From the NCBI GenBank assembly GCA_017991415.1, contig JAGOQR010000001.1, positions 212,490 to 276,489 of the forward strand: 64,000 nucleotides of DNA, read 5' to 3'. Numbering within the stretch: the stretch's first letter is position 1; each line of letters starts with the position of its first letter. A program made the translations under genes and the position numbers. The stretch is from Candidatus Magasanikiibacteriota bacterium. GTDB taxonomy: Bacteria; Patescibacteriota; Patescibacteriia; Magasanikbacterales; GWA2-37-8. The notes beneath the pieces were generated by a model. The model did no database searches. It was not told where the DNA came from and saw nothing but the letters and a program-made list of their open reading frames with translations. Shown in pieces: positions 1-64,000 of the stretch.

Positions 1-65
1 ACTTTTATATGTTTTTATAATATGCTCAATTTCAATCATACAATTTTTGGTGAATCAAACGTGGC

Positions 66-1886
66 CTATCTTGCTTGAGTTCGAAATGTTGCATTTCCTC
101 CACCAGTACGAGCGCCGCCGATATTACCAAGAATACTTGGTGCCTGCGTCGTTGTTTTAGAATTAGCAGCGCTTATCGTTCGCACTACCACCATATCGCC
201 TTCTACAAGACCGGACACAATTTCTGTTTGAGTATCATTAGACAAGCCAGCCTCTACTATCTGCTGACCAGGCGAAACAGCCGAAACAACACCCTGACTA
301 CTCTGCCCAGCACTTTGCTGAACTTCCAAAGACATTTGAGACTTATCAAACATCTCAACATAACTTATAGTCCCCTGACTTTTAACTGCACCACTCGCTA
401 CAAGCAGAACATCCTGCTTAAGTTGCGTAACGATAACTGCACTCACACTCATGCCCGACTTCACCCTATCGTCTTGTGTATCAAAAAGAATTTTTACATT
501 ATAAGTAACTACCCCCTGAGAAACAGTGCCAATACTATCTATCTCCGCTACCTGACCTGCAATACTTAAAGCATCAATTGCATCAAAGGTAAGTGTTACT
601 TTTTGACCAACAGCAACTTTGGAAACATCTACCTCGTTTAATGAAATCTCAGCAGTGTGTTGCTTGGTCGCCAGTGTAAGCAAAGCTCCTCCCGAAGAAA
701 TAGAGTCACCCTTTTTGAGCGTAATTTTTGCCACCACCCCAGCAAATGGTGCACGAATATAGTGGTCCGAAAGGGTCTGGTTCGCTGCAACAAGCGCATC
801 TTGCTTTTGTTGAATAGCTATCTTTTTGGCACGGATATCTAGCTCGTCTGCTGGATTCTTTATTTTAATAAGTGATAGTTCTTTTTCTTCAATACTTCTT
901 TGTGCGCTTATGATAGATTTTTTTGAACTTTCAATAGATTGCTCAATGGCAAGTAGGCTAGATAGATGATTATTTGTCGTACCTGTATAGGAATTAAGAC
1001 TAGAAAGATGAGTATTAGACAGCGAATTTGGTTTTAAATTATGTTCGGTAAGATTATCTTGGTAGAACTGAATTAAATTATTTGCACTTTTTACTGCCTC
1101 GGCAATTAATTTTGTTGTGTCATATGTTTGAGAAATTGCTGCTTCAATAGTTTCGACCGAAGAAAATCGGGTGATTATTTTATAATCTTGAAAATTTTTA
1201 TCATAGGCAATGCGAGCCTTTTCATATGCCGCACTCGCGTTATCTCTATACTCCAAAGCATGGTCATCATAAGCAGTCACTGCACCAGCGTAAAAATCAA
1301 TATTAGATTGGCTAGCATTAAACGAATTGGCAAATAAAATATCCTGAATACCCGTCATAACGGTAGGCAAAGCCAAAAAAGCATTCGAAACTGAATTAAA
1401 GCCATCTTCGTACGATTTTTTAATATCATCTTCTGCTTTTTGTTTTGATTCTTTTGCTTGTATCAAAGAATTTTCTGCTTGCAACACCGTGAGCCCGTCG
1501 GTTGGCTCAAGCACTTTATCCAATTCTAGCTTGGCTGTTTCGAGTGCTGTCTGCGCATCTCGCACAGATCGAACAGCATCTCTCGCATCAACCACTGCTA
1601 AAAGCGCCCCTGCTCTAACTTCCTGACCTTGTTTAACAGAGATAGATGTAAGCTCGCCACTCGCTTTTGCTTTTACATCAACCTGACTCACCGCCGAAAT
1701 TTGGCCACTACCAGAAATAGAAGTAATAAGCGTACCTTTGGTGACTGCAGCTAAAACATAACTAGTAGCTGATTTATCATTCTTAAAATGCTTATAGGCA
1801 AAATTTCCGCCTACACCGATAATACAAATAGCAATAAGCGTGTATGCCTTATGCATTTTTATGAAACCTACAATATTTTTTAACAT
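66..1886 (-). CDS. HlyD-family membrane-fusion / efflux periplasmic adaptor protein (MacA-like)
   Basis: 606 aa with an N-terminal TM segment, long coiled-coil alpha-hairpin region and C-terminal beta-barrel/lipoyl-like segments typical of HlyD/MFP adaptors. Gly-rich C-terminal tail. A partner pump gene is likely beyond the window start. Confidence 0.65.
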   Translation of the reverse strand: MLKNIVGFIKMHKAYTLIAICIIGVGGNFAYKHFKNDKSATSYVLAAVTKGTLITSISGSGQISAVSQVDVKAKASGELTSISVKQGQEVRAGALLAVVDARDAVRSVRDAQTALETAKLELDKVLEPTDGLTVLQAENSLIQAKESKQKAEDDIKKSYEDGFNSVSNAFLALPTVMTGIQDILFANSFNASQSNIDFYAGAVTAYDDHALEYRDNASAAYEKARIAYDKNFQDYKIITRFSSVETIEAAISQTYDTTKLIAEAVKSANNLIQFYQDNLTEHNLKPNSLSNTHLSSLNSYTGTTNNHLSSLLAIEQSIESSKKSIISAQRSIEEKELSLIKIKNPADELDIRAKKIAIQQKQDALVAANQTLSDHYIRAPFAGVVAKITLKKGDSISSGGALLTLATKQHTAEISLNEVDVSKVAVGQKVTLTFDAIDALSIAGQVAEIDSIGTVSQGVVTYNVKILFDTQDDRVKSGMSVSAVIVTQLKQDVLLVASGAVKSQGTISYVEMFDKSQMSLEVQQSAGQSSQGVVSAVSPGQQIVEAGLSNDTQTEIVSGLVEGDMVVVRTISAANSKTTTQAPSILGNIGGARTGGGNATFRTQAR

Positions 1887-1894
1887 ACAGAAAA

Positions 1895-2368
1895 TTATAA
1901 TTTAGATTTTGGCGGAAGCGGCGGCATTAAGCGGATAAGTCTCGCTTCAATTTGCCCTGTACTACTTGGCACTCCTAAAACCACAACTTGCTCATCAACA
2001 TGCACGTCGTTAACCGCTACAGTATCCTGCCATCTACGAATTAGAGTTTTATCACTAATTAAAATACTTTTTTCTACTCCGTCGTCACCTTTAATAATAA
2101 GGGTGCTCGTATCAATTTTAATTACCGAACCCGTAGCGCTATTTGCATCCATAAAACCACGCCCTCTAAAATCACGCGGTAATCGACGAGCACCTCCTTC
2201 AAAAAGGTTATGATAATTTTCTCCCCACTGATAATTAAACCCTGCCTTACGAAAACCAACCATCATGCCACACCAAAATATAAACAAACCAATAATTAGT
2301 GCGCCAAAAATAATAAGCCCTGTTTTTATTATTCTTGCCCCCATTATTTGTTTTGTTTCCTCTGACAT
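1895..2368 (-). CDS. hypothetical membrane-anchored protein (N-terminal TM, extracytoplasmic domain)
   Basis: 157 aa with a single N-terminal hydrophobic helix. Sits between HlyD and the anti-sigma/ECF pair. Confidence 0.35.
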   Translation of the reverse strand: MSEETKQIMGARIIKTGLIIFGALIIGLFIFWCGMMVGFRKAGFNYQWGENYHNLFEGGARRLPRDFRGRGFMDANSATGSVIKIDTSTLIIKGDDGVEKSILISDKTLIRRWQDTVAVNDVHVDEQVVVLGVPSSTGQIEARLIRLMPPLPPKSKL

Positions 2369-2390
2369 ATTTGATAAATTTAAAAAATTA

Positions 2391-2828
2391 TTAACGAACT
2401 CGTATACGTAAAATTGTCTTCATCTGAACATAGGTACGTATCGTCATCCATAAAAGCGCACTTGTTGCCCATATAAAAACAGCTATTAAGATCATCGAGA
2501 TGAGCGGCAAAGATTCCAGAAGTGACAAAACATACTCTCTCCAATATTCTACAATAACTGAAAAATCACTAAATAATAGGGATAGTAGCTGGGCCGCTTC
2601 TGACTGAGCAATACTAGGCCATTCCACTCGCAAAATAAGTACTGAACCTACACTTGAACAGATAGAAAAAAGGCTAAATATACCGAGCCGCACAAAAGCA
2701 TAAAAACGTCTTTTTTTAGCAATAACAGACATAATTTGAGCACTCAAAAAAGGCGGGGGTATAACTGCAGACCTCTCGGCAATTGCTTCTTGTATGGCTT
2801 TTTCAAAAAAAGTTGATATTTTATCCAT
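2391..2828 (-). CDS. putative membrane anti-sigma factor
   Basis: 145 aa, directly downstream of the ECF sigma gene. Short cytoplasmic N-terminus followed by TM helices. Call is positional. Confidence 0.35.
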   Translation of the reverse strand: MDKISTFFEKAIQEAIAERSAVIPPPFLSAQIMSVIAKKRRFYAFVRLGIFSLFSICSSVGSVLILRVEWPSIAQSEAAQLLSLLFSDFSVIVEYWREYVLSLLESLPLISMILIAVFIWATSALLWMTIRTYVQMKTILRIRVR

Positions 2829-2868
2829 ATAATTCTATTACGTATTTTATGTATAGTATGGTGCAATC

Positions 2869-3456
2869 TTATCCTAACAAATAGCCCTCTTCGCCGAGCA
2901 ACTTCCTAATCCGTATCAAAGCTCGACGATGCTTGCTTTTTACCGTATCTATTGACTCGGATAAAATTTCAGCTATTTCTGGCAGAGAAAACCCCTCTAG
3001 ATAATAAAGCTTCAAGACTACCGCATAAATTTTTGGCAACGAATCTACAATACGCAAAATAGCTTCTTTATTTTCTAAAGAAGCAACAACATCGAAAGGT
3101 AGTGGTTTTGGATCAACAAAAAAATTATCTGTATTTTCACCTTCTTCATCGTGCAGATTTTCTACAGATAAAAAAATTTTACGTTGCCGCAAATAATCAA
3201 TGGCGGTATTTTTTGCGATACGATACAGCCAAGGTTTAAACTTTTTAGTCTTATCGAATTTTTTTAAACTTTTCCAAACCTTAATAAAAGTTTCTTGACT
3301 TACATCCTCTGCTTCGGTGCCATACCCTACAAACTGAGCCACAAAATTATAAATCGCCGTCAAATATCTTTGCACCAAAATATCAAGTGATGATTCTTTT
3401 CCAGAAAGATATAAAGACACCAACTGCTCATCCGACTCTGCATACACATCAGACAT
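2869..3456 (-). CDS. RNA polymerase ECF-type sigma-70 factor (sigma-24 family)
   Basis: 195 aa. Region 2 (DVSQETFIKVWKSLKKF) and region 4 HTH (SLPEIAEILSESIDTVKSKHRRA) are recognisable. Confidence 0.85.
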   Translation of the reverse strand: MSDVYAESDEQLVSLYLSGKESSLDILVQRYLTAIYNFVAQFVGYGTEAEDVSQETFIKVWKSLKKFDKTKKFKPWLYRIAKNTAIDYLRQRKIFLSVENLHDEEGENTDNFFVDPKPLPFDVVASLENKEAILRIVDSLPKIYAVVLKLYYLEGFSLPEIAEILSESIDTVKSKHRRALIRIRKLLGEEGYLLG

Positions 3457-3495
3457 AGAGACAATTAAGTTAGTAATGTCTAAAATTGATATTAC

Positions 3496-4020
3496 TTAGG
3501 TGTTACCTAAATTCTTACTGAGAACAGTAAAATCTTTACCCCACCAATGTTTTTTAAGAAGACCTTCCTGGGTATACCCCAAGCTTTTATAAAATTCAGG
3601 GGCCACCTCGGTAGTAAGCGTTATCTTGTGGCAGCCAAGACTAGCTAGCTCTGATTCAACTTTTTTTAATAAATTAGAACCGATTTTCTGTTTACGATAA
3701 TCACTTAAAACAAAAAGCCAATGAACTATGCCAATACTGGCATTATGACTGGCAATAATAAGACCTACGCACTTCCCACCAACTTTTGCTACAAAAATAG
3801 TTCTTTGCTTTCGTAAACGAGCAAAGAATAAACGACGCAAAGAGTTTTTCTTGATAATTCTTTTTTTTACCTGATCATTATAAAAAGAAAAGTCCGTAGT
3901 AACTGCCTGATCAAACAAAAATGGCAAAGAAAAAATATCCGTAATAGATGGCTTGCAAATGATTTGTTCGAGGGTATCTGACATAACTATAAGCAAAAAT
4001 TTTCCCGACTGGTTAGTCAA
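3496..4020 (-). CDS. GNAT-family N-acetyltransferase
   Basis: 174 aa with an acetyl-CoA binding-like segment (RKQKIGSNLLKKVESELASLGCHKITL). Confidence 0.65.
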   Translation of the reverse strand: MTNQSGKFLLIVMSDTLEQIICKPSITDIFSLPFLFDQAVTTDFSFYNDQVKKRIIKKNSLRRLFFARLRKQRTIFVAKVGGKCVGLIIASHNASIGIVHWLFVLSDYRKQKIGSNLLKKVESELASLGCHKITLTTEVAPEFYKSLGYTQEGLLKKHWWGKDFTVLSKNLGNT

Positions 4021-4026
4021 GATAGA

Positions 4027-5544
4027 TTAAACAAAGCCTGGGAAAAAATCGGTTTTAACCTGTCTTTTTGGCACTCCCATTTTTTGCAACATGTCTGTAA
4101 ATGTTGTTACCATGGCATGTGTGCCTGATATGTAAAATGTTCTTTCTTTATAATCTGACACAATTTTACTAATCATATCACTATCAATAAAACAATTCTC
4201 CCCTGTCCAATCTGCGGGGCACGGCTGATCGGTAACGGTATATATAGTCTTAATACCAAGCTCTTTTTCTGCCTGATCAAAAATGTCTTTATAAGCTATA
4301 TCACTCGGCGCTCTATTGGAATAAATCATAACAATATCTCTTTTTTCTTTTTTATCAAGCAAATACTTGATCATACTTCTAAAAGGAGTAATACCAATAC
4401 CGCCTGCCAAAAAAACTAACTTTGTATTTTTATTTTGAGGCATAGTAAAATCTCCTGCCAGCTGAGAAGCAACGATGGTATCACCTGGATTTAAAAACAT
4501 CATGGACTGTTTAAAGCTGCTCGAATTTGGATAAAATTTGATTCCTGCCATAATACCGTCTTCGGTAGGAGAAGATGCGATAGTAAAATAACGACGCATA
4601 CCGCGGATATCCTGAGATTCATGACCTAAAGTCCATTCAAGATATTGTCCTGGAACAAATGATAGTTTTTTTTCTGATTTAAACCAAAAATCATATACAC
4701 TGGTCGCCGATAAAATTTTTTCTTTAAGCTGTAAAACCAATTTTAATTTAGGGCTCACTACATACGAAAATACATTGCCTACAACAAGTGCTAATTCTGG
4801 AGTAAAATAAAAAGATCCAATGTGAACAGCGGGGTTAAATAATAAACCTACAAGCACACCATACATAATTCGCAAATTTCTCGTTGGTGGCGTGGTTGCA
4901 GGTTCGGTAAGCATAGCAAAACCAAAAAACAAAACTGGGGAGTAGAGTAATATCTTCCATAATACTGTTAAGGCGGCTGTACCGTTTAGCGCTCCGATAA
5001 GCACGGTAGAAATAAGCGCAGCTGCAAAAAAACTAAGTACCAAATCAAATCTTCTAATTTTTCTTACTACGAGCAATCCTCCTAAGAAAACAAACGGAAC
5101 CAAATAAACACTGCTAACCCACCAATTAGCAGACCGTCCAAGCGTAAGCATTGTGAGCGTAACAGCAAAAGCAGCGGGATTAAACAGGTGTTTTTTATTT
5201 ATAGCAAAAATATATTTCGAAGCCATTGCCCACACAGCCACCCATGCCAAAAACGGCAAATATTCTGTGGATCGCATCGGAGCCACAATAAGAATTAAGA
5301 AAAATGCTGTAGCATAAACTGATTCGATATTTGTTGGTGCACCAAAAACTCGAGCAAAAATAGCATTGACTACCAGACAGATAGCCAAAATAAAGACCGC
5401 GGAAGTAACCATTTCGACAGGAGTGTATGCTAGTACATTAAAAAAACTCAATACAAAACCAGCAAACCAAAGGCCTGATACATAATATAGTATCAATCGG
5501 TACATGGTAATTTGATTAAGCCACTTATCAATAAAGCTAAACAT
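4027..5544 (-). CDS. polytopic membrane protein fused to a C-terminal FNR-like FAD/NAD(P)-binding oxidoreductase domain
   Basis: 505 aa. About 8-10 TM helices N-terminally. C-terminal RRYFTIAS (RxYS FAD motif) and GGIGITPF (NAD-binding Gly motif). Only two His in the TM region, so not a classic bis-heme ferric-reductase domain. Confidence 0.6.
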   Translation of the reverse strand: MFSFIDKWLNQITMYRLILYYVSGLWFAGFVLSFFNVLAYTPVEMVTSAVFILAICLVVNAIFARVFGAPTNIESVYATAFFLILIVAPMRSTEYLPFLAWVAVWAMASKYIFAINKKHLFNPAAFAVTLTMLTLGRSANWWVSSVYLVPFVFLGGLLVVRKIRRFDLVLSFFAAALISTVLIGALNGTAALTVLWKILLYSPVLFFGFAMLTEPATTPPTRNLRIMYGVLVGLLFNPAVHIGSFYFTPELALVVGNVFSYVVSPKLKLVLQLKEKILSATSVYDFWFKSEKKLSFVPGQYLEWTLGHESQDIRGMRRYFTIASSPTEDGIMAGIKFYPNSSSFKQSMMFLNPGDTIVASQLAGDFTMPQNKNTKLVFLAGGIGITPFRSMIKYLLDKKEKRDIVMIYSNRAPSDIAYKDIFDQAEKELGIKTIYTVTDQPCPADWTGENCFIDSDMISKIVSDYKERTFYISGTHAMVTTFTDMLQKMGVPKRQVKTDFFPGFV

Positions 5545-5587
5545 ACAATTTATTTAATGGACCGCGCGCAATCCACGAATTAATTTA

Positions 5588-6331
5588 TTAAATTACATAG
5601 TTATTAAAGCCACTAGTCATGGTAGCGATACCATCTCTGCCTATCATATACCCTTCTAAACCTGGATAGGTTTCGATAAAACTAATACCTTTTCTTCCCA
5701 TTGCAAAAGCGGCGGTAGCAAATCGATCGGCTTCATACACATTTGACCCAATTACTGTAATACTAACGACATCGAGCAAATTATTTTTTCTATCATGTGG
5801 GTTATAAATATGCTGGCCTCTTATATATGTCCCCGATGTGGCCATACCCATATTATTAAGATAGATCGTTTTTACCACTTCTTTTGCATTAAAGGGATTA
5901 CGAATTCCTACTCGCCAATTTTCATTTTGATTATTTCGGCCACTTGCTTCTATATCGCCCCCTGCTTCTATATAAAAATTTTCAAATTTTTTATTTTTTA
6001 AAATACACGCAGCCCCATAAATAGCCCACCCTTTTACCAAACCAGACGGATCGTAACTACCATCGACACGCTGTATATCAAAGTATCCATTGGTTATCTT
6101 TTTTGTTTCTTCTGACAATCTCAAAACTGTTTTCATGTCAACGCTATACTGCTCTTCTATGATTTCTTTTTTATTTATTCTACTTATTTCACTATCAGTC
6201 TTATAGGTACTAAAAGTATTATCGATATAAGTAAAATAATCAAAAACTTCTTTTATATCTCCGGGGCCAACAGCACCATCTAGAACTGTTACTGTAATTG
6301 GCATTCCCATAAGATCTCTCGTTTCAAACAT
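5588..6331 (-). CDS. apbE: ApbE-family FAD:protein FMN transferase (flavin transferase)
   Basis: 247 aa carrying ApbE signatures (MGMATSGTYIRGQHIYNPHD; AGGDIEA). Confidence 0.8.
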   Translation of the reverse strand: MFETRDLMGMPITVTVLDGAVGPGDIKEVFDYFTYIDNTFSTYKTDSEISRINKKEIIEEQYSVDMKTVLRLSEETKKITNGYFDIQRVDGSYDPSGLVKGWAIYGAACILKNKKFENFYIEAGGDIEASGRNNQNENWRVGIRNPFNAKEVVKTIYLNNMGMATSGTYIRGQHIYNPHDRKNNLLDVVSITVIGSNVYEADRFATAAFAMGRKGISFIETYPGLEGYMIGRDGIATMTSGFNNYVI

Positions 6332-6332
6332 G

Positions 6333-6851
6333 TTATAACTTAGCTTTAACTAAGGCCGAAGCCAAAGACTCTTTAAATGCCTTACTTGTTTCGGTGGCTC
6401 CAGAGACAATGTCTACCTCAGCGCTTTGAGCAGTAATAGCCTCTGTGCGCAGTATCGGTGTAGCCAAGCCACTAATCTCTATAGAAGTACTTCGATCTCT
6501 TGGGTAATCTAAAAACTGTACATCTACCAGCTGTCCGTTTTTTACAACCGCAACTACTTCTACTCGCCCATAATATGCGTCAACGCTCACACCATTATAT
6601 TCTCCATCTCGATATTTTGCGACCATGCCTGTCTCCGTACCTATGTCAGAATTTTGAATATCAGTACTTGGCGTTTGTACCGTAGCGTAGCTACCAAAAC
6701 CTAAGCGCTGATAAGCAACATAGAAAATAAAAGCTGCAATTGTAAAAACAGAAATTAATATTTTTTTCATACGACACGCTATAGGCAAATTAAATAATAT
6801 ACCCTCCAATTTTATCCGTACTATTCTAACATCTCCTCTCAAACTCTTCAA
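6333..6851 (-). CDS. FMN-binding domain protein (flavinylation substrate, membrane-anchored)
   Basis: 172 aa with an N-terminal TM anchor. C-terminal FMN_bind domain carries the flavinylation motif D-I-V-S-G-A-T. The stop abuts the apbE start. Confidence 0.7.
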   Translation of the reverse strand: MKSLRGDVRIVRIKLEGILFNLPIACRMKKILISVFTIAAFIFYVAYQRLGFGSYATVQTPSTDIQNSDIGTETGMVAKYRDGEYNGVSVDAYYGRVEVVAVVKNGQLVDVQFLDYPRDRSTSIEISGLATPILRTEAITAQSAEVDIVSGATETSKAFKESLASALVKAKL

Positions 6852-6959
6852 CCATACTCATAAACGGCTTGTGGATGGGGATAAGAGGCTTTGACAAAAG
6901 AAAGGGAGCCTACTACAATACGTAGTATATTTTATTCGAATTATTAAGGTTTTGCAAGC

Positions 6960-7526
6960 ATGTTTAAAAACAAATTCATCCTACTTAGCTTTATTGCTTT
7001 TGCATTTTTGGTTTTTGCACCACCTACCCAAGCTCACGAACTCAAAAGTAGCGGCTCTATTCGCGCACTCCTCCACATAAACCCGGATGACGACCCTGTC
7101 GCTGGACAGCCATCTGAAATATTGTTTTTAATTACCGATAAAGCAAAAAAATTTAATACCGCAGACTGCGCCTGCGAAGCCTCGGTTGTAGAAAACGGTC
7201 AAATTGTTTTTTCTTCTGCACTCTATAAAGCAAACAGCTCATACCGAGGAATTTTTGCTCCTGCCATCCCCTATACGTTTCCCCACAAAGGTATCTATAC
7301 CATAATCCTCACAGGAAAACCAAAAAACCCCGACAATTTTGAAAGCTTTTCTATATCATACGACGTTCGCATAGAAAAGGATGCAGCTACCCCAAAAGAA
7401 TCACCGTTTAAAAATATAGTCTACTACGCAGTCATACTCTGCATTTTGGCTGGAATGCTTTATTTTGTAAAACTATTTTTTACAAAAAATGATACACACT
7501 ACTCTATCGATAATTTAGAAAAATAA
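6960..7526 (+). CDS. CopC-like copper-binding protein (secreted, C-terminal TM anchor)
   Basis: 188 aa with a signal peptide ending ...PTQA|HELKSSGS. The mature N-terminal His followed by ELKSS resembles the CopC His-brace start (HPKLVSS). C-terminal hydrophobic helix. Confidence 0.4.
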   Translation: MFKNKFILLSFIAFAFLVFAPPTQAHELKSSGSIRALLHINPDDDPVAGQPSEILFLITDKAKKFNTADCACEASVVENGQIVFSSALYKANSSYRGIFAPAIPYTFPHKGIYTIILTGKPKNPDNFESFSISYDVRIEKDAATPKESPFKNIVYYAVILCILAGMLYFVKLFFTKNDTHYSIDNLEK

Positions 7527-7555
7527 TTTTTTATTAATTAATCTCATACGATACT

Positions 7556-8185
7556 ATGAATAAAAAAAAATTATTGCTTGGAGCTCTTGTCGCTTCTTTA
7601 TTTATTACTAACCAAGTTTTTGCTCATGCAACGGTCAAACCAGCAACCACAGGTGTCGGTAAATTTCAAAACTTCGTACTAGGCGCACCATCGGAAAAAC
7701 CCATTGCTACAGTTGGCATTCGCCTTGTTTTACCAGATGGCTTAAATCATGTAACGCCCAATGTAAAAGCTGGCTGGAAAATAACTACAAAAAAAGAAAC
7801 TATTAATAATGAACAAAAAATTACGGAGATCATCTGGACAGGCGGCACTATCCCCACAGAAATGCGCGACGAATTTCTCTTTAGCGCCCAAGTACCAAGC
7901 AAAGCCACAGCCCTTAACTGGAAGGTATACCAAACCTACGCAGACGGCAGTGTAGTTGCTTGGGATAAAGACCCAAGTCTATCACACTCAGATACTATGG
8001 AAGAGGAACAAGAAAACACAGGTCCTTATTCAAAAACAGAGGTGATCGATGACTTAATTGCCACGACAACCAACAATTCTCTAATCGAAACATCCGAAAA
8101 CAAAGAAGCCCGGATCGCAGTATGGCTCAGTGCCGCAGCAGTACTGATAGCCTTAGTTACATTTAAAAAGGCAGCTAAAAAATAA
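7556..8185 (+). CDS. YcnI-like (DUF1775) copper-binding protein
   Basis: 209 aa with a signal peptide ending ...QVFA|HATVKPA. YcnI domains start with a mature His followed by V/T-V-x-P. C-terminal TM anchor. Confidence 0.5.
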   Translation: MNKKKLLLGALVASLFITNQVFAHATVKPATTGVGKFQNFVLGAPSEKPIATVGIRLVLPDGLNHVTPNVKAGWKITTKKETINNEQKITEIIWTGGTIPTEMRDEFLFSAQVPSKATALNWKVYQTYADGSVVAWDKDPSLSHSDTMEEEQENTGPYSKTEVIDDLIATTTNNSLIETSENKEARIAVWLSAAAVLIALVTFKKAAKK

Positions 8186-8225
8186 ATCTGAATCAAAAAT
8201 AAAATTGACCATACTCAGGTCAATT

Positions 8226-9398
8226 TTATTTTTGTTGCACCGCAATTTTTTGACGAGAATAAACCCATGCTGCCAAACACGTTGTGATTGGCACAGCCAA
8301 CACAAGTGTAGCACTACCAACTAGAGTACGCACGATTTCTTCGGCAATAAAGGCGCTATTTATGGTCATTAAAAACGGCTGGGTTTTTTGACTACTATAC
8401 AACAATAGCAATGGCAAAGAAACTCCTACATAGGCCAAGACAAGCGTATTAACAAGAGAAGCGATATGTTCTCGCCCGACAGAAATACCACGTATATACA
8501 ATTCCTTAAACCCCAAGCTACTGTTTGCCAAAGAAATTTCTTCGACAGCAGCGGTTTGACTGGTCGTTACATCATCTAAAACACCTAAGACACCAATTAT
8601 AATTCCTCCGAGAAGAAGTCCGCGCAAATCAATATGTGCGCTGCTAAATTGCAAATAAAATACTTCCTCTGCACCACTTCCTGACAACTTGGCAATACTT
8701 ACAAAAATAATATTTATAACAATTGCGAGCCCAAGAGAAATAGCACTCGCTCCCACAGCTACACTTGTCCGTTTACTAAAGCCGTGTGAAATATACAATG
8801 ATGTAAATAAAATTGCCAAAGATCCGATAATGCAAACTAAAAATGGATTACTGCCATGTATAATACGAGGAATAATAAAATAAAAAACTACCAACACACT
8901 AAAAATTAAGCCGATGATAGAGGTGAGTCCACGTCTACGGCCAAAATAAATGGCTAGGCCAAAAAAAACAACGGTGATAAAAGCCAAATTATGCACCCTA
9001 TATTTATCAGTGATATAGTAGATTTCTCGGCCACCTGGCAAATCTGGAGTTTTTGCAACAAACACCTTTTCTCCCACTGCTACCATCTGACTTTCTGCAA
9101 CCACAAAACTACCTCCATGATCTATGGTAATATGTTTACCTTTTTCATTTCCATTTAAAATTTCTAACTCTAATTTTTGATATTTCAAAACTTGCCCTTC
9201 CTCAACTTCTTTTTCACCTGTTTCAATAATAGCAACTACCTTTGCACGATAATAACTATCAGATAAATCAACTGTGGTTGGGGTGTTTATTATACTCTCC
9301 TCTGGCAATGCCTGAGCGGCAACCATAGAAGCCGTACCCAAAACAAATACTGCAGCGATTGCAATAAAAAAAGTTAGATAAATAGCGTGTTTAGACAT
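8226..9398 (-). CDS. YibE/F-family polytopic membrane protein
   Basis: 390 aa. N-terminal extracytoplasmic segment followed by about 8 TM helices rich in G/I/L/V, as in YibE/F-like proteins. Confidence 0.45.
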   Translation of the reverse strand: MSKHAIYLTFFIAIAAVFVLGTASMVAAQALPEESIINTPTTVDLSDSYYRAKVVAIIETGEKEVEEGQVLKYQKLELEILNGNEKGKHITIDHGGSFVVAESQMVAVGEKVFVAKTPDLPGGREIYYITDKYRVHNLAFITVVFFGLAIYFGRRRGLTSIIGLIFSVLVVFYFIIPRIIHGSNPFLVCIIGSLAILFTSLYISHGFSKRTSVAVGASAISLGLAIVINIIFVSIAKLSGSGAEEVFYLQFSSAHIDLRGLLLGGIIIGVLGVLDDVTTSQTAAVEEISLANSSLGFKELYIRGISVGREHIASLVNTLVLAYVGVSLPLLLLYSSQKTQPFLMTINSAFIAEEIVRTLVGSATLVLAVPITTCLAAWVYSRQKIAVQQK

Positions 9399-9433
9399 GT
9401 TTGTATTATACCAACTTTATAAAAACTATACCT

Positions 9434-9865
9434 TTATTTTTTTGCACAAACACTACAAACGCCAAAAAACTCCAATGAGTGTTCGGTGAGCTTGGCAAAA
9501 CCAACTGAAGATAAAAAACTGTTGTTAATAATTTGCACAGCACACTTAGAAATATCTTTTATTTTACCACAACTACTACAAATAATATGGTGATGATGAT
9601 TTTTTTCAACCAGCTCGTAGTACGCTTGGCGGTCCTTTAAACGTATTTGTTTTAAAACCCCCAACTCTGCCAGAGCTTCCACATTTCTATATAACGTAAC
9701 CTTGTCTGCTTTTTTGTCTTTGAGCAACACAAAGATATCACTCACACTCAGTGGTTTTTTTGCATGCTTTAAAATATCCATCAACTTAAGGCGTGCGCCA
9801 GTGGATTTAAGCTTGCCTTTTTTAAGAATAGCAGCTGACTGCTCGTAATGCTCTTCACATTTCAT
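9434..9865 (-). CDS. zur: Fur-family metalloregulator, probably Zur
   Basis: 143 aa with a winged-helix N-terminus. His-rich HHHHIICSSCGK and a C-terminal CxxC pair. Divergent from znuABC. Confidence 0.7.
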   Translation of the reverse strand: MKCEEHYEQSAAILKKGKLKSTGARLKLMDILKHAKKPLSVSDIFVLLKDKKADKVTLYRNVEALAELGVLKQIRLKDRQAYYELVEKNHHHHIICSSCGKIKDISKCAVQIINNSFLSSVGFAKLTEHSLEFFGVCSVCAKK

Positions 9866-9888
9866 AGTGTGCCTATATTACCATAAAT

Positions 9889-9912
9889 GCAAATAACTTG
9901 CAAGTATTTTAA
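9889..9912. promoter_or_regulatory. candidate Zur/Fur-box operator (imperfect palindrome AAATAACTTGCAAGTATTT)
   Basis: Perfect 10-bp palindrome ACTTGCAAGT with AT-rich symmetric flanks in the divergent zur-znuA intergenic region. Confidence 0.35.
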
Positions 9913-9964
9913 ATATATGTTAGACTGCGAATATACTTATTAAATCCTAGATACATATACTCAT

Positions 9965-10915
9965 ATGAAAATAAAAAAAATATTTAAGATACTACTTATC
10001 GTACTTGGATGCATCACGCTCGCATTCTTAATCTTGCAAAAAATGGCCTTACCAGGTAACGCCCCTTCCTCACCGCAAGATATGCCTGAAAAACTACCAC
10101 TCCAAACTGCTGTCAGTTTCTACCCGTTAGCATTTCTTACCGAACGTATTTCAGGAAATTTGGCTATCATAACAAATGTTACCCCTCCTGGTATAGAACC
10201 ACACGATTTTGAACCAACCTCTCCTGATGTAGCCAAAATATATGGATCAAAGCTTTTTATCTTTAACGGCAATGGCGTAGATGCATGGGCCGAAAAACTA
10301 GCTCCCCAGTTAGAAAACTACCATGTTACCGTTATAAAAATGAGTAATCATATTGAATCTTTAAAATCAGGCTCAGAGAGCGAAGAAGGTTCGGATCCGC
10401 ATTTTTGGCTTGATCCAATAAATATGTCTACCCAAACAGATATTATTGCGGATGCTCTTATAAAAATTGACCCTGCCAACACCGAAGACTATAATAAAAA
10501 TAGAGCTGCTCTTAAACTAGATCTAGCACAACTTGATACAGAATATAAAAACGGCCTAGCCAACTGCCAACTCCATGAAATTGTTACTTCTCATAATGCA
10601 TTTGCGTATTTAGCAAAACGATATAATTTCAACACATTTCATATTTTAGGACTTTCTCCAGAAGAAGATCCTTCACCAAAAAACATAGCCGAGATAATTG
10701 ATGTAGCAAAAAATAAAAATATAAAATATATATTCTTCGAAACCATGGCGAGCCCTAAGCTATCACAGACTATTGCCCAAGAAATTGGCGCCACCACCCT
10801 GGTCCTCCATCCTATAGAAGGTCTGTCTGGAGAAGATATTAGTAATAATAAAGATTACCTACAGCTCATGCGGGAAAATCTAACAAACTTAAGGACAGCG
10901 ATGTTATGCAAATAG
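9965..10915 (+). CDS. znuA: metal (zinc/manganese) ABC transporter substrate-binding protein, ZnuA/TroA family
   Basis: 316 aa with a signal/anchor. Cluster-9 SBP fold with a His/Asp/Glu-rich loop (SGSESEEGSDPHFW). Confidence 0.75.
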   Translation: MKIKKIFKILLIVLGCITLAFLILQKMALPGNAPSSPQDMPEKLPLQTAVSFYPLAFLTERISGNLAIITNVTPPGIEPHDFEPTSPDVAKIYGSKLFIFNGNGVDAWAEKLAPQLENYHVTVIKMSNHIESLKSGSESEEGSDPHFWLDPINMSTQTDIIADALIKIDPANTEDYNKNRAALKLDLAQLDTEYKNGLANCQLHEIVTSHNAFAYLAKRYNFNTFHILGLSPEEDPSPKNIAEIIDVAKNKNIKYIFFETMASPKLSQTIAQEIGATTLVLHPIEGLSGEDISNNKDYLQLMRENLTNLRTAMLCK

Positions 10916-11658
10916 AACCAATAATCGAAGCCAAGAACCTGCATTTTAGTTATAACAATAGCCCTATTCTGGACAACATTTCTTTTGCTATCGAAAAGGG
11001 AGATTACGTAGGCATTATTGGCCCAAATGGAGGCGGCAAAACAACACTGCTGAAAATTTTAACAGGCCTCCTCAAACCTCAGTCTGGCTCACTTTCTATA
11101 CTAGGACAGGATATGGCTCAATTAAAAAACAGATCACAGATAGGCTACGTACCACAGCGAGTAGCCCAAGAAAATACTTCTTTTCCAGCCACGGTGTATG
11201 AAATTGTTGAAAGTGGTCTGATTGCTAAAAAAGGTTTAACAGGGAGCATTACTCAGTCAGATAAAGAAAAAATAGATGCGAGCTTAAAGGCTGCCGACAT
11301 ATTTGAACTAAAAAATCGGCTCATGAGCAGCTTGTCTGGAGGGCAACGACAACGAGTATATGTTACCAGAGCACTTGCAAGCGACCCACAAATACTTATC
11401 CTAGATGAACCATTTACCGGGGTTGATACTGCTTCTCAAAAAAATTTCTACGCATTTCTAAAAAAACTCAACACAGACAAGCATATTACCATTCTATTTG
11501 TTTCTCACGATATTGATACGATTACAGGAGAAATAAAATCGGTTTTATGTCTCAACCGCGGCTTATTCTGTTTTGGAGCCAAAGAAATTATGCATGCAGA
11601 AAATACGATTGAAAAAATATATGGCAAAGAAATAACTCATATTCATCATACTCGCTAA
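10906..11658 (+). CDS. znuC: metal ABC transporter ATP-binding protein
   Basis: 250 aa with Walker A GPNGGGKTT, signature LSGGQRQR and Walker B ILILDEP. The start overlaps the znuA stop by 10 nt. Confidence 0.85.
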   Translation: MQIEPIIEAKNLHFSYNNSPILDNISFAIEKGDYVGIIGPNGGGKTTLLKILTGLLKPQSGSLSILGQDMAQLKNRSQIGYVPQRVAQENTSFPATVYEIVESGLIAKKGLTGSITQSDKEKIDASLKAADIFELKNRLMSSLSGGQRQRVYVTRALASDPQILILDEPFTGVDTASQKNFYAFLKKLNTDKHITILFVSHDIDTITGEIKSVLCLNRGLFCFGAKEIMHAENTIEKIYGKEITHIHHTR

Positions 11659-11659
11659 T

Positions 11660-12460
11660 ATGCTCGATATTTTTCAGTACGACTTCATGGTACGAGCCTT
11701 TATTGCTGGTTTTATAATTGCTATTCTGGCGCCATCTATTGGTATATTTCTCGTAGTAAAAAGATACTCACTACTTACCGATACGCTCTCGCATGTGTCA
11801 CTAGTCGGTGTAGCCCTTGGATTACTCCTTGGCCTTAACCCAATTATTACCGCTATCTGCGTGTCAGCTATAGCAGCTCTTGGCATGGAAAAACTTCGCC
11901 ATAGTAAAAAAATTCTTGGGGAAGCCACACTTACCTTATTTTTATCAGGCGGCCTCGCGTTATCCCTAATTCTATTTAGTTTAAACAGGGGCTTAAATAC
12001 AAATATTTTTAGCTATCTTTTTGGAAGCATCGCTACCGTAACAACCTATGATTTATATCTTATGGGTGGATGCGGAGCAGTAATATTTTTATTAATTATA
12101 TTTTTATTTAAAAGATTTTTTATCGTTGCCTACGACGAAGAACTGGCTCAGGCCAATGGATTACCTATAAAATTTTTAAATTTTATCCTCATGATTTTGG
12201 CATCAATTGCCATATCTATCAGCATGCGTATTGTAGGCGCTTTGCTTGTTGGTGCGCTTATGGTTATACCAGTACTTGCTGCTACCCAATTTAACCATAG
12301 TTTTATAAAAACTTTTTTTTATAGTTTAGGCATCTCCCTCGCATCGGTAACTATGGGTCTATTTGCCTCCTTCTATATCAACTTGCCGAGCGGCGCAACT
12401 ATTGTTATGTCTGCGCTATTATTTTTTGCCCTCAGTTTAGTGATTAATAAAAAATCATAA
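11660..12460 (+). CDS. znuB: metal ABC transporter permease
   Basis: 266 aa, ABC-3 family permease with 8-9 TM helices. Starts 2 nt after znuC. Confidence 0.8.
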   Translation: MLDIFQYDFMVRAFIAGFIIAILAPSIGIFLVVKRYSLLTDTLSHVSLVGVALGLLLGLNPIITAICVSAIAALGMEKLRHSKKILGEATLTLFLSGGLALSLILFSLNRGLNTNIFSYLFGSIATVTTYDLYLMGGCGAVIFLLIIFLFKRFFIVAYDEELAQANGLPIKFLNFILMILASIAISISMRIVGALLVGALMVIPVLAATQFNHSFIKTFFYSLGISLASVTMGLFASFYINLPSGATIVMSALLFFALSLVINKKS

Positions 12461-12475
12461 TGTACGACCCAAAAC

Positions 12476-12507
12476 AAAAAACCACCCCGAAAGGTGGTTT
12501 TTTGTTT
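12476..12507. terminator. bidirectional rho-independent terminator
   Basis: CCACCCCGAAAGGTGG hairpin flanked by an A-run and a T-run, between convergent znuB and the csp gene. Confidence 0.7.
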
Positions 12508-12523
12508 TATAACTTGAAAGTTA

Positions 12524-12727
12524 TTAAGCGCGAACTACATTAGCTGCGCGAGGTCCTTTATCTGATTGTTCAACATCAAAGGAAACTTTGTCTCCTTTTT
12601 GTAAATCAGAAAATTGAAGACCATCACCAAGAGCAGAAGCGTGGAAGAAAATATCTTTTCCGCCATCGTCTGGAGTAATGAATCCAAAATTCTTTTCTAC
12701 GATAAGGCTTTTAATTGTACCTGTCAT
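12524..12727 (-). CDS. cold-shock protein (CspA family)
   Basis: Cold-shock domain signatures GTIKSLIVEKNFGFITPDDGGKDIFFHASAL. The true start is likely Met33 of the listed ORF; the longer ORF overlaps the upstream gene. Confidence 0.8.
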   Translation of the reverse strand: MTGTIKSLIVEKNFGFITPDDGGKDIFFHASALGDGLQFSDLQKGDKVSFDVEQSDKGPRAANVVRA

Positions 12728-12800
12728 ATTATTTTGTGATTGTGAATAAATTGATCGCTGGTCGAAGTCGACTACTTTTCCACCTGTGATTATTTGTATA

Positions 12801-13109
12801 TTAAGGCCTTGTAGGCTCATCACCGAAATCTGAACTATGCACTAATCCCATTTTCTTCAAAACATCATGTCTTTCGGCTTCAAGTTGCTTAGTAAATTCA
12901 GCACTAGGCTCTGTTTCTACTACTACCTCCACATCTTGGACCAAAGACCCATCATCCTCTACAGTAGTATCAAGCGGTGGCACGAAAAGCTCCTCTCCAT
13001 CCACAATTAGTTCGAGCACTGCCTTATCGTCGAGTACTTCCAACTGCCGCTTCTTGCCTACACCTTTTTCTTGATCGTACTGCCCAGAAAAACTTCCCGT
13101 TTCACTCAT
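12801..13109 (-). CDS. hypothetical acidic protein
   Basis: 102 aa, Asp/Glu-rich, no recognisable domain. Confidence 0.3.
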   Translation of the reverse strand: MSETGSFSGQYDQEKGVGKKRQLEVLDDKAVLELIVDGEELFVPPLDTTVEDDGSLVQDVEVVVETEPSAEFTKQLEAERHDVLKKMGLVHSSDFGDEPTRP

Positions 13110-13183
13110 ATGTAATAGTTATATAGTATGTATAGGTTAGTACTATATCCTACTTTACCCTAAAAGTCAACAGCTACTTAAGG

Positions 13184-13741
13184 CTACAACACACGGCTAT
13201 CGTATGCCCAATGCAACAGAGCTTGCCGCTGTCTTGGCCGACAGGTTACATCTCCTGGCCGACAATTTCTCTTGACTTGCATAATATGTCGACTAATAGC
13301 TTTCCAACGTTTTATCTGTCTCAAGTCTTCTGCAGGTAGTCTTCTACCCATATAATACCGACAATACCATTGAAACCACCCTCGCGGATCGTGCGCTTCA
13401 TTTATCCAGCCTTTAGCTCGCCACACCTGGAGAGACTGACTCGCATGCACATGGAAATAATTTAAAGATGCATCGCTTTGATTGGATGAAAGTTTTGCTC
13501 GAGTAAACCAACTTTTTGGAAATTCTTTTTGGCAATCAGTCATATATTTACCACCAAAAACTCCCAGCTCTAACATCTCTTTCGGCGTCAAATGAGGTTT
13601 AAAATCGGGATGAAAATTTCGACCAATTGGTTCGGAAAGAGTATATGCATATTCGGCCTGCATCGTATCTTTAACCATTACTATTTTGTTTTTTATAGGC
13701 ATACAGACAGGCAGGCTCCTAGATCTTTTTTGGGAACACAA
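13184..13741 (-). CDS. conserved hypothetical protein (Trp-rich GWFQWYCRYYMGRR motif)
   Basis: 185 aa, soluble, basic C-terminus. Not assignable from sequence alone. The start is probably internal (MQAEY...), given the overlap with TerC. Confidence 0.3.
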   Translation of the reverse strand: MCSQKRSRSLPVCMPIKNKIVMVKDTMQAEYAYTLSEPIGRNFHPDFKPHLTPKEMLELGVFGGKYMTDCQKEFPKSWFTRAKLSSNQSDASLNYFHVHASQSLQVWRAKGWINEAHDPRGWFQWYCRYYMGRRLPAEDLRQIKRWKAISRHIMQVKRNCRPGDVTCRPRQRQALLHWAYDSRVL

Positions 13742-14639
13742 TTGAGAGAACTATAGAAGATAGCAAGGCAAACATAATGATAGCAAAAGACATAAGCGAA
13801 GAAATATGAAAATCAAATATGCCAGAAAGCATTTTTAAACCAATAAATAATAAGATAAATGCCAAACCTTTTTGCAGATGATGAAATTTATGAAGCACGC
13901 TTTCAATTAAAAAGAACAGGGCACGTAAACCCATAATAGCGAAAATATTTGAAGTAAATACGATAAAAGGGTGCTGCGAGATAGCAAATACAGCTGGGAT
14001 AGAATCAACAGCAAAAATAATATCTGTACCTTCTACTAATAACATAACTAAAAATAGCGAAGTGAGAACAGTTTTACCGCCTTCTTTAACAATAAAATGC
14101 CCACCATGATGATTTGGAGAAAATGGTAATAATTTTCTAGCCCATTTGATAATAAAGTTTTTTTCAAAATCAATATGTTCTTCTTTTTTATCTTGAAGCA
14201 ACTTAACGCCTGTATACAGCAGTAATGCGCCAAAAATATATAAGACCCAATGAAACTGACTGATAATAAGAGAGCCAAAGCCAATAAAAATTGCTCGAAA
14301 AACTATTGCGCCCATTATTCCCCAAAATAACACGCGATGATGGTATTTTTCTTCTAACTTAAAATAACTAAAGATTAACATAATTACAAACAGATTATCT
14401 ACCGAAAGCATCTTTTCTGTAACATACGCGCTTAAAAACTCAGCTGCTAATTCTTTGCTGAGGAATAAAAAAATTAAAAAACCAAAGCCAAGTGAAATTG
14501 CTACCCAAAATAAAGATTGATTAATCGCAGAACTCAGCTCAACTTTATGGACTTTACGATTAAAATATCCTAAATCAAGAGCCAAAAAACCAACAATAAT
14601 TATGCCGAATAATATCCAAAGACCGGTTTGAGCATCCAT
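13719..14639 (-). CDS. TerC-family integral membrane protein
   Basis: 306 aa, multi-TM, with the conserved TerC motif ...KMLSVDNLFV. Confidence 0.7.
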   Translation of the reverse strand: MDAQTGLWILFGIIIVGFLALDLGYFNRKVHKVELSSAINQSLFWVAISLGFGFLIFLFLSKELAAEFLSAYVTEKMLSVDNLFVIMLIFSYFKLEEKYHHRVLFWGIMGAIVFRAIFIGFGSLIISQFHWVLYIFGALLLYTGVKLLQDKKEEHIDFEKNFIIKWARKLLPFSPNHHGGHFIVKEGGKTVLTSLFLVMLLVEGTDIIFAVDSIPAVFAISQHPFIVFTSNIFAIMGLRALFFLIESVLHKFHHLQKGLAFILLFIGLKMLSGIFDFHISSLMSFAIIMFALLSSIVLSIVFPKKI

Positions 14640-14730
14640 AGGAAAAAATTAAATAATAAACACATGAATAATTTATCTATTAAGTATAGCAATTAGGCAT
14701 AAAATAACAAGGATTTGAGTGGTTTTTATA

Positions 14731-14759
14731 TTGACAAAACAGCTAAAATATGCTATAGT
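14731..14759 (+). promoter_or_regulatory. consensus sigma-70 promoter TTGACA-N17-TATAGT
   Basis: TTGACA at 14731-14736, exact 17-nt spacer, TATAGT at 14754-14759. SD AAGGAG at 14771-14776 and ATG at 14785. Confidence 0.6.
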
Positions 14760-14784
14760 GGCTCCCAAATAAGGAGCCCTCGAA

Positions 14785-15006
14785 ATGAACGAACCCTTTC
14801 AACCCTTCGTCTGCGATTGGGACGATGAAAATCAGGGGATTCGTTTATTTGTCGAAGAAACCATCCCTCATTTTTTAATCGCGATTCTCATCGCAATTGC
14901 GCTAAAAAGGTGGAAATGGGACCCAAATCAAGAGCACGAAAAGGTCACTATTCCTACGGCACTCGCACCCCCAACCAGGAGAAGACGGTCATGGATCGAA
15001 TCTTGA
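14785..15006 (+). CDS. small hypothetical protein (first gene of GC-rich island A)
   Basis: 73 aa. Perfect SD AAGGAG 8 nt upstream. Contains one hydrophobic helix. Overlaps the next small ORF by 16 nt. Confidence 0.35.
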   Translation: MNEPFQPFVCDWDDENQGIRLFVEETIPHFLIAILIAIALKRWKWDPNQEHEKVTIPTALAPPTRRRRSWIES

Positions 15007-15221
15007 AGATTCTGGCAGTGATGGTTCTGGTGCTCGCAAGCATCATCGTCCTGTGCTACCTCTGCACGAGCGCCTACCTACTCGTCAACTGCCTGCTCTG
15101 GGGAGACGATGACCCCACCGCCATCGAGGAGATGTTCTCGATCCTTCTGAGCCTTGTTGTCGTTTTCAGCCTCGTTGCTGGGGCTGTGACGCACAGGCGC
15201 GACACGAACATGAAGGAATGA
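14991..15221 (+). CDS. small hypothetical membrane protein (second gene of GC-rich island A)
   Basis: 77 aa (MDRILKIL...) with two hydrophobic helices. SD AGGAGA upstream. GC-rich codon usage unlike the flanking genes. Confidence 0.35.
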   Translation: MDRILKILAVMVLVLASIIVLCYLCTSAYLLVNCLLWGDDDPTAIEEMFSILLSLVVVFSLVAGAVTHRRDTNMKE

Positions 15222-15247
15222 GGCAAGAGGAGAACCGCCTCCTCGCA

Positions 15248-15318
15248 CAAGCCACTCGGCAAGTCACCAAGTTTTTAATACGGATTGAAAGTTTGGTGAC
15301 GGGTGGCTTGTTTTTTTA
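15248..15318. terminator. rho-independent terminator (long interrupted stem plus T7)
   Basis: CAAGCCAC...GTCACCAA pairs with TTGGTGAC..GTGGCTTG, followed by TTTTTTT. Downstream of both island A (+) and the antiporter gene (-). Confidence 0.6.
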
Positions 15319-15321
15319 TAT

Positions 15322-16272
15322 TTATTTATTAGCAAAAAATTCTACCAAAACAAAGATAAGCCAAAATAAAAACAATAAATAACTTTCTCTTTTTGAAAGA
15401 GATTTTCCAGAACGCATAAAAAGAAATAAAATTACTGAAGCTGCCACCATAAATACACCTGTAATATAAATGATCTTTTGTGAAACAGAAAATGGATTGA
15501 TGAGTGCCAGAATACCAACTACCACGGTTGCATCGGCAAGGACTGTGCCAAGTATGTCCCCCACTGCCAAATCATCGTCTTGTTTTTTAACAGCCTGTAT
15601 TGCAAAAAATAATTCAGGCATCGTGGTACCCAAACCGACAAGCAGCATGCCAATTAAAATTGGATTTATATGAAGTAAGTTGGCAAAATTAACTGCAGAG
15701 GTTACCGTAAAATGAGATCCAACAATAAGTATTGCCATTCCCAAAAGCAACATGAAGAAATTTTTATACGGTGAGTGCTTACTTTTTTGAGCCTTAGAAA
15801 AATCAGAGCCACTCTTAAAAGCCATATAATAAAATACTGCTCCAAAAATTATAAGGGCCAGACCCTCTACTCTCGAAAAATAACCATCAATACCCAATAC
15901 AAGAGGTACGAGTAATAAAAAAGGGTATGCAATATTTTTTTTCAAAATTTTACTTTCAATTTTTATTCCACGCTTAGCAAATAAAATAATAATAGTAAAA
16001 ATTAACGTCATATCTGCCACATTGGACCCAAATAAAGTACCCAACCCGAACGAAGACATTCCAGCCAACGCAGAGTTTATCGCTACAAATGTTTCGGGCA
16101 AAATAGAAATAATGGCTACCACAATAAATCCAACCGTGTATTTGGACAAACCAAAGCTACTCGCCAAGTTGCCCGCATATTTGGTTGAAAAAGTTGCCCC
16201 TTTTATTACCAAGGCAAGCGCACAGATAAAGATAAAAATGCTTTCTACCATACTATTTTTTATTCTTCCCAC
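15322..16272 (-). CDS. CaCA-family sodium/calcium (cation:H+) antiporter, YrbG-like
   Basis: 316 aa, 10 TM, with duplicated alpha-repeat motifs GSNVADMT and GDILGTVLADATVV. Confidence 0.7.
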   Translation of the reverse strand: MGRIKNSMVESIFIFICALALVIKGATFSTKYAGNLASSFGLSKYTVGFIVVAIISILPETFVAINSALAGMSSFGLGTLFGSNVADMTLIFTIIILFAKRGIKIESKILKKNIAYPFLLLVPLVLGIDGYFSRVEGLALIIFGAVFYYMAFKSGSDFSKAQKSKHSPYKNFFMLLLGMAILIVGSHFTVTSAVNFANLLHINPILIGMLLVGLGTTMPELFFAIQAVKKQDDDLAVGDILGTVLADATVVVGILALINPFSVSQKIIYITGVFMVAASVILFLFMRSGKSLSKRESYLLFLFWLIFVLVEFFANK

Positions 16273-17645
16273 CGCTGATCTGTTGGATCAAAAATTGATT
16301 TTGACATTTCCTCGTTATTTAAAAACTTGGATATCCTGCTCGCACCGTATATGGATGGCAAAATACCAACCCCATTGCAACCAAGATTATATAGTAAAAC
16401 TGGGTTAATAGGTTCGGGGCCAACCCGACGAATACCGTTAGGCGTATACCCCATAAGCCCATGCCAGCAGAACCAATATTTGTTTTCTTCCGCTGGAAAT
16501 TTATTATAATTATCAAGCAAAAAATCATCTACAGCATTTTTTACTTCTTCGGAACAAGAGTCCTCTCTCGTATATTCTGCCCCATTTGGCAACACCTTTT
16601 CTGGGCCACCTGTACAAACCAAATTATATGTTTTTTTACCTTCATGTTCATGCGGACGGCGCGTCAGATAAAAATAACTTTCACCTGTTGGGTCCTCTAC
16701 TTCTTTCGCTTTAGGAAAATAACTTATAGCGGTCGGCGGATGATTGAGCGGCTCTACGTAACCAGACATATACCCAATTCGCCCTGCCACTGTAGCATGA
16801 AATTTTGTATCTATTTCTACCCCTACCTCATTAATAATTTTAAAATTTTCAAAACCATTTGTACACAAAACTATTTCTTTTGCCCCGACTTTATAATCTA
16901 ATACCTCAACGCTACCCAACCCATCTTGCAAACGAACAATACTCGCTGGACTACCCTCATAAAAACTAAACCTGCCTTTATAACTTGCAATTAAATATCC
17001 AATTAATTCTTCCGAGAATAAGGCGCTATTGGTACAGCCTTTCTGATACGAAAGCGCTGCTATATAATTCTTATTAGTTGTTTCAAGCAGTGCCAAAATA
17101 TCTTTTTGTTCCGTTATAGAATACAGATCACTATATTCAGCTGGCACATCTTTTAATCCGTCCCACTCTTTGGCAATAACTATGCTTTCTGTTGGCATAC
17201 CGCCCTGAACACGACACCTATTATTTTTTAAATGGACTAATAACTGCTCCATATTGGAAAAACCAGCATAACCAGTAAAACGATATATCGGTGTCTGCAA
17301 CTGAGCTTCCGTAACTATTGCATCAAGCAAACTCCAGGCAGATTCAACAGATCGCTGACCATCAATGGCCATATCGAGCCCAAACTCTTTTACTATATCA
17401 TGCAAAGGCCTCTCAAAATAACTTGTAATTTGGCCAGCATTGTGGCCAGTAGCTCCATGGGCAATTTTATCAGCCTCAAGCAACATAACGTTTTTATCAG
17501 TATTTCGTAATGTAAAAAAGGCTGTTGTTACACCAGCTATCCCCCCTCCCACAATAACGACATCTGTTTGCACATCCTGAGATAGTGGCACAACAGGACG
17601 AGTACGTTTTAATTCTTTTATCCAAGGCGAATGATTAGGAATCAT
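16260..17645 (-). CDS. FAD-dependent oxidoreductase (DadA/glycine-oxidase-like)
   Basis: 461 aa with an N-terminal Rossmann dinucleotide motif VVIVGGGIAGVTTAF. Confidence 0.65.
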   Translation of the reverse strand: MIPNHSPWIKELKRTRPVVPLSQDVQTDVVIVGGGIAGVTTAFFTLRNTDKNVMLLEADKIAHGATGHNAGQITSYFERPLHDIVKEFGLDMAIDGQRSVESAWSLLDAIVTEAQLQTPIYRFTGYAGFSNMEQLLVHLKNNRCRVQGGMPTESIVIAKEWDGLKDVPAEYSDLYSITEQKDILALLETTNKNYIAALSYQKGCTNSALFSEELIGYLIASYKGRFSFYEGSPASIVRLQDGLGSVEVLDYKVGAKEIVLCTNGFENFKIINEVGVEIDTKFHATVAGRIGYMSGYVEPLNHPPTAISYFPKAKEVEDPTGESYFYLTRRPHEHEGKKTYNLVCTGGPEKVLPNGAEYTREDSCSEEVKNAVDDFLLDNYNKFPAEENKYWFCWHGLMGYTPNGIRRVGPEPINPVLLYNLGCNGVGILPSIYGASRISKFLNNEEMSKSIFDPTDQRWEE

Positions 17646-17700
17646 AAAAATGGTGTTTATATAGCTATAAGTTTATCAAAAAATGAATATTTTACCAAAT

Positions 17701-17731
17701 AAAATGACCCTTTATATTAAAGGGTCATTTT
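17701..17731. terminator. rho-independent terminator (palindromic hairpin TGACCCTTTATATTAAAGGGTCA)
   Basis: Perfect stem flanked by an A-run and a T-run, downstream of the minus-strand RGG/zinc-ribbon gene. Confidence 0.65.
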
Positions 17732-17748
17732 TAGCCTCGGGAGTAATA

Positions 17749-18285
17749 TTATTTTTTCTTTTTAGAAGCTGTTTTTTTCGCTGCTGATTTTGCTTTAACG
17801 AGAGGCTCTTTTGTCTTTTTTGCTTCTTGCACTGGCTTTTCAGCACTCACTGTAGCAGCTGGAGCCAAAGCCTTTAAAATTTTATCCAACTTAATATGGA
17901 GCGCTTCAAGCTGTTGTTTGATCTGGTCGTTGCCTCCGTTTCCACCGCCAAAAGCAGGTTTTTTATCAAAACTTGGTCGGCCAAAACTATTACCACCAGA
18001 CCTCATCGGCGCGTCGTGTTTTTTATCTTTAAAACAATTACTGCAAAAGACTTCTCTGTCGCCAGTTGGTCTAAAAGGAACTTGGCAAGGCTTACCACAT
18101 TGGCTACATGTTGCATCGTGCATTTGAGGCTTACCAAAACTACCGCCCCCACCAAATTTACGGTCACCGCCAAACCTGCCACCACGGTCTCCACCGCCAA
18201 AACTTTTTCCACCAAAATCTCGTCTTCCAAATCTGCTACCACCTCTGTCTCCGCCTGAACGATTGTCGCGATTAAAACTACCCAT
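17749..18285 (-). CDS. RGG/Gly-Arg-rich protein with a CxxC-x17-CxxC zinc-ribbon and Lys-rich C-terminus
   Basis: 178 aa. N-terminal GGDRGG/RFG repeats, then CSQC-x17-CSNC (matches the CxxC-x17-CxxC domain pattern), a second RGG-like block and a KKxxKK tail. Confidence 0.5.
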   Translation of the reverse strand: MGSFNRDNRSGGDRGGSRFGRRDFGGKSFGGGDRGGRFGGDRKFGGGGSFGKPQMHDATCSQCGKPCQVPFRPTGDREVFCSNCFKDKKHDAPMRSGGNSFGRPSFDKKPAFGGGNGGNDQIKQQLEALHIKLDKILKALAPAATVSAEKPVQEAKKTKEPLVKAKSAAKKTASKKKK

Positions 18286-18345
18286 ACTATTATATTAAAT
18301 ACTTAAAAAACGATTTTACCTTACTTTAGCATAAAATACAATAGC

Positions 18346-18885
18346 TTGAGTATTTTAGATAAAAAATGGTATTATCTATACACTATGCAAGTACCATATA
18401 GAAAACCTGGAAAATACAGCCAGATAAAGCCAGATCCCATGCTCACTGCAGAAAAAGCCCGAGAGCTTGAAAACAAACTGGACAGACTTAAAAACTTTAG
18501 CCGCCCAAAGGCAGCTGAGGAAGTACGGAGACTAGCCGAACTTGGTGATTTTTCTGAAAATGTAGAATACCAGCTCGCCAAAGGAAGGTTGCGAGGAATA
18601 AATAATGGCATCTTATCTATAGAAAACCAGCTCAAACATGCCGAGATCATCACGCCTCAACAGCAAACAGATACAGTAAGTATTGGCCATACTGTTACCA
18701 TACACAATGGAAAAAACAACAAAACATACCTAATACTTGGCTCTTCAGAAACTAATCCACAACAAGGAATAATTTCACATATTTCTCCTCTTGGATCAGC
18801 CCTCCTCGGCAAAAAAATTAATGATACTGTACAAGTAAAAACAGGAGATAGAGAAACTAGTTACAAAATTATCGAAATAAAATAA
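18346..18885 (+). CDS. greA: transcription elongation factor GreA
   Basis: N-terminal coiled-coil (LTAEKARELENKLDRLK...AEEVRRLAELGDFSENVEYQLAK) and C-terminal FKBP-like domain. The start may be internal. Confidence 0.85.
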   Translation: MSILDKKWYYLYTMQVPYRKPGKYSQIKPDPMLTAEKARELENKLDRLKNFSRPKAAEEVRRLAELGDFSENVEYQLAKGRLRGINNGILSIENQLKHAEIITPQQQTDTVSIGHTVTIHNGKNNKTYLILGSSETNPQQGIISHISPLGSALLGKKINDTVQVKTGDRETSYKIIEIK

Positions 18886-18886
18886 A

Positions 18887-18918
18887 GCTACTCGTAATGT
18901 GAGTAGCTTTATTTTATT
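18887..18918 (+). terminator. rho-independent terminator after greA
   Basis: GCTACTCG-TAATGT-GAGTAGC hairpin followed by a T-run. Confidence 0.7.
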
Positions 18919-18926
18919 GCCTAGGA

Positions 18927-19961
18927 TTATTTTTTCCAAATATACACTACGAGCCTCCAACCATACTTAGCAGCGAAGAGTACTATGAGCGCGTAGATAA
19001 AATATGGAATCAGAGTAAAGAGCAAACCGATAAGATTGATAGAAGCATCCTGTAAAGCCCTGTTAATCGTGAAGACAAAATTTTTCACCGCAGCTTGCCA
19101 AGAATCTTTTAAATTTTTACCATCTATATATTTATTTTCATAGACGCTTACACTAAAATAGGTATATTCAAGCCTGTCCATTTGCTCTGTCTTTGCTCTG
19201 GCTAAATAATCTAGCTGCTGATTAATATTTATTCGCTCCTGAGTCATACGTTCTATTAACTGCACCTTACTATCAATAATTTTTGCAAGACTTGAAGCAT
19301 CTTGCGTTTTAACTGCAAGTGCCGTAATTTGATCGTAGGCCGTTAATGCATTTTTTAATGTCTCATCAATCGAAGCTCGTTTCTTTTCTAAAATTTCGGT
19401 TTGACTCGTAAAATCATCTATCTGGCTTTTGATAGTACGGGTATTTTCAGATAAATCCTTTGGATCAAAATCTTTGATAACTGCTAAAATTTCTCCAGCC
19501 CGAACATGCTCTACCTTGAATGTATAAGCACAATTACGATCGGATTCTTGCGCGTTTTCAAAAATAACATGCTTTAATGATTTTAGATTTGCAATTTGAC
19601 TGCAGACCTCAGCTTTGTTTCCTGTTTCTATTACAGCGCTATAATCTGTTACTTCAAAATCTTCAGCTGTATTTCCGATTGTAGTCTGTGATTGCATCAG
19701 CGCCGTATTTCTATAGGACAGATCGGCAATAGGCATGCCTTTTGAAGAATCCATGGCTATCTCTCCCATACGAGCACTGCCATAAAAACTTGGGGCAACC
19801 GAAGAAACACTTTCTCCTGTATGAGGAGTCAGAAAAGGGCGGACGGAGGAATTTATTAAACTGAGAACAAACACGACCGCCACTACTCCAAATAAGCCCA
19901 GCACCGCTACCTTAAATAAATGTAAGGGTTTTTTAAGATCTATATCTTTTAAAAATTGCAT
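18927..19961 (-). CDS. hypothetical membrane protein with central coiled-coil (DUF4349-like architecture)
   Basis: 344 aa with N-terminal TM, an extended coiled-coil and a C-terminal TM helix. Confidence 0.35.
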   Translation of the reverse strand: MQFLKDIDLKKPLHLFKVAVLGLFGVVAVVFVLSLINSSVRPFLTPHTGESVSSVAPSFYGSARMGEIAMDSSKGMPIADLSYRNTALMQSQTTIGNTAEDFEVTDYSAVIETGNKAEVCSQIANLKSLKHVIFENAQESDRNCAYTFKVEHVRAGEILAVIKDFDPKDLSENTRTIKSQIDDFTSQTEILEKKRASIDETLKNALTAYDQITALAVKTQDASSLAKIIDSKVQLIERMTQERININQQLDYLARAKTEQMDRLEYTYFSVSVYENKYIDGKNLKDSWQAAVKNFVFTINRALQDASINLIGLLFTLIPYFIYALIVLFAAKYGWRLVVYIWKK

Positions 19962-20115
19962 ATATTTTAGTTACATTAATAGACTTATAATAACTCTATA
20001 CAGATATAATGCCTCAACAAGGCAATATGTTACAGATACAAGTAATTATACCATATACTACAATAAGCATTTTCGGGTTGACCAGCTATTTCTTCTCAGG
20101 TAATCTTAGATTACT

Positions 20116-20961
20116 ATGAATCACTATCACACAATAAAAAAGGCAATAGAGCTTATAAGCACGGATCGCGCGGACGATTATACTTTTTTAAACGTAGCTC
20201 AATCTTTAAAAATAAGCCCGAGCCATTTACGTAAAATTTTTATTGAATGGACAGGTATTAGCCCTAAACAATTTGATAGATATTTAACACTTACTAAAGC
20301 TAAAAACTTTTTAAGTCAACATAAAAATCATATACAAACGAGCCTTCTCTCTGGACTTAGTAGCGGCGGTCGACTCCATGATTTATTTGTTAATATCGAA
20401 GCCATGACACCAGGTGAGTACCAACATGGCGGAGCCAACCTAACTATACACTACTCAGTTTTTGAAAGTAGGTTTGGCACTGTTCTTGTTGCTTCTACCA
20501 ATCGAGGCGTATGCAATATACTATTTTGCAACAACATAAAAGATGGTCTGGCAGACTTAACAAAACGCTGGCCTAATGCCAACATTCTCCACAAAATAAA
20601 ACCGTCCCACCGAGTCATTCAAAAATATTTTACCCATTTAAAATCAACTTCAAAAATAAAATTTCATGTGCATGGCACCAACTTTCAAATCAAAGTATGG
20701 GAAGCCTTACTCTCTATTCCTCTTGGCATACATACTACCTATGGCAGCATTGCAGCCCATATTGGCAAACCAAAAGCAGTGCGGGCAGTCGGCAGTGCTA
20801 TTGGCGACAATCCTGTTTGCTATATTATCCCCTGCCACCGCGTCCTTCGATCAAATGGCGATATCGGTGGCTACTACTGGGGAGTAGATCGAAAACGAAC
20901 TATGCTTACGTATGAAGAAATAAAAAATAATGGCCACTTGAACCATTATTTTAAAATATAA
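20116..20961 (+). CDS. Ada-like bifunctional protein: AraC-type HTH regulator fused to methylated-DNA-protein-cysteine methyltransferase (Ogt/MGMT)
   Basis: 281 aa. N-terminal AraC HTH. C-terminal MGMT active site IPCHRVL and the helix-turn-wing DNA-binding region. Confidence 0.8.
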   Translation: MNHYHTIKKAIELISTDRADDYTFLNVAQSLKISPSHLRKIFIEWTGISPKQFDRYLTLTKAKNFLSQHKNHIQTSLLSGLSSGGRLHDLFVNIEAMTPGEYQHGGANLTIHYSVFESRFGTVLVASTNRGVCNILFCNNIKDGLADLTKRWPNANILHKIKPSHRVIQKYFTHLKSTSKIKFHVHGTNFQIKVWEALLSIPLGIHTTYGSIAAHIGKPKAVRAVGSAIGDNPVCYIIPCHRVLRSNGDIGGYYWGVDRKRTMLTYEEIKNNGHLNHYFKI

Positions 20962-20967
20962 TTTAAT

Positions 20968-21162
20968 CTACAACGAGTCTGTCTTAGGTCGATTTAATTT
21001 ACCTGCAGCAACTGGATTTGGAAATTTCTTTTTGGTAACCCATTTTTTTCTTTCATCGATCTGATACTTGCCTGTCTTCTGTGGCGAATCACCCTCATCG
21101 GACTGAGAAGCCTTGGCGGCTTTTAACTTATCAATCTGTTTTTTATACCATTTCATACTCAT
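20968..21162 (-). CDS. small basic hypothetical protein
   Basis: 64 aa, Lys-rich, no known domain. Confidence 0.25.
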   Translation of the reverse strand: MSMKWYKKQIDKLKAAKASQSDEGDSPQKTGKYQIDERKKWVTKKKFPNPVAAGKLNRPKTDSL

Positions 21163-21173
21163 TATAATTAATT

Positions 21174-21653
21174 CTAATACTGCGACTTATCAACAAATTT
21201 TTCTCGATAATAATAGAGAACACCAAGAGGCACGGCATCAATTGCAAGAGTTACTACATTCAAAAAGAAATAAATACCTCCATCTCTACCTGGCAGCAAC
21301 ACTGAAATGAGCGCACCTACAAAACTTAACCCCATTATCACCATGGCGCCAACATACGCTTTTTTTTCCATTTTGGCTATTAATCGTGCGTACTTAATAA
21401 TAATGAGCCCTATAATAATAGGGATTAAACCGAGCCCAAAAACTAACAGCATTCGCGCACCTCGTAAAATACAAGCGACTCCAGAAAACCACATCAAAAT
21501 AATAACAAACCGCAACTGCCACGGCAGTTTGCCCGAATTAGCTGAATCTAATTTTTGAGCGTTCACCTCGGAATTGGCTACTTGGCTTGGAGAATCTTCC
21601 ATAGTACACATGTATAATACTAAAATTGTAACAATAAACAAAAAATTCTGCAA
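21174..21653 (-). CDS. hypothetical membrane protein (4 TM)
   Basis: 159 aa, hydrophobic helices only. Confidence 0.35.
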   Translation of the reverse strand: MQNFLFIVTILVLYMCTMEDSPSQVANSEVNAQKLDSANSGKLPWQLRFVIILMWFSGVACILRGARMLLVFGLGLIPIIIGLIIIKYARLIAKMEKKAYVGAMVIMGLSFVGALISVLLPGRDGGIYFFLNVVTLAIDAVPLGVLYYYREKFVDKSQY

Positions 21654-21679
21654 CTACTTTTTTCAAGAAAAGTTTATTA

Positions 21680-23017
21680 TTATATAAAAAATAGATAGAT
21701 AGCGCTACTAAAAATAATGACCAGCGCAGAAATAAAAAATTTAAAAGCAAACTGTTTTGTGCCCTGCAAATAAGAATACACTGTTTTACTAATTAAATTG
21801 GTAGCATTTACTAAAATAAAAGTAATAAATGCAAATTCAAAAGTAATGCTATGCCCAGCCATATCAGCTAAATTTACTAGAATTGCATCAAGCCCAGCCA
21901 GCGATGCAATTACAGAACTAATGACAAACCCTGATTTACCAAAGACTAATAATGATACCTTTGTAATGATTTTTACTGCAATTAAAATGCCTGCAAACTT
22001 GAGCGCAGGCATTAGAGAAAATATTTTTGTTGGTTTTACTTCTTGGCTTGGCGATTCATCTGACTCCTTTTTCTTTAAAAGAACTAGAGCAATAAACCCC
22101 GCCACTAAAATCATCAGCAAAATGCTCGGAGCAATCGAAACAAGCCATTTCGGATTTAATGGACCTACCAATAAAAATATTTGCAAAAAACTGGCTAGGT
22201 TAGCAAGTAGCGCTGCCCCAACTAGATGATTGGCAAAAGAAGAATGCTTACTTTTTTGAGCAAGCGACTGAGTTGCAGAAGTAGAAGAAACAAACCCTGC
22301 AATAAAACTAGTAAGAGCAAACCCTTTTTTATTACCAATAATTTTTCCTAAAATATATCCAAATACATCAATGCCTGTAATAAGAACAACGATAAACCAA
22401 ACTTTACGTGGATTAATGAGTTCCAAAGCACTAAACTGTCCCATTTCGACACCTATACCATTTAGAATAGCTGGCAAAACTGGAAGATCAGAAAGTTTAT
22501 AAGCAACATCAGGCAGAAACGGTAAAACAACTAAAGCAATAACTGCATAACTAATAAAAGACTGTAACTCTTCTCGAGAAATACCAGCAATTAATTGACT
22601 GGTCTTGGATTTTACCGATAAGACAAGCATGAGAATAACAAAAACTGCAACAATTATCTGCAACGGAATAATATCGAGCACCAACAATAAGCCAATTAAA
22701 AAAGTAATAATAACCGAAAGTTCTGTAGTAAGACCGAAATCTTTGGTTACAGAGACACCAGATATATAGTACGAGATAAGTAGCACTAAGAAACCGCCTG
22801 CAATAAGCAGCGCTAAGGAAGCAAAATTATGTACAAAAAATATACCAACGAGTGCTCCGATGAGAGCAATAAGTGAATACGTACGAATACCGCCCAAGGC
22901 GCTAGGCCCTTGTTTACTACCTTCTCGCTCCAAACCAATGGTTGCTCCCAAAATAATTGCTAATACTAATTTAGAAAATAATCCTGTAAACATGCAATAA
23001 ATGTTATAATTTATCAA
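21680..23017 (-). CDS. MgtC/SapB-family membrane protein with C-terminal DUF4010-like domain
   Basis: 445 aa. N-terminal MgtC signature LAIILGATIGLEREGSKQGPSALGGIRTYSLIALIGA. Polytopic. Confidence 0.6.
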   Translation of the reverse strand: MINYNIYCMFTGLFSKLVLAIILGATIGLEREGSKQGPSALGGIRTYSLIALIGALVGIFFVHNFASLALLIAGGFLVLLISYYISGVSVTKDFGLTTELSVIITFLIGLLLVLDIIPLQIIVAVFVILMLVLSVKSKTSQLIAGISREELQSFISYAVIALVVLPFLPDVAYKLSDLPVLPAILNGIGVEMGQFSALELINPRKVWFIVVLITGIDVFGYILGKIIGNKKGFALTSFIAGFVSSTSATQSLAQKSKHSSFANHLVGAALLANLASFLQIFLLVGPLNPKWLVSIAPSILLMILVAGFIALVLLKKKESDESPSQEVKPTKIFSLMPALKFAGILIAVKIITKVSLLVFGKSGFVISSVIASLAGLDAILVNLADMAGHSITFEFAFITFILVNATNLISKTVYSYLQGTKQFAFKFFISALVIIFSSAIYLFFI

Positions 23018-23059
23018 TCTATTTTATATAAAAAAAATTTTACTGTCCAGGCTATAATA

Positions 23060-23092
23060 AAAATCACTTCGTACAATGTACGAAGTGATTTT
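23060..23092 (-). terminator. palindromic hairpin terminator (AAAATCACTTCGTACA/TGTACGAAGTGATTTT)
   Basis: 16-bp perfect inverted repeat with a T-rich stretch after it on the minus strand. Downstream of the island B gene. Confidence 0.55.
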
Positions 23093-23103
23093 ATATTTGG
23101 GAT

Positions 23104-23162
23104 TCTCCAGAGCGCTTCTGGGGCCAATTATTTTTGGCACAAGAAGCGCAAACTCTGGAGAA
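23104..23162. repeat. long imperfect inverted repeat (TTCTCCAGAGCGCTTCT ... AGAAGCGCaaaCTCTGGAGAA)
   Basis: About 18-bp stem with a 3-nt bulge and 21-nt loop, directly 3' of the high-GC gene. Possible terminator or recombination-site remnant. Confidence 0.4.
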
Positions 23163-23205
23163 TTTCTATTTCTCAAAGAGCGCGCTTACTGCTTAGCAAC
23201 CTTGA

Positions 23206-23847
23206 TCAGGCAGCCTTCTTGGAAGCGTTCTCCGACTCGCTGTTGAGGAGCTCGAGGATCGAGGCGAACTGCGACTCGCCGAGGCTGCCGCTCTTCCACT
23301 TGTTCTGGAGGAGCTGACCCACCGTCTGCTGCTGCCCCTTGGATCCGGTGCGGCATCGGAGGGCCTTGCCATCCGAGAGGTGGAACACCTCCGCGTTGCG
23401 GGGGCTGCCGTCCTTCTTGAGGACCAGAACCACCTTGATCACGCCGCACTGCCTGGCGAAGGTCCGCATGGACGCGAAATCCGGGGACCGAGCGGGCTTG
23501 ACGACCGAGGGGTTCGGCGACAGCGGCACGGGGCTGCTGGGGATCTTGACCTTGTTGCTCTCGACCACGATCTTGGGGTCGAACATGCGGAGCTTGGAGC
23601 CCTGGAGCTGGTTGTAGGCCCAGCGCGACACGCCGGGCATCCAGTTCTTGCACTGCTCGATGAGGATCGCCTCGCGCGAACCCGCGAACTCAACCGACTC
23701 GAAGCGGTTGTTGTGATCCACCCGGAACAGGCGCTCCACTCCCTTGAAGTACACGTAGGTGCCTCGAGACGAGGTGCAGGACTGACCGAGGTGGCGAGCG
23801 GGCAAGTTGTTCGTACGCTGCTTGGCGTGAACGAGAATCTTCTTCAT
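23206..23847 (-). CDS. hypothetical protein encoded by high-GC island B (foreign composition)
   Basis: 213 aa starting MKKILVHAKQRTNNLPARHLGQ.... ATG at 23847 with a perfect SD AAGGAG 6 nt upstream. GC-rich codons (GCC/CTC/GAG/CGC) in an AT-rich genome. The longer 268-aa ORF in the track runs through the leader and is unlikely to be the real N-terminus. No confident family match. Confidence 0.5.
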   Translation of the reverse strand: MKKILVHAKQRTNNLPARHLGQSCTSSRGTYVYFKGVERLFRVDHNNRFESVEFAGSREAILIEQCKNWMPGVSRWAYNQLQGSKLRMFDPKIVVESNKVKIPSSPVPLSPNPSVVKPARSPDFASMRTFARQCGVIKVVLVLKKDGSPRNAEVFHLSDGKALRCRTGSKGQQQTVGQLLQNKWKSGSLGESQFASILELLNSESENASKKAA

Positions 23848-24015
23848 CGTGATCTCCTTGGAACGAAACGTGGGCGGCGATCCCATAACAGGATCACCAG
23901 AAATGGTGCAGTAGTTTCTCTCTGATTTTGATGCCCAAAAAAGACAACAAAAACAGAGAGAAACAACGCGTATCTTTGAATTGTAAAGAAATTGTTGCCT
24001 AAAACGCAACAAAAC

Positions 24016-24044
24016 AATATACCATAAAAATCAACTTTTGTCAA
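24016..24044 (-). promoter_or_regulatory. consensus sigma-70 promoter TTGACA-N17-TATATT (minus strand)
   Basis: Minus-strand TTGACA at 24044-24039, 17-nt spacer, TATATT at 24021-16. AT-rich leader of about 165 nt to the ATG at 23847. Confidence 0.55.
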
Positions 24045-24081
24045 TGTACCCTAAAAAACAAAAGGAAGGACATTTACAAAT

Positions 24082-24840
24082 CTATGGAGCTTGAAAATTA
24101 GAAATTTTTTTAAACCGAATAATACTCGGGACTCTGCTATACCCTTCGTGCCAATATCCTTCCCCTTCCCAATTTTTATATATACCAGTCGAAGGACCCC
24201 CATCCAAATTAAGCGCAGCATCAAATTTTATCTGTAATGCCAAAATCTTATTCATCATCTCGTATAAACTAATCTCTGATAGACTTATGAGTATATACGC
24301 ATTCCCCACTACATCCGTAGCCAATACCGATCGATTAGCTTTTTTTCCCGAATCTTCACTCAGAGCAGGTTTTTCATGCTTAATAAGAAACGGATAGCTT
24401 TGGAGAGCAAATTCAAATGATTCATTTTCTTTAATTGGATCTGTGGCCAAATCGCGAATACTAACTACACCTTTTTTAATTACAAAAAGCCCACTCTTAT
24501 CCTGGTCAAACAATCTTTCGCCTATTCTTTTTCCATTAACTACCAAAAAACCAGAGGGAGTGTAATCTTCATTAAAAAATCCTCCGTTAATTACGATTTC
24601 TAAATTATCCGTTCTCCACTCTGATATATATTTTCCCTCTTTATCATATTCAATTTGAGCTGCATAGTTTTTTGGCTCTAATTTTACGACGAGCAAATCT
24701 TCTTGCTGACCAATAATTTTTTGAATAGATGAAATAGGTCCTTTAATATCTGGAACCTCGGGCACCGAACGCACAGAACAACCTGCCATAAGGAGCGACA
24801 TAAGAACAGAAAAAATAATAATTGCTATATTTATTTTCAT
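24082..24840 (-). CDS. phosphodiester glycosidase-family (DUF2233) lipoprotein
   Basis: 252 aa. Lipobox LLMAGCS. C-terminal NLDGGPSTGI motif typical of the phosphodiester glycosidase family. Confidence 0.5.
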   Translation of the reverse strand: MKINIAIIIFSVLMSLLMAGCSVRSVPEVPDIKGPISSIQKIIGQQEDLLVVKLEPKNYAAQIEYDKEGKYISEWRTDNLEIVINGGFFNEDYTPSGFLVVNGKRIGERLFDQDKSGLFVIKKGVVSIRDLATDPIKENESFEFALQSYPFLIKHEKPALSEDSGKKANRSVLATDVVGNAYILISLSEISLYEMMNKILALQIKFDAALNLDGGPSTGIYKNWEGEGYWHEGYSRVPSIIRFKKISNFQAP

Positions 24841-24880
24841 ATATCACATAATAACATATAGAAGTAATGTACGCCTAGAG

Positions 24881-24913
24881 ATAAAAGCACCCCAATTGCT
24901 CAGGGTGCTTTTA
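24881..24913 (-). terminator. rho-independent terminator downstream of marR-doxX
   Basis: AGCACCC-CAATTGCTCA-GGGTGCT hairpin with flanking A-run and T-run. Confidence 0.6.
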
Positions 24914-24936
24914 TCAGCATGTCGCGGTATTACGTT

Positions 24937-25377
24937 TTATACCATGAGTGCCTTACCACCAATTTCAAGTAAAATAGTGGACAAACGTTCAATTTCTTTT
25001 GTTTCATGGGCAGAAACAAAATCTTCCGCAAAAACATCTAACCGCTCTAATGCTTCTCCTAATTTTTCCTTGCCAACTGCCGAGAGCATTACAAAGCGCA
25101 CACGAGCATCGTCTTCTACTGGCCCGCTTTTAACTAAATGGATTTTTTCCATTGGCAGAAGCAACCGAGTTACACCAGAGGCAGTCATACCAATTTTTTT
25201 AGCCAATTCAATACGGCTAATCTTTTGCTCTTCGGCGTGACTAATATAATATAGTATTAAGAACTCATTAAAACCAAGCCCTCCCAGGCCTCTATCAAAA
25301 CGATTTGTTAGGATGGAATGAGTTTTACCAAGATTGATAAAAAATTTAACGACCGGATTAATTGTTTGCATATACAA
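24937..25377 (-). CDS. MarR-family transcriptional regulator
   Basis: 146 aa with a winged-HTH (ISRIELAKKIGMTASGVTRLLLPMEKIHLV). Confidence 0.75.
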   Translation of the reverse strand: MYMQTINPVVKFFINLGKTHSILTNRFDRGLGGLGFNEFLILYYISHAEEQKISRIELAKKIGMTASGVTRLLLPMEKIHLVKSGPVEDDARVRFVMLSAVGKEKLGEALERLDVFAEDFVSAHETKEIERLSTILLEIGGKALMV

Positions 25378-25448
25378 TATACTTAATAAATGATTGATTA
25401 ATCAAGTATATAGCAAGCAAGCTACTTTGTCAAGCCCTTCTTTTTTAA

Positions 25449-25829
25449 CTATCCAGTAGTTTTAACTGAATTAATCTTATGGTAATACACATAAGAAACT
25501 ATAAGTATACCGAGTGCAACCACAGGAAAAAATAATGTGGAAAGTTTTATACCATCTACAACTGCCAAACTCACAAATGCAGATATAAAATCAAATCCAA
25601 AACCAGCATAGGCCCATTCCTTTACTCGTTTTGGAACTACTGGAATAACTAAAGCTAACGAACCTAAGACTTTAAAGACAACAAGCATTACTCCAAAATA
25701 ATCGGGGTAACCTAAATGTCTAATCCCCTCTTTTGCAAATTCTGTTTGCGATGTTAGAGCAGGCATAAGCCCTTCTAGCAAAAAGATAAATCCAGTAGCT
25801 GCCCAAAAAATTATTTTTTCCTTTTTCAT
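25449..25829 (-). CDS. DoxX-family membrane protein
   Basis: 126 aa, 4 TM, DoxX-like. Confidence 0.5.
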   Translation of the reverse strand: MKKEKIIFWAATGFIFLLEGLMPALTSQTEFAKEGIRHLGYPDYFGVMLVVFKVLGSLALVIPVVPKRVKEWAYAGFGFDFISAFVSLAVVDGIKLSTLFFPVVALGILIVSYVYYHKINSVKTTG

Positions 25830-25951
25830 ATAATAATTAATTATTTTCTACAAGTATTAATTTCTCTTTTTCTTAGGGGTCTAAATAAAGGCGCTGGCTT
25901 ATGTTTACAAAACAAGAAATAATACTTGAATTTTTAGCACCTACAGCTATT

Positions 25952-27856
25952 TTACAAATTAGAGATAGCAGATAGTTTACTAGCACGTAATGCATTAAAA
26001 ATAACAAGAACATCAATTAATTCTTGAAAGAGAGCACCCAGTAACGGTGGCACAAAGCCAAATAAAGCGCAGAACATCAAGAAAATACTAAGTCCAATAC
26101 CAACCCAGATACTCTGCAAAGCGATACGAATGGTTCTTTTTGCAATCGAAATTATAAATGGTACCAATGAAAGATCGCCGCCCAAAAATACAATATCCGC
26201 TGCTTCAGATGCAGCCGTATGCTCTTCATTACTAAACACCAAACCGATATTAGCAACAGCCAGTGCAGGGGCATCATTAATTCCATCCCCTATCATCGCC
26301 ACTATAGCGCCGCTTTTTTTTAATTCTTCTACTCGAGTTTTTTTATCTTCCGGCGTACAGTTGGCATAAACCACAATACCTGATGCAGTATCACCTAAAT
26401 GATCTATAATCTTTCGAGCATTTTCTTCTCGATCACCCGTAAATATATATAATACTATACCTAGCGCTCTCAAAGTATCGATGCTTTCAACTGAATCATC
26501 TTTTAAACGATCTTCAAATTCAAAACGGGCGATTACACTGCTATTTCGCAATAATTCTACCGCGTTAGTAGAATGTGTTTGACTTATTTTTTGCAAGGCG
26601 TACTGGTCGCCATTAACGGTCGCAAAAATTCCCGAGCCAATTTTCTCATCAATCTTTTCTGCCATAATACGAGGCGCACCTGCAGTTTTAGCACCAGCCA
26701 CAATTGCTTTGGCCAATGGGTGTAGAGAATTCCGCTCCATGGCTTCGGCAATACTAAATACTTGCGCCATATCAAATTGAGTATCTAAAATTTTTACATT
26801 GCTTACTACTGGTTTTCCAGTAGTAAGAGTCCCGGTCTTATCAAATACAATTGCCGAGACGCGAGATAAAATTTCTAAGCTAGATATTTTTTTGGTTAAA
26901 ATCCTATTTTTTGCAGCTGTGTTCATACCACCAAACAACGCGATCGGCGTCGCCAAAATTAACGGGCATGGCGTAGCTACCACCAACACAGCCAACACTC
27001 GCTCAAGCGAATGATCAATTATATAGGCAGCCGCAGCAAGCACAAGGGTAACCATCGTAAACCATATGCTATATTTATCGGCCAAACGAATAAGCGGAGC
27101 CTTTTCAATCTGAGCTTGTCGCACCAATTCAATAATTTTTCGATAAGTAGAATCTTTATCGACGGCGGTAACGCGCAAAACCAGCATATTCCCCATATTG
27201 ACTGTTCCACTGCGCAACGTGCTGCCTGCAGTTTTTTCTACAGCAAATGGTTCGCCGGTTAGCGAAGATTCATCAAGCATTGCATCCGCTGACACTAGCA
27301 CGCCATCAAGCGGCACCACTTCGCCTTTACGAACTAAAACCTCTTCACCTAACCGTACCATACTAATCGGACGACTTTCTCCAGCATGACCACCATTCCA
27401 CATAATCACATCACTGGGGATGCGCTCTGTGAGTGCAGTCAATGATTCTTTTGCTTTAGCAGTACCATATTTTTCTAAAGTTTGGCCACCTGCCAACATA
27501 AGCACAATTACCATCGCCACTAAATACTGACCACTGACCAGGCCGACAGTAATGGCCAAAATCGCGATATAGTCCAAGGCAAACTGCTTATTCCGCAACG
27601 AAACAAGAGTTTCTTTAACTGTATCAAAGCTGCCGATAGTAATAATACCAAGAGCAATTACCGTCGCCGCTTGATTTAATTTGAAACCATACAGCACAAC
27701 ACTATAGGCCGCGATACCGACCAAAATAACCAGAGGGAGCTTAAAAAATAAAAGTATTTTTTTTACAGAACCGCTCATATTCAAAATATTAGTATACAAT
27801 TTTCCCCAGACCCATGCCCTCAGCATGGCAAAAAAATCAGCATATTCAAGCTGCAA
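25952..27856 (-). CDS. heavy-metal translocating P1B-type ATPase (TM motif PCP, no N-terminal metal-binding domain)
   Basis: 634 aa with DKTGTLT, SLHPLA, GDGINDAPAL and a TM6 TPCP motif. Starts directly with TM helices. Confidence 0.85.
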   Translation of the reverse strand: MQLEYADFFAMLRAWVWGKLYTNILNMSGSVKKILLFFKLPLVILVGIAAYSVVLYGFKLNQAATVIALGIITIGSFDTVKETLVSLRNKQFALDYIAILAITVGLVSGQYLVAMVIVLMLAGGQTLEKYGTAKAKESLTALTERIPSDVIMWNGGHAGESRPISMVRLGEEVLVRKGEVVPLDGVLVSADAMLDESSLTGEPFAVEKTAGSTLRSGTVNMGNMLVLRVTAVDKDSTYRKIIELVRQAQIEKAPLIRLADKYSIWFTMVTLVLAAAAYIIDHSLERVLAVLVVATPCPLILATPIALFGGMNTAAKNRILTKKISSLEILSRVSAIVFDKTGTLTTGKPVVSNVKILDTQFDMAQVFSIAEAMERNSLHPLAKAIVAGAKTAGAPRIMAEKIDEKIGSGIFATVNGDQYALQKISQTHSTNAVELLRNSSVIARFEFEDRLKDDSVESIDTLRALGIVLYIFTGDREENARKIIDHLGDTASGIVVYANCTPEDKKTRVEELKKSGAIVAMIGDGINDAPALAVANIGLVFSNEEHTAASEAADIVFLGGDLSLVPFIISIAKRTIRIALQSIWVGIGLSIFLMFCALFGFVPPLLGALFQELIDVLVIFNALRASKLSAISNL

Positions 27857-27874
27857 AAATTTTTGAAGCCTTAT

Positions 27875-29803
27875 TTAATAAATCACCAGAGCAGTATTAC
27901 CAATATAAGCCCAAAGACTTTTGAAACTAGAAACACTAATTGTTCTTGGTCCGCGCCAAGGATCGTTAACAATGATTGAAGTTGGATTTTCCACATTTCC
28001 AACAAAACCTTTTACTACTACAGAATGCATCCCATGATACCCTGTAGCACCTGAGTCCAATACAAATTTACCTGATGAGCTGAGCTGATTGTGCCCCCAA
28101 ATTATTACTGGATTACCTCTCTGTACTTCTTTTACAAGATCCACCACATTCCAATTTCTTTTTAAGGACACGCTGCGATAGTTATCTATAAAATTAGATA
28201 TTGGCCCCCAATGTACCCCATACCCTTCCACCCAATTTACATTTGGATCTCCGCCTTCACCAATAGCAGCTTTGATGGAATTTTCCGAACGAACGGTGTC
28301 TCGATATGCGAGCACCATTCGGGTGGCCGCAATATTACAAGTAAAGGTTTCGCTTTGGTAATACATTGGAATATTTAAAGAAAAAACTTTATCTTTTGTA
28401 GTAAATGAATAATTATAATCTTTTTCTGAGTCTAGTCCATATACAGTTTTGATGCCTTTTTTTAATTTTATAGTATATTTTGTTGAATTATCCAAAGAAC
28501 GACTTAAGGAATATATCATTTTATTGCCATCCCAAGAAAAAGATCCAGAAATATTTGGAGAAATAGAAAAAGAGTTTTGCGCTGACTCATGTTCCACCTC
28601 CTGATCAAACTCAATTATTACTCTGGATAAATCGAGTGGTAAACCATACGAAGCATTTTTGGGATACACTGACAAAATAGCAACTGCTCCTGCGGGGCTA
28701 AAATGCAATTCTATATCTTGATCAGTTTTGCCACCATATTTATTTTCCATGCCACTCAAAAATTTGATGGTATAGTCAGCACCTTTTCTAAATTCAGCAT
28801 CTGGTAAAAAAATAAAAGTTTTTTCATCTTCCCATTGTATTGTACCAACAGTTGCAGGATTCAAGGAAAATTTTTCGGCTACACTCGCAGGGTTCATCGC
28901 TTCAGAAAAAACTATTTTTATAGGGCTATCCGCTCGCATACCACTCCCTTCTTGATCGTATAATTTAACAAAAGGTGGAGCTACAGTTTTAAAGGTAATT
29001 TTCTGAATAAACTCTAAATCACCCTTTGTAGTATCGGAAAAATCACTCACTCGATAAGAGCGTGCAGCTCTAGAAATTGATAGACTGTACTCACGATCTT
29101 GCAGAAGCGGTTTAGAGAATATTAATTTATTTTTAGTATTGTCTGTTTTGTCGACCGTAAAATTAATTGGCGGACTTATCTCGTAGACCCAATCTACAAA
29201 TTCTCCGCTCGGCGCATCAAATGTTATTTCAAAAGAATCTTTTATACTAACATTTTCTTGACCATCTTTTGGGTAAATTTCTTTAATGTTAGGAAGATTG
29301 GGAGAAAAAAACTCGATAGATTGTTCGTGTGTTGTGCCGCCAGGGAACAATCTTTTTAACCCCACCACATATACTACAATTTTAGTTTCGGGATAAAAAG
29401 ATTCTTTGGGAATAAAAGTCGCCCTATCTGCATATCCTCCAGAAAAAAATGGTAACGCATTGTCAAAAACCCATTCACCGTCAACTTCAGGAGACATATG
29501 CAACGATACATCCTCTGGGTTAATAGGGGCTGTAAAAGATACCTCAATTGGCTGGTGCGCCTCTACAAGATACCCATCTTCGGGCAAAGTTTCCAAACGA
29601 GCAAATGGCCTTGAAAACAGGGCAATAAAAGATAGCAATAAAATCAAAATAACGACAACCGCATCTAATAGAATCAACAAACGATAGTACCTTGCTTTTT
29701 TAAAAATAAAAAACGCCGAGACGGCCAATATTAAAACACCAACAAGAACTATCAAGATACGCATATTAAAATCTAGTATGCCAAAAATTAGGGATGCGTC
29801 CAT
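27875..29803 (-). CDS. membrane-anchored surface protein with Ig-like repeats and C-terminal peptidase C39-like domain
   Basis: 642 aa. N-terminal TM, repeated beta-rich roughly 100-aa modules, and a C-terminal segment with Cys/His (FTCNIAATRMVLAY...GYHGMHSVVV) resembling C39-like/BtrH-type cysteine peptidase folds. Confidence 0.4.
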   Translation of the reverse strand: MDASLIFGILDFNMRILIVLVGVLILAVSAFFIFKKARYYRLLILLDAVVVILILLLSFIALFSRPFARLETLPEDGYLVEAHQPIEVSFTAPINPEDVSLHMSPEVDGEWVFDNALPFFSGGYADRATFIPKESFYPETKIVVYVVGLKRLFPGGTTHEQSIEFFSPNLPNIKEIYPKDGQENVSIKDSFEITFDAPSGEFVDWVYEISPPINFTVDKTDNTKNKLIFSKPLLQDREYSLSISRAARSYRVSDFSDTTKGDLEFIQKITFKTVAPPFVKLYDQEGSGMRADSPIKIVFSEAMNPASVAEKFSLNPATVGTIQWEDEKTFIFLPDAEFRKGADYTIKFLSGMENKYGGKTDQDIELHFSPAGAVAILSVYPKNASYGLPLDLSRVIIEFDQEVEHESAQNSFSISPNISGSFSWDGNKMIYSLSRSLDNSTKYTIKLKKGIKTVYGLDSEKDYNYSFTTKDKVFSLNIPMYYQSETFTCNIAATRMVLAYRDTVRSENSIKAAIGEGGDPNVNWVEGYGVHWGPISNFIDNYRSVSLKRNWNVVDLVKEVQRGNPVIIWGHNQLSSSGKFVLDSGATGYHGMHSVVVKGFVGNVENPTSIIVNDPWRGPRTISVSSFKSLWAYIGNTALVIY

Positions 29804-31335
29804 ATGTTATATATACTTTCTAAATTTTTATATAGTACTGGGCCGCTATCTCTGGAATGCAAATAACCATCTGTATAATTAAACAGGGTATCAACTTTTG
29901 CTTCATCGAGGTGGAACCAATCTGGATGAGTTAAAAAAACTACAAGAGTTCTTTTTTCAAGCGGCTCGCCCACTGCTCCCCAATTTGCATTAAACCGCTC
30001 TATCATCTGCTCTGGACTATACCAATACGAATCAGCTCCATTATTTGGAAATTCCCATATTTTCATATGTGGCGCCATAGCTGAATTTTGATCTTTCGTA
30101 TTGGGCTGGTATGGCTGCGAAGTAACTGACAAATCCCAGAATCCAGGAATTTTATTTATACCAAAATTATATTTTGTCCTACCAGAAGTATCTAGAGAAA
30201 AACCATTATCTTGCATAACTTGCAACGTAGTCATATCTGCAAACCAGCCACCAGAGCGATAGGTAGTCGGTGTTCCAAAACCCAATTCTCTAAAAATATT
30301 TTTTGACCATTTTACTATTTTATCGAGCTCCTGATACTTAAAATTAGTTACCAAAATATCATAGCCATCATCGTATGGGAAACCCCAGTATACTAAATCA
30401 TACAATTGCTTCTTTTTTAATTTACTTACATCAAATAAAGGCGTCGTGCTTGGCGAACTTGTAGCAGAGGCTCCAGTGGAAGCATAAAATTCCGCTTCAA
30501 GATCAGCGAGATCTTTTTTTGGAATATCTATTTTTGCAGCCTCAAGATTCTCATAAAACATATGCAGATGCAGTCCCAAACTATCATCTTTATTATTTTT
30601 TCTATTCACCAACCAATCTCTTATATAATCTTGCTGCGCTTTCGGAATCGTTTTGGTAATAAATAATCTTGGATTTATAACATGGCTCAGTGGAAGATTG
30701 TCATGCTTCTCAGAAAGAGCGTCTATTTTTTCCAAATACTCTTTTTTTACGTTATACCCTTCCCAATCAAAACTCCAAGCAACGTACAACGGATAAGAAA
30801 TAAAAACATTCTCATACCAGCTCAATGATTCTCCACAGGCAAACTCTACTTTTACATTTGCTTTGTATTTACCAGTAGATAAACTATTTATATTTATTTT
30901 TTCCTCAAACAAAAACTCACCCACATCTACGAGAGAGCTTGTAGCAAAGTAACCAGACACCACATTGTTTGTCAGCTGCTCATTCTCTGTATTGACGAGC
31001 TCATAAAAAATTTTTATGGAATCAAGTCGATCAAAATATCTTTTTGCTTTACTGCCTAGCTTCACTTTTAATATTACATTTTTTTCTTCTTCTTTAAACT
31101 CATCACCAATTAAAATCCATTTTTTATCAGGCTTTACCCAATCAATCAACTGATCTTTATTATTTTCAAAATTATTACAAGACCAGTCCTTAAAAAAACC
31201 ATCTGAATTTTCAGATTTAGTTCTTATAAAGAGAAAAATAAAAAAACTACAAACCAAAAAAAACGTTAGCCCGATTAAGGAATACCAAAATCTTTTAGAT
31301 GTTCTTTCTCTGCCAAATAGTAACCATTTTTTCAT
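29788..31335 (-). CDS. hypothetical membrane-anchored extracytoplasmic protein (possible carbohydrate esterase/deacetylase-like)
   Basis: 515 aa with N-terminal TM. No confident motif. Sits between a surface protein and an acyltransferase-3 gene. Confidence 0.3.
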   Translation of the reverse strand: MKKWLLFGRERTSKRFWYSLIGLTFFLVCSFFIFLFIRTKSENSDGFFKDWSCNNFENNKDQLIDWVKPDKKWILIGDEFKEEEKNVILKVKLGSKAKRYFDRLDSIKIFYELVNTENEQLTNNVVSGYFATSSLVDVGEFLFEEKININSLSTGKYKANVKVEFACGESLSWYENVFISYPLYVAWSFDWEGYNVKKEYLEKIDALSEKHDNLPLSHVINPRLFITKTIPKAQQDYIRDWLVNRKNNKDDSLGLHLHMFYENLEAAKIDIPKKDLADLEAEFYASTGASATSSPSTTPLFDVSKLKKKQLYDLVYWGFPYDDGYDILVTNFKYQELDKIVKWSKNIFRELGFGTPTTYRSGGWFADMTTLQVMQDNGFSLDTSGRTKYNFGINKIPGFWDLSVTSQPYQPNTKDQNSAMAPHMKIWEFPNNGADSYWYSPEQMIERFNANWGAVGEPLEKRTLVVFLTHPDWFHLDEAKVDTLFNYTDGYLHSRDSGPVLYKNLESIYNIWTHP

Positions 31336-32335
31336 ATGAGTAGGCTGCCAGTGAAATGCTTATTATAATTAAACATTGTATAAACCAGACTGTTTCTGCT
31401 GCAAACAGTGCGTGATTTAGAAAACGAGATAAACCTAAGATTACAATCACATTAATCAAAAAAATAAACAGCGCTTTTTTACCTAAAAAGATAAAATACC
31501 TGTTTAGGATATTTACTTTGCTGATATATTTGTATAGTAATACTACCCCAAAACTATAAATAATTCCATAGAGTAAAAACAAAACAGACGGTGGGAATCT
31601 ATACCACAAAGAAAGTCCCGAAACTCTTAAAAAAACAAATAAAGCTGAGGAAATTATAAACACGAGCAGCGCGAATGATTTACCTGTACTACTTTTTTCT
31701 GCCCCACCCGTAATGAATCCAAGTACAAAAGTGGGAAAATAAGATAAAACTCCATAGCTATGCATATGCCCATTGCCCACCATCAAGGTTTTTAGAGCCG
31801 TTAAAAAACCACCTCTCACGTCTAAACCATAAAGCCAGTTGGCCAAAAAATAAATAGAGAAAGAAATTAAGACAAGTGCTGCTGGCCACTGTCGTATTTT
31901 TTTTAAAACAGGGGAAAAAATTAAAATGAGAATAATATACAGAAAAAATGGAATAATAAACTCCGTAAAGAGAGGTAAATATCCAAAAGTCAAAATAGAA
32001 CCGAATTCACGAGCTGAAATACCGTTAAACAAAAAATAATGACTACACAAAGCTGCCCCATAATATATACAAAGCAAAAGCAATATTCTTTTTACTTGTT
32101 TTTCTACGTTTAATTTTTTATTATCAGATAATTTAAGACCATATATATAGGCAAAACAAAATAAAAAAATACTAAAACTAACGGTCGCTCCCCACCACGT
32201 CAACTTATCTAACATAAAACTAGGATTCTGCGCAAACACCACATTAATATGAGTAATGAGCATAAAAAAGACTGCGCTCCCTCGTAGAAAGTCAATCTTT
32301 GAAGACCGCTGCTCTGTAGATAATTGTAAAGACAT
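31295..32335 (-). CDS. acyltransferase family 3 (OatA/OpgC-like) membrane protein
   Basis: 346 aa, 10 TM. N-terminal FLRGSAVFFMLITHI, typical of AT3 O-acyltransferases. Confidence 0.6.
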   Translation of the reverse strand: MSLQLSTEQRSSKIDFLRGSAVFFMLITHINVVFAQNPSFMLDKLTWWGATVSFSIFLFCFAYIYGLKLSDNKKLNVEKQVKRILLLLCIYYGAALCSHYFLFNGISAREFGSILTFGYLPLFTEFIIPFFLYIILILIFSPVLKKIRQWPAALVLISFSIYFLANWLYGLDVRGGFLTALKTLMVGNGHMHSYGVLSYFPTFVLGFITGGAEKSSTGKSFALLVFIISSALFVFLRVSGLSLWYRFPPSVLFLLYGIIYSFGVVLLYKYISKVNILNRYFIFLGKKALFIFLINVIVILGLSRFLNHALFAAETVWFIQCLIIISISLAAYSYEKMVTIWQRKNI

Positions 32336-32352
32336 AGATTATTATTAAAAAT

Positions 32353-32793
32353 CTACTCTAACTTATTGCGTTTTACTGCGAGCTTGATGATTTTTTCGAG
32401 CTCTTTTTTGTCGATATCAGAAAGTTTATTAATATAGAGACATCCGCCCCCTTCTTTGTATTTACCTAATTTCAACAGAAAATTATTTTCCTTTCTATTT
32501 TCTTTTAGACCACCTGCCGTCATCTTGAAAATCTTGAGGCCGTAGAGGGCAATATTTTGTTTACGAGGAGAAAAACCTATCATCATCCATTCTGCTTCTT
32601 TGCCATTTGCATACACATATTTCTTCCGACCAAAACCAACAATTGATACGCCCCACATTTCTGGCTTAGATTTTGCCACCTTCTCCATTATTTCTGAAAT
32701 AACAAAACAATCATCACGTTTCTGCTCATCTTTAGTTGCGTTCAAAAACTTCTCCACACTCCCTTTGTTTACTTTTGTTTTTAATTCTGCCAT
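32353..32793 (-). CDS. DUF1801-domain protein (YdhG-like)
   Basis: 146 aa, soluble. Confidence 0.45.
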   Translation of the reverse strand: MAELKTKVNKGSVEKFLNATKDEQKRDDCFVISEIMEKVAKSKPEMWGVSIVGFGRKKYVYANGKEAEWMMIGFSPRKQNIALYGLKIFKMTAGGLKENRKENNFLLKLGKYKEGGGCLYINKLSDIDKKELEKIIKLAVKRNKLE

Positions 32794-32873
32794 AAATTCT
32801 AAAATAAAGTTTTATTCTATAATCAAACATAAAGAATTTTGCTAGATCAGAAGATCTATCTTGACGCCATACT

Positions 32874-33323
32874 TTACACAAAAAGACTAGTCATCAGCGC
32901 AATAAGCAGAATAGTCACTAAATTTGAAAAAATATCCGAGAAAAATTTCTTCCAGGCAATGCTTCGGTCACAATTACTCCAAAGAATGGATGTGCCAATA
33001 GATGGTACCGCAAAACAAAGCCAACTTAATATTGGAAATCCAATAGCCATTGTTACGGACACACCATTACGAACACTTTCGGTCACAACAAAAACCACAA
33101 ACAGCGAGGTAAGTAGTGATAGCGCCATCTGAGCAGCGTACATTTTAAACATCTGCGGCTTTGCTTCTTCCGTTTTTTTCATCTGCTCTTCTTTTGTCAG
33201 TTTATCAAAACCAAGGTATTGCATGTGAATTTTTCCCATTGGCGTGGCATTAGAATACCATAGGGTACCGACAACTGCGGCAATAACTGTTCCGACGAGA
33301 GCGAGCACAAGTGTTGTGATCAT
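32874..33323 (-). CDS. DUF1761-like small membrane protein
   Basis: 149 aa, 4 TM. Confidence 0.4.
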   Translation of the reverse strand: MITTLVLALVGTVIAAVVGTLWYSNATPMGKIHMQYLGFDKLTKEEQMKKTEEAKPQMFKMYAAQMALSLLTSLFVVFVVTESVRNGVSVTMAIGFPILSWLCFAVPSIGTSILWSNCDRSIAWKKFFSDIFSNLVTILLIALMTSLFV

Positions 33324-33347
33324 ATTTCGAAATTAAAAGTTAAAATT

Positions 33348-33779
33348 TTATTTATTATTTTTTAGGTCAAATTCTACTACCCACTCAATACCAAATTGAT
33401 CTCTAAAGCCTCCGTAGTACGAACCCCAAGGGCTGTCACCCATAGGATACTCAATCACTCCCCCTACAGAAAGGCCAGTAAATAACTTATCAGCTTCTTC
33501 ACGACTTTCTGCGCTAACAGATATCTTAGACCTGTTTTCATTTTCACTTACTCGCCCCATAAACTCTGGAACGTCATTGGCCATTAAAATGTTTTGACCG
33601 ATTGACAAGCCAATAAATAGTATTGTATTTGCATCTTTTTCTGCAACGGGAAACTCAGGACTCGATATATCCTTGAGACGAATAATCTTTGTAAACTCTC
33701 CACCAAAGACTGATTTGTAAAAATTGAATGCTTCTTCGGCATTTCCATTGAAATTAATATGCGGATTAATGCGTGCCAT
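33348..33779 (-). CDS. VOC/glyoxalase-fold protein (PhnB-like)
   Basis: 143 aa of the 3-demethylubiquinone-9 methyltransferase/PhnB type of the glyoxalase fold. Confidence 0.5.
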   Translation of the reverse strand: MARINPHINFNGNAEEAFNFYKSVFGGEFTKIIRLKDISSPEFPVAEKDANTILFIGLSIGQNILMANDVPEFMGRVSENENRSKISVSAESREEADKLFTGLSVGGVIEYPMGDSPWGSYYGGFRDQFGIEWVVEFDLKNNK

Positions 33780-33854
33780 AATTTTTTATAAGTAAATTAA
33801 CAGTAATAACTGTAGCATACTGTTGGAATTTCGCCCAGAGGTTAACAAAAAACG

Positions 33855-33916
33855 AGGCTAGGGGTAGCCGCGTTTTTTAGGTGCTCTGTTTGTGAGATAA
33901 GGTTGGAACTTTTTTG
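33855..33916. repeat. copy of the tRNA-Asn-flank-derived intergenic repeat (hairpin plus GTGCTCTGTTTGTGAGATAAGGTTGGAACTTTTTT)
   Basis: Aligns to the consensus GTGCTCCGTTTGTGGAACGATGTTAGAAnTTTT and is preceded by a GGCTAGGGGTAGCC hairpin. Lies 3' of the GLUG surface-protein gene. Confidence 0.5.
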
Positions 33917-33961
33917 GCTAAAAAAGCTCTTGTCTTTAACATTATATTCTTAAATAGAATC

Positions 33962-36955
33962 TTACCTATTTTTACTAACTATTTTTTTAGTCAGTGACCC
34001 AAAATATCCGTCTGCTGGCAATATATTATAATATTTTTGAAAATTTATAAGAGCTTTTTTTGTACCTGAACCAAAATATATTGTTTCTTGCCCTTTTGAA
34101 CCGTAACCCAATTCCTCGACGACAAAACCCTTGTTATTCAACAATACTTGTAATTGTTTTACATCCTCACCGCGCATTCCTTGTTTTAAATTTCTAGCAA
34201 ACACAAAAGTGCTTTTATCCGATTGCACAGTACAGCCTATATGCTTTCGAACAGTACCATCAAAATTACCATAACTAGCAGTATTAACTTTTTGAGTTTT
34301 TTGCATTTGCATTACAGCTTGTTTTGTTTTTACACCAAAATAATCTGATTCATTTCCAATAGAACCATGCCCTGATTGCGAAACTATAAAACCATTTTTG
34401 TTTAAATATTTTTGCAACTGCCTTACATCTTCACCCGACATACCTATCTTTAGATCACGCGTAAATAAAATTGAACATACATTATCTATATTTTCTCCAG
34501 AAACGCTCTTCTCCCTATCTAACAGGGAAGAGACTGTAATCTCAACACGATTTATCCAAATATCCGCAAACACTGCTTTAATATCTTTAATACCATCCCC
34601 GTCTAGATCAATTTCAGAACTACTACCTAAATCTAATTCAAATTGTTGCGGCTCAGACGACACTGTAAATAAAACTTTTTTATGCAGCGTATCCAAATTA
34701 TCAATCCTTAGCTCATGATCCTGCATATCATTTGTTTTACTTACCAGAACATTGAACATGGCTTGTGACCCAATATACGCAAGCAAATTAATACCACTAA
34801 AACTTACATTTCCGACTACAGATGATTCATACATGCCGATAGTTTTTTCAGTATTTGCATTTCCTACGGCCGGCGCCACTGCAACTATTGCCGTGCCAGG
34901 TGTAACCGCAGCCTGATCCTGATTTATAACTGAAGGATCGCTCATTATTGTAAAATTCCAAACGCCAGAATTAGAAACTCCCGCGTAACTATTGCCATTT
35001 ATATCATCAAAGGCAGTGGCAGCAATAAAAACATAATAGCTGGCTCCATACGCAAAGGTAGAAGATGGATTTATAACAATTTGCGCAGTGCTCGTTCCTG
35101 TTATTTGTGACGAGGTTACATTTATTGTTTCAAAAATAGAATTATCCTCTGTTTTATAAATAGTAATTGCCCCTGCCTGTGCAGTCACCGCTTCACTAAA
35201 GTTAATAACTAAATCAGCGGTTGTAGTAACGTCCAGTGCATTATCCGACGGAAACACTGAAGAAACTGTTGGGTTTGTTTCGTCCGCAACAGTAAAATTC
35301 CAATACGTTGCAGAACTAATACCAACATATGCATTTCCACTGCTATCACTAAAAGCAGTGGAACTAACAAGAACATAATAACTAGCCTCACTAGCTAAGG
35401 CACTAGAGGGATTAATAATAATAGTCGCGGAACCAGATCCAGTAACTTGCGATGAGCTCGCAACAATTGACTCAAACACGGAACCATCATTATTATAAAT
35501 AGTAATCGAACCAGTTGTTGAAGGAATTACTGCTTCCGAAAAATTCAAAACTAAATTTACCGTACTCGATGTGGTAGTGGCATTATCAACAGGAAAAAAG
35601 GAATTAAGAGATGGGCTGGTAATATCTGCAACACTCTGTGAGCGTAAATACGGATAACCGTTGTTAGTTGACCCATCAATATTCCATATAGCAGCGAAAT
35701 CCCAACCGACAAATGTCGCTTGATCTTTCATTTGAATAGTTGTTTTACCAGTAGCCCCACCTGCACTTGATGATTTACCCGAGGTCTGCGTATCCCAATA
35801 TACACTTGATGTAGTAACTCCCCCTCCAGGATTTGTTCCAAGCAAACCTCCGATTGTAGCACCGGTATTTGTTACAAAACCCACAGAATACACCCTAGCC
35901 AAATTTGTACCCCAAACTGAACCTAAAAATCCACCAGAACTATTTGCACAAGTGACGTTGCCAGTAGCATACGAATCCTGAATATATAAATATTCATTAT
36001 ACCCACCAAAACCACCACACGCAGAAGTGCCGTATACATTTCCAGTAGCATACGAGCTGGATACATGCGTACCTGAGCTTAACGCACCTCCTTGACTAAA
36101 TCCAAAAAAACCACCGTTCCAACTTCCCGACGAGGTTACATTGCCGGTAGCGTAAGAACTGTATACATACGCCTGATAAATATGGCCTACAAAACCACCC
36201 ACACCGTTGTTACCATTTGTATTTCCAGTTGCATAGGAAGAACTTACTACTGCACTGCCAGAAATAGAGCCTGCAAAACCTCCTAAACGCTGGTAACCTG
36301 TTACATTTCCCGTTGCATACGAATCGTAAATTCGACCTGCGCTTACATTCCCGAACAAACCACCCACACCTAACCCATTGCCATAAACTATAGCCGTTGA
36401 ATAAGAAGAGCTTACTGTACCACCAGAGAAAGTACCCATCAAACCTCCTGCTGAATAAGTACTAGACACAACTCCAGTAGAATAATTATTAGTACTAGTT
36501 ACTGTTCCAATCCCTACCATAATACCAGCTGAAGCTGAAGCATGAGAGCTGGTCACATTAGCATTGGTAATCCCTAAATTTTTAATTGTAGCGTTCTGCA
36601 CATACCCAAAAAGGCCGACATATTGCGTGCTGGTAGAAATAAATAAATTTGAAATGACATGTCCATTTCCGTCTAAAGTACCTTGAAATCTTAATGATAC
36701 ATTTCCAATCACTGTCCATCCAAAACCCGTATTGTACGGGCTGGTGTTTAAATCAATATCGCTTGTAAGTATAAAAAATTTACCAGATGAAGATGTTCCG
36801 TTATAATTTGCCACTTCTGCCAAATCCGTAGCATTAGCAATTTGCCAAGGGCTACCAGATGTACCACTACCCCCAGAAAAAGCATGGGCGAGCTGGGGTA
36901 CAAATAACAAAATTCCCCAGATAATTATAGTAAAGTTTAAAACGTTTTTTTTCAT
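33962..36955 (-). CDS. giant secreted surface protein with GLUG-type Gly/Ser/Thr/Tyr repeats, Ig-like domains and two C-terminal peptidoglycan-binding (PG_binding_1) domains
   Basis: 997 aa with a signal peptide. About 20 short repeats (Y/S-ATGNVTG..GG..G) like GLUG motifs. Two Ig-like modules. Two copies of a PGBD-type ...GMSGEDVRQLQKYLNKNGF / ...GMRGEDVKQLQVLLNNKGF motif at the C-terminus. Confidence 0.5.
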   Translation of the reverse strand: MKKNVLNFTIIIWGILLFVPQLAHAFSGGSGTSGSPWQIANATDLAEVANYNGTSSSGKFFILTSDIDLNTSPYNTGFGWTVIGNVSLRFQGTLDGNGHVISNLFISTSTQYVGLFGYVQNATIKNLGITNANVTSSHASASAGIMVGIGTVTSTNNYSTGVVSSTYSAGGLMGTFSGGTVSSSYSTAIVYGNGLGVGGLFGNVSAGRIYDSYATGNVTGYQRLGGFAGSISGSAVVSSSYATGNTNGNNGVGGFVGHIYQAYVYSSYATGNVTSSGSWNGGFFGFSQGGALSSGTHVSSSYATGNVYGTSACGGFGGYNEYLYIQDSYATGNVTCANSSGGFLGSVWGTNLARVYSVGFVTNTGATIGGLLGTNPGGGVTTSSVYWDTQTSGKSSSAGGATGKTTIQMKDQATFVGWDFAAIWNIDGSTNNGYPYLRSQSVADITSPSLNSFFPVDNATTTSSTVNLVLNFSEAVIPSTTGSITIYNNDGSVFESIVASSSQVTGSGSATIIINPSSALASEASYYVLVSSTAFSDSSGNAYVGISSATYWNFTVADETNPTVSSVFPSDNALDVTTTADLVINFSEAVTAQAGAITIYKTEDNSIFETINVTSSQITGTSTAQIVINPSSTFAYGASYYVFIAATAFDDINGNSYAGVSNSGVWNFTIMSDPSVINQDQAAVTPGTAIVAVAPAVGNANTEKTIGMYESSVVGNVSFSGINLLAYIGSQAMFNVLVSKTNDMQDHELRIDNLDTLHKKVLFTVSSEPQQFELDLGSSSEIDLDGDGIKDIKAVFADIWINRVEITVSSLLDREKSVSGENIDNVCSILFTRDLKIGMSGEDVRQLQKYLNKNGFIVSQSGHGSIGNESDYFGVKTKQAVMQMQKTQKVNTASYGNFDGTVRKHIGCTVQSDKSTFVFARNLKQGMRGEDVKQLQVLLNNKGFVVEELGYGSKGQETIYFGSGTKKALINFQKYYNILPADGYFGSLTKKIVSKNR

Positions 36956-37124
36956 AATATAGTACAGACAATCATTTTGACAAAAATATTATACCATATA
37001 ATATTTTTTCTTAAAAATTTAATTAACAAAAAAGCCAACGCACACCTTAAAGGTGCCTACCATAATAGATGATATTTTCTTCATTTTTTACAACCGAGCC
37101 ATATGAATAACAAAAATGGTACGT

Positions 37125-37175
37125 GCAATATCAAAAAAATGTTTGGGATGAGGCAAATTTATAACTTTTATTTTA
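37125..37175. repeat. weak/diverged copy of the intergenic repeat (TGTTTGGGATGAGGCAAATTTATAACTTTT)
   Basis: Shares the TTTG(T)GGGATGAGG core with the copy at 40001-40038. Lies 3' of the CDP-alcohol phosphatidyltransferase gene. Confidence 0.3.
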
Positions 37176-37195
37176 TTTAACATGCTTGATAGGAT

Positions 37196-37873
37196 TTAGA
37201 CCTTATTTTTATCATTCAACTGTTTTGCCACCATATCCATTTCCCATATTTTTTTCTGCTCTTTACCAATAACAATAACGAGCCCTAAAAATGAAAAGGG
37301 CAAAATAAATTGCATACTAAACGCCAGATGGGTTTTGCCCAAAAAAATTAACAATGTGTTAATAACAATAAATACAAGACGAATTTCTGTGGGCCCAATA
37401 CCAAGATGAGCAATACGAAACTTATTTGTTGCGGCCATCACTAAAAAAGAATTAATCATAAAACCGGCAACAAGAGAAAAGATAAAGAAAAATATCCACT
37501 TTGACTTATCAGGCAACAAAATCATATACCCAATCATAATGGAAGCAAGAAAAAAATAATCAAGTAAATGATCCATATAATAGCCCCATCGAATCAAGCC
37601 CGTATTCCTTGCCCGACCGACTGCGCCATCGAGCGAATCGGTGAGCCATTGCATTACAATCATTACTGAGACACCCCAAAGCCAGAAAACATCCTTCACG
37701 GCAAAAAAACTAAAAATAATGATTAGCAAACTAATCGGGATTGTAGCAAGCGTAAGATGGTATGTCTGAATTGAAGCTGGTACTTTTGGCACAGCCCAAA
37801 CGATAAATCTTTGCTCCAAGTTATGTAATAAAGATTTTCCAACTTTTTTATCTCCAGAAAATATAGCATCCAT
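37196..37873 (-). CDS. CDP-alcohol phosphatidyltransferase family protein
   Basis: 225 aa. D-S-L-D-G-x2-G-R...G...D...D motif (DSLDGAVGRARNTGLIRWGYYMDHLLD). Polytopic. Confidence 0.65.
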   Translation of the reverse strand: MDAIFSGDKKVGKSLLHNLEQRFIVWAVPKVPASIQTYHLTLATIPISLLIIIFSFFAVKDVFWLWGVSVMIVMQWLTDSLDGAVGRARNTGLIRWGYYMDHLLDYFFLASIMIGYMILLPDKSKWIFFFIFSLVAGFMINSFLVMAATNKFRIAHLGIGPTEIRLVFIVINTLLIFLGKTHLAFSMQFILPFSFLGLVIVIGKEQKKIWEMDMVAKQLNDKNKV

Positions 37874-37933
37874 AATAATTTCAATTAGTAGTGTGTGATA
37901 AATAAAAAAATTATCTTTACGTAAATCTACCGA

Positions 37934-38599
37934 TTACGAAGCTACAATTTGCCCATCAGACAAATGTATTATTCGCTCAGTCATATTACCATACTCTTGT
38001 TCGTGCGTTACCATAACAATGGTCTGCCCTTCTTTGTGTAACTCTAGAAATATTTTCATCACTATCAAACCTGTTTCACTATCCAAATTGGCGGTTGGCT
38101 CGTCGGCAAATAAAATTTTTGGCTTGTGAGCAATCGCTCTAGCAATAGAAACACGCTGCTGCTCCCCGCCAGAAAGTTGTCCGGGCACATTATCTTTTTT
38201 GTTTGCAAGCCCCATTTTTTCTAATGCTTCCATGGCAATTTTTCTAGCTTGCTTTTGGGAATATCCTTGCATGAGTAGCGGCACCATTGTATTTTCTATA
38301 GCAGTTAGTTCCGGCAAAATAGCATAATCTTGAAACACATACCCTAGCTCAATAAGCCTAAAATGCGCGCGCTGGCTAGAGGTGAGTTTATTTGTATCAA
38401 CTCCATTAAGTACAATAACGCCTTCATTTTGATGATCAAGCAAACCAAGCTGATACAAAAGCGTACTCTTACCAGCACCAGAACGACCCATAATAGAGAC
38501 GAATTCACCGTTGGCAATACTTAAATCTATTCCTCGTAAAATAGTGGTTTCTACCGTCCCATTGTAAAATTTTTTAATAATATTTTTTGCTTCAATCAT
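37934..38599 (-). CDS. ABC transporter ATP-binding protein (MacB/LolD type)
   Basis: 221 aa with GRSGAGKST, LSGGEQQRVSIARA and ILFADEPT. Confidence 0.85.
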   Translation of the reverse strand: MIEAKNIIKKFYNGTVETTILRGIDLSIANGEFVSIMGRSGAGKSTLLYQLGLLDHQNEGVIVLNGVDTNKLTSSQRAHFRLIELGYVFQDYAILPELTAIENTMVPLLMQGYSQKQARKIAMEALEKMGLANKKDNVPGQLSGGEQQRVSIARAIAHKPKILFADEPTANLDSETGLIVMKIFLELHKEGQTIVMVTHEQEYGNMTERIIHLSDGQIVAS

Positions 38600-38604
38600 A
38601 CTAT

Positions 38605-39876
38605 TTAATTTCTACCTAAAATTGAATCTAGTGTATTTTTTCTTATTACAAGCCAAGCAGGCAATAGCCCGGCCACTACAGCTGTACACATAATAACGCT
38701 TACTCGCACTGCTGTACCAACATATGGCGCCACCAGAATCCCATCAGAAAATGGAAAGTTAATTGGATGCACATCTATATACGGCTTTAAAAACCCATAT
38801 AAGATTGCAAGCCCAATGGTAATACCGAGGGCAGCATAAAATACAGAAAGCATGACGTACGAAATAATAATCGCTTTACCATCTACACCTACACCTTTAA
38901 GGATGCCGATAAATTTACGACGAGTAATGGCGTTGATAAAAATAACAATAAACAGTGTAATAGTGGCAACGATAAGACCAATACTACCAATAACATTTCC
39001 AAGCAACTCAAACGTAAAAGAAATATCTCTAAAAAATTTTCCTTGCGACTCTTCGGATGTTTGTACTGTAGCAAAGGTATCTACCGACTGGGCTAACAAC
39101 CTATTTTTAAATTCAAGCTCGGTGGTATTACCCACAGTTTTAATGGCAATTTCGTCAACATTATAATCGGGTCGGCCAGCAAACTGGCGCAGCTCCCTAT
39201 CAACCAAATAAATGCGGCGATTTACCTGATCTATTTTGCTTTTAATAATACCTTTGACTGTAAATTCTTTGGCAATACCGCCAAGGGTTATTTTTATTTT
39301 AGTACCAGGCACCACACCTTTAATAGTTTGTTCACCAGTAACATTGCCATTTAAAAATTCTTCTAACAGGCCGCTGCCGATTATAATTTGTCCATTATCA
39401 TCTGGCTCGAAATAATTACCAGCAATTAATAATGACGACAAATTGCTTAGTGAGTTTTCGTCAATAGAATTTATACCTGCCAAGATTGCTGCAGCTTGAT
39501 CGGGCAGCTCAGTTAAATTACTTCTATCTCTGTAATTTGCTTCTACAGTAGCTGCCTCTAAAATGCGGCCCGAAAAAGATTGTACACCCTCGGTAGCCTG
39601 GATAATTTTCAAAATTTGCGTAGAATTTTGAATAAACGCTTTATTAGGCAGACTTGTTAACAGGACATCACCGGAATATTGAGAAATATAGGCATTAGAA
39701 GATCCAGCAATTAAGCCAATAAGAATTCCATTTACCACAACTACATTAAGAAAGGTAAACGTCATCACCACAATGGTTAATGGCGTAGTCCAGCGGCTGC
39801 CACGTTTTAAATTAGACCAAGCCAAAAAATGACCAACACGAATAGAGATAAAAAACTTTTTTAACCAGAGAAACAT
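38605..39876 (-). CDS. ABC transporter permease, FtsX/MacB-like
   Basis: 423 aa. N-terminal TM, a large periplasmic domain and a C-terminal 3-TM FtsX domain. Confidence 0.75.
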   Translation of the reverse strand: MFLWLKKFFISIRVGHFLAWSNLKRGSRWTTPLTIVVMTFTFLNVVVVNGILIGLIAGSSNAYISQYSGDVLLTSLPNKAFIQNSTQILKIIQATEGVQSFSGRILEAATVEANYRDRSNLTELPDQAAAILAGINSIDENSLSNLSSLLIAGNYFEPDDNGQIIIGSGLLEEFLNGNVTGEQTIKGVVPGTKIKITLGGIAKEFTVKGIIKSKIDQVNRRIYLVDRELRQFAGRPDYNVDEIAIKTVGNTTELEFKNRLLAQSVDTFATVQTSEESQGKFFRDISFTFELLGNVIGSIGLIVATITLFIVIFINAITRRKFIGILKGVGVDGKAIIISYVMLSVFYAALGITIGLAILYGFLKPYIDVHPINFPFSDGILVAPYVGTAVRVSVIMCTAVVAGLLPAWLVIRKNTLDSILGRN

Positions 39877-39967
39877 ACAATATTATAGATAACAATTTTC
39901 TAGTGCTAGAATAACAAAAAAAGATGCTACTGACAACACAACAGCCGACAAAAATGGCTACTTAAAC

Positions 39968-40040
39968 AAAACAGGCACTTTCGTACCTGCTCATCCTAAA
40001 CTGCTTCATTTGTGGGATGAGGTTAGAAATTTTTTGACTA
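39968..40040. repeat. copy of the intergenic repeat (CTGCTTCATTTGTGGGATGAGGTTAGAAATTTTTTGAC)
   Basis: Lies between the ABC permease start and the EEP gene stop. Aligns to the GTGCTCCGTTTGTGGAACGATGTTAGAA consensus. Confidence 0.5.
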
Positions 40041-40068
40041 AAAACCCTCTAAATTAACCTTTGCATCA

Positions 40069-40872
40069 CTATACCTCAAATTCTAAAATAAGAGGTAGAT
40101 GGTCGGAAATTGACACATCCGGTACTGTAAGACTCTTTGCTTTAATACCAGCAGAGACAAAAGCATAGTCTGCAAACTCTTGCCAGCCGTTTGACCCAGT
40201 ACCATAATGAGGATATAATTTTTTATGAAGGCTTCCGCGTGTAGTTTTTATAGAAAATTCTTTAATTAAATTAAGAAAACCTGCTCTTTCAAACATAGCA
40301 ATACTTTCGGTATCAGGTAAAAGATTAAAATCTCCAACAATAATCTTTTCACCCGATTGTTCATTAATAAAATCAAGAATCTTTTGTGATTGAGCTAAAC
40401 GTTCTGGACTGTCTAATTTATTACCAGGCTCAGATACACCATGGACATTACAAACAGTAAGCTGCTTACCGTTAAGTAAAAACTGCACCCAATGCAAGTT
40501 AGCAGGAAAAGATTCAAAATCATTTAAAATAAATGAATTTAGACTATTACAAACAAAGAACTCACCTGTTTTATTAACAGTAATTTTTTGATTTACAAAA
40601 GTAGCCACTCCTGTATCTACCTCTTCTCGAACTATAGTAGTTTGATCAAAATGTTCCTGTGCAATAGCAAAAAAACTCTGCGATTTTTCTAATCTTTTTT
40701 TAAACTCATCAAAAAGATTAGCTTTGGCACCATTACTTATAAACGACCCTTTAGAAGTACGTAAAACTTCTTGGAAACAAAATATGTCAGTATCACTGGC
40801 ATTTGCTTTAATAAAAGCTACAAGTGGGTCAAAAATCTTACCACCGTAGGTATTTAATGAAATAATCTTCAT
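40069..40872 (-). CDS. endonuclease/exonuclease/phosphatase (EEP) family protein
   Basis: 267 aa with EEP catalytic motifs (N-terminal ...IISLNTYGG...FCFQE; C-terminal SDHLPL). Confidence 0.6.
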   Translation of the reverse strand: MKIISLNTYGGKIFDPLVAFIKANASDTDIFCFQEVLRTSKGSFISNGAKANLFDEFKKRLEKSQSFFAIAQEHFDQTTIVREEVDTGVATFVNQKITVNKTGEFFVCNSLNSFILNDFESFPANLHWVQFLLNGKQLTVCNVHGVSEPGNKLDSPERLAQSQKILDFINEQSGEKIIVGDFNLLPDTESIAMFERAGFLNLIKEFSIKTTRGSLHKKLYPHYGTGSNGWQEFADYAFVSAGIKAKSLTVPDVSISDHLPLILEFEV

Positions 40873-40962
40873 ACTTTAAAGCTCGATATTAATTACAGAT
40901 CTTATTCTATCTTCTTCGCTAATTGTAGTCAATCATGCTCCAAAACTTAGAGCTGGCACATA

Positions 40963-41026
40963 AAATAACCACTTGGTTAAGTGGTTATTTTATGTGCTCC
41001 ACGGATTATGTCTTTTCCGAACTTTT
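40963..41026. repeat. diverged copy of the intergenic repeat (AAATAACCACTTGGTTAAGTGGTTATTT hairpin plus TATGTGCTCCACGGATTATG...)
   Basis: Same two-part architecture (terminator-like hairpin followed by TATGTGCTCC...). Between the EEP and HAD genes. Confidence 0.45.
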
Positions 41027-41047
41027 CAAAATTTATCAAAAACTACT

Positions 41048-41656
41048 TTACTCTAAACTAACATCTATACACCTAAGGTAATCGCCAAAGCTAGCAGCAT
41101 CAGTATACACATAGCCACCTATACCTAACTTAATTGCGGTTTTTACATTGGCCTCTGCATCATCAATAAATATTGCTTCTTCAGGTTTTACATTTAGTTT
41201 CTGTAACGCGTGTAAATAGATATCATCCTCTGGTTTTATCATTCCTACTATAGAAGAAATTACTATTTCGTCAAATAGACTTTTAAAATCAGGATATGTA
41301 GGAAAAACCTTTCGATCAAAGAAGGTATGATTGGCATTAGAAAGTAATCCTACTTTAAAATCTTGTTTTCTAAGGTTTTGTATTATGCGTACTAAATTAT
41401 GATCTATCTCTAAATAGCTATCAATTTCATTTCTAAGATCTTCTTTAGATAGCGTTACTATATCGTAATTCAAAAAGTAATCTAACAGATTATCTTCAGA
41501 TAATTGACCAAGATCAAATTTTTTTAACGTACTTTCTAAATTTTCATCAACTAGTCCGTACTTTTCTCGTTTATCCTTGTGCCAACCACCAATAAAAGGC
41601 TTAAGAATAACACCGAAGCAATCGAATATGAAGGTGTTAATTTTTTGATTTTGCAT
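41048..41656 (-). CDS. HAD-superfamily hydrolase
   Basis: 202 aa. Motif I FIFDCFGV and motif IV-like FIDDAEANV. Confidence 0.65.
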   Translation of the reverse strand: MQNQKINTFIFDCFGVILKPFIGGWHKDKREKYGLVDENLESTLKKFDLGQLSEDNLLDYFLNYDIVTLSKEDLRNEIDSYLEIDHNLVRIIQNLRKQDFKVGLLSNANHTFFDRKVFPTYPDFKSLFDEIVISSIVGMIKPEDDIYLHALQKLNVKPEEAIFIDDAEANVKTAIKLGIGGYVYTDAASFGDYLRCIDVSLE

Positions 41657-41873
41657 ATTAAATCTGCCAGATGATTAAGTAATTATTTTCAATGATTTCC
41701 AAGCTTAAACATGAAGAATAAAAAATTACAATTCCTTCTGGATTTGCTCCCACGCTTGTTTAAATATACTCATAGATATTTATTGTTAGCACAGAATTGA
41801 TCTTATCGTCAATATTATACACCAATGTAGATTGGTGACACAAACTTATCTATCTGCACAAGTTTATAGCGCA

Positions 41874-42395
41874 CTAAACAGACCCATCAACACCCCAATT
41901 CTCACTAGCTACAAAACATTTTATATTGTTATCAATAAGAAGTTTGTAAAAACTTTCTACATGTCTTTGACCACAGATAAAGATGGCTCGGTCATCAGTC
42001 TCTTCCCTAATTTTTTCTAACCAATAAAGCTCCCTGAGCTTAAAATCCTCTTTTTCAATTTTACTTATATCATCTTGTCTATAATACTTATTACCAGGTA
42101 TGCCAAGCTTATGTATAATAGTTTTAGTATCAGCTTCAATCAACTTTCTTTCTTCTTTTCCTGGATCGCAAAATTTATGCCTGACATTCTTTTTTTTAGC
42201 CACCGTTTTTGTAAGACTAGCAGTTGCGCGCCATACCGACAACGCTTCTTCACTGAACTCCTCAGCAACTAGTGTTGCACCGAATCTGTCAATGAGCTCA
42301 CCTAAATATTTAGCGAAGCTATTATTTAAATCAGGGTCGCTGCTGTCGTTTATAAATTGGACTTTATGATTCACTCCAATCAGATACACAATCAT
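41874..42395 (-). CDS. hypothetical protein
   Basis: 173 aa, soluble, no recognisable domain. Confidence 0.3.
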   Translation of the reverse strand: MIVYLIGVNHKVQFINDSSDPDLNNSFAKYLGELIDRFGATLVAEEFSEEALSVWRATASLTKTVAKKKNVRHKFCDPGKEERKLIEADTKTIIHKLGIPGNKYYRQDDISKIEKEDFKLRELYWLEKIREETDDRAIFICGQRHVESFYKLLIDNNIKCFVASENWGVDGSV

Positions 42396-42420
42396 ACTAA
42401 TATCTAAATCTTTTTAACAA

Positions 42421-42466
42421 GTTTTGGATATGCAATCCGTTTATGGGATGATGTTCAAACTTTTTT
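42421..42466. repeat. copy of the intergenic repeat core (GATATGCAATCCGTTTATGGGATGATGTTCAAACTTTTTT)
   Basis: Abuts or overlaps the stop codon of the gene at 42469-43122. Confidence 0.5.
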
Positions 42467-42468
42467 AT

Positions 42469-43122
42469 TTACAAATCAAAACTCTTAACTACTCGTGTTG
42501 CTACATACTTTCTATTTTCCAAAATCAACTTAGATGGCTTTAATTCGGGGTTAATTCTCAGCAAATTCATTATAAGAAAATAGCCTATATTATACCCAGC
42601 AGATTGAGGGATCTTTTTTTCTTTTGAGCCGTAAAACCAATCATCATAACTATATTCTTTGAAAAAGAATTCTTTTTTTGCTTTTTTTAATACTCGCTTT
42701 AACTCTACAGCGCTTAGCCATGCAAAACTATTGGAATAACCTGCCCCTGTAATTTCTGCTTCAAAATGGCTAGCAAGACCTTCTTCAATAAACTCATCAA
42801 GTAAAACTGTCCCGTCCTTTACTTTTTGCGCATGTGTTGTGTGGTATAATTCGTGAGCCAAAGTTCTTAAGAAATTCATATACAAATGTTTCTGGAACTG
42901 TTTTGACTGTGCGTTTAAACGAATATTTATTCCATACTTACCATGTGTTTCACCACTCATCTCACCAAACTCAAGATCATGTTCAATAACAATATCAACA
43001 TCAGATACTGGTATATATTTGGAAATAACACGGATAGCTTTATGTGCTGTATCGAAAATTATTTTTTTATGAGGCTGCAACACTGGATCGTTGGTCAATA
43101 CATGGATATTTATATTTTTCAT
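42469..43122 (-). CDS. putative Zn-dependent protease (HExxH; DUF2268-like)
   Basis: 217 aa with a HELYH zinc-binding motif (LAHELYHTTHAQK). Confidence 0.45.
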   Translation of the reverse strand: MKNINIHVLTNDPVLQPHKKIIFDTAHKAIRVISKYIPVSDVDIVIEHDLEFGEMSGETHGKYGINIRLNAQSKQFQKHLYMNFLRTLAHELYHTTHAQKVKDGTVLLDEFIEEGLASHFEAEITGAGYSNSFAWLSAVELKRVLKKAKKEFFFKEYSYDDWFYGSKEKKIPQSAGYNIGYFLIMNLLRINPELKPSKLILENRKYVATRVVKSFDL

Positions 43123-43187
43123 AAGCTATTATTTTATAATAGCCAAAGAATATCATAAAACATGCTTTCTAGCTATAGCTAGAAACA

Positions 43188-43256
43188 AAACCAAAAAACA
43201 CATGGTTAGGAGGGAATGATATGTGCTCCGTTTGTGGAGCGATGTTAGAACTTGTT
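43188..43256. repeat. copy of the intergenic repeat (degenerate hairpin plus TATGTGCTCCGTTTGTGGAGCGATGTTAGAACTTGTT)
   Basis: 6 nt after the stop of the lipase-like gene. Adjacent to a perfect palindrome TTTCTAGCTATAGCTAGAAA at 43164-43184. Confidence 0.55.
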
Positions 43257-43266
43257 TAGCTAAAAT

Positions 43267-43989
43267 CTAAAATTGTCCTATATTTAAAAATTTTGTGATG
43301 GCGCTAATTACTTCATCTCCATTCATTATCCATGTATGCTCTCGTTCCACAACAAGAAAATCCTTCATATTCTCTAGTGCCGTTCTCTCTTGAGAAACTT
43401 TTTCATCATATTTTCCAGCTATTATTCCCACATCATAGTTTGGTAAAGGAAGCTTATTTACAAAGCTATTTTCATTTGTAGTCAGCTCTCTTAATGCCGG
43501 GCCCATAAAAAAATTCACAAATCGGTTATTAGCCCACTTATCAGCAGTTTCACTCCCTTTATTTGGCGGGGCAAGCATTACAACTCTGTGCAAATTTTCT
43601 ACTTCGTTAGTAGCCAGATAATATCGCACCATCACCCCTCCCATTGAATGGGTTACAAAATTTATTTTCCTGTCTTTATCTGTATATTTTTTATCCAGCT
43701 CATTAATTAAATCTTTTTTAACAAGATTTTCTATCGTATCACTCCTTGATGCATAGTTGAAATTTATTACTCTATATCCCTTTCTACTAAGAGACGTTGC
43801 AAGTTTTTGCATTGAAAAGGACGTCCTTCCAAGGCCATGTAAAAGCACTACGTACTCCCCCTTATTGTCTGTAAGCGATTTTGAAACAGCATGGGTTTCA
43901 TAAAAAAGAAAAACACCTAAAAATAGGACAGTGATTACAATTATATAAAATAAATACCGTAAAATTTTCTTCATATAAATATTCCACAT
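43267..43989 (-). CDS. alpha/beta-hydrolase (lipase/esterase-like, PGAP1-type)
   Basis: 240 aa with N-terminal TM and a nucleophile elbow THSMGG (GxSxG). Confidence 0.6.
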   Translation of the reverse strand: MWNIYMKKILRYLFYIIVITVLFLGVFLFYETHAVSKSLTDNKGEYVVLLHGLGRTSFSMQKLATSLSRKGYRVINFNYASRSDTIENLVKKDLINELDKKYTDKDRKINFVTHSMGGVMVRYYLATNEVENLHRVVMLAPPNKGSETADKWANNRFVNFFMGPALRELTTNENSFVNKLPLPNYDVGIIAGKYDEKVSQERTALENMKDFLVVEREHTWIMNGDEVISAITKFLNIGQF

Positions 43990-44050
43990 ATAACAATATC
44001 ATACATGGTAAATGAAAACAAAATCTAATTATAAAAATAAGACTTGTTTT

Positions 44051-44090
44051 ATCGCTCCGCTGTCTAGACAAAATTAGAACTGATTTTATT
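44051..44090. repeat. degenerate copy of the intergenic repeat (ATCGCTCCGCTGTCTAGACAAAATTAGAACTGATTTT)
   Basis: Shares GCTCCG...TTAGAACT with the consensus. Immediately upstream of the island C promoter. Confidence 0.35.
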
Positions 44091-44150
44091 CACAATAGAT
44101 ATGATATAAACTTTATTATCTAAAAAACGCCGCTTGCCCAACACATTACA

Positions 44151-44179
44151 TTGACAGTCCGTTCTTTTTATGCTACACT
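44151..44179 (+). promoter_or_regulatory. consensus sigma-70 promoter TTGACA-N17-TACACT
   Basis: TTGACA at 44151-44156, 17-nt spacer, TACACT at 44174-44179. About 115-nt leader. SD GGAGAG 6 nt before the ATG at 44293. Confidence 0.5.
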
Positions 44180-44292
44180 CATCGGCTATATTGGTTCAGG
44201 TTCTATATCGATGTCTGTGGCGAATACCACGGAAATCGGTAGGGGTCTGACCCCTAACTACTCGACCACACATCAACATCGGAGAGATCGTC

Positions 44293-44850
44293 ATGGTGAA
44301 TACCTGCCGCAGCTTCGGCTGCATCCTGCTGGCCCTGGTCATCCTTGGTGGCTGCGGCTCGACCGACAAGCCGACCCCAATCTGCGCCCTCATCAGCGTC
44401 AACCCCAACACGCCGATGGGTAGCCAGATCGGACCCGGCGGCACGTGGGATCCGAAGGGAGAGGCCCAGACGGTCCTAGCCTTCACAATGTTCAGGGTGG
44501 ACGGCGAGGGCTGCCAAACGGCAACTTTCACCGGTCTACCCATGAGGGTTGACCCGAACACAAGCCAGTTCGTGATCGGCCGAAACTTCAGACTCGTCAG
44601 CGAACTGAATGGCCGCCTCGTCGATATCTCGGTCGGCACAATCATGAGCGACGGGAAACTCAACGTGAAACTCCAAACGAGAGAAAATCTCGAAAAAGGC
44701 AGCCGCTACTTTCAACTGCACCTGGACACGAGCAGCGCGCAACGTGGCGACAAGCTCGCTATCATCAGTGGCGCCGTCGAGTACGAGATCAGCGGGAAGA
44801 AGTTCACTTCGTACCAGCTGTGGTACGCGCCGCCACCGATCGAATACTGA
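44293..44850 (+). CDS. lipoprotein of unknown function encoded by high-GC island C (foreign composition)
   Basis: 185 aa. Signal peptide plus lipobox LVILGG|CGS. About 60% GC with GC3-rich codons. No recognisable domain. Confidence 0.5.
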   Translation: MVNTCRSFGCILLALVILGGCGSTDKPTPICALISVNPNTPMGSQIGPGGTWDPKGEAQTVLAFTMFRVDGEGCQTATFTGLPMRVDPNTSQFVIGRNFRLVSELNGRLVDISVGTIMSDGKLNVKLQTRENLEKGSRYFQLHLDTSSAQRGDKLAIISGAVEYEISGKKFTSYQLWYAPPPIEY

Positions 44851-44870
44851 TCAGACCACAAGGTCAGATC

Positions 44871-44923
44871 AACTGAACGGCTCGGATTCGCTCACGCGAC
44901 CGAGACGGTCAGACTTCATCCGA
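44871..44923 (+). terminator. 15-bp perfect inverted repeat (CTGAACGGCTCGGAT ... ATCCGAGCCGTTCAG) 3' of the island C gene
   Basis: GC-rich stem with a 23-nt loop. No immediate T-run. The AT-rich repeat terminator follows at about 45085-45112. Confidence 0.4.
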
Positions 44924-45029
44924 GCCGTTCAGATAGTGCAGTAATTTCTTGCTACATTATCTGAGCTCGGATGTTATAAATAACATAAATTTAAAAACAA
45001 CCTTTTAACAGATGGTTGTTTTTATTTTA

Positions 45030-45145
45030 AAAAATACAAATAAATAAAATTCGAACATCCAATAAACGTCAATTCAAAAACCCGCATGGTTAGCGGGTTT
45101 TGGATTTATGCTCCGTTTGTGGAACGATGTTAGAAATTTTCTCAA
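45030..45145. repeat. full-length copy of the tRNA-Asn-flank-derived repeat (AAAACCCGCATGGTTAGCGGGTTTT hairpin plus GATTTATGCTCCGTTTGTGGAACGATGTTAGAAATTTT)
   Basis: Hairpin identical to that 3' of tRNA-Asn. The flanks also match the tRNA downstream flank (GAATTGACGTTTATTGG... vs GTATTGACCTTTACAAGG...). Confidence 0.65.
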
Positions 45146-45153
45146 CCCAATTA

Positions 45154-45963
45154 CTAAGAATGTCGCAATATCATTCTTACCTCAGGCATAGTCTTACCTG
45201 AGGGCAGCTTTGCTAAATCTTCCACTGGAGGCTCTCCTATCTTTTCAAAACCCATTTTCTCATAAATAGTAATGGCTTTATCATTGTACGTCACAACATC
45301 CAAAACAATATTCTTATCTGAACCTAACCAGTCTACACCTTGTTTTATCAGTTGTTTGCCTATGCCCCGCCCTTGATATTCTGGCGACACATAGACAGCG
45401 CCAAGCTTGTTTTCTTTATCTCCTTTTTCTAATGAGATAAAGGCAACAACTGCATTTCCATCTTTAACAACTTCAACTCTATTTTCCTGCTCCAAAAGAA
45501 ACTTCTTCCAACGCGCAAGACGTTCAGGGCCAGTAAAATCTTTTGCTAGAATTTCCTCAGTAGTTATGTCATACTCCTTATTTACGTATGTTGCAAGCCA
45601 GCCAGCTTTCTGCACTTCCATAATACCTGGGATATCATCAAAGGCTGCTTCTTGTATCTGGAAATTTCTTTTATTTCTCAATCGCTTGTATGCGAGAACT
45701 ATTAGATTTAGCAGAAGAAAATAGAAAAGTGTGTTACCGAGAAATGGTAATAAATAGAAATGATCTTCTGGAGGACCCAACATACCTACTATTGATGAAC
45801 AACAATTATCCCTTAGAAATATGAACGGAAAACCGCCTTGAGGTATAGAACTATCACCTTGATATGAAGTTTCGTGAGTAAATGAAACGTAGGCTATAAT
45901 TAGAGAGACTACAATTAAACCAAATTGTTTAAAGATTTTTTTCATATTTAAGCATTTACACAC
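45154..45963 (-). CDS. GNAT-family acetyltransferase with N-terminal membrane segment
   Basis: 269 aa. C-terminal GNAT fold (QGRGIGKQLIKQGVDWL...). Confidence 0.6.
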   Translation of the reverse strand: MCKCLNMKKIFKQFGLIVVSLIIAYVSFTHETSYQGDSSIPQGGFPFIFLRDNCCSSIVGMLGPPEDHFYLLPFLGNTLFYFLLLNLIVLAYKRLRNKRNFQIQEAAFDDIPGIMEVQKAGWLATYVNKEYDITTEEILAKDFTGPERLARWKKFLLEQENRVEVVKDGNAVVAFISLEKGDKENKLGAVYVSPEYQGRGIGKQLIKQGVDWLGSDKNIVLDVVTYNDKAITIYEKMGFEKIGEPPVEDLAKLPSGKTMPEVRMILRHS

Positions 45964-45964
45964 T

Positions 45965-46354
45965 TTACCTTGGATACTTTTCTACCAATTCTAAGGTATA
46001 CACTTTTGCCCTAATCGTTTTCTGTTGTGCCTGGAATGCTTTTACCAACCGGTGAACACCATCAATAACCAACCATTTGTCATTTTTGTTTAGTAGAAGA
46101 ATAGGAAATTGCAGGTCTGCCTGCTTAACTCGTTCTTGGTGGATACTACTCCCTTCAACTTTATTAATAACATCCCAAGGAGTTAAGTTCCAATCGTCAG
46201 TGCCGTCTTTTTCCCAAAGCGGTAGATCAAAATTCCAGATTAGTTTATCTATGTCAAAATCTACGATTGGCAAATCTAGCTCTCGTAATTTTACGGTATC
46301 ACAATAAATTTCATAACCAGCGTCAGTGAGGATTTTATATTTTTCATTTATCAT
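45965..46354 (-). CDS. hypothetical protein
   Basis: About 129 aa. The track ORF begins with a non-ATG codon; the first ATG is MINEKYKI. No domain recognised. Confidence 0.3.
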   Translation of the reverse strand: MINEKYKILTDAGYEIYCDTVKLRELDLPIVDFDIDKLIWNFDLPLWEKDGTDDWNLTPWDVINKVEGSSIHQERVKQADLQFPILLLNKNDKWLVIDGVHRLVKAFQAQQKTIRAKVYTLELVEKYPR

Positions 46355-46372
46355 ACCATTTAATCTTATCAA

Positions 46373-46470
46373 AGGTTCGAGCGTCTCGTAAAGGTCAATT
46401 CAAAAACCCGCATGAATAGCGGGTTTTAGATATGTGCTCCGTTTATGGAACGATGTTAAGACTTGTTGAA
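46373..46470. repeat. full-length copy of the tRNA-Asn-flank-derived repeat (AAAACCCGCATGAATAGCGGGTTTT hairpin plus GATATGTGCTCCGTTTATGGAACGATGTTAAGACTTGTT)
   Basis: Near-identical to the tRNA-Asn 3' flank over about 100 nt, including GAATTGACCTTTACGAGACGCTCGAACCTTTGAT vs GTATTGACCTTTACAAGGCGTTAGAACCTTTTGT. Confidence 0.65.
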
Positions 46471-46491
46471 TTGTTAAAAACAAGATAAAAA

Positions 46492-47391
46492 TTAAATATT
46501 TGTAGCAGAAAGCACTGTCTTGGTCTTGTACTTATCAAATACAGTTGCGAATAGTATCGTAAGCATAATAATTATCCCATTAGACACCAGGGCAAAATGT
46601 TGATTTATTAAAAGCAATCCAATGACTATAATAGTAAGTAGCAGGGCGTTTAACGGAGAAAGCTGAGATCTTTCTTCATACCTGGAAGCAGACACTTCTT
46701 TTTCTTCCTCATAACGTTTACGTGCAGCAACTTGGACTTCTTTTTCGCTCATTCCTTTTACATTTATATTATAGAATCGAAATGGAGAGAAATGATATAA
46801 AAAGGAAGCATATAAAGCAGCATGTCCGAAGGCCATACCTAAGGCTAAAAAAGATAGTGGTACGAGCGTGGATATGTTACCCAAAAAATTACCATATACC
46901 TCAACATAATTAAAATTGATGACTGTAGTAGTAATAATCAGAATTAAATACCAAATGATAAACAACAATTCTTGCCATCGCCTAGGCGGAACGGGAATAA
47001 AGGCATTAATAATAGTAAAACAAGAAAAGATCACAAAGAGAGCTAACAACCCAGGAGGCAAATTACTTTGTATGACAAAATAAATAGCAACTAAATTAAC
47101 TACCAATAAAGATGTTTCATTTAAAGAAAAAACAACTTTTTTTCTAAAAAAGAACATGATAAAAAAAGGCAATATGGCAAGCCAAAAAAGGAGAGCGGAA
47201 ACGAAAAAAGTTCCCGGTTGCTGATCTGGAAATAAAAAAATAGTGGCTGGCAATGAAATAAATGAGAGTGCTATAGCTTTCAGAAGTCCGGACAGACTCT
47301 TTCTAAAATCTTCAAAAAAATTAATTGATAAAAAAACTTGGGAAAATACCCCTAGGATAAATACACTGATAAACAGCAGGTTAGGCTCCAT
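46492..47391 (-). CDS. hypothetical polytopic membrane protein
   Basis: 299 aa, 8 or more TM, C-terminal charged region. Confidence 0.35.
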   Translation of the reverse strand: MEPNLLFISVFILGVFSQVFLSINFFEDFRKSLSGLLKAIALSFISLPATIFLFPDQQPGTFFVSALLFWLAILPFFIMFFFRKKVVFSLNETSLLVVNLVAIYFVIQSNLPPGLLALFVIFSCFTIINAFIPVPPRRWQELLFIIWYLILIITTTVINFNYVEVYGNFLGNISTLVPLSFLALGMAFGHAALYASFLYHFSPFRFYNINVKGMSEKEVQVAARKRYEEEKEVSASRYEERSQLSPLNALLLTIIVIGLLLINQHFALVSNGIIIMLTILFATVFDKYKTKTVLSATNI

Positions 47392-47400
47392 ATCTAATTT

Positions 47401-47511
47401 GTTTGTTAGCTACATCGCAATAGTATCATACTAACCCAAAATACAAAAGGTTCTAACGCCTTGTAAAGGTCAATACAAAAACCCGCATGGTTAGCGGGTT
47501 TTTGATATGAG
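47401..47511. repeat. master copy of the repeat: 3' flank of tRNA-Asn (tRNA end GGGAGCTCATATC plus AAAACCCGCATGGTTAGCGGGTTTTT terminator plus TTGACCTTTACAAGGCGTTAGAACC)
   Basis: The dispersed repeats reproduce the last bases of the tRNA acceptor arm (GGAGC-aCATATC) and about 100 nt of its downstream flank. Confidence 0.6.
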
Positions 47512-47583
47512 CTCCCGGGGTCAGATTCGAACTGACGACCAATTGGTTAACAGCCAACTGCGCTACCGCTGCGCTACCCGGGA
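47512..47583 (-). tRNA. tRNA-Asn (anticodon GTT)
   Basis: Minus-strand cloverleaf. Acceptor TCCCGGG/CCCGGGA, D-arm GCGC-AGCGGTA-GCGC, anticodon loop CTGTTAA, T-arm GTCAG-TTCGAAT-CTGAC. CCA not encoded. Confidence 0.8.
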
Positions 47584-47644
47584 ATTTAGGGTGGAAATAC
47601 TATAATATTTTCCACCCAAATTGTCAATACAGAATTACTATTTT

Positions 47645-49795
47645 CTAAAAAACTGCTCTACCCAAGATTTTATCTAGGTCAGCCTTTACCTGTTTATAAT
47701 CCAATTGCGGGTTATTGCTACTGGCAATCCTAAAATCATTTTCACCTTCAATAACAACAAAATTAGCCTCTACAACACCTTCTCGCTCTTTAATAGCAAA
47801 GAGAGTGCTTAGGCCATCTAACTTGCTTTCTACCGCTAACTTTCCTTGTTTTTTAAGAATTCTGCCCAATTTTCTTGCTGCTTCTTCTATATCCTTGGCA
47901 ATTGCAGAGCCTTGCTCAGCTCTCTTAATCGCTTCTAGATGCGCCTCAATTACCCCCTGTTCACTCACCTGATCATTAATATGTTTTTCTGCTTGCGACA
48001 CAACGGTCTTGACTACTCTTGTATTCGTAGCTTTTTTTAACGCAAATAAAAAATCATCCATTTTATCTTTTGTTTGCAGGGCACTATTATTACTAATATC
48101 TACCGCCAAGGTAAGCTCGTCACCACCAATTTCTCCTACCACTAATCCATCACCCAAGCCAAACTCTCTATATACCTGAGCTACACTCTTTCTAAAGTCA
48201 CGCAGCTTATCTGTAGTTCTATCTCCAGCAGACAAAGAAATCTCTTTAATTTTTTCTGCTTTTTTATCTTCATCAACTTGCTCAACTTCTTGCAAAGCAC
48301 TCTCATACTCCAATAATAAATCTACTCCTAAATCTAAAACATCCAGACTAATATAGGCAGCATCTTTCATGGCAACAGCACGTTTATGAAATTCGCTGTT
48401 TGATGTATACTCGGCGTCTTTTTCATTTGCCCGTAATAATTCAGCAACCATTTTTCTTTTATCTGCAGATACATTTTCTTTATTTTTTATAATCTGCGAT
48501 AATTCATGGTTAGCCACCGCTTCATCTTTAGTTGCAGAAAGATCTTCTTTTACAAATGGCTTCACTGCATCTAAAATATTTAATTTTTTTACATATAAAG
48601 CAACTTTTTCAAGCAATTTTTTATTTTCTGCCTTAAACTTTCCTTTACGCACATCGCGCAACAAATCTCGATTAAACGCATACCTACCTTGCTGCTCTTC
48701 AAAAATAACAAATTCATTACCATCTACATCGGCAATTGTATTGCCACTGCCGATAATTTCTTGCCGCAATTCTTGAATATGATTAACCTCCGCAACTGTT
48801 TTTGCTTCACTATATTCTGCGCCATAGCTGCCATCTTTTACCTCTCTAGACATTCGGCTTGTCTGCAATGATTGATTGAGCGCTAAGAGCTGGTTTTGGG
48901 CCAAATCTTCCAAACTTCCTTCGCCGACTGTTGCCACACCATAATTCATCTTAAAACCATTTTTCTTTTCTCCGCTCACGCCTAACAGGTCTTTCTCAAA
49001 TTTTTTAAGCACCGCAATACGATTTGGGTCTTGCTCATGCTCTAAAATACGACTAACCGTTGCTAATACAAATTTTGTCATTTCAACATCAACTTCCTCT
49101 GAAACTTTTTCTAACACACCTTCCTCTAATTGCAACGAACCAGGAACTTTAATAACTTCTGTTTTATAATCAGACTGTAAAAACGAAATATCTGGATTGA
49201 TTTTTTTCATTGCAGTTTCTAAAACCGTTCTTTTTTGGGCAATTATTTCATTGGTTACCTGCGGACCAAAAATAGCATCATTAAGATATTTAATAGAAAG
49301 AAAATCAGCTCCTGGCACTAAAAAACTAAGCACCTTATCACCAGGCTCTAAATTGGTAAAAATTTTACCCCACTTTCTTCGTTCCAAAACACCAGCGACC
49401 ATACCAGCGTCAAATTCCTCTCCCTGCTCTAGATTATCAATCTGTTCGGCGAACGCAATGTCTCTGGATGTTCTAATAACAACTTCGTGATCCACTCGCA
49501 CCTCTCCTTGTTCTAATTCTAGAAACTGCTCTATCTTCTGTTGAAATGCTTGCAACTCTTCTTTTTCCCCTCCCTCTAATTTGTTTATTTCGCGCACTAA
49601 AGCTTCTTTTATTTTAAAGAGCACTTCTTTATAGCGTACGCCGTCTCGTACATCTACACTGCCAAGGGCTTTTTTGATTGCTGGCGAAGACTCAAACAGC
49701 TCTCGTAAATCTGAGACTTCAAATCTTTTTTGACTATCAGCAATAACGGGCTTTTGTTTTTTTTCTTGAGACGCATCTTGTTCTTGAGTAGTCAT
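47645..49795 (-). CDS. large hypothetical cytoplasmic protein (coiled-coil rich; C-terminal degenerate GGDEF-like GGDEL palm motif)
   Basis: 716 aa, no TM, extensive predicted coiled-coil. Near residues 520-600 the sequence ...ISLDVLDLGVDLL...GLVVGEIGGDELTLAVD resembles a diverged GGDEF/nucleotidyl-cyclase palm. Unverified. Confidence 0.3.
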   Translation of the reverse strand: MTTQEQDASQEKKQKPVIADSQKRFEVSDLRELFESSPAIKKALGSVDVRDGVRYKEVLFKIKEALVREINKLEGGEKEELQAFQQKIEQFLELEQGEVRVDHEVVIRTSRDIAFAEQIDNLEQGEEFDAGMVAGVLERRKWGKIFTNLEPGDKVLSFLVPGADFLSIKYLNDAIFGPQVTNEIIAQKRTVLETAMKKINPDISFLQSDYKTEVIKVPGSLQLEEGVLEKVSEEVDVEMTKFVLATVSRILEHEQDPNRIAVLKKFEKDLLGVSGEKKNGFKMNYGVATVGEGSLEDLAQNQLLALNQSLQTSRMSREVKDGSYGAEYSEAKTVAEVNHIQELRQEIIGSGNTIADVDGNEFVIFEEQQGRYAFNRDLLRDVRKGKFKAENKKLLEKVALYVKKLNILDAVKPFVKEDLSATKDEAVANHELSQIIKNKENVSADKRKMVAELLRANEKDAEYTSNSEFHKRAVAMKDAAYISLDVLDLGVDLLLEYESALQEVEQVDEDKKAEKIKEISLSAGDRTTDKLRDFRKSVAQVYREFGLGDGLVVGEIGGDELTLAVDISNNSALQTKDKMDDFLFALKKATNTRVVKTVVSQAEKHINDQVSEQGVIEAHLEAIKRAEQGSAIAKDIEEAARKLGRILKKQGKLAVESKLDGLSTLFAIKEREGVVEANFVVIEGENDFRIASSNNPQLDYKQVKADLDKILGRAVF

Positions 49796-49804
49796 ATATA
49801 AAAG

Positions 49805-50128
49805 TTATAACGATTGAATTTTGTGTAAAATAACTTGCATTTTATTATGATCTTCGGCAGCCATTTTTTCTTTATACAGAGATACTGCCTCCTTTTCAAA
49901 CTGCATCTTTTCATTTAAAATTTGATTATATAATGTCGGATTTTGATTAATAAGTCGCACGGTCACCTCTTCTTGCCAATCAATTAATTCAACAAGCATT
50001 CCTTTTAACTGACCAAGCTTCTCTGCTGAGAGATTAATAATTTTAACAAGCATTCTCTCCTTAAAAGCTGGGTCAAAAACCAAGATATCTTCTACCATGT
50101 TAAAAATTTCTTTTCTAAGCTCCTCCAT
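49805..50128 (-). CDS. hypothetical small helical protein
   Basis: 107 aa, helical/coiled-coil. Confidence 0.3.
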   Translation of the reverse strand: MEELRKEIFNMVEDILVFDPAFKERMLVKIINLSAEKLGQLKGMLVELIDWQEEVTVRLINQNPTLYNQILNEKMQFEKEAVSLYKEKMAAEDHNKMQVILHKIQSL

Positions 50129-50139
50129 ACGATTATATA

Positions 50140-51474
50140 CTACATTAGCTGGTAATTTTTAGCAGGGTCTTTTACACCATTAAATACCACGTCAATAATA
50201 TTTGATACCCCAAACTGTCTGCCATCCAAAAATCCAGCCATAGCTGCCTCTGCTAACCAGCCACTATCTACCCAATCAAACAACCACTCACTCACATATT
50301 TTGGATTATTTTGTGAGATTCCTGCGTTAATAGTTTTGAGCCAGGTACGATTATAATTTTCTTGAGCCCCCACAGACGGCGCCATAATAAGCGGCAGACC
50401 GAGTCCTGCATAAAAAACAAGTTCGCTTGGCTTGGTCCACAGCACATCTGTAGTTTTAAGCATCTGATTAAATTTACCAAAATAATCTTCTTTATCTAAA
50501 GCAAATAAAATATTGATATTTTTACCTAGTAATTTTTTGAGACCAAGTTCACAAATCTTATCTTGAAAATATAAATACACATCATTACGTGTGCCCGCTA
50601 CCAAGTTTAACACAAGCTCTTCTTTCAAAAGTTTTTTTCTAAGGCTGAGCAAGATATCTTTTGCCATAACCTTTTGTGCCCCTGCGCCACCTACGGCAAA
50701 CGTAAGTGTAAGTGGATGATGTGTGTGTGGTGTACCTTCTTCATCAACACTCTTTAAAAACTTAGCCATTGTATCAGCATACTTTTGTCTATATCTTTTT
50801 TGCGGATCAAGATTATGTATTCTTGATAATAAATCTGCTTTTAAAATACCAAGCGTTTTATCTCCCAGATCTTCTTCGGGCAATGGAAAACCTGTCAAAA
50901 AAATATTTTCTTCTTTTACGCCATACAATTTAAGCCTATCAACAACCCGTCTACAAGGCGCCAAATATTTTATTCGGCTTTTCTGCGGACTAAAGGACAC
51001 CCAAGCACGACTAATATCAGTATCACAAATAACCAAATAAATATCATTTTTAAATTTATGCTCCTCTGCCATAAAAGCCACCGAAAAAAAGGTAGTAATA
51101 AGCGGAATATCTTTGGTGTTTAAAAAATCTATAAAATCTTTTCCCCAATCTTTTTTAATAAGCGCATACATTGCTTTGAGCTGCATACTTGGCGCAGACA
51201 AATCTCGACGTGGATAAAAATCTTTTATAGCCTGCAACTTATCGTACAGGTTAAAAAGTTTATTACCAATAAGAGGTATATTTATTAATCGAGAAATAAA
51301 ACCATAAAAAACTTCGGAGCGATGCCATATATTAAAATCTTTTGGCGGAATACCCTGATAATTATTGGCGATAATAACCTTGCCTGTTGGAGACAAATGA
51401 CGTAACGGATAGGCAGCACGCTGATGACCATAGCCCATATCAACTGCCACTACCCACGCTTGTTTTTCTGACAT
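50140..51474 (-). CDS. GT-B-fold glycosyltransferase-like protein (MurG/UgtP/MGDG-synthase-like, family 28-like)
   Basis: About 444 aa from MSEKQAWVVAVDMGYGHQRAA (N-terminal G-rich loop plus His like GT28). C-terminal FAVGGAGAQK. The track ORF start overlaps the upstream gene; MSEKQ at 51474 fits better. Confidence 0.4.
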   Translation of the reverse strand: MSEKQAWVVAVDMGYGHQRAAYPLRHLSPTGKVIIANNYQGIPPKDFNIWHRSEVFYGFISRLINIPLIGNKLFNLYDKLQAIKDFYPRRDLSAPSMQLKAMYALIKKDWGKDFIDFLNTKDIPLITTFFSVAFMAEEHKFKNDIYLVICDTDISRAWVSFSPQKSRIKYLAPCRRVVDRLKLYGVKEENIFLTGFPLPEEDLGDKTLGILKADLLSRIHNLDPQKRYRQKYADTMAKFLKSVDEEGTPHTHHPLTLTFAVGGAGAQKVMAKDILLSLRKKLLKEELVLNLVAGTRNDVYLYFQDKICELGLKKLLGKNINILFALDKEDYFGKFNQMLKTTDVLWTKPSELVFYAGLGLPLIMAPSVGAQENYNRTWLKTINAGISQNNPKYVSEWLFDWVDSGWLAEAAMAGFLDGRQFGVSNIIDVVFNGVKDPAKNYQLM

Positions 51475-51481
51475 ATTATAA

Positions 51482-52180
51482 TTAATCTTTAAATCTTTTA
51501 TTGTGAGCAAACATAAAACCCATAGTTTTATCAAATTTTGAAGGAAAAACTTGAACACCAAAACCACTGGCACGTAATTTTTCTTCTATCTCTTTACTTT
51601 TTTCTCTACTTTCATGGTACTCCAAAATTATATAATTGACCACGGACAAATCTTTCTCGCTCATACCATCAAAGACTTCATACTCGCCTCCTTCGATATC
51701 CATTTTTAATAAAGAAACTTTCTTAATTTTATTTTGTTTAAGTAAATCAGCAAAAGAAACTGCCCTTACTTGCACCGAACCTGGGATACGATCAAAATCT
51801 AGCCCTAATCTATGATTATGACTATCTGGTGCAACCACTAATTGCCTAGAACTAGTTTCCAAAGCCAGAGCCGCCTCAATAATCTCTACCTTGGAAATTT
51901 TATTTTCTTTGAGGTGTTTCTGCAGTGCTTTTATATTTTTTGGTTCTGGCTCTATAGCAAAAATTTTAACTCGGCTATTAAGAGAATGAGCATGCATCAC
52001 AAAAAATCCAGCATGAGCACCAACATCAACTATTGGATCTGTGGCATTTTGTATAACCTCATCAGCTCTACGGTATTCGTGAAGCTTAAAAATTTCGTTA
52101 AAAACACTTTGATCTGCCTCATCTCGGAGGTTAAACTGCCATTTATTCCCTTTTACAATAAGCTCTTCTATATTTTTCAT
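51482..52180 (-). CDS. FkbM-family SAM-dependent methyltransferase
   Basis: 232 aa with VVDVGAHAGFF (motif I) and an FkbM-type C-terminus. Confidence 0.6.
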   Translation of the reverse strand: MKNIEELIVKGNKWQFNLRDEADQSVFNEIFKLHEYRRADEVIQNATDPIVDVGAHAGFFVMHAHSLNSRVKIFAIEPEPKNIKALQKHLKENKISKVEIIEAALALETSSRQLVVAPDSHNHRLGLDFDRIPGSVQVRAVSFADLLKQNKIKKVSLLKMDIEGGEYEVFDGMSEKDLSVVNYIILEYHESREKSKEIEEKLRASGFGVQVFPSKFDKTMGFMFAHNKRFKD

Positions 52181-52228
52181 ATTGGTATATTTTAGCCTAA
52201 ATCAAACCAGGATACAAGGATATAACTA

Positions 52229-52257
52229 TTGACAAAAACTCAGTTAAATGATATGTC
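52229..52257 (+). promoter_or_regulatory. candidate promoter TTGACA-N17-(TG-n-)TATGTC for a small RNA
   Basis: Perfect -35 and 17-nt spacer. Extended -10 TGATATGTC, with the C at the last -10 position weakening it. Confidence 0.35.
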
Positions 52258-52261
52258 TGTA

Positions 52262-52418
52262 TTAGACCCTCTCTTTGAAGTAAGAGCACGCCAACCGCCT
52301 ACGTCTCGACGTAGATGCAACTTGCACAGAAATACTACCAAACACCTCCCCGGGTGTGCGGAGACATTCCAGCAGGTACGGAAGCGTGCGATTCTTCATT
52401 GAGAGGGTCGCTTTTTTT
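52262..52418 (+). ncRNA. candidate structured small RNA (about 150 nt, GC-rich, closed by a long-range stem GACCCTCTC/GAGAGGGTC plus T7 terminator)
   Basis: Local GC about 55% in an AT-rich intergenic region. 5' GACCCTCTCttt-GAAG pairs with CTTC-att-GAGAGGGTC followed by TTTTTTT. Internal helices AGAGCACGC/GCGTGCgaTCT and CTACGTC/GACGTAG. Identity unknown. An SRP-like GGTACGGAAGC motif is present but the fit is not convincing. Confidence 0.3.
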
Positions 52419-52461
52419 ATTTTAAAATTTTTTAAAATATAGATTAATGATATGATACCTA

Positions 52462-52559
52462 TGCTTTCGAAGGAAAAAAGCCAGATACCCAAGCTTCAAT
52501 GTTGGCAGGTAAGCCGATCAGAGTAGGGGTAAACTCGTACCTTTTCTCCTTCGAAAGCA
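52462..52559 (+). promoter_or_regulatory. long-stem hairpin in the 5' leader of the PQQ-dehydrogenase gene (TGCTTTCGAAGGAaAAAAG ... CTTTTcTCCTTCGAAAGCA, 60-nt loop)
   Basis: About 18-bp stem with one mismatch. The loop has sub-hairpins. Ends about 22 nt before the ATG at 52581. Possible cis-regulatory leader or sRNA. Confidence 0.3.
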
Positions 52560-52580
52560 CTTAACTCATTAATACTGAAT

Positions 52581-53807
52581 ATGAAGAAGAAGATTTTTAT
52601 ATCTATAGTACTTACTGTCTTTGTTTTTCTTGGAATACTTGTTGGCACCTTTTACTACAAAAATCTACGAGGAGCTTGGGTTGCTATACAAGACTCCGAG
52701 GAAGTTACTCAAACTCAAGATAATACCCCAGCTACAAACACTTCTTCATCCCCTGCTCTCACAAAAAATAATACGGGCATACCATTGTCACTACCAGACG
52801 GTACCGCTATAAACACCCTCGCAACAGTACCAGGTGCCAGAGTAATGACAGTAGATAGCATGGGAAATCTATGGGTAAGCCAAACAAAACAAGGGCAGGT
52901 TACACTTGTAGAAATCAAGGAGGGCAAGGCTATTAAAACAACAGCCATATTTAAAAAGCTAAAAAATCCTCATGGTCTTGCATTTAATCCTGATGATCCG
53001 TTTGAACTATATATTGCCGAAGAAAATAAAATCTCTAAAGTACGAATCTACTCAGAAGATACGCTTCACAAAATAATAGATTTACCAAGTGGTGGCAGGC
53101 ATACAACCCGCACCATTGGCTTTGGTCCAGATAAAAGACTATACGTATCTATCGGGTCTTCCTGTGATACATGCAGAGAAAAAGACGAGAGACGAGCCAC
53201 TATCTACTCTATGGAAAAAGATGGTACTGATTTTAAACCGTACGCAAAAGGTTTACGAAACACCGTATTTTTTACTTGGAAAAATAACACTATGTGGGGC
53301 ACAGAAATGGGTCGGGATTTGCTCGGCGATGATTTGCCTCCTGATGAAATAAATATTGTACAAAATGAAAAAAATTATGGTTGGCCTATTTGTTATGGTC
53401 AAAATATTCACGATACAAAATTTGATAAAAATACATATATCCGCAACCCATGCATGACGCCATTTGAAACGCCAAGCCTCTACGATTTGCCAGCACACTC
53501 TGCCCCATTAGGCCTCGCTTTTATCCCAGACTCTGGTTGGCCACAAGATATGCAAGGTGATTTACTCGTTGCGTTTCATGGCTCATGGAACCGAACAACC
53601 CCGACTGGTTATAAAATTGTAAAATTAAAAATAGACTATAGCCAAGAACAACCGAAAGTTGTAGGCATGGAAGATTTTATTTCAGGCTGGTTGGGTACAA
53701 ACAAAAAAACCTACGGACGACCCGTAGATATTTTGACACTACCAAATGGAATTATGTACATTTCCGACGATAAGGCTGGTAAAATCTACGCTGCTGAGCT
53801 TAAATAA
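52581..53807 (+). CDS. PQQ-dependent soluble sugar (glucose/sorbosone) dehydrogenase family protein, beta-propeller
   Basis: 408 aa with N-terminal TM/signal. Motifs of the sGDH/YliI family (...IGFGPDKRLYVSIGSSCDTC..., HGSWNR). Confidence 0.65.
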   Translation: MKKKIFISIVLTVFVFLGILVGTFYYKNLRGAWVAIQDSEEVTQTQDNTPATNTSSSPALTKNNTGIPLSLPDGTAINTLATVPGARVMTVDSMGNLWVSQTKQGQVTLVEIKEGKAIKTTAIFKKLKNPHGLAFNPDDPFELYIAEENKISKVRIYSEDTLHKIIDLPSGGRHTTRTIGFGPDKRLYVSIGSSCDTCREKDERRATIYSMEKDGTDFKPYAKGLRNTVFFTWKNNTMWGTEMGRDLLGDDLPPDEINIVQNEKNYGWPICYGQNIHDTKFDKNTYIRNPCMTPFETPSLYDLPAHSAPLGLAFIPDSGWPQDMQGDLLVAFHGSWNRTTPTGYKIVKLKIDYSQEQPKVVGMEDFISGWLGTNKKTYGRPVDILTLPNGIMYISDDKAGKIYAAELK

Positions 53808-53882
53808 TTGGTTCCGAGGCTTGGAATCGAACCAAGATAAACAGCTTCAAAGGCTGCTGTCCTACCTTTAGACGACCTCGGA
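53807..53882 (-). tRNA. tRNA-Gln (anticodon TTG)
   Basis: Minus-strand. Acceptor TCCGAGG/CCTCGGA, anticodon loop CTTTGAA, T-arm CTTGG-TTCGATT-CCAAG, CCA encoded. Confidence 0.8.
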
Positions 53883-53885
53883 GTT

Positions 53886-54794
53886 TTAGACTTTTAATTG
53901 CTTTTGCATTGCAAGTGCGCTTGAAACAACAGTAAGAAGCAACACTGCCAGAGCTTGGGCTCCAAACAGCATCAGCATATTAGAATAGAAGTAATTTGTC
54001 AAGGAAAAGCCATTTGGAAGCACTACAGCCAAGTATGGATCTACCCAACGGAGCGCCAAATACACCAGAGCAATGGTACACGCTACACTTAGAAACGTAA
54101 AGACAAAAGATTCGACCAGATACGGCCCACGAATAAACCAATTACTTGCACCAACCAAACGTTTAATACTAATCTCGACACGTTGAGTAACAATGGCCAC
54201 ACGAATAGTATTAAAGATGATAAGAAAAGAGATTATTGCAAAAAGAATCGTAAGGCCAAAACCTACTTTTTCAATTCGATTAGTAATATTTTGCAATCGT
54301 AAAATAGCGTCTTCGTGATTATCAAAACTTTTTGCCTCAATAATAGTTTCATATTCAGGAACATCAAGGGATTCGATTATTTTTTTATAATCCTCTGGTT
54401 CCTTTGTTTTTATAATCATGGTAGGACCAAATGGGTTTGAGCCCAATTCGTCTAAGGCATCTAGTGCTTCTTTTTGCAGTTTGTGCTGCTCACGAAATGA
54501 TGCTAAAACCTCTTCTTTGGACTGAAGTTTTACCTCTGTAACTTCGGGAAACATTTGCACGTACGATTTGATTTCGGTTACATTTTTTTCTGTGGCTTGC
54601 GGAACAAAATAAATACTGACATCTATTTGTTTTTTTACTGCTTCGATGGCCTGTTGAGTTAGCACATCGAGAGACCATAGCGTATTAACAGATAAAAGCA
54701 TTAAGACCAAAATAAAAACTGTCATAAACGACAGGCTGAAATTTCGCCACAAATCTTGAAAAGCAAATTTAATTATTCGTAAAAAAGACAGCAT
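53886..54794 (-). CDS. ftsX: cell-division ABC transporter permease FtsX
   Basis: 302 aa with the FtsX topology (TM1, periplasmic domain, 3 C-terminal TM). Immediately downstream of ftsE. Confidence 0.75.
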   Translation of the reverse strand: MLSFLRIIKFAFQDLWRNFSLSFMTVFILVLMLLSVNTLWSLDVLTQQAIEAVKKQIDVSIYFVPQATEKNVTEIKSYVQMFPEVTEVKLQSKEEVLASFREQHKLQKEALDALDELGSNPFGPTMIIKTKEPEDYKKIIESLDVPEYETIIEAKSFDNHEDAILRLQNITNRIEKVGFGLTILFAIISFLIIFNTIRVAIVTQRVEISIKRLVGASNWFIRGPYLVESFVFTFLSVACTIALVYLALRWVDPYLAVVLPNGFSLTNYFYSNMLMLFGAQALAVLLLTVVSSALAMQKQLKV

Positions 54795-54802
54795 AGTATA
54801 TT

Positions 54803-55483
54803 TTATAGCTTATATTTTCCATCATTTTCGTCACTTATTATTTCACCACCATGCAATGTAATAACTCTGCGACGCAAATGATTTACCACCTCGCGGTTAT
54901 GCGTAACCAGAATAACAGTTGTGCCAAATTCGTTAATCTTTTTTAAAATAGAAATGACTTCTTCGGTATTTATAGTATCCAAATTACCAGTTGGTTCATC
55001 GGCTACGATAATCTTTGGGCGATGCACAAGAGATCGCCCGATAGCAGTTCGCTGCTGCTCACCACCCGACAATTGAAAGGGATAACTCTTACCTTTGTGC
55101 GCCAATCCAACAATCTCTAGAACCTGTGGCACCACCTGATGAATACGAATTTTTGTTTCTCCTGCAACTTCTAAAGCAAAGGCAATATTTTCGTACACTG
55201 TTCTTTGTGGTAATAATTTGTAATCTTGAAAAACAACTCCAATTTGACGACGTAAAAATGGAATATCACTTGAATTAATCTTGGTAATATCCCAACCACC
55301 TATTTCTATAGTACCTTTGTTTGGTTTTTCTTCGCCAATAAGCATTTTGATTAGGGTTGTCTTACCAGTTCCACTCTGGCCAACAATAGACACAAAATCA
55401 CCTGCATCAATAGTGAGATTAAGGTTGCGCAATGCAGGGGTACCTGTAGGATAAATTTTACTAACGCCAGTTATTTTTATCAT
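54803..55483 (-). CDS. ftsE: cell-division ABC transporter ATP-binding protein FtsE
   Basis: 226 aa with GQSGTGKTT, LSGGEQQRTAIGRSL and IIVADEPT. Confidence 0.85.
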   Translation of the reverse strand: MIKITGVSKIYPTGTPALRNLNLTIDAGDFVSIVGQSGTGKTTLIKMLIGEEKPNKGTIEIGGWDITKINSSDIPFLRRQIGVVFQDYKLLPQRTVYENIAFALEVAGETKIRIHQVVPQVLEIVGLAHKGKSYPFQLSGGEQQRTAIGRSLVHRPKIIVADEPTGNLDTINTEEVISILKKINEFGTTVILVTHNREVVNHLRRRVITLHGGEIISDENDGKYKL

Positions 55484-55668
55484 GAAAGTAGTGAATTTTA
55501 TGTATTATACCATACACAAAGAGGCGGCAGGAACTATCAGGGAAAATTAATAATAATTAGTGTATCATATTTACTGAAAAGGCCCAAGAAAATAATGGGG
55601 ACAAATAAAAGAGCACTCTTTACCCCTCTTATACTCCTTTTTTAAGCACAAATACAATAAGAAGAAAT

Positions 55669-55701
55669 AAAAACCACCGTCATTATACTGCGGTGGTTTT
55701 T
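55669..55701 (-). terminator. rho-independent terminator (AAAAACCACCG-loop-CGGTGGTTTTT)
   Basis: Strong hairpin plus T-run between the small gene at 55705 and ftsE. Confidence 0.6.
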
Positions 55702-55704
55702 AAA

Positions 55705-55929
55705 TTATTTATATCGATCTAGTTCAGTTAATATACTATCAATATCTTTATAGCTCTTAAGGAGATAAAATCTAATGTCCTGCATAGTTTTACGCTCATC
55801 CTCTTCACTTTCTAATACATCTTTACTCCTATACTCCAAAATATTTTCTCGAATCGAAGAATTTACTTGCCTGATTCTACCAAGAACATCTTGTAATTTT
55901 TTTCCTGCACGCTGCATATCAAATGGCAT
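55705..55929 (-). CDS. small hypothetical protein
   Basis: 74 aa, charged, helical. Confidence 0.25.
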   Translation of the reverse strand: MPFDMQRAGKKLQDVLGRIRQVNSSIRENILEYRSKDVLESEEDERKTMQDIRFYLLKSYKDIDSILTELDRYK

Positions 55930-55954
55930 AAAAAGATTTTTATTAAATTAATAC

Positions 55955-58900
55955 TCAGGGTAAAGGTGGCGGTACGCTCCAAAGACTAAGTGGCTGCCAA
56001 AAATAGTCTACATTAACAAAGCTTGATGATGACATATTTTTAAAATCAACAACGAGCTGCGATACATTAGATGGGTTGCTCTCCACACCAATTGCTAAAT
56101 TGTTAAAATTAACAGCATCCAAACTAATTGCACCGCTCGAAGTTTTGACACCACGACTGTTGGCATTTTTTATACTTGCACCAATAGTTGTATTAGAGAC
56201 TGTAAGTATAGAATTATTAGACTGGACAGAGCTCGCTTCGCTATCCCACAAATTAGAATTCGTAATAGTTACATTGGAATCATTAACCAAAATCATCCCA
56301 TTTAAATTTTCGGGTCGACCGTTTAACCTATTTCCTTGCTTAAAATGCACAAAATTGAGCGTGGAAGTTGAGTTGTAAAAACGCAGATTGCCCCAACTTG
56401 CCGTCTCTGGGTATGGAAGAAAATTAACTGGCTTCTGAGCTGTTCCAAATACATTCAAAGAACCTCGTACTTCTATAATACCATATAAGGGCACAAATAT
56501 GGATACACCTGGCTCAATAGTGAGGCGGGCCGAAGAGGAAACAGAAAGCGTATTTAACAAATAATTTTGCGACTCGCCAATAACCACCTCTTGATTAGCA
56601 ACAGTAACATTCTCTAGATATGGCATATTGAGAATATTATTCGCGTAGGTAATACCCGTGAGGGCAGGCCACCTATCCTTAATGTATAATGGTCCGTTAT
56701 TATTAGAAAAATAATTAAATTCTGAATCTGAAATAATAAGCGAACTATTTTCTGACTGGATAGCTCGGTCGCCACCAGCAAAAACTGTATGGGTAATAGT
56801 AGTTGTTGAATCTTTTTCAAAAAAAGTGAGCGGACCATTATTAGAAAAAGAAGAATTGGAAATAGAAAGAATAGAGTTATCTGCTCGTATTGCCTGAGAA
56901 ACAGGGATGGCAAATGGCGGCACTACAAAACCTTTCCCTGCATAACGAAGAACCATATTATTTAAAGTCCCGACAGAACCAGGCTTAAACCAAAATCCCT
57001 GCCAATCCTGAGCCGAAGAAGAAGCTGCAGACCACGGACCAACTACTGTTCTGCTGCCTAATTCTTCGAAAGACACATCTCTACCAGAAGTAAAAATAAC
57101 TTTTTCATCGGCACTACCAGAAACTGTAAGATTGCCTAAAATATCTATCTTAGAATTATTAAAATAACTTTTAATAATTACACCTGGTTCAATAATTAAT
57201 TTTTTACCGACAGGTATAGAATAATATTGTAAAATATACGGAGAATTATTTTTGGTTAAGACTCTAACAGAATCTTCCTGATCAAAATTTAAATTAATAA
57301 ATCCAAAATTCGACCTCTTTGGAGAACCATAAATCTGTCCTCCGTTAAACGTTCGACCATTTTCTCGGAAACCTTGATTGCTCTGCCAATTTTGAGCATC
57401 ACTGCCATTCCCTAGCGGATTGATTCTTTCCATTGTTTTGTATTTAACTGCATCTCCCGCAAACCACCCCGCACTTGCGTTTACCTCATCCGCAACTTCT
57501 CCGTTTGGCTTAATAATCTCTAATTTTTCACCACTATTGCTTAAACTTCCCGTAAAAATAGCGTCGGCAGCTATTTCTTTAATAGTATTATCAGTTGTTC
57601 GCTCAAATAAATAAAAACTACGAGCTGGCACAATTGTAGAATTTACTTTTGACCAATTTAAAACCTTATTGCTTATTATAAGTTTCCAGTCTTTTAGATC
57701 TATAGCATGGTCTGTATTATTATAGAGTTCAAACCACTCATGCGTTGAATAGTCGGCTGAAGTGCCAGACCAAGCAATTTCGTTAATAACTACTTCCCTA
57801 CTCCACTGTATCAAATTTGGAAGAGAAGGTTCGCTCCAAGCAGAAGTATTACCACTTATATCAATGGCTCTAGCTCTAAAATAATATGATTGTCCTCGTG
57901 CACCAGAAAAAGTAAAAACTGTGTTAACGGTACTTGTCGCAATACTTTGCCACTGCATACTATTGGTAGAAAATTCTACTTCAAAATATATGGCCAAAGA
58001 TGATGTATCACTACTAGTTACATGAACTAAAATACTGACAGAGTCTAGCCCTGATTGATTGGTAATACCCAGAATCGGAACTGTCGGTGCCTCAATACCA
58101 GGAACTACTTCCTGGCTACTGGTAGCACTAGCAGGGTTATTTGAATTGACTTCTTGAACTATAGTTGATGATGGCGCAGCGGCTGAAGAAGTGGGCTCTA
58201 CGACCTCTACAGAACCTTCTAGGGTTAATATAGGATATGAGACCATTGGCTCCTCATATGCTTGCTTATTAGCACCTTGGATACCGCCACCATAGACAGC
58301 TTGGCTTGGAGCTGGCTCAAATACAGGATTAATAATTTTTACCCCTAAAACACTTGCCTCCACTGGTATAGAAGTTTGAATATCTACTTTTTTTATTAAT
58401 TTATTTTGCACATTACTATTAACCTGAGAAATTTTAGCAATTTCTACATTAGATATAGGAGAGGCTGCTGGTAATTGAGCAGGCTGATTAAAGTTTTGCC
58501 CCACAGGATTCTCAACCGTTATTTGATTCTGCAAACCTAATCCTACTTTTACAGAATCCAAAACACCATTAAAAAATCCCAACAGACTGGACCCGAGAGA
58601 TTTTTGCCCCTCTGCAATACCAGAGGTAGCAGCAACAATAGTATTGTGCATATCTTTGCAAGTACTTTCTGAATAACTACAGATTTTAATAACACTTCTT
58701 TTTGGAAACTGTTGCAGCGCAACCAAAAAAGAAGTATTACTATCTGAAATAATAGGTTCGAGTGCATCAGGATTTTGTTTGTATTTTTCTACTTCTTGAA
58801 AAAATAAATTAATAACACTGGCTCCTGTTAGCACAGCTTCTGGAAAAAGTTTGTCTCGATAAGAAGGGAGAACAAAATCTGTTTCATTTATAGAATAAAT

Positions 58901-59773
58901 TTCTTTTCTGTTAAAAACAGAATCTTGAGGATTTGCTTTTGCTAAATTAATTTTATTATCACTATCAAACAAAATTTTTAACTCTCCTTTGCTAGTTTTT
59001 ATATAATTAACTTTTAGCAAACTGAGTGCTGGAAAATTAAACTCGGTATTATTAATAGTATCTTCGGAAAAAAAGTTTTTATTTGTATATATAGCCAAAT
59101 CCTTAATTGCCTGACTTACTGAATTTATTCTTTTAAAATTTGCATTATTTTGTAATAAATCTTTGGCAACACGCAAAGCACCTTCATCGGTTTGAACTTT
59201 TGAATATGCTTCATAGGGAGAGCCGGGATCTCCTTCAATTCCAGGATGCGAATCATCCCGAACATGATCGGGCACACTTACATCTTCCACTAAATGAAGT
59301 ACATGACCCAAAGCAATAAATGCTGTTTTTGTATCACCCTCGATATAGGACCTGAGTGCCCTCTGCCAAGTTTGATTACCGTACTGACGACCATATGCTG
59401 ATTGGTATTCCTGGTTAGTTACCCACTTAATTGATGGCAGCGCATGCTTTGGAGCTATATCTCCACCTAGCTGATAGCCCTCCTGCTCCGAAAGATTGCC
59501 CAGATGTTTACCAGACCACCCAACATCATGCACTGGATCGTAGAAATGATTGATCCATCGGGCTGGTCCATCTTCTTCTACAGCACCCTGTTTAAGCCAA
59601 TTTATTTCACTGGATGACAAATTATAGTTTGGATTTAAGTTTTTAGCATTAAAAAATAGAGCCATTTCGTAAGTTAAGGCTGGATGGGTAGAGCGCTGAT
59701 CGTAGGCCCCTACTGGATGTATAAATAGCAACGAAAGAAGAATACTAAAAATCATAACAAAGAAATTTTCCAA
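55955..59773 (-). CDS. giant secreted multidomain protein: N-terminal zinc-dependent phospholipase C/P1-nuclease-like domain, FN3/Ig-like modules, lamin-tail domain, C-terminal right-handed beta-helix repeats
   Basis: 1272 aa with a signal peptide. PLC-like motifs NHFYDPVHDVGW and FIALGHVLHLVEDVSVPDHV (compare B. cereus PLC SHFYDP / LHYLGDVNQPMH). LTD signature VINEIAWSGT...EWFELYNNTDHAIDLKDWKL. C-terminal N/S/T-rich beta-helix repeats. Confidence 0.5.
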   Translation of the reverse strand: MENFFVMIFSILLSLLFIHPVGAYDQRSTHPALTYEMALFFNAKNLNPNYNLSSSEINWLKQGAVEEDGPARWINHFYDPVHDVGWSGKHLGNLSEQEGYQLGGDIAPKHALPSIKWVTNQEYQSAYGRQYGNQTWQRALRSYIEGDTKTAFIALGHVLHLVEDVSVPDHVRDDSHPGIEGDPGSPYEAYSKVQTDEGALRVAKDLLQNNANFKRINSVSQAIKDLAIYTNKNFFSEDTINNTEFNFPALSLLKVNYIKTSKGELKILFDSDNKINLAKANPQDSVFNRKEIYSINETDFVLPSYRDKLFPEAVLTGASVINLFFQEVEKYKQNPDALEPIISDSNTSFLVALQQFPKRSVIKICSYSESTCKDMHNTIVAATSGIAEGQKSLGSSLLGFFNGVLDSVKVGLGLQNQITVENPVGQNFNQPAQLPAASPISNVEIAKISQVNSNVQNKLIKKVDIQTSIPVEASVLGVKIINPVFEPAPSQAVYGGGIQGANKQAYEEPMVSYPILTLEGSVEVVEPTSSAAAPSSTIVQEVNSNNPASATSSQEVVPGIEAPTVPILGITNQSGLDSVSILVHVTSSDTSSLAIYFEVEFSTNSMQWQSIATSTVNTVFTFSGARGQSYYFRARAIDISGNTSAWSEPSLPNLIQWSREVVINEIAWSGTSADYSTHEWFELYNNTDHAIDLKDWKLIISNKVLNWSKVNSTIVPARSFYLFERTTDNTIKEIAADAIFTGSLSNSGEKLEIIKPNGEVADEVNASAGWFAGDAVKYKTMERINPLGNGSDAQNWQSNQGFRENGRTFNGGQIYGSPKRSNFGFINLNFDQEDSVRVLTKNNSPYILQYYSIPVGKKLIIEPGVIIKSYFNNSKIDILGNLTVSGSADEKVIFTSGRDVSFEELGSRTVVGPWSAASSSAQDWQGFWFKPGSVGTLNNMVLRYAGKGFVVPPFAIPVSQAIRADNSILSISNSSFSNNGPLTFFEKDSTTTITHTVFAGGDRAIQSENSSLIISDSEFNYFSNNNGPLYIKDRWPALTGITYANNILNMPYLENVTVANQEVVIGESQNYLLNTLSVSSSARLTIEPGVSIFVPLYGIIEVRGSLNVFGTAQKPVNFLPYPETASWGNLRFYNSTSTLNFVHFKQGNRLNGRPENLNGMILVNDSNVTITNSNLWDSEASSVQSNNSILTVSNTTIGASIKNANSRGVKTSSGAISLDAVNFNNLAIGVESNPSNVSQLVVDFKNMSSSSFVNVDYFWQPLSLWSVPPPLP

Positions 59774-60225
59774 ATCTTATTATATGGATTCAGAATAAAA
59801 ATAACTGATGAATTAATTTGTTTTCCATTTTCATTAATAAGACGATAATAATATGCTGTATTTTCTGTCTGAGAATCGAATGTTATGTTTTGTAGACTAG
59901 CAATATCTATAGCGCCCTTTTCTCGTATCGTATCTTCGATGATATGTTTCCAACTAGCTTGCTTCTCTAATACAAAATATTTACTTGCTAAGTCTATATC
60001 ATTTGTATGCAAGGCACTCAAAAATAAATTCCAAGTTTCTTGGGGTGTTTGGCCACCATATACATCATCTCGGTAAGGCTTACTTAATCCTGCCTGAAAT
60101 TCTTCTATCTTTTTTTCAAAGATATGCCCTTGCCAGGTAAAATAGACCGAAATACAAACCCAGATTAATAAGATTAAAAGAACCAGGCTGCCACAAGTAA
60201 AAATAAGTATTTTTGTATAACGCAT
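59752..60225 (-). CDS. hypothetical protein with N-terminal TM anchor
   Basis: 157 aa. Confidence 0.3.
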   Translation of the reverse strand: MRYTKILIFTCGSLVLLILLIWVCISVYFTWQGHIFEKKIEEFQAGLSKPYRDDVYGGQTPQETWNLFLSALHTNDIDLASKYFVLEKQASWKHIIEDTIREKGAIDIASLQNITFDSQTENTAYYYRLINENGKQINSSVIFILNPYNKIWKISLL

Positions 60226-60549
60226 AATAAAAAAATTAATTTGCAGCTATTATAAATAAGTTCTAGTAAAATATTTCTAAAAATAAAAACAAAAATCGAC
60301 TGTTATCCACAGTCGATATACACCAGATACGCTTACCAAATAAACAATGAATTATTTTTTCTTTCGAACTTTAACAATAATAAACAGCACAATCAGAAGC
60401 AGCACAAAAGGTATTGCGGGTTGCAGCGAATAAAAAACCTGTTTAGCAGTACTTATAATATAACTGAACATACTGATGATTAGAAATATATTTTTTTATA
60501 AACACATAACCCCTCCGAACAAGGAAGGGTTATCTGTATACGAAAAATT

Positions 60550-60786
60550 TTACATTGTTGGTTTAGGCTCACACATTTTACAATCTTTTTTATGGCAAAG
60601 TAGCAATTCCAAGGCTGAGACACCTACTAATACGTAGATAACTCTGGAAACTAAAGCAGCTTGACCACCAAAGAGAGACCCCACATCCCAACCAAACAAG
60701 CCTACGAGCAACCAATTAAGGCCGCCAACAATCACTAACAAAAAGGCGATCATGTGAACAACTTTATTTTCTTTCATACTTTTCAC
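60550..60786 (-). CDS. DUF378-family small membrane protein
   Basis: 78 aa, two TM, GGLNWLLVGLFGWD motif. Confidence 0.5.
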   Translation of the reverse strand: MKSMKENKVVHMIAFLLVIVGGLNWLLVGLFGWDVGSLFGGQAALVSRVIYVLVGVSALELLLCHKKDCKMCEPKPTM

Positions 60787-60854
60787 CCCCTCTCGATTAG
60801 ACAGATTAGAACTCTAATTTGCAAACCAATTATATCTTACCATACTACACCAAA

Positions 60855-61715
60855 CTATAAAATAACTCCCTCTCTATTTTCTTCTTCTTTATTTAAAATA
60901 TAGACATCAGCATTATATTCATCATTACCTACAAATTCTGCTTTTTTATTTAAAATTGCCTCCATTGGAAGGCAGGCCATACAACCATCACCATTAGGAC
61001 ATTTAAAACGCTCCAGCTGTCTGGCTAATTTTAATTGTCTGGCAACATCTAAGATTTTTTTATGCGATGATTCGAGATCTGGTAATTCTTTGGCAGTTAA
61101 CTCGTTACTGTTGTCTAAATACCAATAACTAGCTTTGGAGGCATTATACTTTTGACAATTTTGAACTAACAGCCTATATATTGGAAGCTGCAAAGACTCT
61201 CCGTCTTCTTCGGTCTTACCAGTTTTAAAATCAATAATATGAACACTCTCTGTTTCGGGCAGATACTCAAGCCAATCTATTTTTCCACACAAAATAATAT
61301 TATCTTCTTCTGATAACCAAAATTGCGGTAAATCCATTTGGATTTTTACCGCCAAACCAGAAATAGGTCCTGGATTATTCATTACCCGTCGGATCATATC
61401 CTGACCACGAGCCTTATATTTATATTCTGTTTCTTCACTTGTAAAACCGCCTTTTTTACCGGTAACTTTTGTCCAGGATTTATCAAATTTATCCATCAAA
61501 GAATCTGAAAACCGTACATTTTTTGGCAATACTGATAATGACTCCAAAACCTCATGCACTGTTTGACCCAAAGCCAAGGCAGGACTCATGATTTTTACCT
61601 TATGATTTGTTTTAGGGTCTCGATATACATTTTTAAGATAGTAAGCGCGCGGACAACGCAAAAAATCACTGATCGAAGTATGGGAAACCCAGGTGGCAGT
61701 ATACTTGTCCGACAT
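60855..61715 (-). CDS. PD-(D/E)XK nuclease superfamily protein, Cas4/AddB-nuclease-like with Cys cluster (standalone)
   Basis: 286 aa. N-terminal Cys in ...DFLRCPRAYYLK... Catalytic D...E.K region (IIDFKTGK). C-terminal CPNGDGCMAC, giving the 1+3 Cys arrangement of Cas4-family FeS nucleases. No CRISPR array or cas genes nearby. Confidence 0.55.
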   Translation of the reverse strand: MSDKYTATWVSHTSISDFLRCPRAYYLKNVYRDPKTNHKVKIMSPALALGQTVHEVLESLSVLPKNVRFSDSLMDKFDKSWTKVTGKKGGFTSEETEYKYKARGQDMIRRVMNNPGPISGLAVKIQMDLPQFWLSEEDNIILCGKIDWLEYLPETESVHIIDFKTGKTEEDGESLQLPIYRLLVQNCQKYNASKASYWYLDNSNELTAKELPDLESSHKKILDVARQLKLARQLERFKCPNGDGCMACLPMEAILNKKAEFVGNDEYNADVYILNKEEENREGVIL

Positions 61716-61741
61716 ACAGAGTTTTAATTTGAAAATTTATG

Positions 61742-61936
61742 CTACGCATCCATTACCTGCGACAAGGCATCTTCCTCATCATAACCCTCATCTTCTAATT
61801 TTTCCAATTTCTTTGCTTGGCTTTCATCCAAGTCAAATTCATTCATAAGGTCGTGCACGGCTTTTTCTAAATCATCAGTTAAGACCTCCTCATTCTGAGG
61901 CAAGCTACTACCATCTTGTGATTGATTATTTTGCAT
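61742..61936 (-). CDS. small highly acidic protein
   Basis: 64 aa, about 40% D/E, helical. Confidence 0.25.
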   Translation of the reverse strand: MQNNQSQDGSSLPQNEEVLTDDLEKAVHDLMNEFDLDESQAKKLEKLEDEGYDEEDALSQVMDA

Positions 61937-61957
61937 ATATTATAATTAAAAATAAAT

Positions 61958-62305
61958 TTATAAATCTGTATATTTTGTATGTTTGCCTTTTGCTTTTTCA
62001 ACTGGATATTTTTTAGCTGTTTTTTCTATTTTACGTTGTGCTGCTTGAAACAAGTCTATGTTAAAATCATTGGCCATTAATAATAAAAAATATAATACAT
62101 CAGCAAGTTCATCTCCGATTTCTTCTGAATGATTTTCTATATGCTGCTGCAACTCTTCTTTGTTCTTCCATAAAAAATGTTCTGCCACCTCGCCCGCTTC
62201 TAAAGTTAACCCTATAGCCAAATCTTTTGGCGTATGAAACTGTTTCCAATCTCTGGCATTTCTAAATTCTAAAATCTTATCTGTAAGCTCTTTTAATTCT
62301 GACAT
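61958..62305 (-). CDS. MazG-like nucleotide pyrophosphohydrolase domain protein
   Basis: About 115 aa from MSELKELTDKILEFRNARDW.... EXXE-type motifs (LEAGEVAEHF; EIGDELADVLYF). The upstream extension in the track is unlikely. Confidence 0.55.
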   Translation of the reverse strand: MSELKELTDKILEFRNARDWKQFHTPKDLAIGLTLEAGEVAEHFLWKNKEELQQHIENHSEEIGDELADVLYFLLLMANDFNIDLFQAAQRKIEKTAKKYPVEKAKGKHTKYTDL

Positions 62306-62306
62306 A

Positions 62307-62579
62307 CTAGTCTTTTTTTCCCCATCTCCATTTAAGTTTCTCACCTGTAAAATAACAAGTAACAAGTAAAATAATAGTTGATAAAATAAATGGTAAAACA
62401 AAATTAATTAATGCATCACTCGCAGAGTGCGATAACTTGTCTATATCTCTAAATATGTAAATATTAAAAATAATATAAACTAACAATACTAACCAACCTT
62501 GCCAACTACTTGGCAGCCCCCAGCCCAAACCATACGTTTTTGCTCTAAACCAATATTTTTTTGGCTGTTCCATATACAT
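62307..62579 (-). CDS. small hypothetical membrane protein
   Basis: 90 aa, two TM. Stops 2 nt before the MazG-like start. Confidence 0.3.
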   Translation of the reverse strand: MYMEQPKKYWFRAKTYGLGWGLPSSWQGWLVLLVYIIFNIYIFRDIDKLSHSASDALINFVLPFILSTIILLVTCYFTGEKLKWRWGKKD

Positions 62580-62618
62580 GTAATTTTACTCTTGTTACAA
62601 CTTTAAAACAAGAAACTA

Positions 62619-63065
62619 TTACTCACTTGCCTTGACAGACTCTAAGTCTGCTAACACCGTGGCCACATGCGTATCTGGATCTACCGCATTATAGGCTTTA
62701 AAAATTTTTCCGTGTGGATCTATGAGATAAGAAATCCGTTTGGTAAAAATACCACCAGCCTCATAGGCACTAATAGTGTCTTTTTTACTATCAGATAATA
62801 ATGTAAAATGTAAACCATATTTTTGGGCAAAGTTTTGATGGCTCTGTACAGGGTCAGCACTTATTCCTAAAACTATAACATGCAACTGTTCAAATTTTGA
62901 TAAATTTTCCTGCACAGAACATGCTTCGGTAGTACAGCCAGGCGTATCATCTTTTGGATAAAAATATAATAACACCCACTGACCAATATAATCGGACAAT
63001 TTATGATTTACAGAATTTTGATCGGGTAAATTAAAATCTGGAGCGACTGCAGCAACATGTAACAT
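62619..63065 (-). CDS. bcp: thiol peroxidase / peroxiredoxin Bcp (thioredoxin-dependent)
   Basis: 148 aa. Peroxidatic Cys motif DDTPGCTTEAC and the AhpC/TSA fold. Confidence 0.8.
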   Translation of the reverse strand: MLHVAAVAPDFNLPDQNSVNHKLSDYIGQWVLLYFYPKDDTPGCTTEACSVQENLSKFEQLHVIVLGISADPVQSHQNFAQKYGLHFTLLSDSKKDTISAYEAGGIFTKRISYLIDPHGKIFKAYNAVDPDTHVATVLADLESVKASE

Positions 63066-63090
63066 AGGCCAGAATAATTTAATTACTATT

Positions 63091-63162
63091 GAGCCCCCTG
63101 TCAGAATCGGACTGACGTTTATGGTTTACGATACCACCGTTCTGCCACTGAACTAAGGGGGC
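63091..63162 (-). tRNA. tRNA-Thr (anticodon CGT)
   Basis: Minus-strand. Acceptor GCCCCCT/AGGGGGC, D-arm GTTC-AGTGGC-AGAAC, anticodon loop ATCGTAA, T-arm GTCAG-TCCGATT-CTGAC. Confidence 0.7.
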
Positions 63163-63186
63163 TTTATGTTTTCTAATTCTACCGTA

Positions 63187-63258
63187 GAGCAGGCGATGGG
63201 AATCGAACCCACGGCTCAACCTTGGGAAGGTCGTATATTACCATTATACTACGCCTGC
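63187..63258 (-). tRNA. tRNA-Gly (anticodon CCC)
   Basis: Minus-strand. Acceptor GCAGGCG/CGCCTGC, anticodon loop TTCCCAA, T-arm TGGGT-TCGATTC-CCATC. Confidence 0.75.
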
Positions 63259-63367
63259 AACGAGAGTGCATAGCTACACCGTACAACGCACTAGCTAATA
63301 CACGCTTATTTGCAAAGGCTCTCCGTTTTTACATGGAGAGCCCTCACTTACCTATAATTTCAATATA

Positions 63368-64000
63368 CTATTCTGTAACTTCTCCCTCTAACTCTGCAAA
63401 TGGATTATGAGTCTTGAGATATAATTTTGGTTTAGCTTCTTTTACTACACTCTCTATATAATTTCCTAGGTTAGAGAAAGGAAACAAGATATGACTTGCG
63501 CGCACCTGCTCCTGATTTTCTGTCTTACCTGCCGCATTTTTTACTTTTTCCATCTTACGATCGTCTAATTTTATTATATGATAACCGAACTGAGTTTCTA
63601 CAAGTGTTGGATAAACCTCACCTTTTTTAAGAGAAAAAGCAGCCTGCTCAAACTCTTTTACCATCTGACCCTTAGAGAACCAACCCAAATCTCCGCCATT
63701 CTGAGCGGAACCATCTGAACTGTGTTGCTGAGCAAGCGCAGCAAAGTCTCCACCGTTTTTTACTTGATCAAGTACTTGTTGAGCTTGTACACGTAATGGT
63801 TCTTTCATGTCTGGGTCGGATTGAATTTTTTGAGCTAATTTACTTTGCAAAATAAAAGGACGAATTACTTTATTTTCATAGTTAGCAAGAGTCCAACCAT
63901 ATCTTTTTTGCAATTCTTGATCCAACTCTGATTCATCTTTAAAATTCTGCAACATTTCTTTCTTAAGATTTTCTACGTCCTGATCTTCAACGGTTACATT
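63368..64000 (-). CDS. parvulin-type peptidyl-prolyl cis-trans isomerase (PpiC/PrsA/SurA-like), probably continuing past the window end
   Basis: Rotamase domain VRASHILFP... and GGDLGWFSKGQMVKEFEQAAFSLKKGEV...TQFGYHIIK. The reading frame stays open to position 64000. Confidence 0.65.
   Translation of the reverse strand, partial: NVTVEDQDVENLKKEMLQNFKDESELDQELQKRYGWTLANYENKVIRPFILQSKLAQKIQSDPDMKEPLRVQAQQVLDQVKNGGDFAALAQQHSSDGSAQNGGDLGWFSKGQMVKEFEQAAFSLKKGEVYPTLVETQFGYHIIKLDDRKMEKVKNAAGKTENQEQVRASHILFPFSNLGNYIESVVKEAKPKLYLKTHNPFAELEGEVTE

Follow-up and report, generated by a model that had tools for sequence, protein, structure and literature searches.

Flavinylation systems of the NQR/RNF-like class have been defined bioinformatically (Méheust et al. 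2021, eLife, PMC8238504; Huang et al. 2024, mSystems, PMC11334425), with 127 genomes reported, mainly from the candidate phyla radiation and Actinobacteria. In these systems an NqrB/RnfD-like membrane domain and an NqrF-like NAD-binding domain form a single polypeptide, which is accompanied by ApbE and by a second subunit, the NqrC/RnfG-like FMN_bind protein; their transmembrane domain lacks the flavinylation threonine, a one-way flow of electrons from NAD(P)H to the outside has been proposed, and the class has been modelled for Ktedonobacter racemifer with AlphaFold-multimer. Apart from a hint at VIT1, the acceptor is not named in the two papers, which mention neither copper nor DUF1775 (PMC8238504, PMC11334425). 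Na+-NQR and RNF contain homologous modules of the NqrB/RnfD, NqrC/RnfG and NqrF types, and their covalent FMN depends on ApbE. In the Listeria EET system (Ndh2-EetAB-PplA-FmnB) and in P19-FTR1 clusters, ApbE-flavinylated and membrane-tethered FMN_bind proteins pass reducing power from the cytoplasm on to metal acceptors outside the cell, and the ApbE (FmnB) is an exported lipoprotein.

As for copper, a transmembrane reductase turns Cu(II) to Cu(I) before transfer in the reductive uptake of Eukarya, which relies on the Fre1 reductase and Ctr1, and in bacteria CcoG is a cupric reductase. In Bacillus subtilis, YcnI and YcnJ (CopC-CopD-YtkA) form a copper acquisition system (PMC8424229, PMC12154828, PMC13344008), whose YcnI component has been shown by experiment to bind Cu(II), with known ligands (PMC8424229); no reductase is known for this pathway (PMC13344008, where CcoG is also mentioned).

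The flavin module

In the window, i.e., the whole 64-kb stretch of Magasanikiibacteriota DNA analysed here, the five ORFs claimed in a previous sequence-only reading were all found, matching their description. The features are the following:

4027-5544 (-): RnfD-like/FNR fusion protein, 505 aa (Pfam and AlphaFold model)
4381-4404 (-): GGIGITPF, FNR domain of the fusion protein, residue 381
4573-4596 (-): RRYFTIAS, FNR domain of the fusion protein, residue 317
4885-4908 (-): TEPATTPP, conserved motif of the fusion membrane domain
5588-6331 (-): ApbE flavin transferase, 247 aa (Pfam PF02424, E 4e-39)
6333-6770 (-): NqrC/RnfG-like FMN_bind subunit, 145 aa (Pfam PF04205)
6393-6413 (-): DIVSGAT, ApbE target motif of the FMN_bind subunit, Thr126
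6823-6851 (-): promoter-like site of the FMN_bind-ApbE-fusion operon, TTGAAG-17-TAGAAT with extended TG (consensus scan)
6891-6919 (+): putative promoter of the 188-aa/YcnI operon, TTGACA-17-TACAAT, 11/12 (consensus scan)
6911-6927: palindrome TACTAC-N5-GTAGTA, one mismatch, enclosing the -10 box of the 188-aa/YcnI promoter
6960-7526 (+): 188-aa exported protein; signal peptide, beta-sandwich, C-terminal helix tether; invariant His26 (= mature 1), His39, Pro42, Asp44, Asp60 and Cys70-x-Cys72
7556-8185 (+): YcnI (DUF1775), 209 aa (Pfam PF07987, 78.5 bits, E 8.6e-22); signal peptide VFA/H, His24, Glu47 (PSEK), Trp136, C-terminal membrane helix

The minus-strand trio (4027-6770) is an NQR/RNF-like flavinylation system, with the same subunits as the published class and the same proposed direction of flow; the earlier proposal that its composition suits the transfer of electrons from NAD(P)H to the outside agrees with that class. 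The module is not new, since the class had already been defined (Méheust 2021; Huang 2024). The fusion protein ends in a cytoplasmic NqrF/FNR-like FAD/NAD(P)H domain (NAD_binding_1, E 1.4e-17, Pfam), in which both RRYFTIAS and GGIGITPF were found as reported earlier. The N-terminal membrane domain has the NqrB/RnfD fold: it matches NQR2_RnfD_RnfE weakly (E 1.2e-5, under the Pfam gathering score), and the ten helices of residues 14-263 in the AlphaFold model bear out the estimate of about ten transmembrane segments. As in the published class, no [ST]GA[ST] flavinylation site is present in this membrane domain. The FMN_bind ORF (6333-6851, minus strand; FMN_bind, E 1.9e-7, Pfam) carries the predicted D-x-x-S-G-A-T target as D-I-V-S-G-A-T. 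Comparison with orthologues indicates that its true start is the ATG at 6770 (MKKILIS...) and not the TTG at 6851; with this start the divergent gap, previously given as 108 nt, is 189 nt.

With respect to Na+-NQR and RNF, the window's module has no NqrA/D/E or RnfA/B/C/E, no Fe-S carriers and no quinone or ferredoxin module; its B/D-like subunit lacks a covalent FMN site, and of the two transmembrane paths a single one remains, probably reversed. The Listeria and P19-FTR1 systems differ in their membrane conduit and in possessing Ndh2, a quinone step, P19 or FTR1.

The FMN_bind subunit starts with a signal anchor (MKK and a TM segment) and the positive-inside count (34 N>C, 15 equal, 3 N<C) predicts that its FMN_bind domain lies outside the cytoplasm, as the sequence-only reading had expected for the SGAT site; however, its ApbE is predicted inside. 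This protein opens straight at the ApbE core (MFETRDLMGMPITV), with no signal peptide or lipobox, unlike the exported FmnB; a hydrophobic N-terminal segment was found in none of the 59 ApbE orthologues whose N-termini were inspected, and the ApbE of an Agreia isolate likewise lacks a signal peptide. This feature is not discussed in PMC8238504 or PMC11334425. With ApbE predicted inside the cell and its substrate outside, neither the maturation nor the topology assumed for FMN_bind is secure.

The divergent copper-type cassette

The plus-strand gene 7556-8185, previously called YcnI-like, encodes a genuine YcnI. Its alignment with B. subtilis YcnI (PDB 7me6/7mek, E 3e-15) covers the ligand columns; His24 aligns with the mature His1 and the equivalents of Glu50 and Trp137 are kept, according to the Cu(II) ligands of PMC8424229. 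It is probably a Cu(II) mono-histidine-brace protein, sharing with its B. subtilis counterpart the His/Glu/Trp site, the C-terminal membrane tether and the pairing with a second exported beta-sandwich protein beginning with His. Indeed, both mature N-termini were found to start with His, as anticipated, the 188-aa protein being cleaved at TQA/H with an A/H junction that is invariant in the alignment.

The 188-aa protein had been described as CopC-like; the likeness holds at the fold level only, its nearest whole-domain folds being copper proteins, and neither CopC nor any other Pfam or NCBIfam model matched it. It belongs to a large family without such a model and, judging from its conserved residues, its site would be His-brace-like (mature His1, His14 and an Asp) with an additional CxC pair. 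In this respect the window departs from B. subtilis, its YcnI partner coming from an unrelated family; CopC, CopD and YcnK were absent from the neighbours scanned, and neither CopD nor another known copper importer adjoins the window's cassette.

The flavin operon and the 188-aa/YcnI operon have separate promoters. The region 6823-6851 is conserved in an alignment of six related intergenic regions. The palindrome at 6911-6927, probably a repressor operator, occurs as a single copy per related locus, always immediately upstream of the 188-aa gene, and remains with it in L087, where the flavin operon stands apart; this conserved element accompanies the 188-aa gene only.

Distribution of the module and of the cassette

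The module family counts at least 416 loci (tblastn-confirmed, GTDB species representatives), many more than the 127 genomes of the papers. The order FMN_bind-ApbE-fusion recurs, with FMN_bind in 69/80 and ApbE in 67/80 loci (family HMMs). At distant module loci neither a 188-aa nor a YcnI partner was found (0/80; family HMMs, E<=0.01). The expectation that the two units generally co-occur was therefore not borne out, their association being confined to one Patescibacterial lineage, and since the module is widespread without the cassette, copper cannot be its general function.

Within this lineage, every context recovered for the close family of the 188-aa gene has that gene flanking the module (the window, L081-84, L085 and L087 to L091), with other genes in between in L087 and L089, while L092 harbors the module without the cassette; just 4 of about 9 contexts include YcnI. 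Given the relatedness of these contexts, one or two events in evolution may account for the adjacency.

In other genomes, the cassette has a different partner. Of the 49 metagenome loci that extend far enough to show it, 38 have a co-directional gene for a Ferric_reduct-domain (haem b) membrane protein immediately before the cassette, and in 34/57 the 188-aa family gene is immediately followed by YcnI; the called genes of L174 confirm this arrangement. The partner shares its domain family (PF01794) with Fre/NOX, and carries YtkA-like domains, as does B. subtilis YcnJ. Unlike the B. subtilis pathway, the cassette has a transmembrane reductase as its conserved neighbour, haem-type elsewhere and flavin-type in this lineage. 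No Ferric_reduct-domain protein was found in the 64-kb window or in L001-L093, although, as only 64 kb are visible, such a gene could lie elsewhere in the genome. When only cassette loci flanked by 6 kb or more on each side are counted, the module was present at 2 of the 4 without a reductase and at none of the 17 with one (Fisher p = 0.029); L140, L161, L170 and L112 lack the reductase, yet have no flavin module nearby.

Possible roles of the association

A cupric reductase had been suggested from the sequence, and the absence of the partner behind which the cassette normally stands points to a demand for reducing power outside the cytoplasm and so makes this role a reasonable inference for the flavin module, though not a demonstrated one. 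With moderate confidence, we infer that the module stands in for the haem-type reductase and provides the electrons, most probably to reduce Cu(II). By analogy with NQR structures and the published AlphaFold-multimer model, NAD(P)H would reduce the FAD of the cytoplasmic FNR domain, and electrons would cross the membrane via the NqrB/RnfD-fold domain, presumably through a non-covalent flavin, reaching on the outer face the FMN that ApbE would have attached covalently to Thr126 of the anchored FMN_bind subunit. The likely client in this lineage would be the tethered 188-aa protein together with YcnI: captured Cu(II) would most likely be reduced to Cu(I) and passed to the CxC site, and then taken up or loaded into cuproproteins. 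The acceptor, the metal and a physical contact between complex and cassette are all presumed in this scheme. Its logic is that of Fre1/Ctr1 and CcoG; however, the system is bacterial, has dedicated extracytoplasmic His-brace and CxC carriers, uses a flavin-only conduit in place of the haem domain of Fre1 and of the wider cassette, and shows no homology to CcoG. The reading as a whole, an NQR/RNF-like complex feeding electrons to the divergent copper-type pair, is our tentative preference, held at somewhat below even probability.

A serious though doubtful alternative is that the two units are functionally unlinked, a general NAD(P)H-oxidising exporter (or a system with another acceptor) lying beside an independently regulated copper cassette through synteny inherited in one Patescibacterial lineage. 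The lack of the cassette at the 80 distant module loci, the presence of a module gene within 8 kb of at most 3/80 cassette loci, the separate promoters with an operator specific to the 188-aa gene, the insertions in L087 and L089 and the bare module of L092 all point this way, as does the general collinearity of close relatives, in which the flanking GNAT, gatCA, znuABC and fur genes are also syntenic. Against mere inheritance, the head-to-head order survives in L088 and L089 despite a replaced far flank, and the usual reductase is missing exactly where the module adjoins, the complementarity test giving the p-value quoted above. It is also conceivable, though unlikely, that the electrons reduce the CxC thiols of the 188-aa protein for Cu(I) binding or passing, rather than copper itself, as the CcdA/DsbD-TlpA-Sco pathways do in cytochrome oxidase assembly. 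The CxC is invariant in 31 diverse family members, at 11 loci the upstream partner combines DsbD_2 and Ferric_reduct in one fused protein (DsbD_2, E 1.2e-47), in L175 the cassette is followed by DsbA/DsbB genes, and the L161 relative sits inside a haem-copper oxidase operon; but most partners (type B) lack DsbD_2, and Cys i/i+2 on one modelled strand would be badly placed for a disulfide. A further point against this mechanism is that, to our knowledge, no extracellular transfer from flavin to disulfide has been described.

Reductive iron assimilation, with Fe(III) reduced outside, import by ZIP, YibE/F or other permeases, and P19/FtrA-like beta-sandwich proteins, is quite improbable: the ties of flavinylation to iron in the literature (P19-FTR1 clusters; VIT1 in six NQR/RNF-like clusters), VIT1 near 4/80 module loci, the Fur-family and ZIP genes adjoining the cassette in L125 and L175 and the ferric-reductase origin of the partner domain's name speak for it, but YcnI, with its ligands kept here, is an established Cu(II) protein, the YtkA-like domains and the oxidase-operon cassette indicate copper, and the 188-aa protein has no sequence match to P19 (PF10634). 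Least of all would we expect the 188-aa protein to be an LPMO-like histidine-brace enzyme activating O2/H2O2 at the cell surface, or dumping electrons onto O2. Histidine-brace proteins require external reductants, the tie to a transmembrane electron supplier looks obligate, and the hairpin register of the model would place the invariant N-terminal His and a second His on adjacent strands; nevertheless, LPMO or oxygenase homology is lacking in the 188-aa protein, and its small domain, with the CxC conserved alongside and YcnI as partner, is typical of metal trafficking.

What sets this locus apart from the published NQR/RNF-like class is the head-to-head arrangement of the module with a copper-type cassette. 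As most other bacteria have a haem-type membrane reductase beside that cassette instead, the module becomes a candidate, open to experiment, for the copper(II) reductase still missing in bacteria.

Composition and class of the flavin module

All five ORFs described in the sequence-only reading were found where it had placed them; they are listed here with one start corrected, together with promoters and flanking metal genes (window coordinates).

4027-5544, minus strand: fusion protein of 505 aa, with a C-terminal NAD_binding_1 domain (E 1.4e-17)
5588-6331, minus strand: ApbE (E 4e-39)
6333-6770, minus strand: FMN_bind protein (E 1.9e-7; ORF 6333-6851, start corrected to 6770)
6851-6823, minus strand: promoter of the flavin operon, TTGAAG-17-TAGAAT
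6891-6919, plus strand: promoter of the 188-aa/YcnI genes, TTGACA-17-TACAAT
6960-7526, plus strand: gene of a 188-aa protein
7556-8185, plus strand: YcnI (DUF1775; PF07987, E 8.6e-22, 78.5 bits versus a cut-off of 25)
8226-9398, minus strand: YibE_F protein
9434-9865, minus strand: Fur-family regulator, then an ABC metal-uptake operon

The first three genes form the flavin module. Since the FMN_bind orthologues all start with MKK followed by a hydrophobic stretch, the start previously read at 6851 was moved to the ATG at 6770, and the gap between the module and the divergent genes is therefore 189 nt rather than 108 nt. The motifs RRYFTIAS, GGIGITPF and DIVSGAT (Thr126, 6393-6413) are all present, the last of them in the FMN_bind subunit, whose orthologues keep variants of it. 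The N-terminal half of the fusion matches NQR2_RnfD_RnfE weakly (E 1.2e-5, 25.2 bits versus a cut-off of 27.7), and its similarities in NCBIfam are sub-threshold ones, to NqrF, flavohaemoprotein reductase modules and RnfD. In the AlphaFold model (15 homologues, pLDDT 78.9), ten membrane helices are followed by an FNR-type two-domain module, with which the PDB profile search of the soluble part agrees; the PDB sequence search with the membrane domain alone found nothing, and there the fold search alone was informative. The suspicion that the membrane domain is not of the bis-heme ferric-reductase type was borne out, as the 505-aa protein has no match to PF01794 and the predicted fold is that of NqrB/RnfD. 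The motif [ST]GA[ST] was found neither in the membrane domain of the window fusion nor in any of 80 homologues. This absence and the NqrB/RnfD fold together answer the question of the cofactor: as far as sequence and fold allow, the domain is predicted to be a flavin-type NqrB/RnfD domain and not a haem ferric-reductase domain.

Systems of this composition were named "NQR/RNF-like" by Méheust 2021 (PMC8238504), who defined them as flavinylation clusters encoding a PF03116-PF00175 fusion and reported them in 127 genomes, chiefly of Actinobacteria and the candidate phyla radiation. The window fusion combines an N-terminal PF03116 membrane domain with a C-terminal PF00175 domain, and FMN_bind and ApbE lie directly upstream in the same operon, where the class requires one or both within five genes. 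Unlike the canonical Na+-NQR/RNF complexes, whose six-subunit operon includes NqrD/E (RnfA/E) and NqrA or RnfB/C, the window holds the trio only, flanked by a GNAT gene, an ECF sigma factor gene and the divergent genes. In the AlphaFold-multimer model of a Ktedonobacter complex (Huang 2024, PMC11334425), the Thr that is flavinylated in NqrB/RnfD is missing from the membrane subunit, and the covalent flavin of the NqrC/RnfG-like subunit, which bears the ApbE motif, docks near an apparent non-covalent flavin site; the window proteins share this distribution of motifs. The flavin module is thus of an already described, experimentally uncharacterised kind. Its fusion belongs to a family with at least 416 loci confirmed among GTDB species representatives. 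Full-length matches at 55-95% identity were found throughout the best 120 listed, and among the matches listed the family spans Patescibacteria, Chloroflexota, Alphaproteobacteria, Spirochaetota and Actinobacteria, the nearest named relative being a Magasanikbacteria MAG (75% identity), so that the window probably comes from a related Patescibacterium.

On the topology of the module the predictions are at odds with each other: the FMN_bind protein is predicted to lie outside, but ApbE carries no export signal. The FMN_bind protein has an N-terminal signal anchor, oriented N-in/C-out by the positive-inside rule (34 sequences with more positive charges on the N-terminal side, 15 equal, 3 the reverse); the Chloroflexota orthologues bear long N-terminal tails rich in K/R, a Spirochaetota orthologue has a cleavable-type signal, and that of the cultured Agreia isolate a lipobox. 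A signal peptide, lipobox or anchor was found neither in the window ApbE nor in any of 59 orthologues from the distant loci that carry the module (L001-L080, L076:9102-10001 among them). The window ORF starts at the catalytic core with no room for an upstream start, unlike an exported lipoprotein-type ApbE, and the Agreia ApbE likewise begins, signal-less, at the core. Cytosolic ApbEs are known for cytosolic substrates only, and a signal-less ApbE is not addressed in the two papers defining the class (Méheust 2021, Huang 2024). Flavinylation before export, the action of another ApbE and an error in the accepted topology are all possibilities. According to the first of them, an exported protein could be flavinylated in the cytoplasm before translocation; the last, if true, would undercut the published model and the earlier hypothesis alike. 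The paradox, if real, would bear on the maturation and export of covalent flavoproteins.

YcnI, the 188-aa family and their control region

The two divergent genes, here called the cassette, encode YcnI and the 188-aa protein. The former had been read as a YcnI-like protein whose mature form begins with His, and this assignment was confirmed: the PF07987 score is well above the cut-off, and His24 would become position 1 upon cleavage, which is placed according to the AXA rule. In the alignment with PDB 7me6 (E 3e-15), the mono-histidine-brace ligands correspond, since His24, which follows VFA, falls on chain residue 1, and PSEK on PSEK (Glu50); in addition, W136 aligns with Trp137 of B. subtilis. 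Window YcnI is, judged from its conserved copper ligands, a candidate Cu(II)-binding protein.

The label "CopC-like" attached to the 188-aa protein did not hold at the sequence level, as membership in CopC (PF04234) was not found, nor was any other family match in Pfam/NCBIfam; the PDB sequence search with its profile was equally empty, leaving the fold search as the informative one. A word-indexed search had returned 22 clusters, as if the family were tiny and lineage-specific; this was overturned by an exhaustive profile search, which yielded 1,616 representative clusters at E<=1e-3, of which 1,195 reach E<=1e-10, all annotated as hypothetical and devoid of Pfam domains, with named members in Woesebacteria, Saccharimonadales and Doudnabacteria. 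A large family with neither a Pfam nor an NCBIfam model is thus defined here. In 31 diverse members, His26 (next to the signal-peptide Ala), His39, Pro42, Asp44, Asp60 and Cys70-x-Cys72 are invariant. The model (pLDDT 75.9) consists of an eight-stranded beta-sandwich and a C-terminal membrane helix; the fold alone is weak evidence, because many generic Ig-like domains score similarly. Judged from the hairpin register, His26 and His39 are expected to sit next to each other by the N-P-D-D-D-P loop, with the CxC pair at the opposite end. As for a CopC-type Cu(II) site, His26, His39 and Asp44 are invariant, and the side-by-side placement of the two His is predicted from the hairpin register of the model. 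Some CopC proteins have separate Cu(II) and Cu(I) sites, and the layout of the 188-aa protein recalls them. In hhalign comparisons the family showed no real homology to YcnI (only the 34 signal-peptide/N-terminal columns match), to FMN_bind (probability 14%) or to the YtkA-like C-terminal part of the reductase partners described below (7%).

The perfectly conserved palindrome TACTAC-N5-GTAGTA (6911-6927) overlaps the -10 box in the promoter of the 188-aa gene and occurs once in each of L081-L090, loci of the window's relatives, with an invariant TGGGGATAA upstream of the -35 box; it was found in the window's lineage only. In L087 the palindrome stays with the displaced 188-aa gene, and this, together with its overlap with the -10 box, indicates that the two operons are regulated separately. 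A CopY "cop box" was considered and set aside, its consensus being TACA-NN-TGTA (PMC7253601) versus a 3-nt spacer in the window. The half-site spacing matches the GACA-N3-TGTC site of PetR, a Cu-responsive regulator of the BlaI/CopY family; no candidate for such a regulator was found in the window, and PetR-type regulation is a lead only. The PetR-regulated slr0601/slr0602 were rejected as a YcnI/188-aa pair, being described as a two-TM protein and a coiled-coil protein.

YibE_F adjoins the cassette in the window, in four loci of its relatives (L085, L087, L090, L091), in three metagenome loci (L117, L126, L142) and in two further cassette loci (L174, L175), often accompanied by genes for a Fur-family regulator, for ZIP or for ZnuABC; L175 shows, on one strand, the order Fur-Zip-YibE_F-296aa-(188-aa homologue)-YcnI. 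YibE_F may be a transport partner, or the whole may be a metal-regulated island.

Genomic company of the module and of the cassette

The expectation that module and cassette recur together in relatives held for the close homologues of the 188-aa gene in the window's clade, but not in the 80 distant module loci, none of which contains either the 188-aa protein or YcnI (flanks up to 10 kb, family HMMs at E<=0.01). In these 80 loci the order FMN_bind-ApbE-fusion is conserved (family HMMs detect FMN_bind in 69 and ApbE in 67), and the recurring neighbours, counted from greedy non-overlapping gene calls, are MacB/FtsX-type permeases (21), histidine kinases (20), OmpR regulators (16) and HlyD-type adaptors (11), besides ECF sigma factors and VIT1. 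Thus MacB/FtsX permeases, HlyD adaptors and two-component systems lie near the trio in 11-21 of the 80 loci. In the window, the region 3' of the fusion (66-3984) encodes GNAT and an ECF sigma factor with a putative anti-sigma factor, as well as a membrane protein of 157 aa and an HlyD/YknX-type adaptor of 606 aa; from ECF sigma to adaptor, without GNAT, this block is conserved in L088:731-4094 and L089:1-2672.

Close homologues of the 188-aa gene lie next to the flavin operon and divergent from it in every context recovered (the window, L081-84, L085, L088, L090 and L091), with two genes inserted between in L087 and one in L089. YcnI accompanies the 188-aa gene in the window, L085, L088 and L089, and the last two keep the head-to-head arrangement despite a different far flank. 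The module clearly has a life without the cassette, and their pairing is lineage-specific; the adjacency may represent one or two evolutionary events. In L092, whose fusion is slightly closer to the window's, the module stands without the cassette; about 6 kb downstream (L092:13938-15518) are genes for DUF305, a CsoR-type copper repressor (PF02583) and an HMA-DsbD_2-cupredoxin fusion. In L093:1822-3204 the fusion is shortened N-terminally (460 aa) and is preceded by neither FMN_bind nor ApbE, so that this module looks like a decaying one.

The cassette was surveyed by a metagenome scan with the 188-aa family alignment, which gave 80 loci (L094-L173). Of the 57 loci with enough sequence downstream, 34 have YcnI behind the 188-aa homologue in the same orientation; of the 49 with enough sequence upstream, 38 have a co-oriented and often overlapping gene for a Ferric_reduct (PF01794) membrane protein directly in front of it; the full three-gene set was found in 18/44 loci. 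On a 1.6-Mb chromosome (gene calls and precomputed Pfam) the order is Ferric_reduct, 188-aa homologue, small ORF, DUF1775, PKD protein. The partner is of two types:

Type A, about 390 aa: DsbD_2 (E 1.2e-47) fused to Ferric_reduct (E 1.1e-8), with an HCxxMC motif
Type B, 512-546 aa: Ferric_reduct (35.8 bits versus a cut-off of 28), then two extracytoplasmic repeats

The type B repeats match YtkA-like weakly (E 6e-4) and carry the motifs H-x-[IV]-x-[IV]-[DN]...H-[IV]-H-P. These two architectures are undescribed; examples upstream of the cassette are L130:794-2329 and L158:6781-7950, and also L174:4435-5991.

Neither the 64-kb window nor any of L001-L093 contains the Ferric_reduct partner. When the metagenome loci are limited to those with flanks of 6 kb or more on each side, two of the four reductase-less cassettes have a module gene nearby, versus 0/17 of those with the reductase (Fisher p = 0.029). 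In these two, L126 and L142, the gene is FMN_bind, situated at the edge of the locus at a distance of about 7.5 kb. Adding four lineage contexts that were found via the 188-aa protein and are phylogenetically related gives 6/8 versus 0/17. An RnfD_FNR HMM match in L137 was not counted, the 235-aa ORF being probably FNR-only. Other reductase-less cassettes stand behind an Ndh2-like flavoprotein (L112, L170) or, in L161, within a haem-copper oxidase operon.

Further associations were observed. In L161:2689-7842 the gene of the 188-aa homologue comes directly after those for subunits II, I and III of a haem-copper oxidase and for haem O synthase, so that the homologue may help to load the oxidase with copper in that organism. 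In the cyanobacterial-looking L170:7345-10157, YcnI precedes the 188-aa homologue, and the adjoining genes are, as we presume from inspection by eye, a BlaI/PetR-like repressor, a BlaR1/PetP-like protease and cytochrome c6. ORFs without a Pfam match occur in several loci between or after the 188-aa gene and YcnI, encoding 258-262 aa, 142 aa or a 116-aa His/Cys-rich family (examples of such ORFs are L085:5084-5872, L091:7585-8361 and L174:6537-6965), and in 16 loci the gene after YcnI encodes a secreted protein with a PKD domain.

Proposed electron supply and copper reduction

The observations at hand cover the make-up of the trio and its folds, its flavinylation motif, the YcnI copper ligands, the invariant His/His/Asp/CxC signature and the association of the cassette with transmembrane reductase domains. 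On the basis of NQR structures and the published model (Huang 2024, PMC11334425), electrons would be taken from NAD(P)H by FAD, reach a flavin of the RnfD-like domain and end on the covalent FMN outside the membrane. In the window's lineage the flavin module would replace the haem reductase as electron supplier; Cu(II) on YcnI and/or the His site would be reduced, and Cu(I) would be handed to the CxC site and then onward. We regard the flavin module as a possible cupric reductase, tentatively and short of an even expectation. The proposed copper reduction fits a gap stated in a 2026 study of B. subtilis YcnI/YcnJ (PMC13344008), according to which no reductases are known to associate with YcnJ, and in which the need for a localised cupric reductase is discussed.

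Against the cupric-reductase reading stand the occurrence of the module without the cassette, the possession by each operon of its own promoter and the absence of a copper importer among the adjacent genes. Module and cassette might then be mere neighbours, an explanation that we hold to be somewhat less probable than cupric reduction. Their pairing gains meaning because of the broader pattern of a transmembrane reductase, a His-brace/CxC protein and YcnI, which was not found described in the literature searched, where DUF1775 and "ferric reductase" were not found mentioned together either. Iron instead of copper may also be the metal, the electrons may serve to reduce the thiols of the CxC pair, or the histidine brace may have an enzymatic function.

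The wider proposal, in which we place less confidence still, and which is best taken as doubtful, is that Patescibacteria and some others possess an undescribed three-part reductive copper-handling pathway made of an electron supplier, the His-brace and CxC family, and YcnI. The supplier would be, in most lineages, a Ferric_reduct haem protein that also bears DsbD_2 or YtkA-like domains as a fusion, and in the window's lineage a flavin-only NQR/RNF-like complex. If true, the missing cupric reductase of the YcnI pathway would be identified, together with the first physiological acceptor of NQR/RNF-like complexes.

How Cu(II) is reduced when bacteria take up copper and build cuproenzymes is still unsettled in the field, and the comparative pattern provides concrete, clonable reductase candidates, haem-based in most lineages and flavin-based here, in a system that is well tractable experimentally. 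The same pattern would give the uncharacterised NQR/RNF-like complexes their first proposed client and, in candidate-phyla-radiation bacteria, whose redox metabolism is minimal, it suggests that resources are specifically committed to metal redox chemistry outside the cytoplasm.

Follow-up and report, generated by a model that had tools for sequence, protein, structure and literature searches.

GC-rich promoter-to-terminator cassettes in an AT-rich Candidatus Magasanikbacteria genome may belong to a clade-wide class of accessory modules

How do short GC-rich genes come to stand in an AT-rich genome, and how have they stayed GC-rich? The question is raised by a 64,000-nt stretch of DNA (the window; GC 0.372) from a Candidatus Magasanikbacteria genome with 37% GC and a native GC3 of 0.29. 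In a 120-nt scan, three long stretches of the window reach at least 50% GC, namely 14881-15310 (54%), 23141-23920 (60%) and 44191-44970 (57%), and the initial annotation had read them as islands A, B and C, recently imported from a donor of high GC, an actinobacterial host for instance. The scan of GC and GC3 that it called for does set the islands apart: native ORFs (n = 40) average.46/.35/.29 at codon positions 1/2/3, with a top GC3 of.35, whereas B has.56/.43/.90, C.53/.46/.78 and A2.56/.33/.77, and these three are the only GC3 outliers among the approximately 70 ORFs scanned. A1 (.50/.41/.47) is only slightly enriched, and the GC excess of island A is therefore chiefly that of A2. Of the two tiny membrane peptides described for island A, the length of 73 aa was correct, while the second has 76 aa rather than 77.

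Each island was said to carry a TTGACA-N17 promoter, and this was seen in all three. The exact pattern TTGACA-N17-TAnnnT occurs seven times in the window against 0.91 expected, a count attained in none of 100 shuffles, and three of the seven sites are the island promoters (14731, 24044 on the minus strand and 44151), all with an extended -10 TG; those of A and B are the top two sigma-70 matches within 14.5-24.2 kb. This consensus also stands in front of tRNA-Asn and tRNA-Gln, so this putative promoter is not peculiar to the islands. As also described, the islands have Shine-Dalgarno (SD) sites 6-8 nt upstream of the ATG, and native genes generally do not (an SD-like motif in 1 of 40). A2, which overlaps A1 by 16 nt, has an SD of its own (AGGAG, 14977-14981). 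The leaders of B and C are long and that of A is short. At the 3' end, each trailer folds far more stably than its shuffles (z in Table 1) and closes with a hairpin followed by a U-run. Strong terminators were thus correctly noted for all three islands, but the real one of C lies past the end given for it, and the hairpin at approximately 44883-44931 belongs to a conserved trailer that is longer. We regard the islands as confirmed to be real, compositionally alien and, as read from their sequence, complete promoter-to-terminator transcription units. Among 1,480 ORFs at 73 loci, genes with a delta-GC3 >0.3 have an SD in 44% and the exact consensus promoter in 56% of cases, compared with 5% and 5% of ordinary genes.

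Table 1. Predicted features of the three islands, with coordinates in the window
Feature	Position	Strand	Details
A promoter	14731..14759	+	TTGACA, 17-nt spacer, TATAGT, extended -10 TG
A1 SD	14771..14776	+	AAGGAG, 8 nt from ATG, read from sequence
A1	14785..15006	+	73-aa ORF, one hydrophobic segment, GC3 0.47
A2	14991..15221	+	76-aa peptide, two hydrophobic segments, GC3 0.77
A trailer and terminator	15222..15318	+	nested long hairpin, then T7; MFE -44.5 kcal/mol, z -6.6
B promoter	24016..24044	-	TTGACA, 17-nt spacer, TATATT, extended -10 TG
B structured 5' leader	23848..24015	-	~168 nt, three hairpins; MFE -57.4 kcal/mol, z -6.6
B SD	23854-23859	-	AAGGAG, 6 nt from ATG
B	23206..23847	-	213-aa soluble protein, GC 63%, GC3 0.90
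B 3' trailer	23094..23205	-	long hairpin 23103-23166; z -8.5 including terminator
B terminator	23060..23092	-	hairpin, 15-bp stem, flanking A and T runs
C promoter	44151..44179	+	TTGACA, 17-nt spacer, TACACT, extended -10 TG
C leader	44180..44292	+	~113 nt, conserved hairpins
C SD	44281-44286	+	GGAGAG, 6 nt from ATG
C	44293..44850	+	185-aa predicted lipoprotein, lipobox LGGC, predicted all-beta, GC3 0.78
C 3' trailer and terminator	44851..45027	+	multi-hairpin; intrinsic terminator 44993-45027; MFE -68.3 kcal/mol, z -8.5

The explanation that we favour, with some reserve, is that the islands are members of a clade-wide class of small, autonomous, moron-like chromosomal cassettes whose GC-rich codons are maintained. 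Such a cassette would combine a native-type consensus sigma-70 promoter (-35 box and extended -10), a 5' leader ending in a strong SD, which the leader of B is predicted to occlude, a short, fast-evolving, clade-restricted ORF (here two membrane peptides, a 213-aa soluble protein and a lipoprotein), and a highly stable structured trailer plus predicted terminator. The products are, as stated earlier, beyond recognition, being small envelope or soluble proteins: A1 has no match in Pfam, PHROG, PADLOC or NCBIfam, A2 is a singleton with no homologue detected in a word-based search, and B (AF2 pLDDT 55) gave no match in a fold search. With membrane peptides and a lipoprotein among these rapidly evolving products, a role of the cargo in host, phage or competitor interactions is probable.

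Comparison with relatives shows that the cassettes are old. A-type cassettes occupy the same TerC/Na-Ca-exchanger intergenic site in six related species whose TerC proteins are only 76-85% identical; the site is filled in L014, L015 (two cassettes), L016, L020 and L021, all with a promoter at the position equivalent to that of cassette A, and is empty (70 bp) in L019. A2 has a weak tblastn match to the L014 peptide at this site and, by eye, shares the motif YLLV..W.G..P with the L014 and L015 peptides, while the terminator sequence of cassette A is the same in L016 and gives short 3' matches in L013 and L020. The B locus, with its NAGPA/MgtC flanks, promoter, leader and trailer, is found again in L005 and L006 with a GC3 of.95, and C in L006, L008 and L010 and as P0008 (GC3.70-.80), C lying in the same genomic neighbourhood but between different immediate flanks.

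The cassettes have also been gained, lost or re-cargoed among these relatives. Otherwise syntenic sites have a cassette in some genomes and lack it in others, and L013 and L016 carry a cassette (GC3.95/.81) where the window has just a 41-bp spacer. In L008, the X110 cassette has the promoter, leader, trailer and terminator of B around an unrelated protein (BLASTP E 8.9), which points to a modular chassis with exchangeable cargo in this one clear pair and agrees with a fallback reading of the initial annotation, a family of promoter-gene-terminator cassettes, as do the borders of C and the presence/absence pattern. Within the B protein, approximately 97 N-terminal aa are conserved and the middle has two allelic forms. 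Its coding sequence is 45% identical in the comparison where the UTRs are 93-96% identical (96% for the trailer, between species), and several cassette families have UTRs that are more alike than their proteins, so that the UTRs are the more constrained of the two. These UTRs are mutually unrelated between families and fold with z-scores from -5 to -8.5. Compensatory changes affect 11 of 48 consensus pairs of the B leader (against that of L008) and 10 of 54 of the C trailer, and dN/dS of about 0.35 points to purifying selection on C; these figures for covariation and rate come from small samples, with just 4-5 related sequences in each family.

When fourfold sites of the window are set against those of L006, identity is 61% in native genes and 83-86% in the islands, and G/C is retained in 49-50% and 92-93% of cases, respectively; the neutral ceiling for G/C retention with an all-GC ancestor is 66% for this pair. 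Where native fourfold sites are saturated (36-37% identical), the islands still keep G/C in 79-84%, and overall retention is 79-93% against 44-66% at nearby native sites. On these counts, the G/C-ending codons of the islands outlast neutral decay in an AT-biased genome by far. Polarised third-position changes (GC-to-AT:AT-to-GC of 9:1, 16:7, 27:8 and 22:1) show a GC-to-AT excess that parsimony may inflate, and island composition thus seems to drift slowly down rather than being strictly at equilibrium. The coding parts would have entered long ago, probably from a GC-rich, SD-using source, and selection on the mRNA or its translation would since have held silent-site GC, the likely aim being a long-lived, nuclease-resistant, SD-gated transcript among native mRNAs that are AU-rich and largely SD-less or leaderless. 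Promoter activity, SD occlusion, termination and mRNA stability are all inferred here from sequence alone.

A possible, though rather unlikely, alternative is an ancient import followed by horizontal spread within Magasanikbacteria, as mobile cassettes or allele sweeps, and no selection on composition. Homology of C between genomes begins at the -35 box and stops just past the terminator, among different neighbours, and this, together with the presence/absence polymorphism, the mosaic B alleles, the net GC-to-AT drift expected under amelioration and an island dS 3-4 times below flank dS, is what spread would produce. However, the ratio of island to flank dS is roughly constant at three divergence depths, and neutral-like positions of C have diverged like unrelated DNA: positions +1 to +25 are 67% identical, and between the window and L006 the promoter spacer is only 41% (7/17) identical, against 83% for the conserved part of the leader, so cassette C is not just younger DNA than that around it. 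A young cassette also leaves the contrast between the coding sequence and UTRs of B unexplained, and the cassette borders show no repeats, recombinase genes or target duplications, the last being among the features that the initial annotation had proposed to look for.

GC-biased gene conversion at recombination hot spots, with frequent exchange between strains and biased repair pushing cassette GC upward, strikes us as improbable. Recombining bacterial genes tend toward higher GC3, and the mosaic B alleles, the central region of B in two allelic forms and cargo swapped inside conserved arms all speak of recombination, but the extra GC lies chiefly at third codon positions of the ORFs while neighbouring leader segments in the same cassette remain at 33-42% GC. 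To our knowledge, a rise in GC3 from.29 to.90-.95 far exceeds any bacterial shift ascribed to this process.

The recent transfer of three genes, not yet ameliorated, from a high-GC donor (an actinobacterial host or phage) is, in our judgement, very improbable and largely refuted. It would account for the alien GC3 (.77-.90 against.29), the SD sites, the lack of A2 homologues in a word-based search and the GC-to-AT drift, and plain transfer from GC-rich donors also happens in the clade, as ordinary enzymes lacking the cassette architecture make up 4 of the 10 GC3 outliers that were examined in relatives. The best matches expected in Actinobacteria or their phages did not appear: B and C have no homologue outside related Magasanikbacteria, and searches of 5.8 billion protein clusters, 1.84 billion representatives, IMG/VR and INPHARED gave no donor homologue. 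Instead, low-GC relatives carry homologues whose GC is as high (that of B at the same locus, that of C in the same neighbourhood), six species share the A site, and GC is kept through saturating divergence. Despite the sharp composition boundaries, an assembly or binning artefact joining another organism's GC-rich fragments to an AT-rich contig has a negligible chance and is refuted in practice, since both C junctions are at least 99.96% identical in three independent assemblies from different runs, the B junctions are found again in two other samples (L005 and L006), dozens of MAGs from separate studies show the same architecture, and the AT-rich promoters (that of B conserved in L005, L006 and X110) and leaders are continuous and co-conserved with the GC-rich ORFs.

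Among known systems, phage morons, which often carry a small membrane protein or lipoprotein as cargo, offer one comparison. Morons of the HK97/HK022 type are independent transcription units with their own promoter and terminator, have a GC content unlike that of their neighbours, and form extra DNA between genes adjacent in relatives (Cumby et al. 2012, PMC3594210). The islands share all of this, but they lie outside any prophage (their neighbours are TerC, the Na/Ca exchanger, MgtC, NAGPA, GNAT and tRNAs), have no PHROG matches, are long conserved within a bacterial clade, maintain their silent-site GC rather than showing a passing trace of transfer, and have long structured UTRs better conserved than the ORF. 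Compositionally atypical transferred genes are reportedly expected to ameliorate, in the model of Lawrence and Ochman; the islands resemble such genes, including the ordinary transferred enzymes of this clade, in GC3 and SD use alien to the host and in their slight drift, and differ in their presence in relatives, lack of donor homologues and retained fourfold G/C at saturation. Integron gene cassettes are likewise short single-gene modules with a structured 3' element, often atypical composition and varying cargo in a conserved frame, whereas the islands have no attC consensus, integrase or array and are solitary, each with its own promoter and terminator. Unlike riboswitches, RNA thermometers and attenuators that sequester the SD, the leader of B matches no Rfam family and is accompanied by an equally conserved 3' trailer, and UTRs are unrelated between cassette families; like them, it is rich in structure, with covariation and a conserved pyrimidine stretch, AUUUCUUU, that is predicted to pair with the SD.

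With respect to composition, the islands were clearly set apart from the genes around them. Against a window GC content of 37.2%, the 40 native ORFs (ordinary AT-rich genes outside the islands) had GC fractions of.46,.35 and.29 at the first, second and third codon positions, with none above.35 at third positions (GC3), while GC3 reached.77 in A2,.90 in B and.78 in C; the other ORF of cassette A, A1, was only mildly enriched (.47). A fine GC scan of the window returned three long stretches of at least 50% GC, which are listed in the table, and among approximately 70 window ORFs compared the island ORFs alone were GC3 outliers. The islands are thus compositionally alien, as the initial annotation had stated. 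Predicted structure, measured as MFE per 100 nt, was approximately 1.2-2 times stronger in island than in native ORFs. Chimeric assembly at the AT/GC junctions was not borne out: both C junctions recurred at 99.96-100% identity to the window in contigs of two sequencing runs and in one GenBank assembly, and the B junctions were seen again in two further samples, ruling out an assembly artefact. Dual coding was also rejected, as the open antisense frame of B is a trivial outcome of missing A at sense third positions, and in C a clear coding signal was limited to the annotated frame and the antisense frame sharing its third positions. We observed, in addition, that gene callers mishandle the GC-rich cassette genes, with three cases on record: the B orthologue at locus L006 of a related genome was called in the wrong frame (242 aa), the NCBI start of B is an upstream in-frame ATG (window 23886) that is missing in relatives and gives 226 aa, and the called start of P0008, a protein from the C-family search, falls within the conserved C leader. 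Such mis-framed and mis-started calls imply that the cassette class is under-represented in protein databases.

Positions of the cassettes and associated features in the window and in related loci
Feature	Locus	Position	Strand	Remark
Cassette A	window	14731-15318	+	A1 (73 aa), A2 (76 aa); long stretch of at least 50% GC at 14881-15310
Cassette B	window	23060-24044	-	213-aa ORF; long stretch of at least 50% GC at 23141-23920
Cassette C	window	44151-45027	+	185-aa ORF; long stretch of at least 50% GC at 44191-44970
Terminator of C	window	44993-45027		
Exact consensus promoter of tRNA-Asn	window	47599-47627	-	directly upstream of tRNA-Asn, 47511-47583
Exact consensus promoter of tRNA-Gln	window	53974-54002	-	directly upstream of tRNA-Gln, 53809-53882
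tRNA-Thr(CGU) and tRNA-Gly(CCC)	window	63091-63258	-	adjacent
Intergenic spacer	window	18886-18926		41 bp
Cassette in place of this spacer	L013	3552-5415		258-aa orphan, GC3.95
Cassette in place of this spacer	L016	3570-5489		248-aa orphan, GC3.81
Tandem A-type cassette	L015	2820-3862		
B orthologue	L006	1098-1826	-	
Acyltransferase gene to C	window	32346-44190		
Acyltransferase gene to C	L006	9757-9899		
NDP-hexose 2,3-dehydratase	L018	1138-1752		consensus promoter absent
PNP/UDP phosphorylase	L047	20023-20832		exact consensus promoter within 300 nt
M29 peptidase	L049	498-1610		consensus promoter absent
PgpA	L079	1209-1673		exact consensus promoter within 300 nt

Exact matches to TTGACA-N17-TAnnnT numbered seven in the window, where 0.91 would be expected. 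Three are the island promoters, all with an extended -10 TG, and the promoters of A and B are the top two sigma-70 matches within the surrounding 9.7 kb. Of the remaining four, two lie upstream of tRNA genes (tRNA-Asn and tRNA-Gln) and two upstream of native protein genes, so that the island promoter type is native rather than imported; judging from the two tRNA genes, the consensus promoter would be the organism's own strong-promoter type. The SD motifs of the islands and their spacing were as first reported, and an SD-like motif was found in only 1 of 40 native window genes. The 3' regions of A, B and C fold far better than shuffled sequences (z = -6.6, -8.5 and -8.5, respectively) and end in a hairpin followed by a U-run. 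At the level of sequence, then, each island combines an exact consensus promoter, an SD site and a strong 3' hairpin terminator. The layout of a complete transcription unit therefore stands, but its limits needed correction for C, where the terminator lies outside the interval first assigned. Leaders are long in B (~168 nt) and C (~113 nt). At native starts in the window and 73 related loci, -10-like hexamers (TAWWWT) are enriched 6-9 nt before the start codon, at 4-6% per position versus a background of ~2%, and this enrichment, together with the near absence of SD sites, suggests that many native first cistrons are leaderless. Examples of native starts with such a hexamer upstream are found at window positions 9398, 39876 and 59773.

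The initial annotation had proposed recent acquisition from a high-GC donor and expected the best matches in Actinobacteria or their phages. Our searches do not bear this out: we found no donor-lineage homologue of matching composition and no homologue of the islands in IMG/VR or GenBank phages, and the homologues were limited to Magasanikbacteria. In the databases, B was matched best by a hypothetical protein from a Candidatus Magasanikbacteria MAG, and only three B homologues were found among 5.8 billion protein clusters. B resides at the same locus (NAGPA-like gene/MgtC) in L005, as a homologue, and in L006, as an uncalled copy, with GC3 of.95 and with the promoter, leader, trailer and terminator of B. 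Such equally GC-rich homologues in related genomes, for B at the same locus, form the very pattern that had been set against recent transfer. C has homologues in three other lineages (86, 71 and 56% identity; GC3.70-.80), and when 1.84 billion representatives were searched exhaustively with HMMER, a fifth member was added and no credible one beyond this clade. The C profile also gave weak multi-stretch matches (E 7e-12 to 7e-4) to repeats of giant SEA-, Ig- or cadherin-like surface proteins (P0009-P0012). These we judged to be generic beta-domain or compositional similarity, and in the exhaustive search the giant SEA-/Ig-domain repeats were set aside as non-specific.

A2 had no homologue by word-based search (singleton), and the site of cassette A was followed through 80 related loci gathered with the neighbouring TerC protein, most of them carrying Magasanikbacteria or other Patescibacteria/CPR titles and many records being labelled "uncultured Gammaproteobacteria". 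The intergenic site between TerC and the Na-Ca exchanger contains a TTGACA-promoted cassette in L014, L016, L020 and L021 and a tandem pair of them in L015. The encoded peptides are small and hydrophobic, and most have two hydrophobic segments; the L016 cassette has two cistrons and a terminator identical to that of the window. In total, A-type cassettes occupy this site in six species, and the site is empty in L019 (70 bp). Thus, whereas a recent island should be missing from its locus in close relatives, B is present in L005 and L006 and A-type cassettes in six species. The tandem in L015 is a duplication of the A-type cassette, with a pair of TTGACA promoters and with hydrophobic membrane peptides that are paralogues of each other (GC3.68 and.53). 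A 41-bp intergenic spacer of the window is occupied in L013 and L016, which represent two related species, by a further cassette, with an SD site and a promoter ~190 nt upstream of an orphan ORF; the two orphan proteins are 41-44% identical, and their 3' UTRs are 87% identical over 209 nt. We found no marks of mobility, in that no island sequence is repeated elsewhere in the window and the flanking genes are cellular. Next to C, the acyltransferase gene and the cassette are separated by ~11.8 kb (roughly a dozen genes) in the window and are adjacent in L006, which by this comparison appears to be a large indel or variable region.

The untranslated regions were better conserved than the proteins. 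For B, the trailer is 96% and the leader 89-93% identical between species, compared with 45% for the central coding region, and other cassette families likewise show higher UTR than protein conservation. The B leader has a predicted fold of -57 kcal/mol (z = -6.6), and its consensus with three homologues contains 48 pairs, of which 11 show compensatory changes; within it, a conserved AUUUCUUU is predicted to pair with the SD. The C trailer gave 54 consensus pairs, 10 compensatory. On this covariation the cassette UTRs appear to be functional RNA. Rfam returned only tRNAs at the gathering score and, at a permissive E-value, also chance miRNA-like hairpins (including 23000-24100), with no match to a cassette RNA. 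In L008 and L012, a GC-rich ORF of 110 aa (X110) is bordered by a P-type ATPase and a response regulator. The promoter, leader, trailer and terminator around this ORF are of the B type and show compensatory changes; the X110 protein itself has no relationship to B (BLASTP E 8.9). One UTR chassis would thus carry two cargoes, in this one case. When the window, 10 related loci and the 80 TerC loci (~1.4 Mb) were searched with a covariance model of the B leader, no more copies were found, and the B trailer motif gave no match in genome representatives and one in JGI metagenomes, which was the L008 locus again.

Silent sites allowed us to ask how old the atypical composition is. In the comparison of the window with L006, the dS values of native neighbours are 0.6-0.97 and their dN/dS ratios 0.04-0.22, versus 0.22 and 0.36 for C. 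In B, synonymous differences level off at 0.23-0.30 whichever pair is compared, while those at non-synonymous sites rise to 0.33; the dN/dS above 1 seen for B was dismissed as largely an artefact, as synonymous differences saturate at ~0.25-0.30 when only G/C is tolerated. In the same pair of genomes, native fourfold sites are 61% identical and G/C stays G/C in 49-50%, compared with 92-93% in the islands, and a neutral model fitted to the native fourfold sites has a ceiling of 66% G/C retention with an all-GC ancestor. Where native fourfold sites are saturated (37% identity, L013 versus L016), the island keeps G/C in 84%; between the window and L010 (36% identity) it does so in 79%. Polarised third-position changes show an excess of GC-to-AT over AT-to-GC, so that retention is strong but not perfect. 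The atypical GC composition of the cassettes thus appears to be maintained. We favour an ancient import followed by selection on G/C-ending codons: GC-rich, SD-led coding sequence would have entered native promoter and UTR frames, and selection, most plausibly at the level of the mRNA or of translation, would since have preserved those codons. The main rival is a recent spread of cassettes among relatives. It loses weight because neutral-like positions have diverged and because the UTRs have changed less than the coding regions; between genomes, the promoter spacer of C matches at 7 of 17 positions and its first 25 transcribed bases at 67%, compared with 86% of CDS fourfold sites, indicating that the cassettes are not merely younger than their flanks. 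Biased gene conversion raising cassette GC is weakened by the restriction of the GC excess to ORF third positions, the leaders of the same cassettes being AT-rich.

The class extends across the clade. In a survey of the window and its relatives (73 loci, 1,480 ORFs), 27 ORFs had a GC3 more than 0.3 above the locus median; 44% of these had an SD-like motif and 56% an exact consensus promoter within 300 nt, versus 5% for each among 1,348 ordinary ORFs. Ten outliers were examined in relatives, and six proved to be orphans; an exact consensus promoter lies upstream of five of these six. The other four outliers encode recognisable enzymes, two with such a promoter within 300 nt, and look like ordinary transfers from GC-rich donors. 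We found no account of this phenomenon in CPR bacteria in the literature. Tentatively, and with more doubt than confidence, we suggest that Magasanikbacteria have two expression regimes, one of AU-rich, SD-less and often leaderless genes, and one of long-lived, SD-gated cassette mRNAs with a consensus promoter, structured ends, 75-95% synonymous G/C under selection, a modular UTR chassis and fast-changing cargo. If so, synonymous GC would be a functional trait under selection in one class of genes and not a record of ancestry. Atypical GC is usually taken as a sign of recent horizontal transfer; for this gene class in this clade that inference fails, because the GC signal outlasts divergence at the species level by which neighbouring silent sites have become saturated. 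With their anatomy of consensus promoter, SD site (behind a long structured leader in B and C), GC-rich ORF and structured trailer, the cassettes offer a handle on the regulation of special envelope and unknown proteins in an uncultured, ultra-small, SD-poor candidate-phylum lineage.

Concerning the proteins, Pfam, PHROGs, PADLOC and NCBIfam gave nothing usable and no sequence match was found in the PDB. A1 and A2 are small hydrophobic peptides, predicted to be membrane-located; a type I toxin-antitoxin system, in which a hydrophobic toxin peptide of small size is paired with an overlapping antisense RNA, was considered as a candidate for cassette A. C is a predicted lipoprotein and is under purifying selection. 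In B, the N-terminal domain is conserved, and the central region occurs as two alleles. AlphaFold2 models reached a pLDDT of 55 for B, with no Foldseek match below E 0.04 in PDB or BFVD, and of 40, which is unusable, for C. The cassette proteins probably act in interactions with other cells or phages. Among known systems, the closest likeness is to phage morons (PMC3594210), which carry their own promoter and terminator round one or a few genes, as the islands do in sequence, are extra DNA between genes adjacent in relatives, as at the A site and the 41-bp spacer, and have a GC content unlike that of their neighbours, as with island GC3 of.77-.90 against.29. Morons, however, reside in phages or prophages, while the islands have cellular neighbours, no PHROG match and no counterpart in phage collections; the cassettes also differ in being chromosomal, long-lived, clade-restricted and conserved in their atypical composition. 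Integron cassettes, which stand in an array with attC recombination sites and an integron integrase, were rejected, the units being solitary with their own promoters and their hairpins family-specific, with no site common to A, B and C. Targets of a diversity-generating retroelement, which would need a template repeat of the variable region and a reverse transcriptase close by, were rejected too, as every island segment proved to be single-copy when the window was searched for repeats.

Two further features of the window were observed. The adjacent tRNA-Thr(CGU) and tRNA-Gly(CCC) genes each serve a single G-ending codon, ACG and GGG, respectively. Native AT-rich genes are expected to use these codons rarely, and the GC-rich cassettes to use them often. 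Lastly, the cumulative GC skew drops almost monotonically to -23.7 across positions 1-64000 and the minus strand carries most of the long ORFs, a pattern compatible with a single replichore for the entire window.

Follow-up and report, generated by a model that had tools for sequence, protein, structure and literature searches.

Island A, at positions 14731-15316 on the plus strand of the window (the whole 64,000-nucleotide stretch of Candidatus Magasanikiibacteriota DNA that was analyzed), consists of a promoter, two SD sites, two overlapping small open reading frames (ORFs), and a long hairpin terminator. The explanation we favor, and consider fairly probable taken as a whole, is that it forms a self-contained, vertically inherited operon, restricted to its clade, whose two cistrons each encode a small integral membrane protein. 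Its core, a genuine coding operon of an orphan protein family passed on by vertical inheritance, is very likely correct. The accessory, non-toxic function that we propose for the products is tentative, and the balance is somewhat against it.

Organization of the transcription unit

The island is headed by a sigma-70-type extended -10 promoter on the plus strand, with TTGACA at 14731-14736, a 17-nt spacer, TATAGT at 14754-14759, and TG at 14751-14752. The elements expected of this class were all found (TTGACA, 17 ± 1 nt, a TATAAT-type -10, and TG one base upstream), and the TTGACA-17-TATAGT promoter that the first-pass annotation had reported is present at 14731-14759 with a near-consensus score of 11/12. 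It is the top site of a 3-kb scan in which the total count of promoter-like sites did not exceed that of shuffled sequences, and it stands out from chance because it is conserved across lineages. Thirty-two nucleotides are identical between the window and the related, syntenic locus L002, and a TTGACAAA-type promoter occupies the equivalent position in seven other lineages, L006-L010 and L019 among them. The TerC gene is read from a divergent promoter (TTGTTA-16-TATACT with TG, 14683-14710, minus strand) that is arranged back-to-back with the island promoter, with ~20 bp between the -35 elements, and lies outside the island transcript. Its element TGCTATACT is found in all related loci, including L005, where the site of the island is empty.

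The leader ahead of ORF1 is short (~19 nt). The SD of ORF1, read from the sequence as AAGGAG at 14771-14776 (plus strand), is located 8 nt before the ATG and is identical in L002. The SD of ORF2, AGGAGA at 14977-14982 (plus strand), is also 8 nt before its ATG, falls within the 3' end of ORF1, and is conserved in L002.

The unit ends in an intrinsic terminator on the plus strand, a bipartite hairpin with its stem at 15247-15309 followed by T7 at 15310-15316, which places the strong terminator noted earlier at 15248-15318 within a few bases. The hairpin has a basal stem of ~11 bp, a 5-nt internal loop, and a 17-bp upper stem (ΔG -34.1 kcal/mol, z = -7.3); it is a stable G+C-containing hairpin followed by a U-run, as an intrinsic terminator should be, and a simple terminator scanner missed it because it is unusually long, ~28 bp. 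The terminator stops 5 nt short of the stop codon (15322-15324) of the convergent Na_Ca_ex gene. It is unique within the window and occurs in the same position in 9/9 island-bearing lineages (the window and eight related loci). An alignment of 11 sequences, drawn from the island lineages plus two other contexts (L025 and L028), contains 25 consensus pairs, nine of them with compensatory changes. Unrelated genes of other genomes also end in this hairpin, and it probably doubles as a 3' stabilizer. The unit would be highly expressed, with its mRNA stabilized by the 3' hairpin together with the GC-rich body, and translation of ORF2 would start from its own SD and may be coupled to that of ORF1.

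The two cistrons encode small membrane proteins

ORF1 (14785-15006, plus strand) starts at the ATG at 14785, encodes a 73-residue single-pass membrane protein, and is among the genes called in the source assembly. Its predicted topology has an acidic N-terminal tail (net -6) outside, a transmembrane segment at approximately residues 28-40, and a basic C-terminal tail (+4) inside. ORF2 (14991-15221, plus strand) begins 16 nt before the end of ORF1 in another frame and encodes a two-helix membrane hairpin of 76 residues, annotated as MBP6859232.1 in a sister assembly. Helices are predicted at residues 2-37 and 44-75; the loop between them (WGDDDP) is acidic and lies outside, both termini are predicted inside, and the C-terminal tail is THRRDTNMKE. 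Two public annotations each omit one cistron of the pair. The first-pass annotation had described both genes, and its account of ORF1 (an AAGGAG SD, the ATG at 14785, and 73 residues with one transmembrane segment) is accurate in every part. Its coordinates, AGGAGA SD, two transmembrane segments, and out-of-frame 16-nt overlap for ORF2 also hold; the length of 77 residues is corrected to 76. The general picture of small hydrophobic membrane proteins under a strong promoter agrees with the predicted transmembrane segments and the self-contained, terminated unit. The Cys-rich transmembrane helix that had been singled out is found in the window ORF2, but its cysteines are not conserved across the family.

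Comparison with L002 identifies both frames as coding. The ORF1 ortholog (P0003 in L002/L003) is 76% identical, and the ORF2 ortholog in L002 is ~55% identical with indels of 12, 3, and 15 nt, all of them in frame. In a six-frame control against L002, the ORF1 frame is the sole stop-free one and is enriched in synonymous change (p = 0.0027), and for ORF2 the annotated frame alone is stop-free and shows the same enrichment (p = 0.0076). The omega values are 0.27 for ORF1 and 0.41 for ORF2. Because L002 keeps both ORFs open, its indels are in frame, and only the annotated frames are stop-free and synonymous-enriched, both ORFs are, as judged by these comparisons, genuinely coding and under weak frame-specific purifying selection. 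Lack of conservation of either ORF in related genomes had been named as grounds for giving up the earlier interpretation; since both are conserved in relatives, those grounds fall away.

As far as sequence can tell, ORF2 is a member of an orphan two-helix membrane family. It is 31-37% identical to its positional orthologs in L010 and L009, and this protein similarity persists where the island DNA yields no blastn match. Homology among the positional orthologs extends over the window, L002, L010, and L009, and the links to L006, L007, L008/L019, and L004 are weak. Profile searches of 5.8 billion and 1.84 billion proteins recovered just the family's own members; P0007 and P0008, the two extra hits of the exhaustive search, were rejected as tandem-repeat artifacts. 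Searches of Pfam, PHROGs, PADLOC, NCBIfam, PDB, and Rfam gave no match, a fold search with the ORF2 structure model gave none either (best E = 7.6), and neither HMM detected a paralog elsewhere in the 64-kb window. Nothing relevant was found in a literature search. The idea that ORF1 is a truncated paralog of the ORF2 family was rejected (hhalign probability 1.3%). The island unit thereby adds another orphan small membrane protein family; such families are widespread but little is understood about them, in CPR bacteria especially.

A hairpin buries the ORF1 start codon in some lineages

The ORF1 AUG is buried in an mRNA hairpin at 14780-14855 (plus strand), in which 14780-14791 is paired with 14842-14855 around two inner helices. 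The predicted stability is -27.5 kcal/mol (z = -2.9) in the window and -26.0 kcal/mol (z = -3.7) in L002, and the two sequences share 24 consensus pairs, with three compensatory changes and none broken. The probability that the AUG is unpaired is 0.01. The ORF1 SD is free and the leader is unstructured, although the AUG is buried. The hairpin would damp initiation at ORF1. Start-codon occlusion was rejected as a family-wide trait: it is limited to the window/L002 and L008/L019 lineages and is absent in L006, L007, and L009b. An SD-sequestering 5' hairpin (GGCUCC...GGAGCC and its analogues) was rejected as well. The leaders fold no better than shuffled sequences (z from -2.3 to +1.1), and the transcript would start ~7 nt past the -10 element, so the anti-SD falls outside the transcript.

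The unit is inherited in place and changes rapidly

Positional orthologs lie between the Na_Ca_ex and TerC genes in L004, L006-L010, and L019, and adjacency of the island to both genes is retained in 10 loci. The neighborhood comprises TerC, Na_Ca_ex, and a DAO oxidoreductase, joined in L004 by a Na/H exchanger. The unit lies on the strand opposite to both transporter genes and is therefore outside their operon. The Na_Ca_ex gene has no such neighbor in more distant genomes, and the adjacency conserved inside a closely related clade may simply be general synteny. L005 is an empty site with a 73-nt spacer. In the neighbor-joining tree, which is unbootstrapped, L005 is nested inside the clade, so its empty site is read as a loss. 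The tree thus makes the unit ancestral to the clade, with one loss in L005, which argues against a recent insertion.

The island dS equals that of the flanks in three species pairs. The island proteins have omega values of 0.26-0.48, compared to 0.01-0.13 for the flanks, and their sequence changes 3-8 times faster than that of the neighbors. The family has undergone tandem duplication in L009 and L019.

The island maintains GC-rich codons

The sharp rise in GC content noted in the first reading is borne out: GC climbs from 0.39 (14700-14899) to 0.57 (15000-15199) in a genome of 0.37. The GC3 of ORF2 is 0.77, compared to 0.26-0.30 for the flanks, and there are three such outliers among ~70 genes; the remaining genes have GC3 values of 0.19-0.39, save for one doubtful 76-residue ORF at 0.50. 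Island GC3 is well above the host level in every lineage. G/C third positions in the island are retained better than in the neighboring gene, and substitutions in the island favor GC within a few hundred bases of a gene that has the normal AT bias. High GC3 thus appears to be actively maintained through deep divergence in an AT-rich genome. Codon optimization for high expression was rejected as the cause; the cold-shock gene has a GC3 of 0.24. Should a general mechanism, driven by recombination or acting at the RNA level, underlie the codon usage and the mosaic conservation of the unit, these features would bear on how local base composition is set in bacteria and on the means by which a reduced genome maintains variety in its envelope repertoire.

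Alternative explanations

The conserved promoter and terminator arms could instead belong to a variable-cassette locus, in which the promoter and hairpin serve as homology arms and GC-rich alleles for small membrane proteins are swapped by recombination under diversifying pressure from strain competition or from host or phage interaction. We consider this unlikely. The arms are conserved where the ORFs are unalignable, most clearly in the L009 tandem copies, whose flanks are 93-100% identical and whose ORF segments are ~35% identical. The closing of unrelated genes elsewhere by the same hairpin, and a GC3 above the host level in all lineages, also fit such exchange. However, the ORF dS matches the flanks in three close species pairs, and this equality indicates co-divergence rather than replacement. 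Omega is below 1 throughout, fast drift (dN 3-8 times that of the flanks) suffices to erase similarity at the deeper nodes, and functional constraint by itself would be enough to keep the promoters and terminators conserved. Phage, plasmid, viral, and protein collections yielded no donor pool.

A broader form of this idea, to which we give a similarly low probability, would treat Island A as representing an as yet undescribed "expression slot" of Magasanikbacteria, with a conserved strong promoter and a conserved long hairpin bracketing a hypervariable GC-rich gene for small membrane or envelope proteins. Via the conserved arms, copies and strains would trade coding segments by exchange or conversion, and biased conversion or mRNA selection would keep the codons GC-rich. 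Islands B and C of the window and the hairpin-terminated units in L022, L025, and L028 would then be of the same class. If true, such a slot could serve strain competition or host interaction in episymbiont-like bacteria.

The third alternative, also improbable, takes up the type I toxin or holin idea of the first-pass annotation: in a toxin-antitoxin-like or holin-like module, one or both peptides would damage or permeabilize the membrane and be checked post-transcriptionally or by the partner peptide. The products are small and hydrophobic and are made from a strong promoter. ORF2 has the generic outline of a class II holin (76 residues, two transmembrane segments, and a charged C-terminal tail), and burial of the ORF1 AUG in a conserved -27 kcal/mol hairpin is the one feature that recalls toxin mRNAs. 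Tandem duplication, rapid divergence, and one loss would also fit a toxin-like or competition locus. Against these points, neither ORF, nor the ORF2 relatives tested, had a match among the toxin, holin, defense, and immunity families of Pfam, PHROGs, PADLOC, and NCBIfam, which is the result of the family check that the annotation had called for. Another of its checks, a search for an antisense sRNA opposite ORF2, was also negative: a consensus scan of the window, L002, and L010 detected nothing resembling a promoter on the antisense strand of the unit from which an antitoxin RNA could be made. Endolysin, phage, and plasmid context are all absent. The products exceed typical type I toxins in length, which are usually single-pass peptides of under 60 residues, both cistrons have strong, well-spaced SD sites with open leaders, and AUG occlusion is missing in several lineages. 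The chromosomal position is stable over deep divergence, and the unit is inherited vertically at one slot. A toxin restrained by an antitoxin is therefore unlikely, and the toxin or holin assignment is not upheld.

Recent acquisition of foreign DNA, in which a GC-rich donor would have supplied an islet that entered between Na_Ca_ex and TerC, is largely refuted and has only a slight chance of being correct. It would explain a GC3 of 0.77 against flanks of 0.26-0.30, the presence of just three GC3 outliers among ~70 genes, the empty 73-nt spacer in L005, and the 10-nt direct repeat TTTTTATATT at both island edges. The repeat was rejected as a target-site duplication because it is missing from the empty site in L005 and from other lineages. 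Positional orthologs occur throughout the clade, dS equals that of the flanks, and the nested position of L005 makes its empty site a loss. The better retention of G/C third positions than in the neighboring gene is the opposite of amelioration. A phage, plasmid, or viral origin was rejected, as no phage or plasmid DNA matched the island and the proteins of Islands B and C had no relatives among viruses.

It is just as improbable that the island is a structured non-coding RNA gene with incidental ORFs or, in a weaker form, a dual-function RNA. A GC-rich body, as RNA genes have in AT-rich genomes, lies between the promoter and terminator, the plus strand, unlike the minus strand (z = -1.5), folds better than shuffled sequences (z = -4.9), and the 5' and 3' hairpins are conserved with compensatory changes. 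Much of the plus-strand z-score, however, is supplied by the terminator. The frame-specific synonymous excess, the in-frame indels, and the restriction of stop-free frames to those annotated are the marks of protein-coding sequence, and protein similarity outlasts the island DNA similarity that blastn can detect. A known RNA gene was rejected: Rfam 15 gave no hit at gathering score and no family even at E up to 10 (best hits at most 26 bits compared to cut-offs of at least 44), and ARAGORN found no tmRNA. An integron gene cassette, which would be a promoterless ORF in an array near an integrase, was rejected on the grounds that the island is a single unit with its own promoter and no integrase nearby; read directly, the base of its hairpin is CAAGCC...GGCTTG followed by a T-run, without the attC core sites RYYYAAC / GTTRRRY.

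Proposed function and comparison with known systems

We return to the favored reading of Island A as a vertically inherited operon for two membrane proteins. The two products would be located in the cell membrane, where they probably form a small hetero-oligomer. Judged by genomic context, they may be abundant, dispensable, and non-lethal accessory proteins, perhaps modulating the envelope or the cation transporters encoded next to them.

Type I toxins of the Hok, TisB, Ldr, Ibs, Fst, and AapA types share several properties with the island: they are small hydrophobic peptide genes in intergenic slots with strong promoters and structured mRNAs, to which the occluded ORF1 AUG can be likened, and they show tandem duplication and fast turnover. 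The island differs in having no antisense RNA promoter, in its open leaders and strong SD sites, and in the size and family of its products, which have 73 residues with one transmembrane segment and 76 residues with two and match no Pfam, NCBIfam, or PADLOC family. Class II holins and pinholins (65-95 residues, two transmembrane segments, charged C terminus) provide an outline that ORF2 fits, with its 76 residues, two transmembrane helices, termini predicted inside, and charged C terminus; this outline is generic. The island has no endolysin, spanin, or prophage context, no PHROGs hit, and no phage DNA match, and it is chromosomal, syntenic, and vertically inherited.

Three Pfam families of small membrane domains gave weak, sub-threshold scores to hydrophobic segments. 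ORF2 scored 14.6 bits against DUF202 (YidH-like; cut-off 23.4), a 103-residue extension scored 18.8 bits against DUF6338 (cut-off 26.5), and the L006 ortholog scored 22.7 bits against DUF3302 (cut-off 32). These similarities are most likely composition-driven, because all are below the cut-off and the three families differ from one another and have no known function.

KdpF, MgtS, MntS, and AcrZ, small membrane proteins of bacteria, serve transporters as accessory or regulatory subunits; a protein of this type binds its transporter and is either encoded in the transporter operon or co-regulated with it. The island unit has no sequence relationship to them. It also differs in lying outside a transporter operon, on the other strand and between a promoter and a terminator of its own, and in having two cistrons and anomalous GC3. 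Like the island products, these proteins are shorter than 100 residues with one or two transmembrane helices, and they are lineage-restricted and poorly conserved. A further likeness is that cation-transport genes adjoin, which for the island are Na_Ca_ex, TerC, and, in L004, the Na/H exchanger.

Two overlapping genes in Island A

The host is Candidatus Magasanikbacteria (CPR/Patescibacteria), with a genome GC of 37%. Island A lies on the plus strand (14731–15316) and is flanked on both sides by minus-strand genes, a TerC-family gene (13719–14639; PF03741, 6e-53) and a Na/Ca-exchanger-family gene (Na_Ca_ex, 15322–16272; PF01699, 4e-41) that overlaps a DAO oxidoreductase gene upstream of it. 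Metal and cation homeostasis genes cluster around the island (9434–23017: Fur, ZnuA/ABC/ABC-3, TerC, Na_Ca_ex, and MgtC/DUF4010).

The promoter (TTGACA from 14731, a 17-nt spacer, TATAGT to 14759, extended -10 TG) scores 11/12 and is the top promoter-like site of a 3-kb scan. ORF1 (14785–15006, 73 aa) has an AAGGAG Shine-Dalgarno (SD) sequence at 14771–14776, 8 nt upstream of the ATG at 14785. ORF2 (14991–15221, 76 aa) overlaps ORF1 by 16 nt and has its own AGGAGA SD (14977–14982), 8 nt upstream of the ATG at 14991. The unit closes with a stem-loop at 15247–15309 followed by seven T (-34.1 kcal/mol; z = -7.3 against shuffled sequences), which a simple terminator scanner did not see because the stem is too long for it. 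GC rises from 0.39 to 0.57 across the island. The first-pass annotation had described this promoter, both SD sites and start codons, the overlap, the strong terminator, and the GC climb, and all are present, except that its length of 77 aa for ORF2 should be 76. Promoter, SD sites, and terminator are all strong, and Island A is a bicistronic coding unit complete in itself. The gene calls of GCA_020049755.1 (JAHZTO010000001.1) include ORF1 and leave ORF2 out (the pair spans 14785–15221, or 9419–9855 in L001). ORF2 is annotated in a sister assembly (KBC69_01235, MBP6859232.1), and the protein collection gives ORF1 neither an NCBI name nor an accession. Each annotation apparently overlooks one of the two cistrons.

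The distribution of charges indicates that ORF1 is a single-pass protein with an acidic N-tail (net -6) outside and a basic tail (+4) inside, and that ORF2 keeps both termini inside and exposes an acidic loop (-5) on the outside. In the AlphaFold2 model, ORF2 is a plain helical hairpin (helices 2–37 and 44–75, pLDDT 70). These topologies agree with the one and two transmembrane (TM) segments originally counted.

Evidence for coding

Structured-RNA genes classically look like Island A: GC-rich, set between a promoter and a terminator, in an otherwise AT-rich genome. The plus strand of Island A folds better than its shuffles (z = -4.9), with much of the signal contributed by the terminator, and the minus strand folds no better than shuffles (z = -1.5). 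Rfam gave no match to Island A at the gathering score and none at E values up to 10, and ARAGORN did not find a tmRNA. Two metagenome contigs from ENA (L002, L003) carry a homolog of ORF1 (P0003, 76% identical); they are syntenic with the window and keep the order TerC, unit, Na_Ca_ex, and zinc-finger gene. Both ORFs are open in L002 despite a neighbor-gene dS of ~0.65, so the prospect that neither would be conserved in relatives is not borne out. The three ORF2 indels between the window and L002 (12, 3, and 15 nt) are all in frame. A six-frame control on the same pair found that, for each ORF, the annotated frame alone is stop-free and enriched in synonymous changes (binomial p: ORF1, 0.0027; ORF2, 0.0076), with pN/pS of 0.43–1.5 in the other frames. 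The open frames, in-frame indels, and six-frame control are decisive in showing that both ORFs are protein-coding, and together with the Rfam and ARAGORN results they count against an RNA gene. Omega values of 0.27 (ORF1) and 0.41 (ORF2), with 0.01–0.05 in the flanks, indicate that constraint on the two proteins is weak.

Conserved hairpins

At the promoter, the window and L002 agree in 32 consecutive nucleotides, and no element of Island A is better conserved than the 3' hairpin. In each of the nine island-bearing lineages this hairpin is bipartite, with a basal stem (CAAGCCAYCC/GGGTGGCTTG or AAAGCCGYCC/GGRYGGCTTT) joined through a small internal loop to an AU-rich upper stem of 13–17 bp, and a T-run after it. 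RNAalifold on 11 sequences (nine from island-bearing lineages plus loci L025 and L028) gave 25 pairs, and nine of these show compensatory double changes. When metagenomes were scanned for the signature (CAAGCCAYCC...GGGTGGCTTG-T run), copies turned up at L022 1931–1994, L025 5738–5801, and L028 4695–4756, where the hairpin terminates unrelated promoter-ORF units. These encode proteins of 136, 115, and 136 aa, respectively, that begin with hydrophobic segments and have an elevated GC3, and the units lie in other genomic contexts on related metagenome contigs. There is no second copy within the window. This distribution suggests a reused or mobile module, and the 3' hairpin is best read as a strong intrinsic terminator and 3' stabilizer with clade-wide homology that several genes reuse.

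A second hairpin (14780–14855, plus strand) pairs the ORF1 AUG with codons 20–24. It has a folding energy of -27.5 kcal/mol (z = -2.9) in the window and -26.0 kcal/mol (z = -3.7) in L002; all 24 pairs are kept between the two, three through compensatory changes, and the computed fold leaves the AUG 99% paired. The hairpin probably damps ORF1 initiation. Similar occlusion is present in L008 and L019 and absent from L006, L007, and L009b, and is therefore a lineage feature. A 5' hairpin sequestering the SD fails with a realistic transcription start.

Inheritance and the ORF2 family

A scan of the genome collection with the Na_Ca_ex protein as query returned 18 loci, in eight of which the gene still adjoins TerC. 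Seven of these eight spacers hold an opposite-strand GC-rich insert of ~0.5–2.4 kb, and every insert has a promoter ahead of either one or two small ORFs (72–103 aa) with two TM segments each. The promoter is of the exact TTGACAAA type in six inserts and TTGACC in L004. The remaining spacer, L005, is empty, with 73 nt and the TerC promoter as sole remainder. An unbootstrapped neighbor-joining tree of the flanking proteins nests L005 in the island-bearing clade as sister to L004, which makes the unit ancestral and its absence from L005 a loss. In L004 (4928–7316), an inserted gene for a 588-aa Na+/H+ exchanger (PF00999, 4e-46) separates the small-ORF terminator from Na_Ca_ex and shares the strand of the small ORF, so that three cation-transporter genes ring the slot in this species.

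Over 65–70 residues, window ORF2 matches the L010 and L009 proteins at 31–37% identity, and all have in common YLLV....W.G..P and, in helix 2, a motif of small residues; blastn of Island A DNA against these loci found no match. Similarity to the proteins of L006, L007, L008/L019, and L004 is weak, and these are therefore positional orthologs only. A profile search of a 5.8-billion-protein database found nothing beyond the family's own members, and exhaustive HMMER on 1.84 billion representatives added two matches that were rejected as tandem-repeat artifacts.

Two further species pairs have small-ORF dS close to that of the flanks and dN 3–8 times higher (omega 0.26 with flanks at 0.04 for L009a/L010; 0.48 with flanks at 0.12–0.13 for L008/L019b). 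These rates show vertical co-divergence under weak constraint with no net positive selection. Recent transfer is rejected by the flank-like dS and co-divergence in these pairs. The island is edged by a 10-nt direct repeat that neither the empty site nor other lineages have, which dismisses it as a target-site duplication, and a search of phage and plasmid DNA with Island A gave no match.

Maintained GC and a mosaic core

GC3 exceeds 0.7 in three of ~70 window genes: ORF2 (0.73–0.77) and the ORFs of two other GC-rich units, Island B (0.81) and Island C (0.78). The rest lie at 0.19–0.39, save one doubtful 76-aa ORF at 0.50. High-expression codon bias is not the cause, since the cold-shock gene has a GC3 of only 0.24. 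The excess recurs in every lineage (small ORFs 0.48–0.77 versus 0.26–0.46 in their own flanks). Between the window and L002, third positions that are G/C in one are A/T in the other in 16–23% of cases for ORF2 and 40% for Na_Ca_ex (p = 0.04 and 0.006); positions that are A/T in the window are G/C in L002 in 47% and 18%, respectively (p = 0.013). This comparison indicates that the GC-rich codon usage of ORF2 is maintained, without the decay expected of a foreign remnant. The cause may be biased gene conversion, the import of alleles, or selection acting on the structure or stability of the mRNA.

L009 carries a tandem duplication of the whole unit (2813–3862), including a TerC-start fragment and the TerC promoter. 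The flanks of the copies are 93–100% identical and the 68-nt terminator 100%, whereas ~330 nt from the -10 to the stop codon are essentially unalignable and the ORFs ~35% identical. Conserved arms around a divergent core imply gene conversion or cassette exchange via the arms.

Island B (23060–24050, minus strand) is a self-contained unit with a promoter (TTGACA-17-TATATT, near 24044–24016), a 214-aa ORF (23206–23850), and a perfect 16-bp hairpin terminator (23060–23092). Searches of Pfam, PHROGs, PADLOC, NCBIfam, PDB, and viral proteins matched nothing to its protein, whose exact sequence is also absent from a 15-billion-protein collection. In Island C (44152–45030, plus strand), the promoter (TTGACA-17-TACACT at 44152) is followed by a leader of ~110 nt, a 185-aa predicted lipoprotein (44293–44850; lipobox LGGC), a perfect 15-bp inverted repeat (44873–44932), and a terminator near 45005–45030. 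Sister assemblies have identical copies of its protein (MBP6859262.1), which is otherwise an orphan. The genes at 51482–52180 and 52581–53807 are separated by a 400-nt gap that includes a GC-rich patch (up to 0.53; 52239–52423). The patch has no Rfam match at the gathering score, its sole ORF is the doubtful one (52262–52492), and it could be an unrecognized RNA or a further small gene.

Functional readings

The comparisons mark Island A as vertically inherited, fast-evolving, duplicable, and dispensable, with a predicted single-pass and a predicted two-helix membrane protein of an orphan family as products. The unit would be highly expressed from a stable mRNA, with ORF1 initiation damped and ORF2 translated from its own SD, perhaps coupled to ORF1. 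Both products would be membrane-resident accessory proteins rather than a poison, and may form a hetero-oligomer.

The first-pass annotation is upheld in part: the products are small membrane proteins, but its likening of them to toxins or holins finds no positive evidence. Such a locus keeps some probability given their size and hydrophobicity, the occluded ORF1 AUG, and the duplication and turnover. However, the antisense check it proposed found no antisense promoter in the three lineages scanned, the family check returned no significant match in Pfam, PHROGs, PADLOC, NCBIfam, PDB sequences, or Foldseek, and lysis or phage context is absent; none of the defining features that could be tested was found. 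For the accessory proteins, conserved adjacency, including the L004 Na/H exchanger, only suggests a functional tie to the adjoining cation transporters. Two observations weaken that tie: the unit lies on the opposite strand, and in more distant genomes Na_Ca_ex has no such small-gene neighbor.

Genes for small membrane proteins are familiar, and ORF2 adds a new orphan family to them. The aspects above routine are the maintained GC-rich codon usage and the pattern of conserved arms and variable core. If this pattern is general, extending to Islands B and C and the L022, L025, and L028 units, it would constitute a previously undescribed variable expression slot in CPR bacteria.
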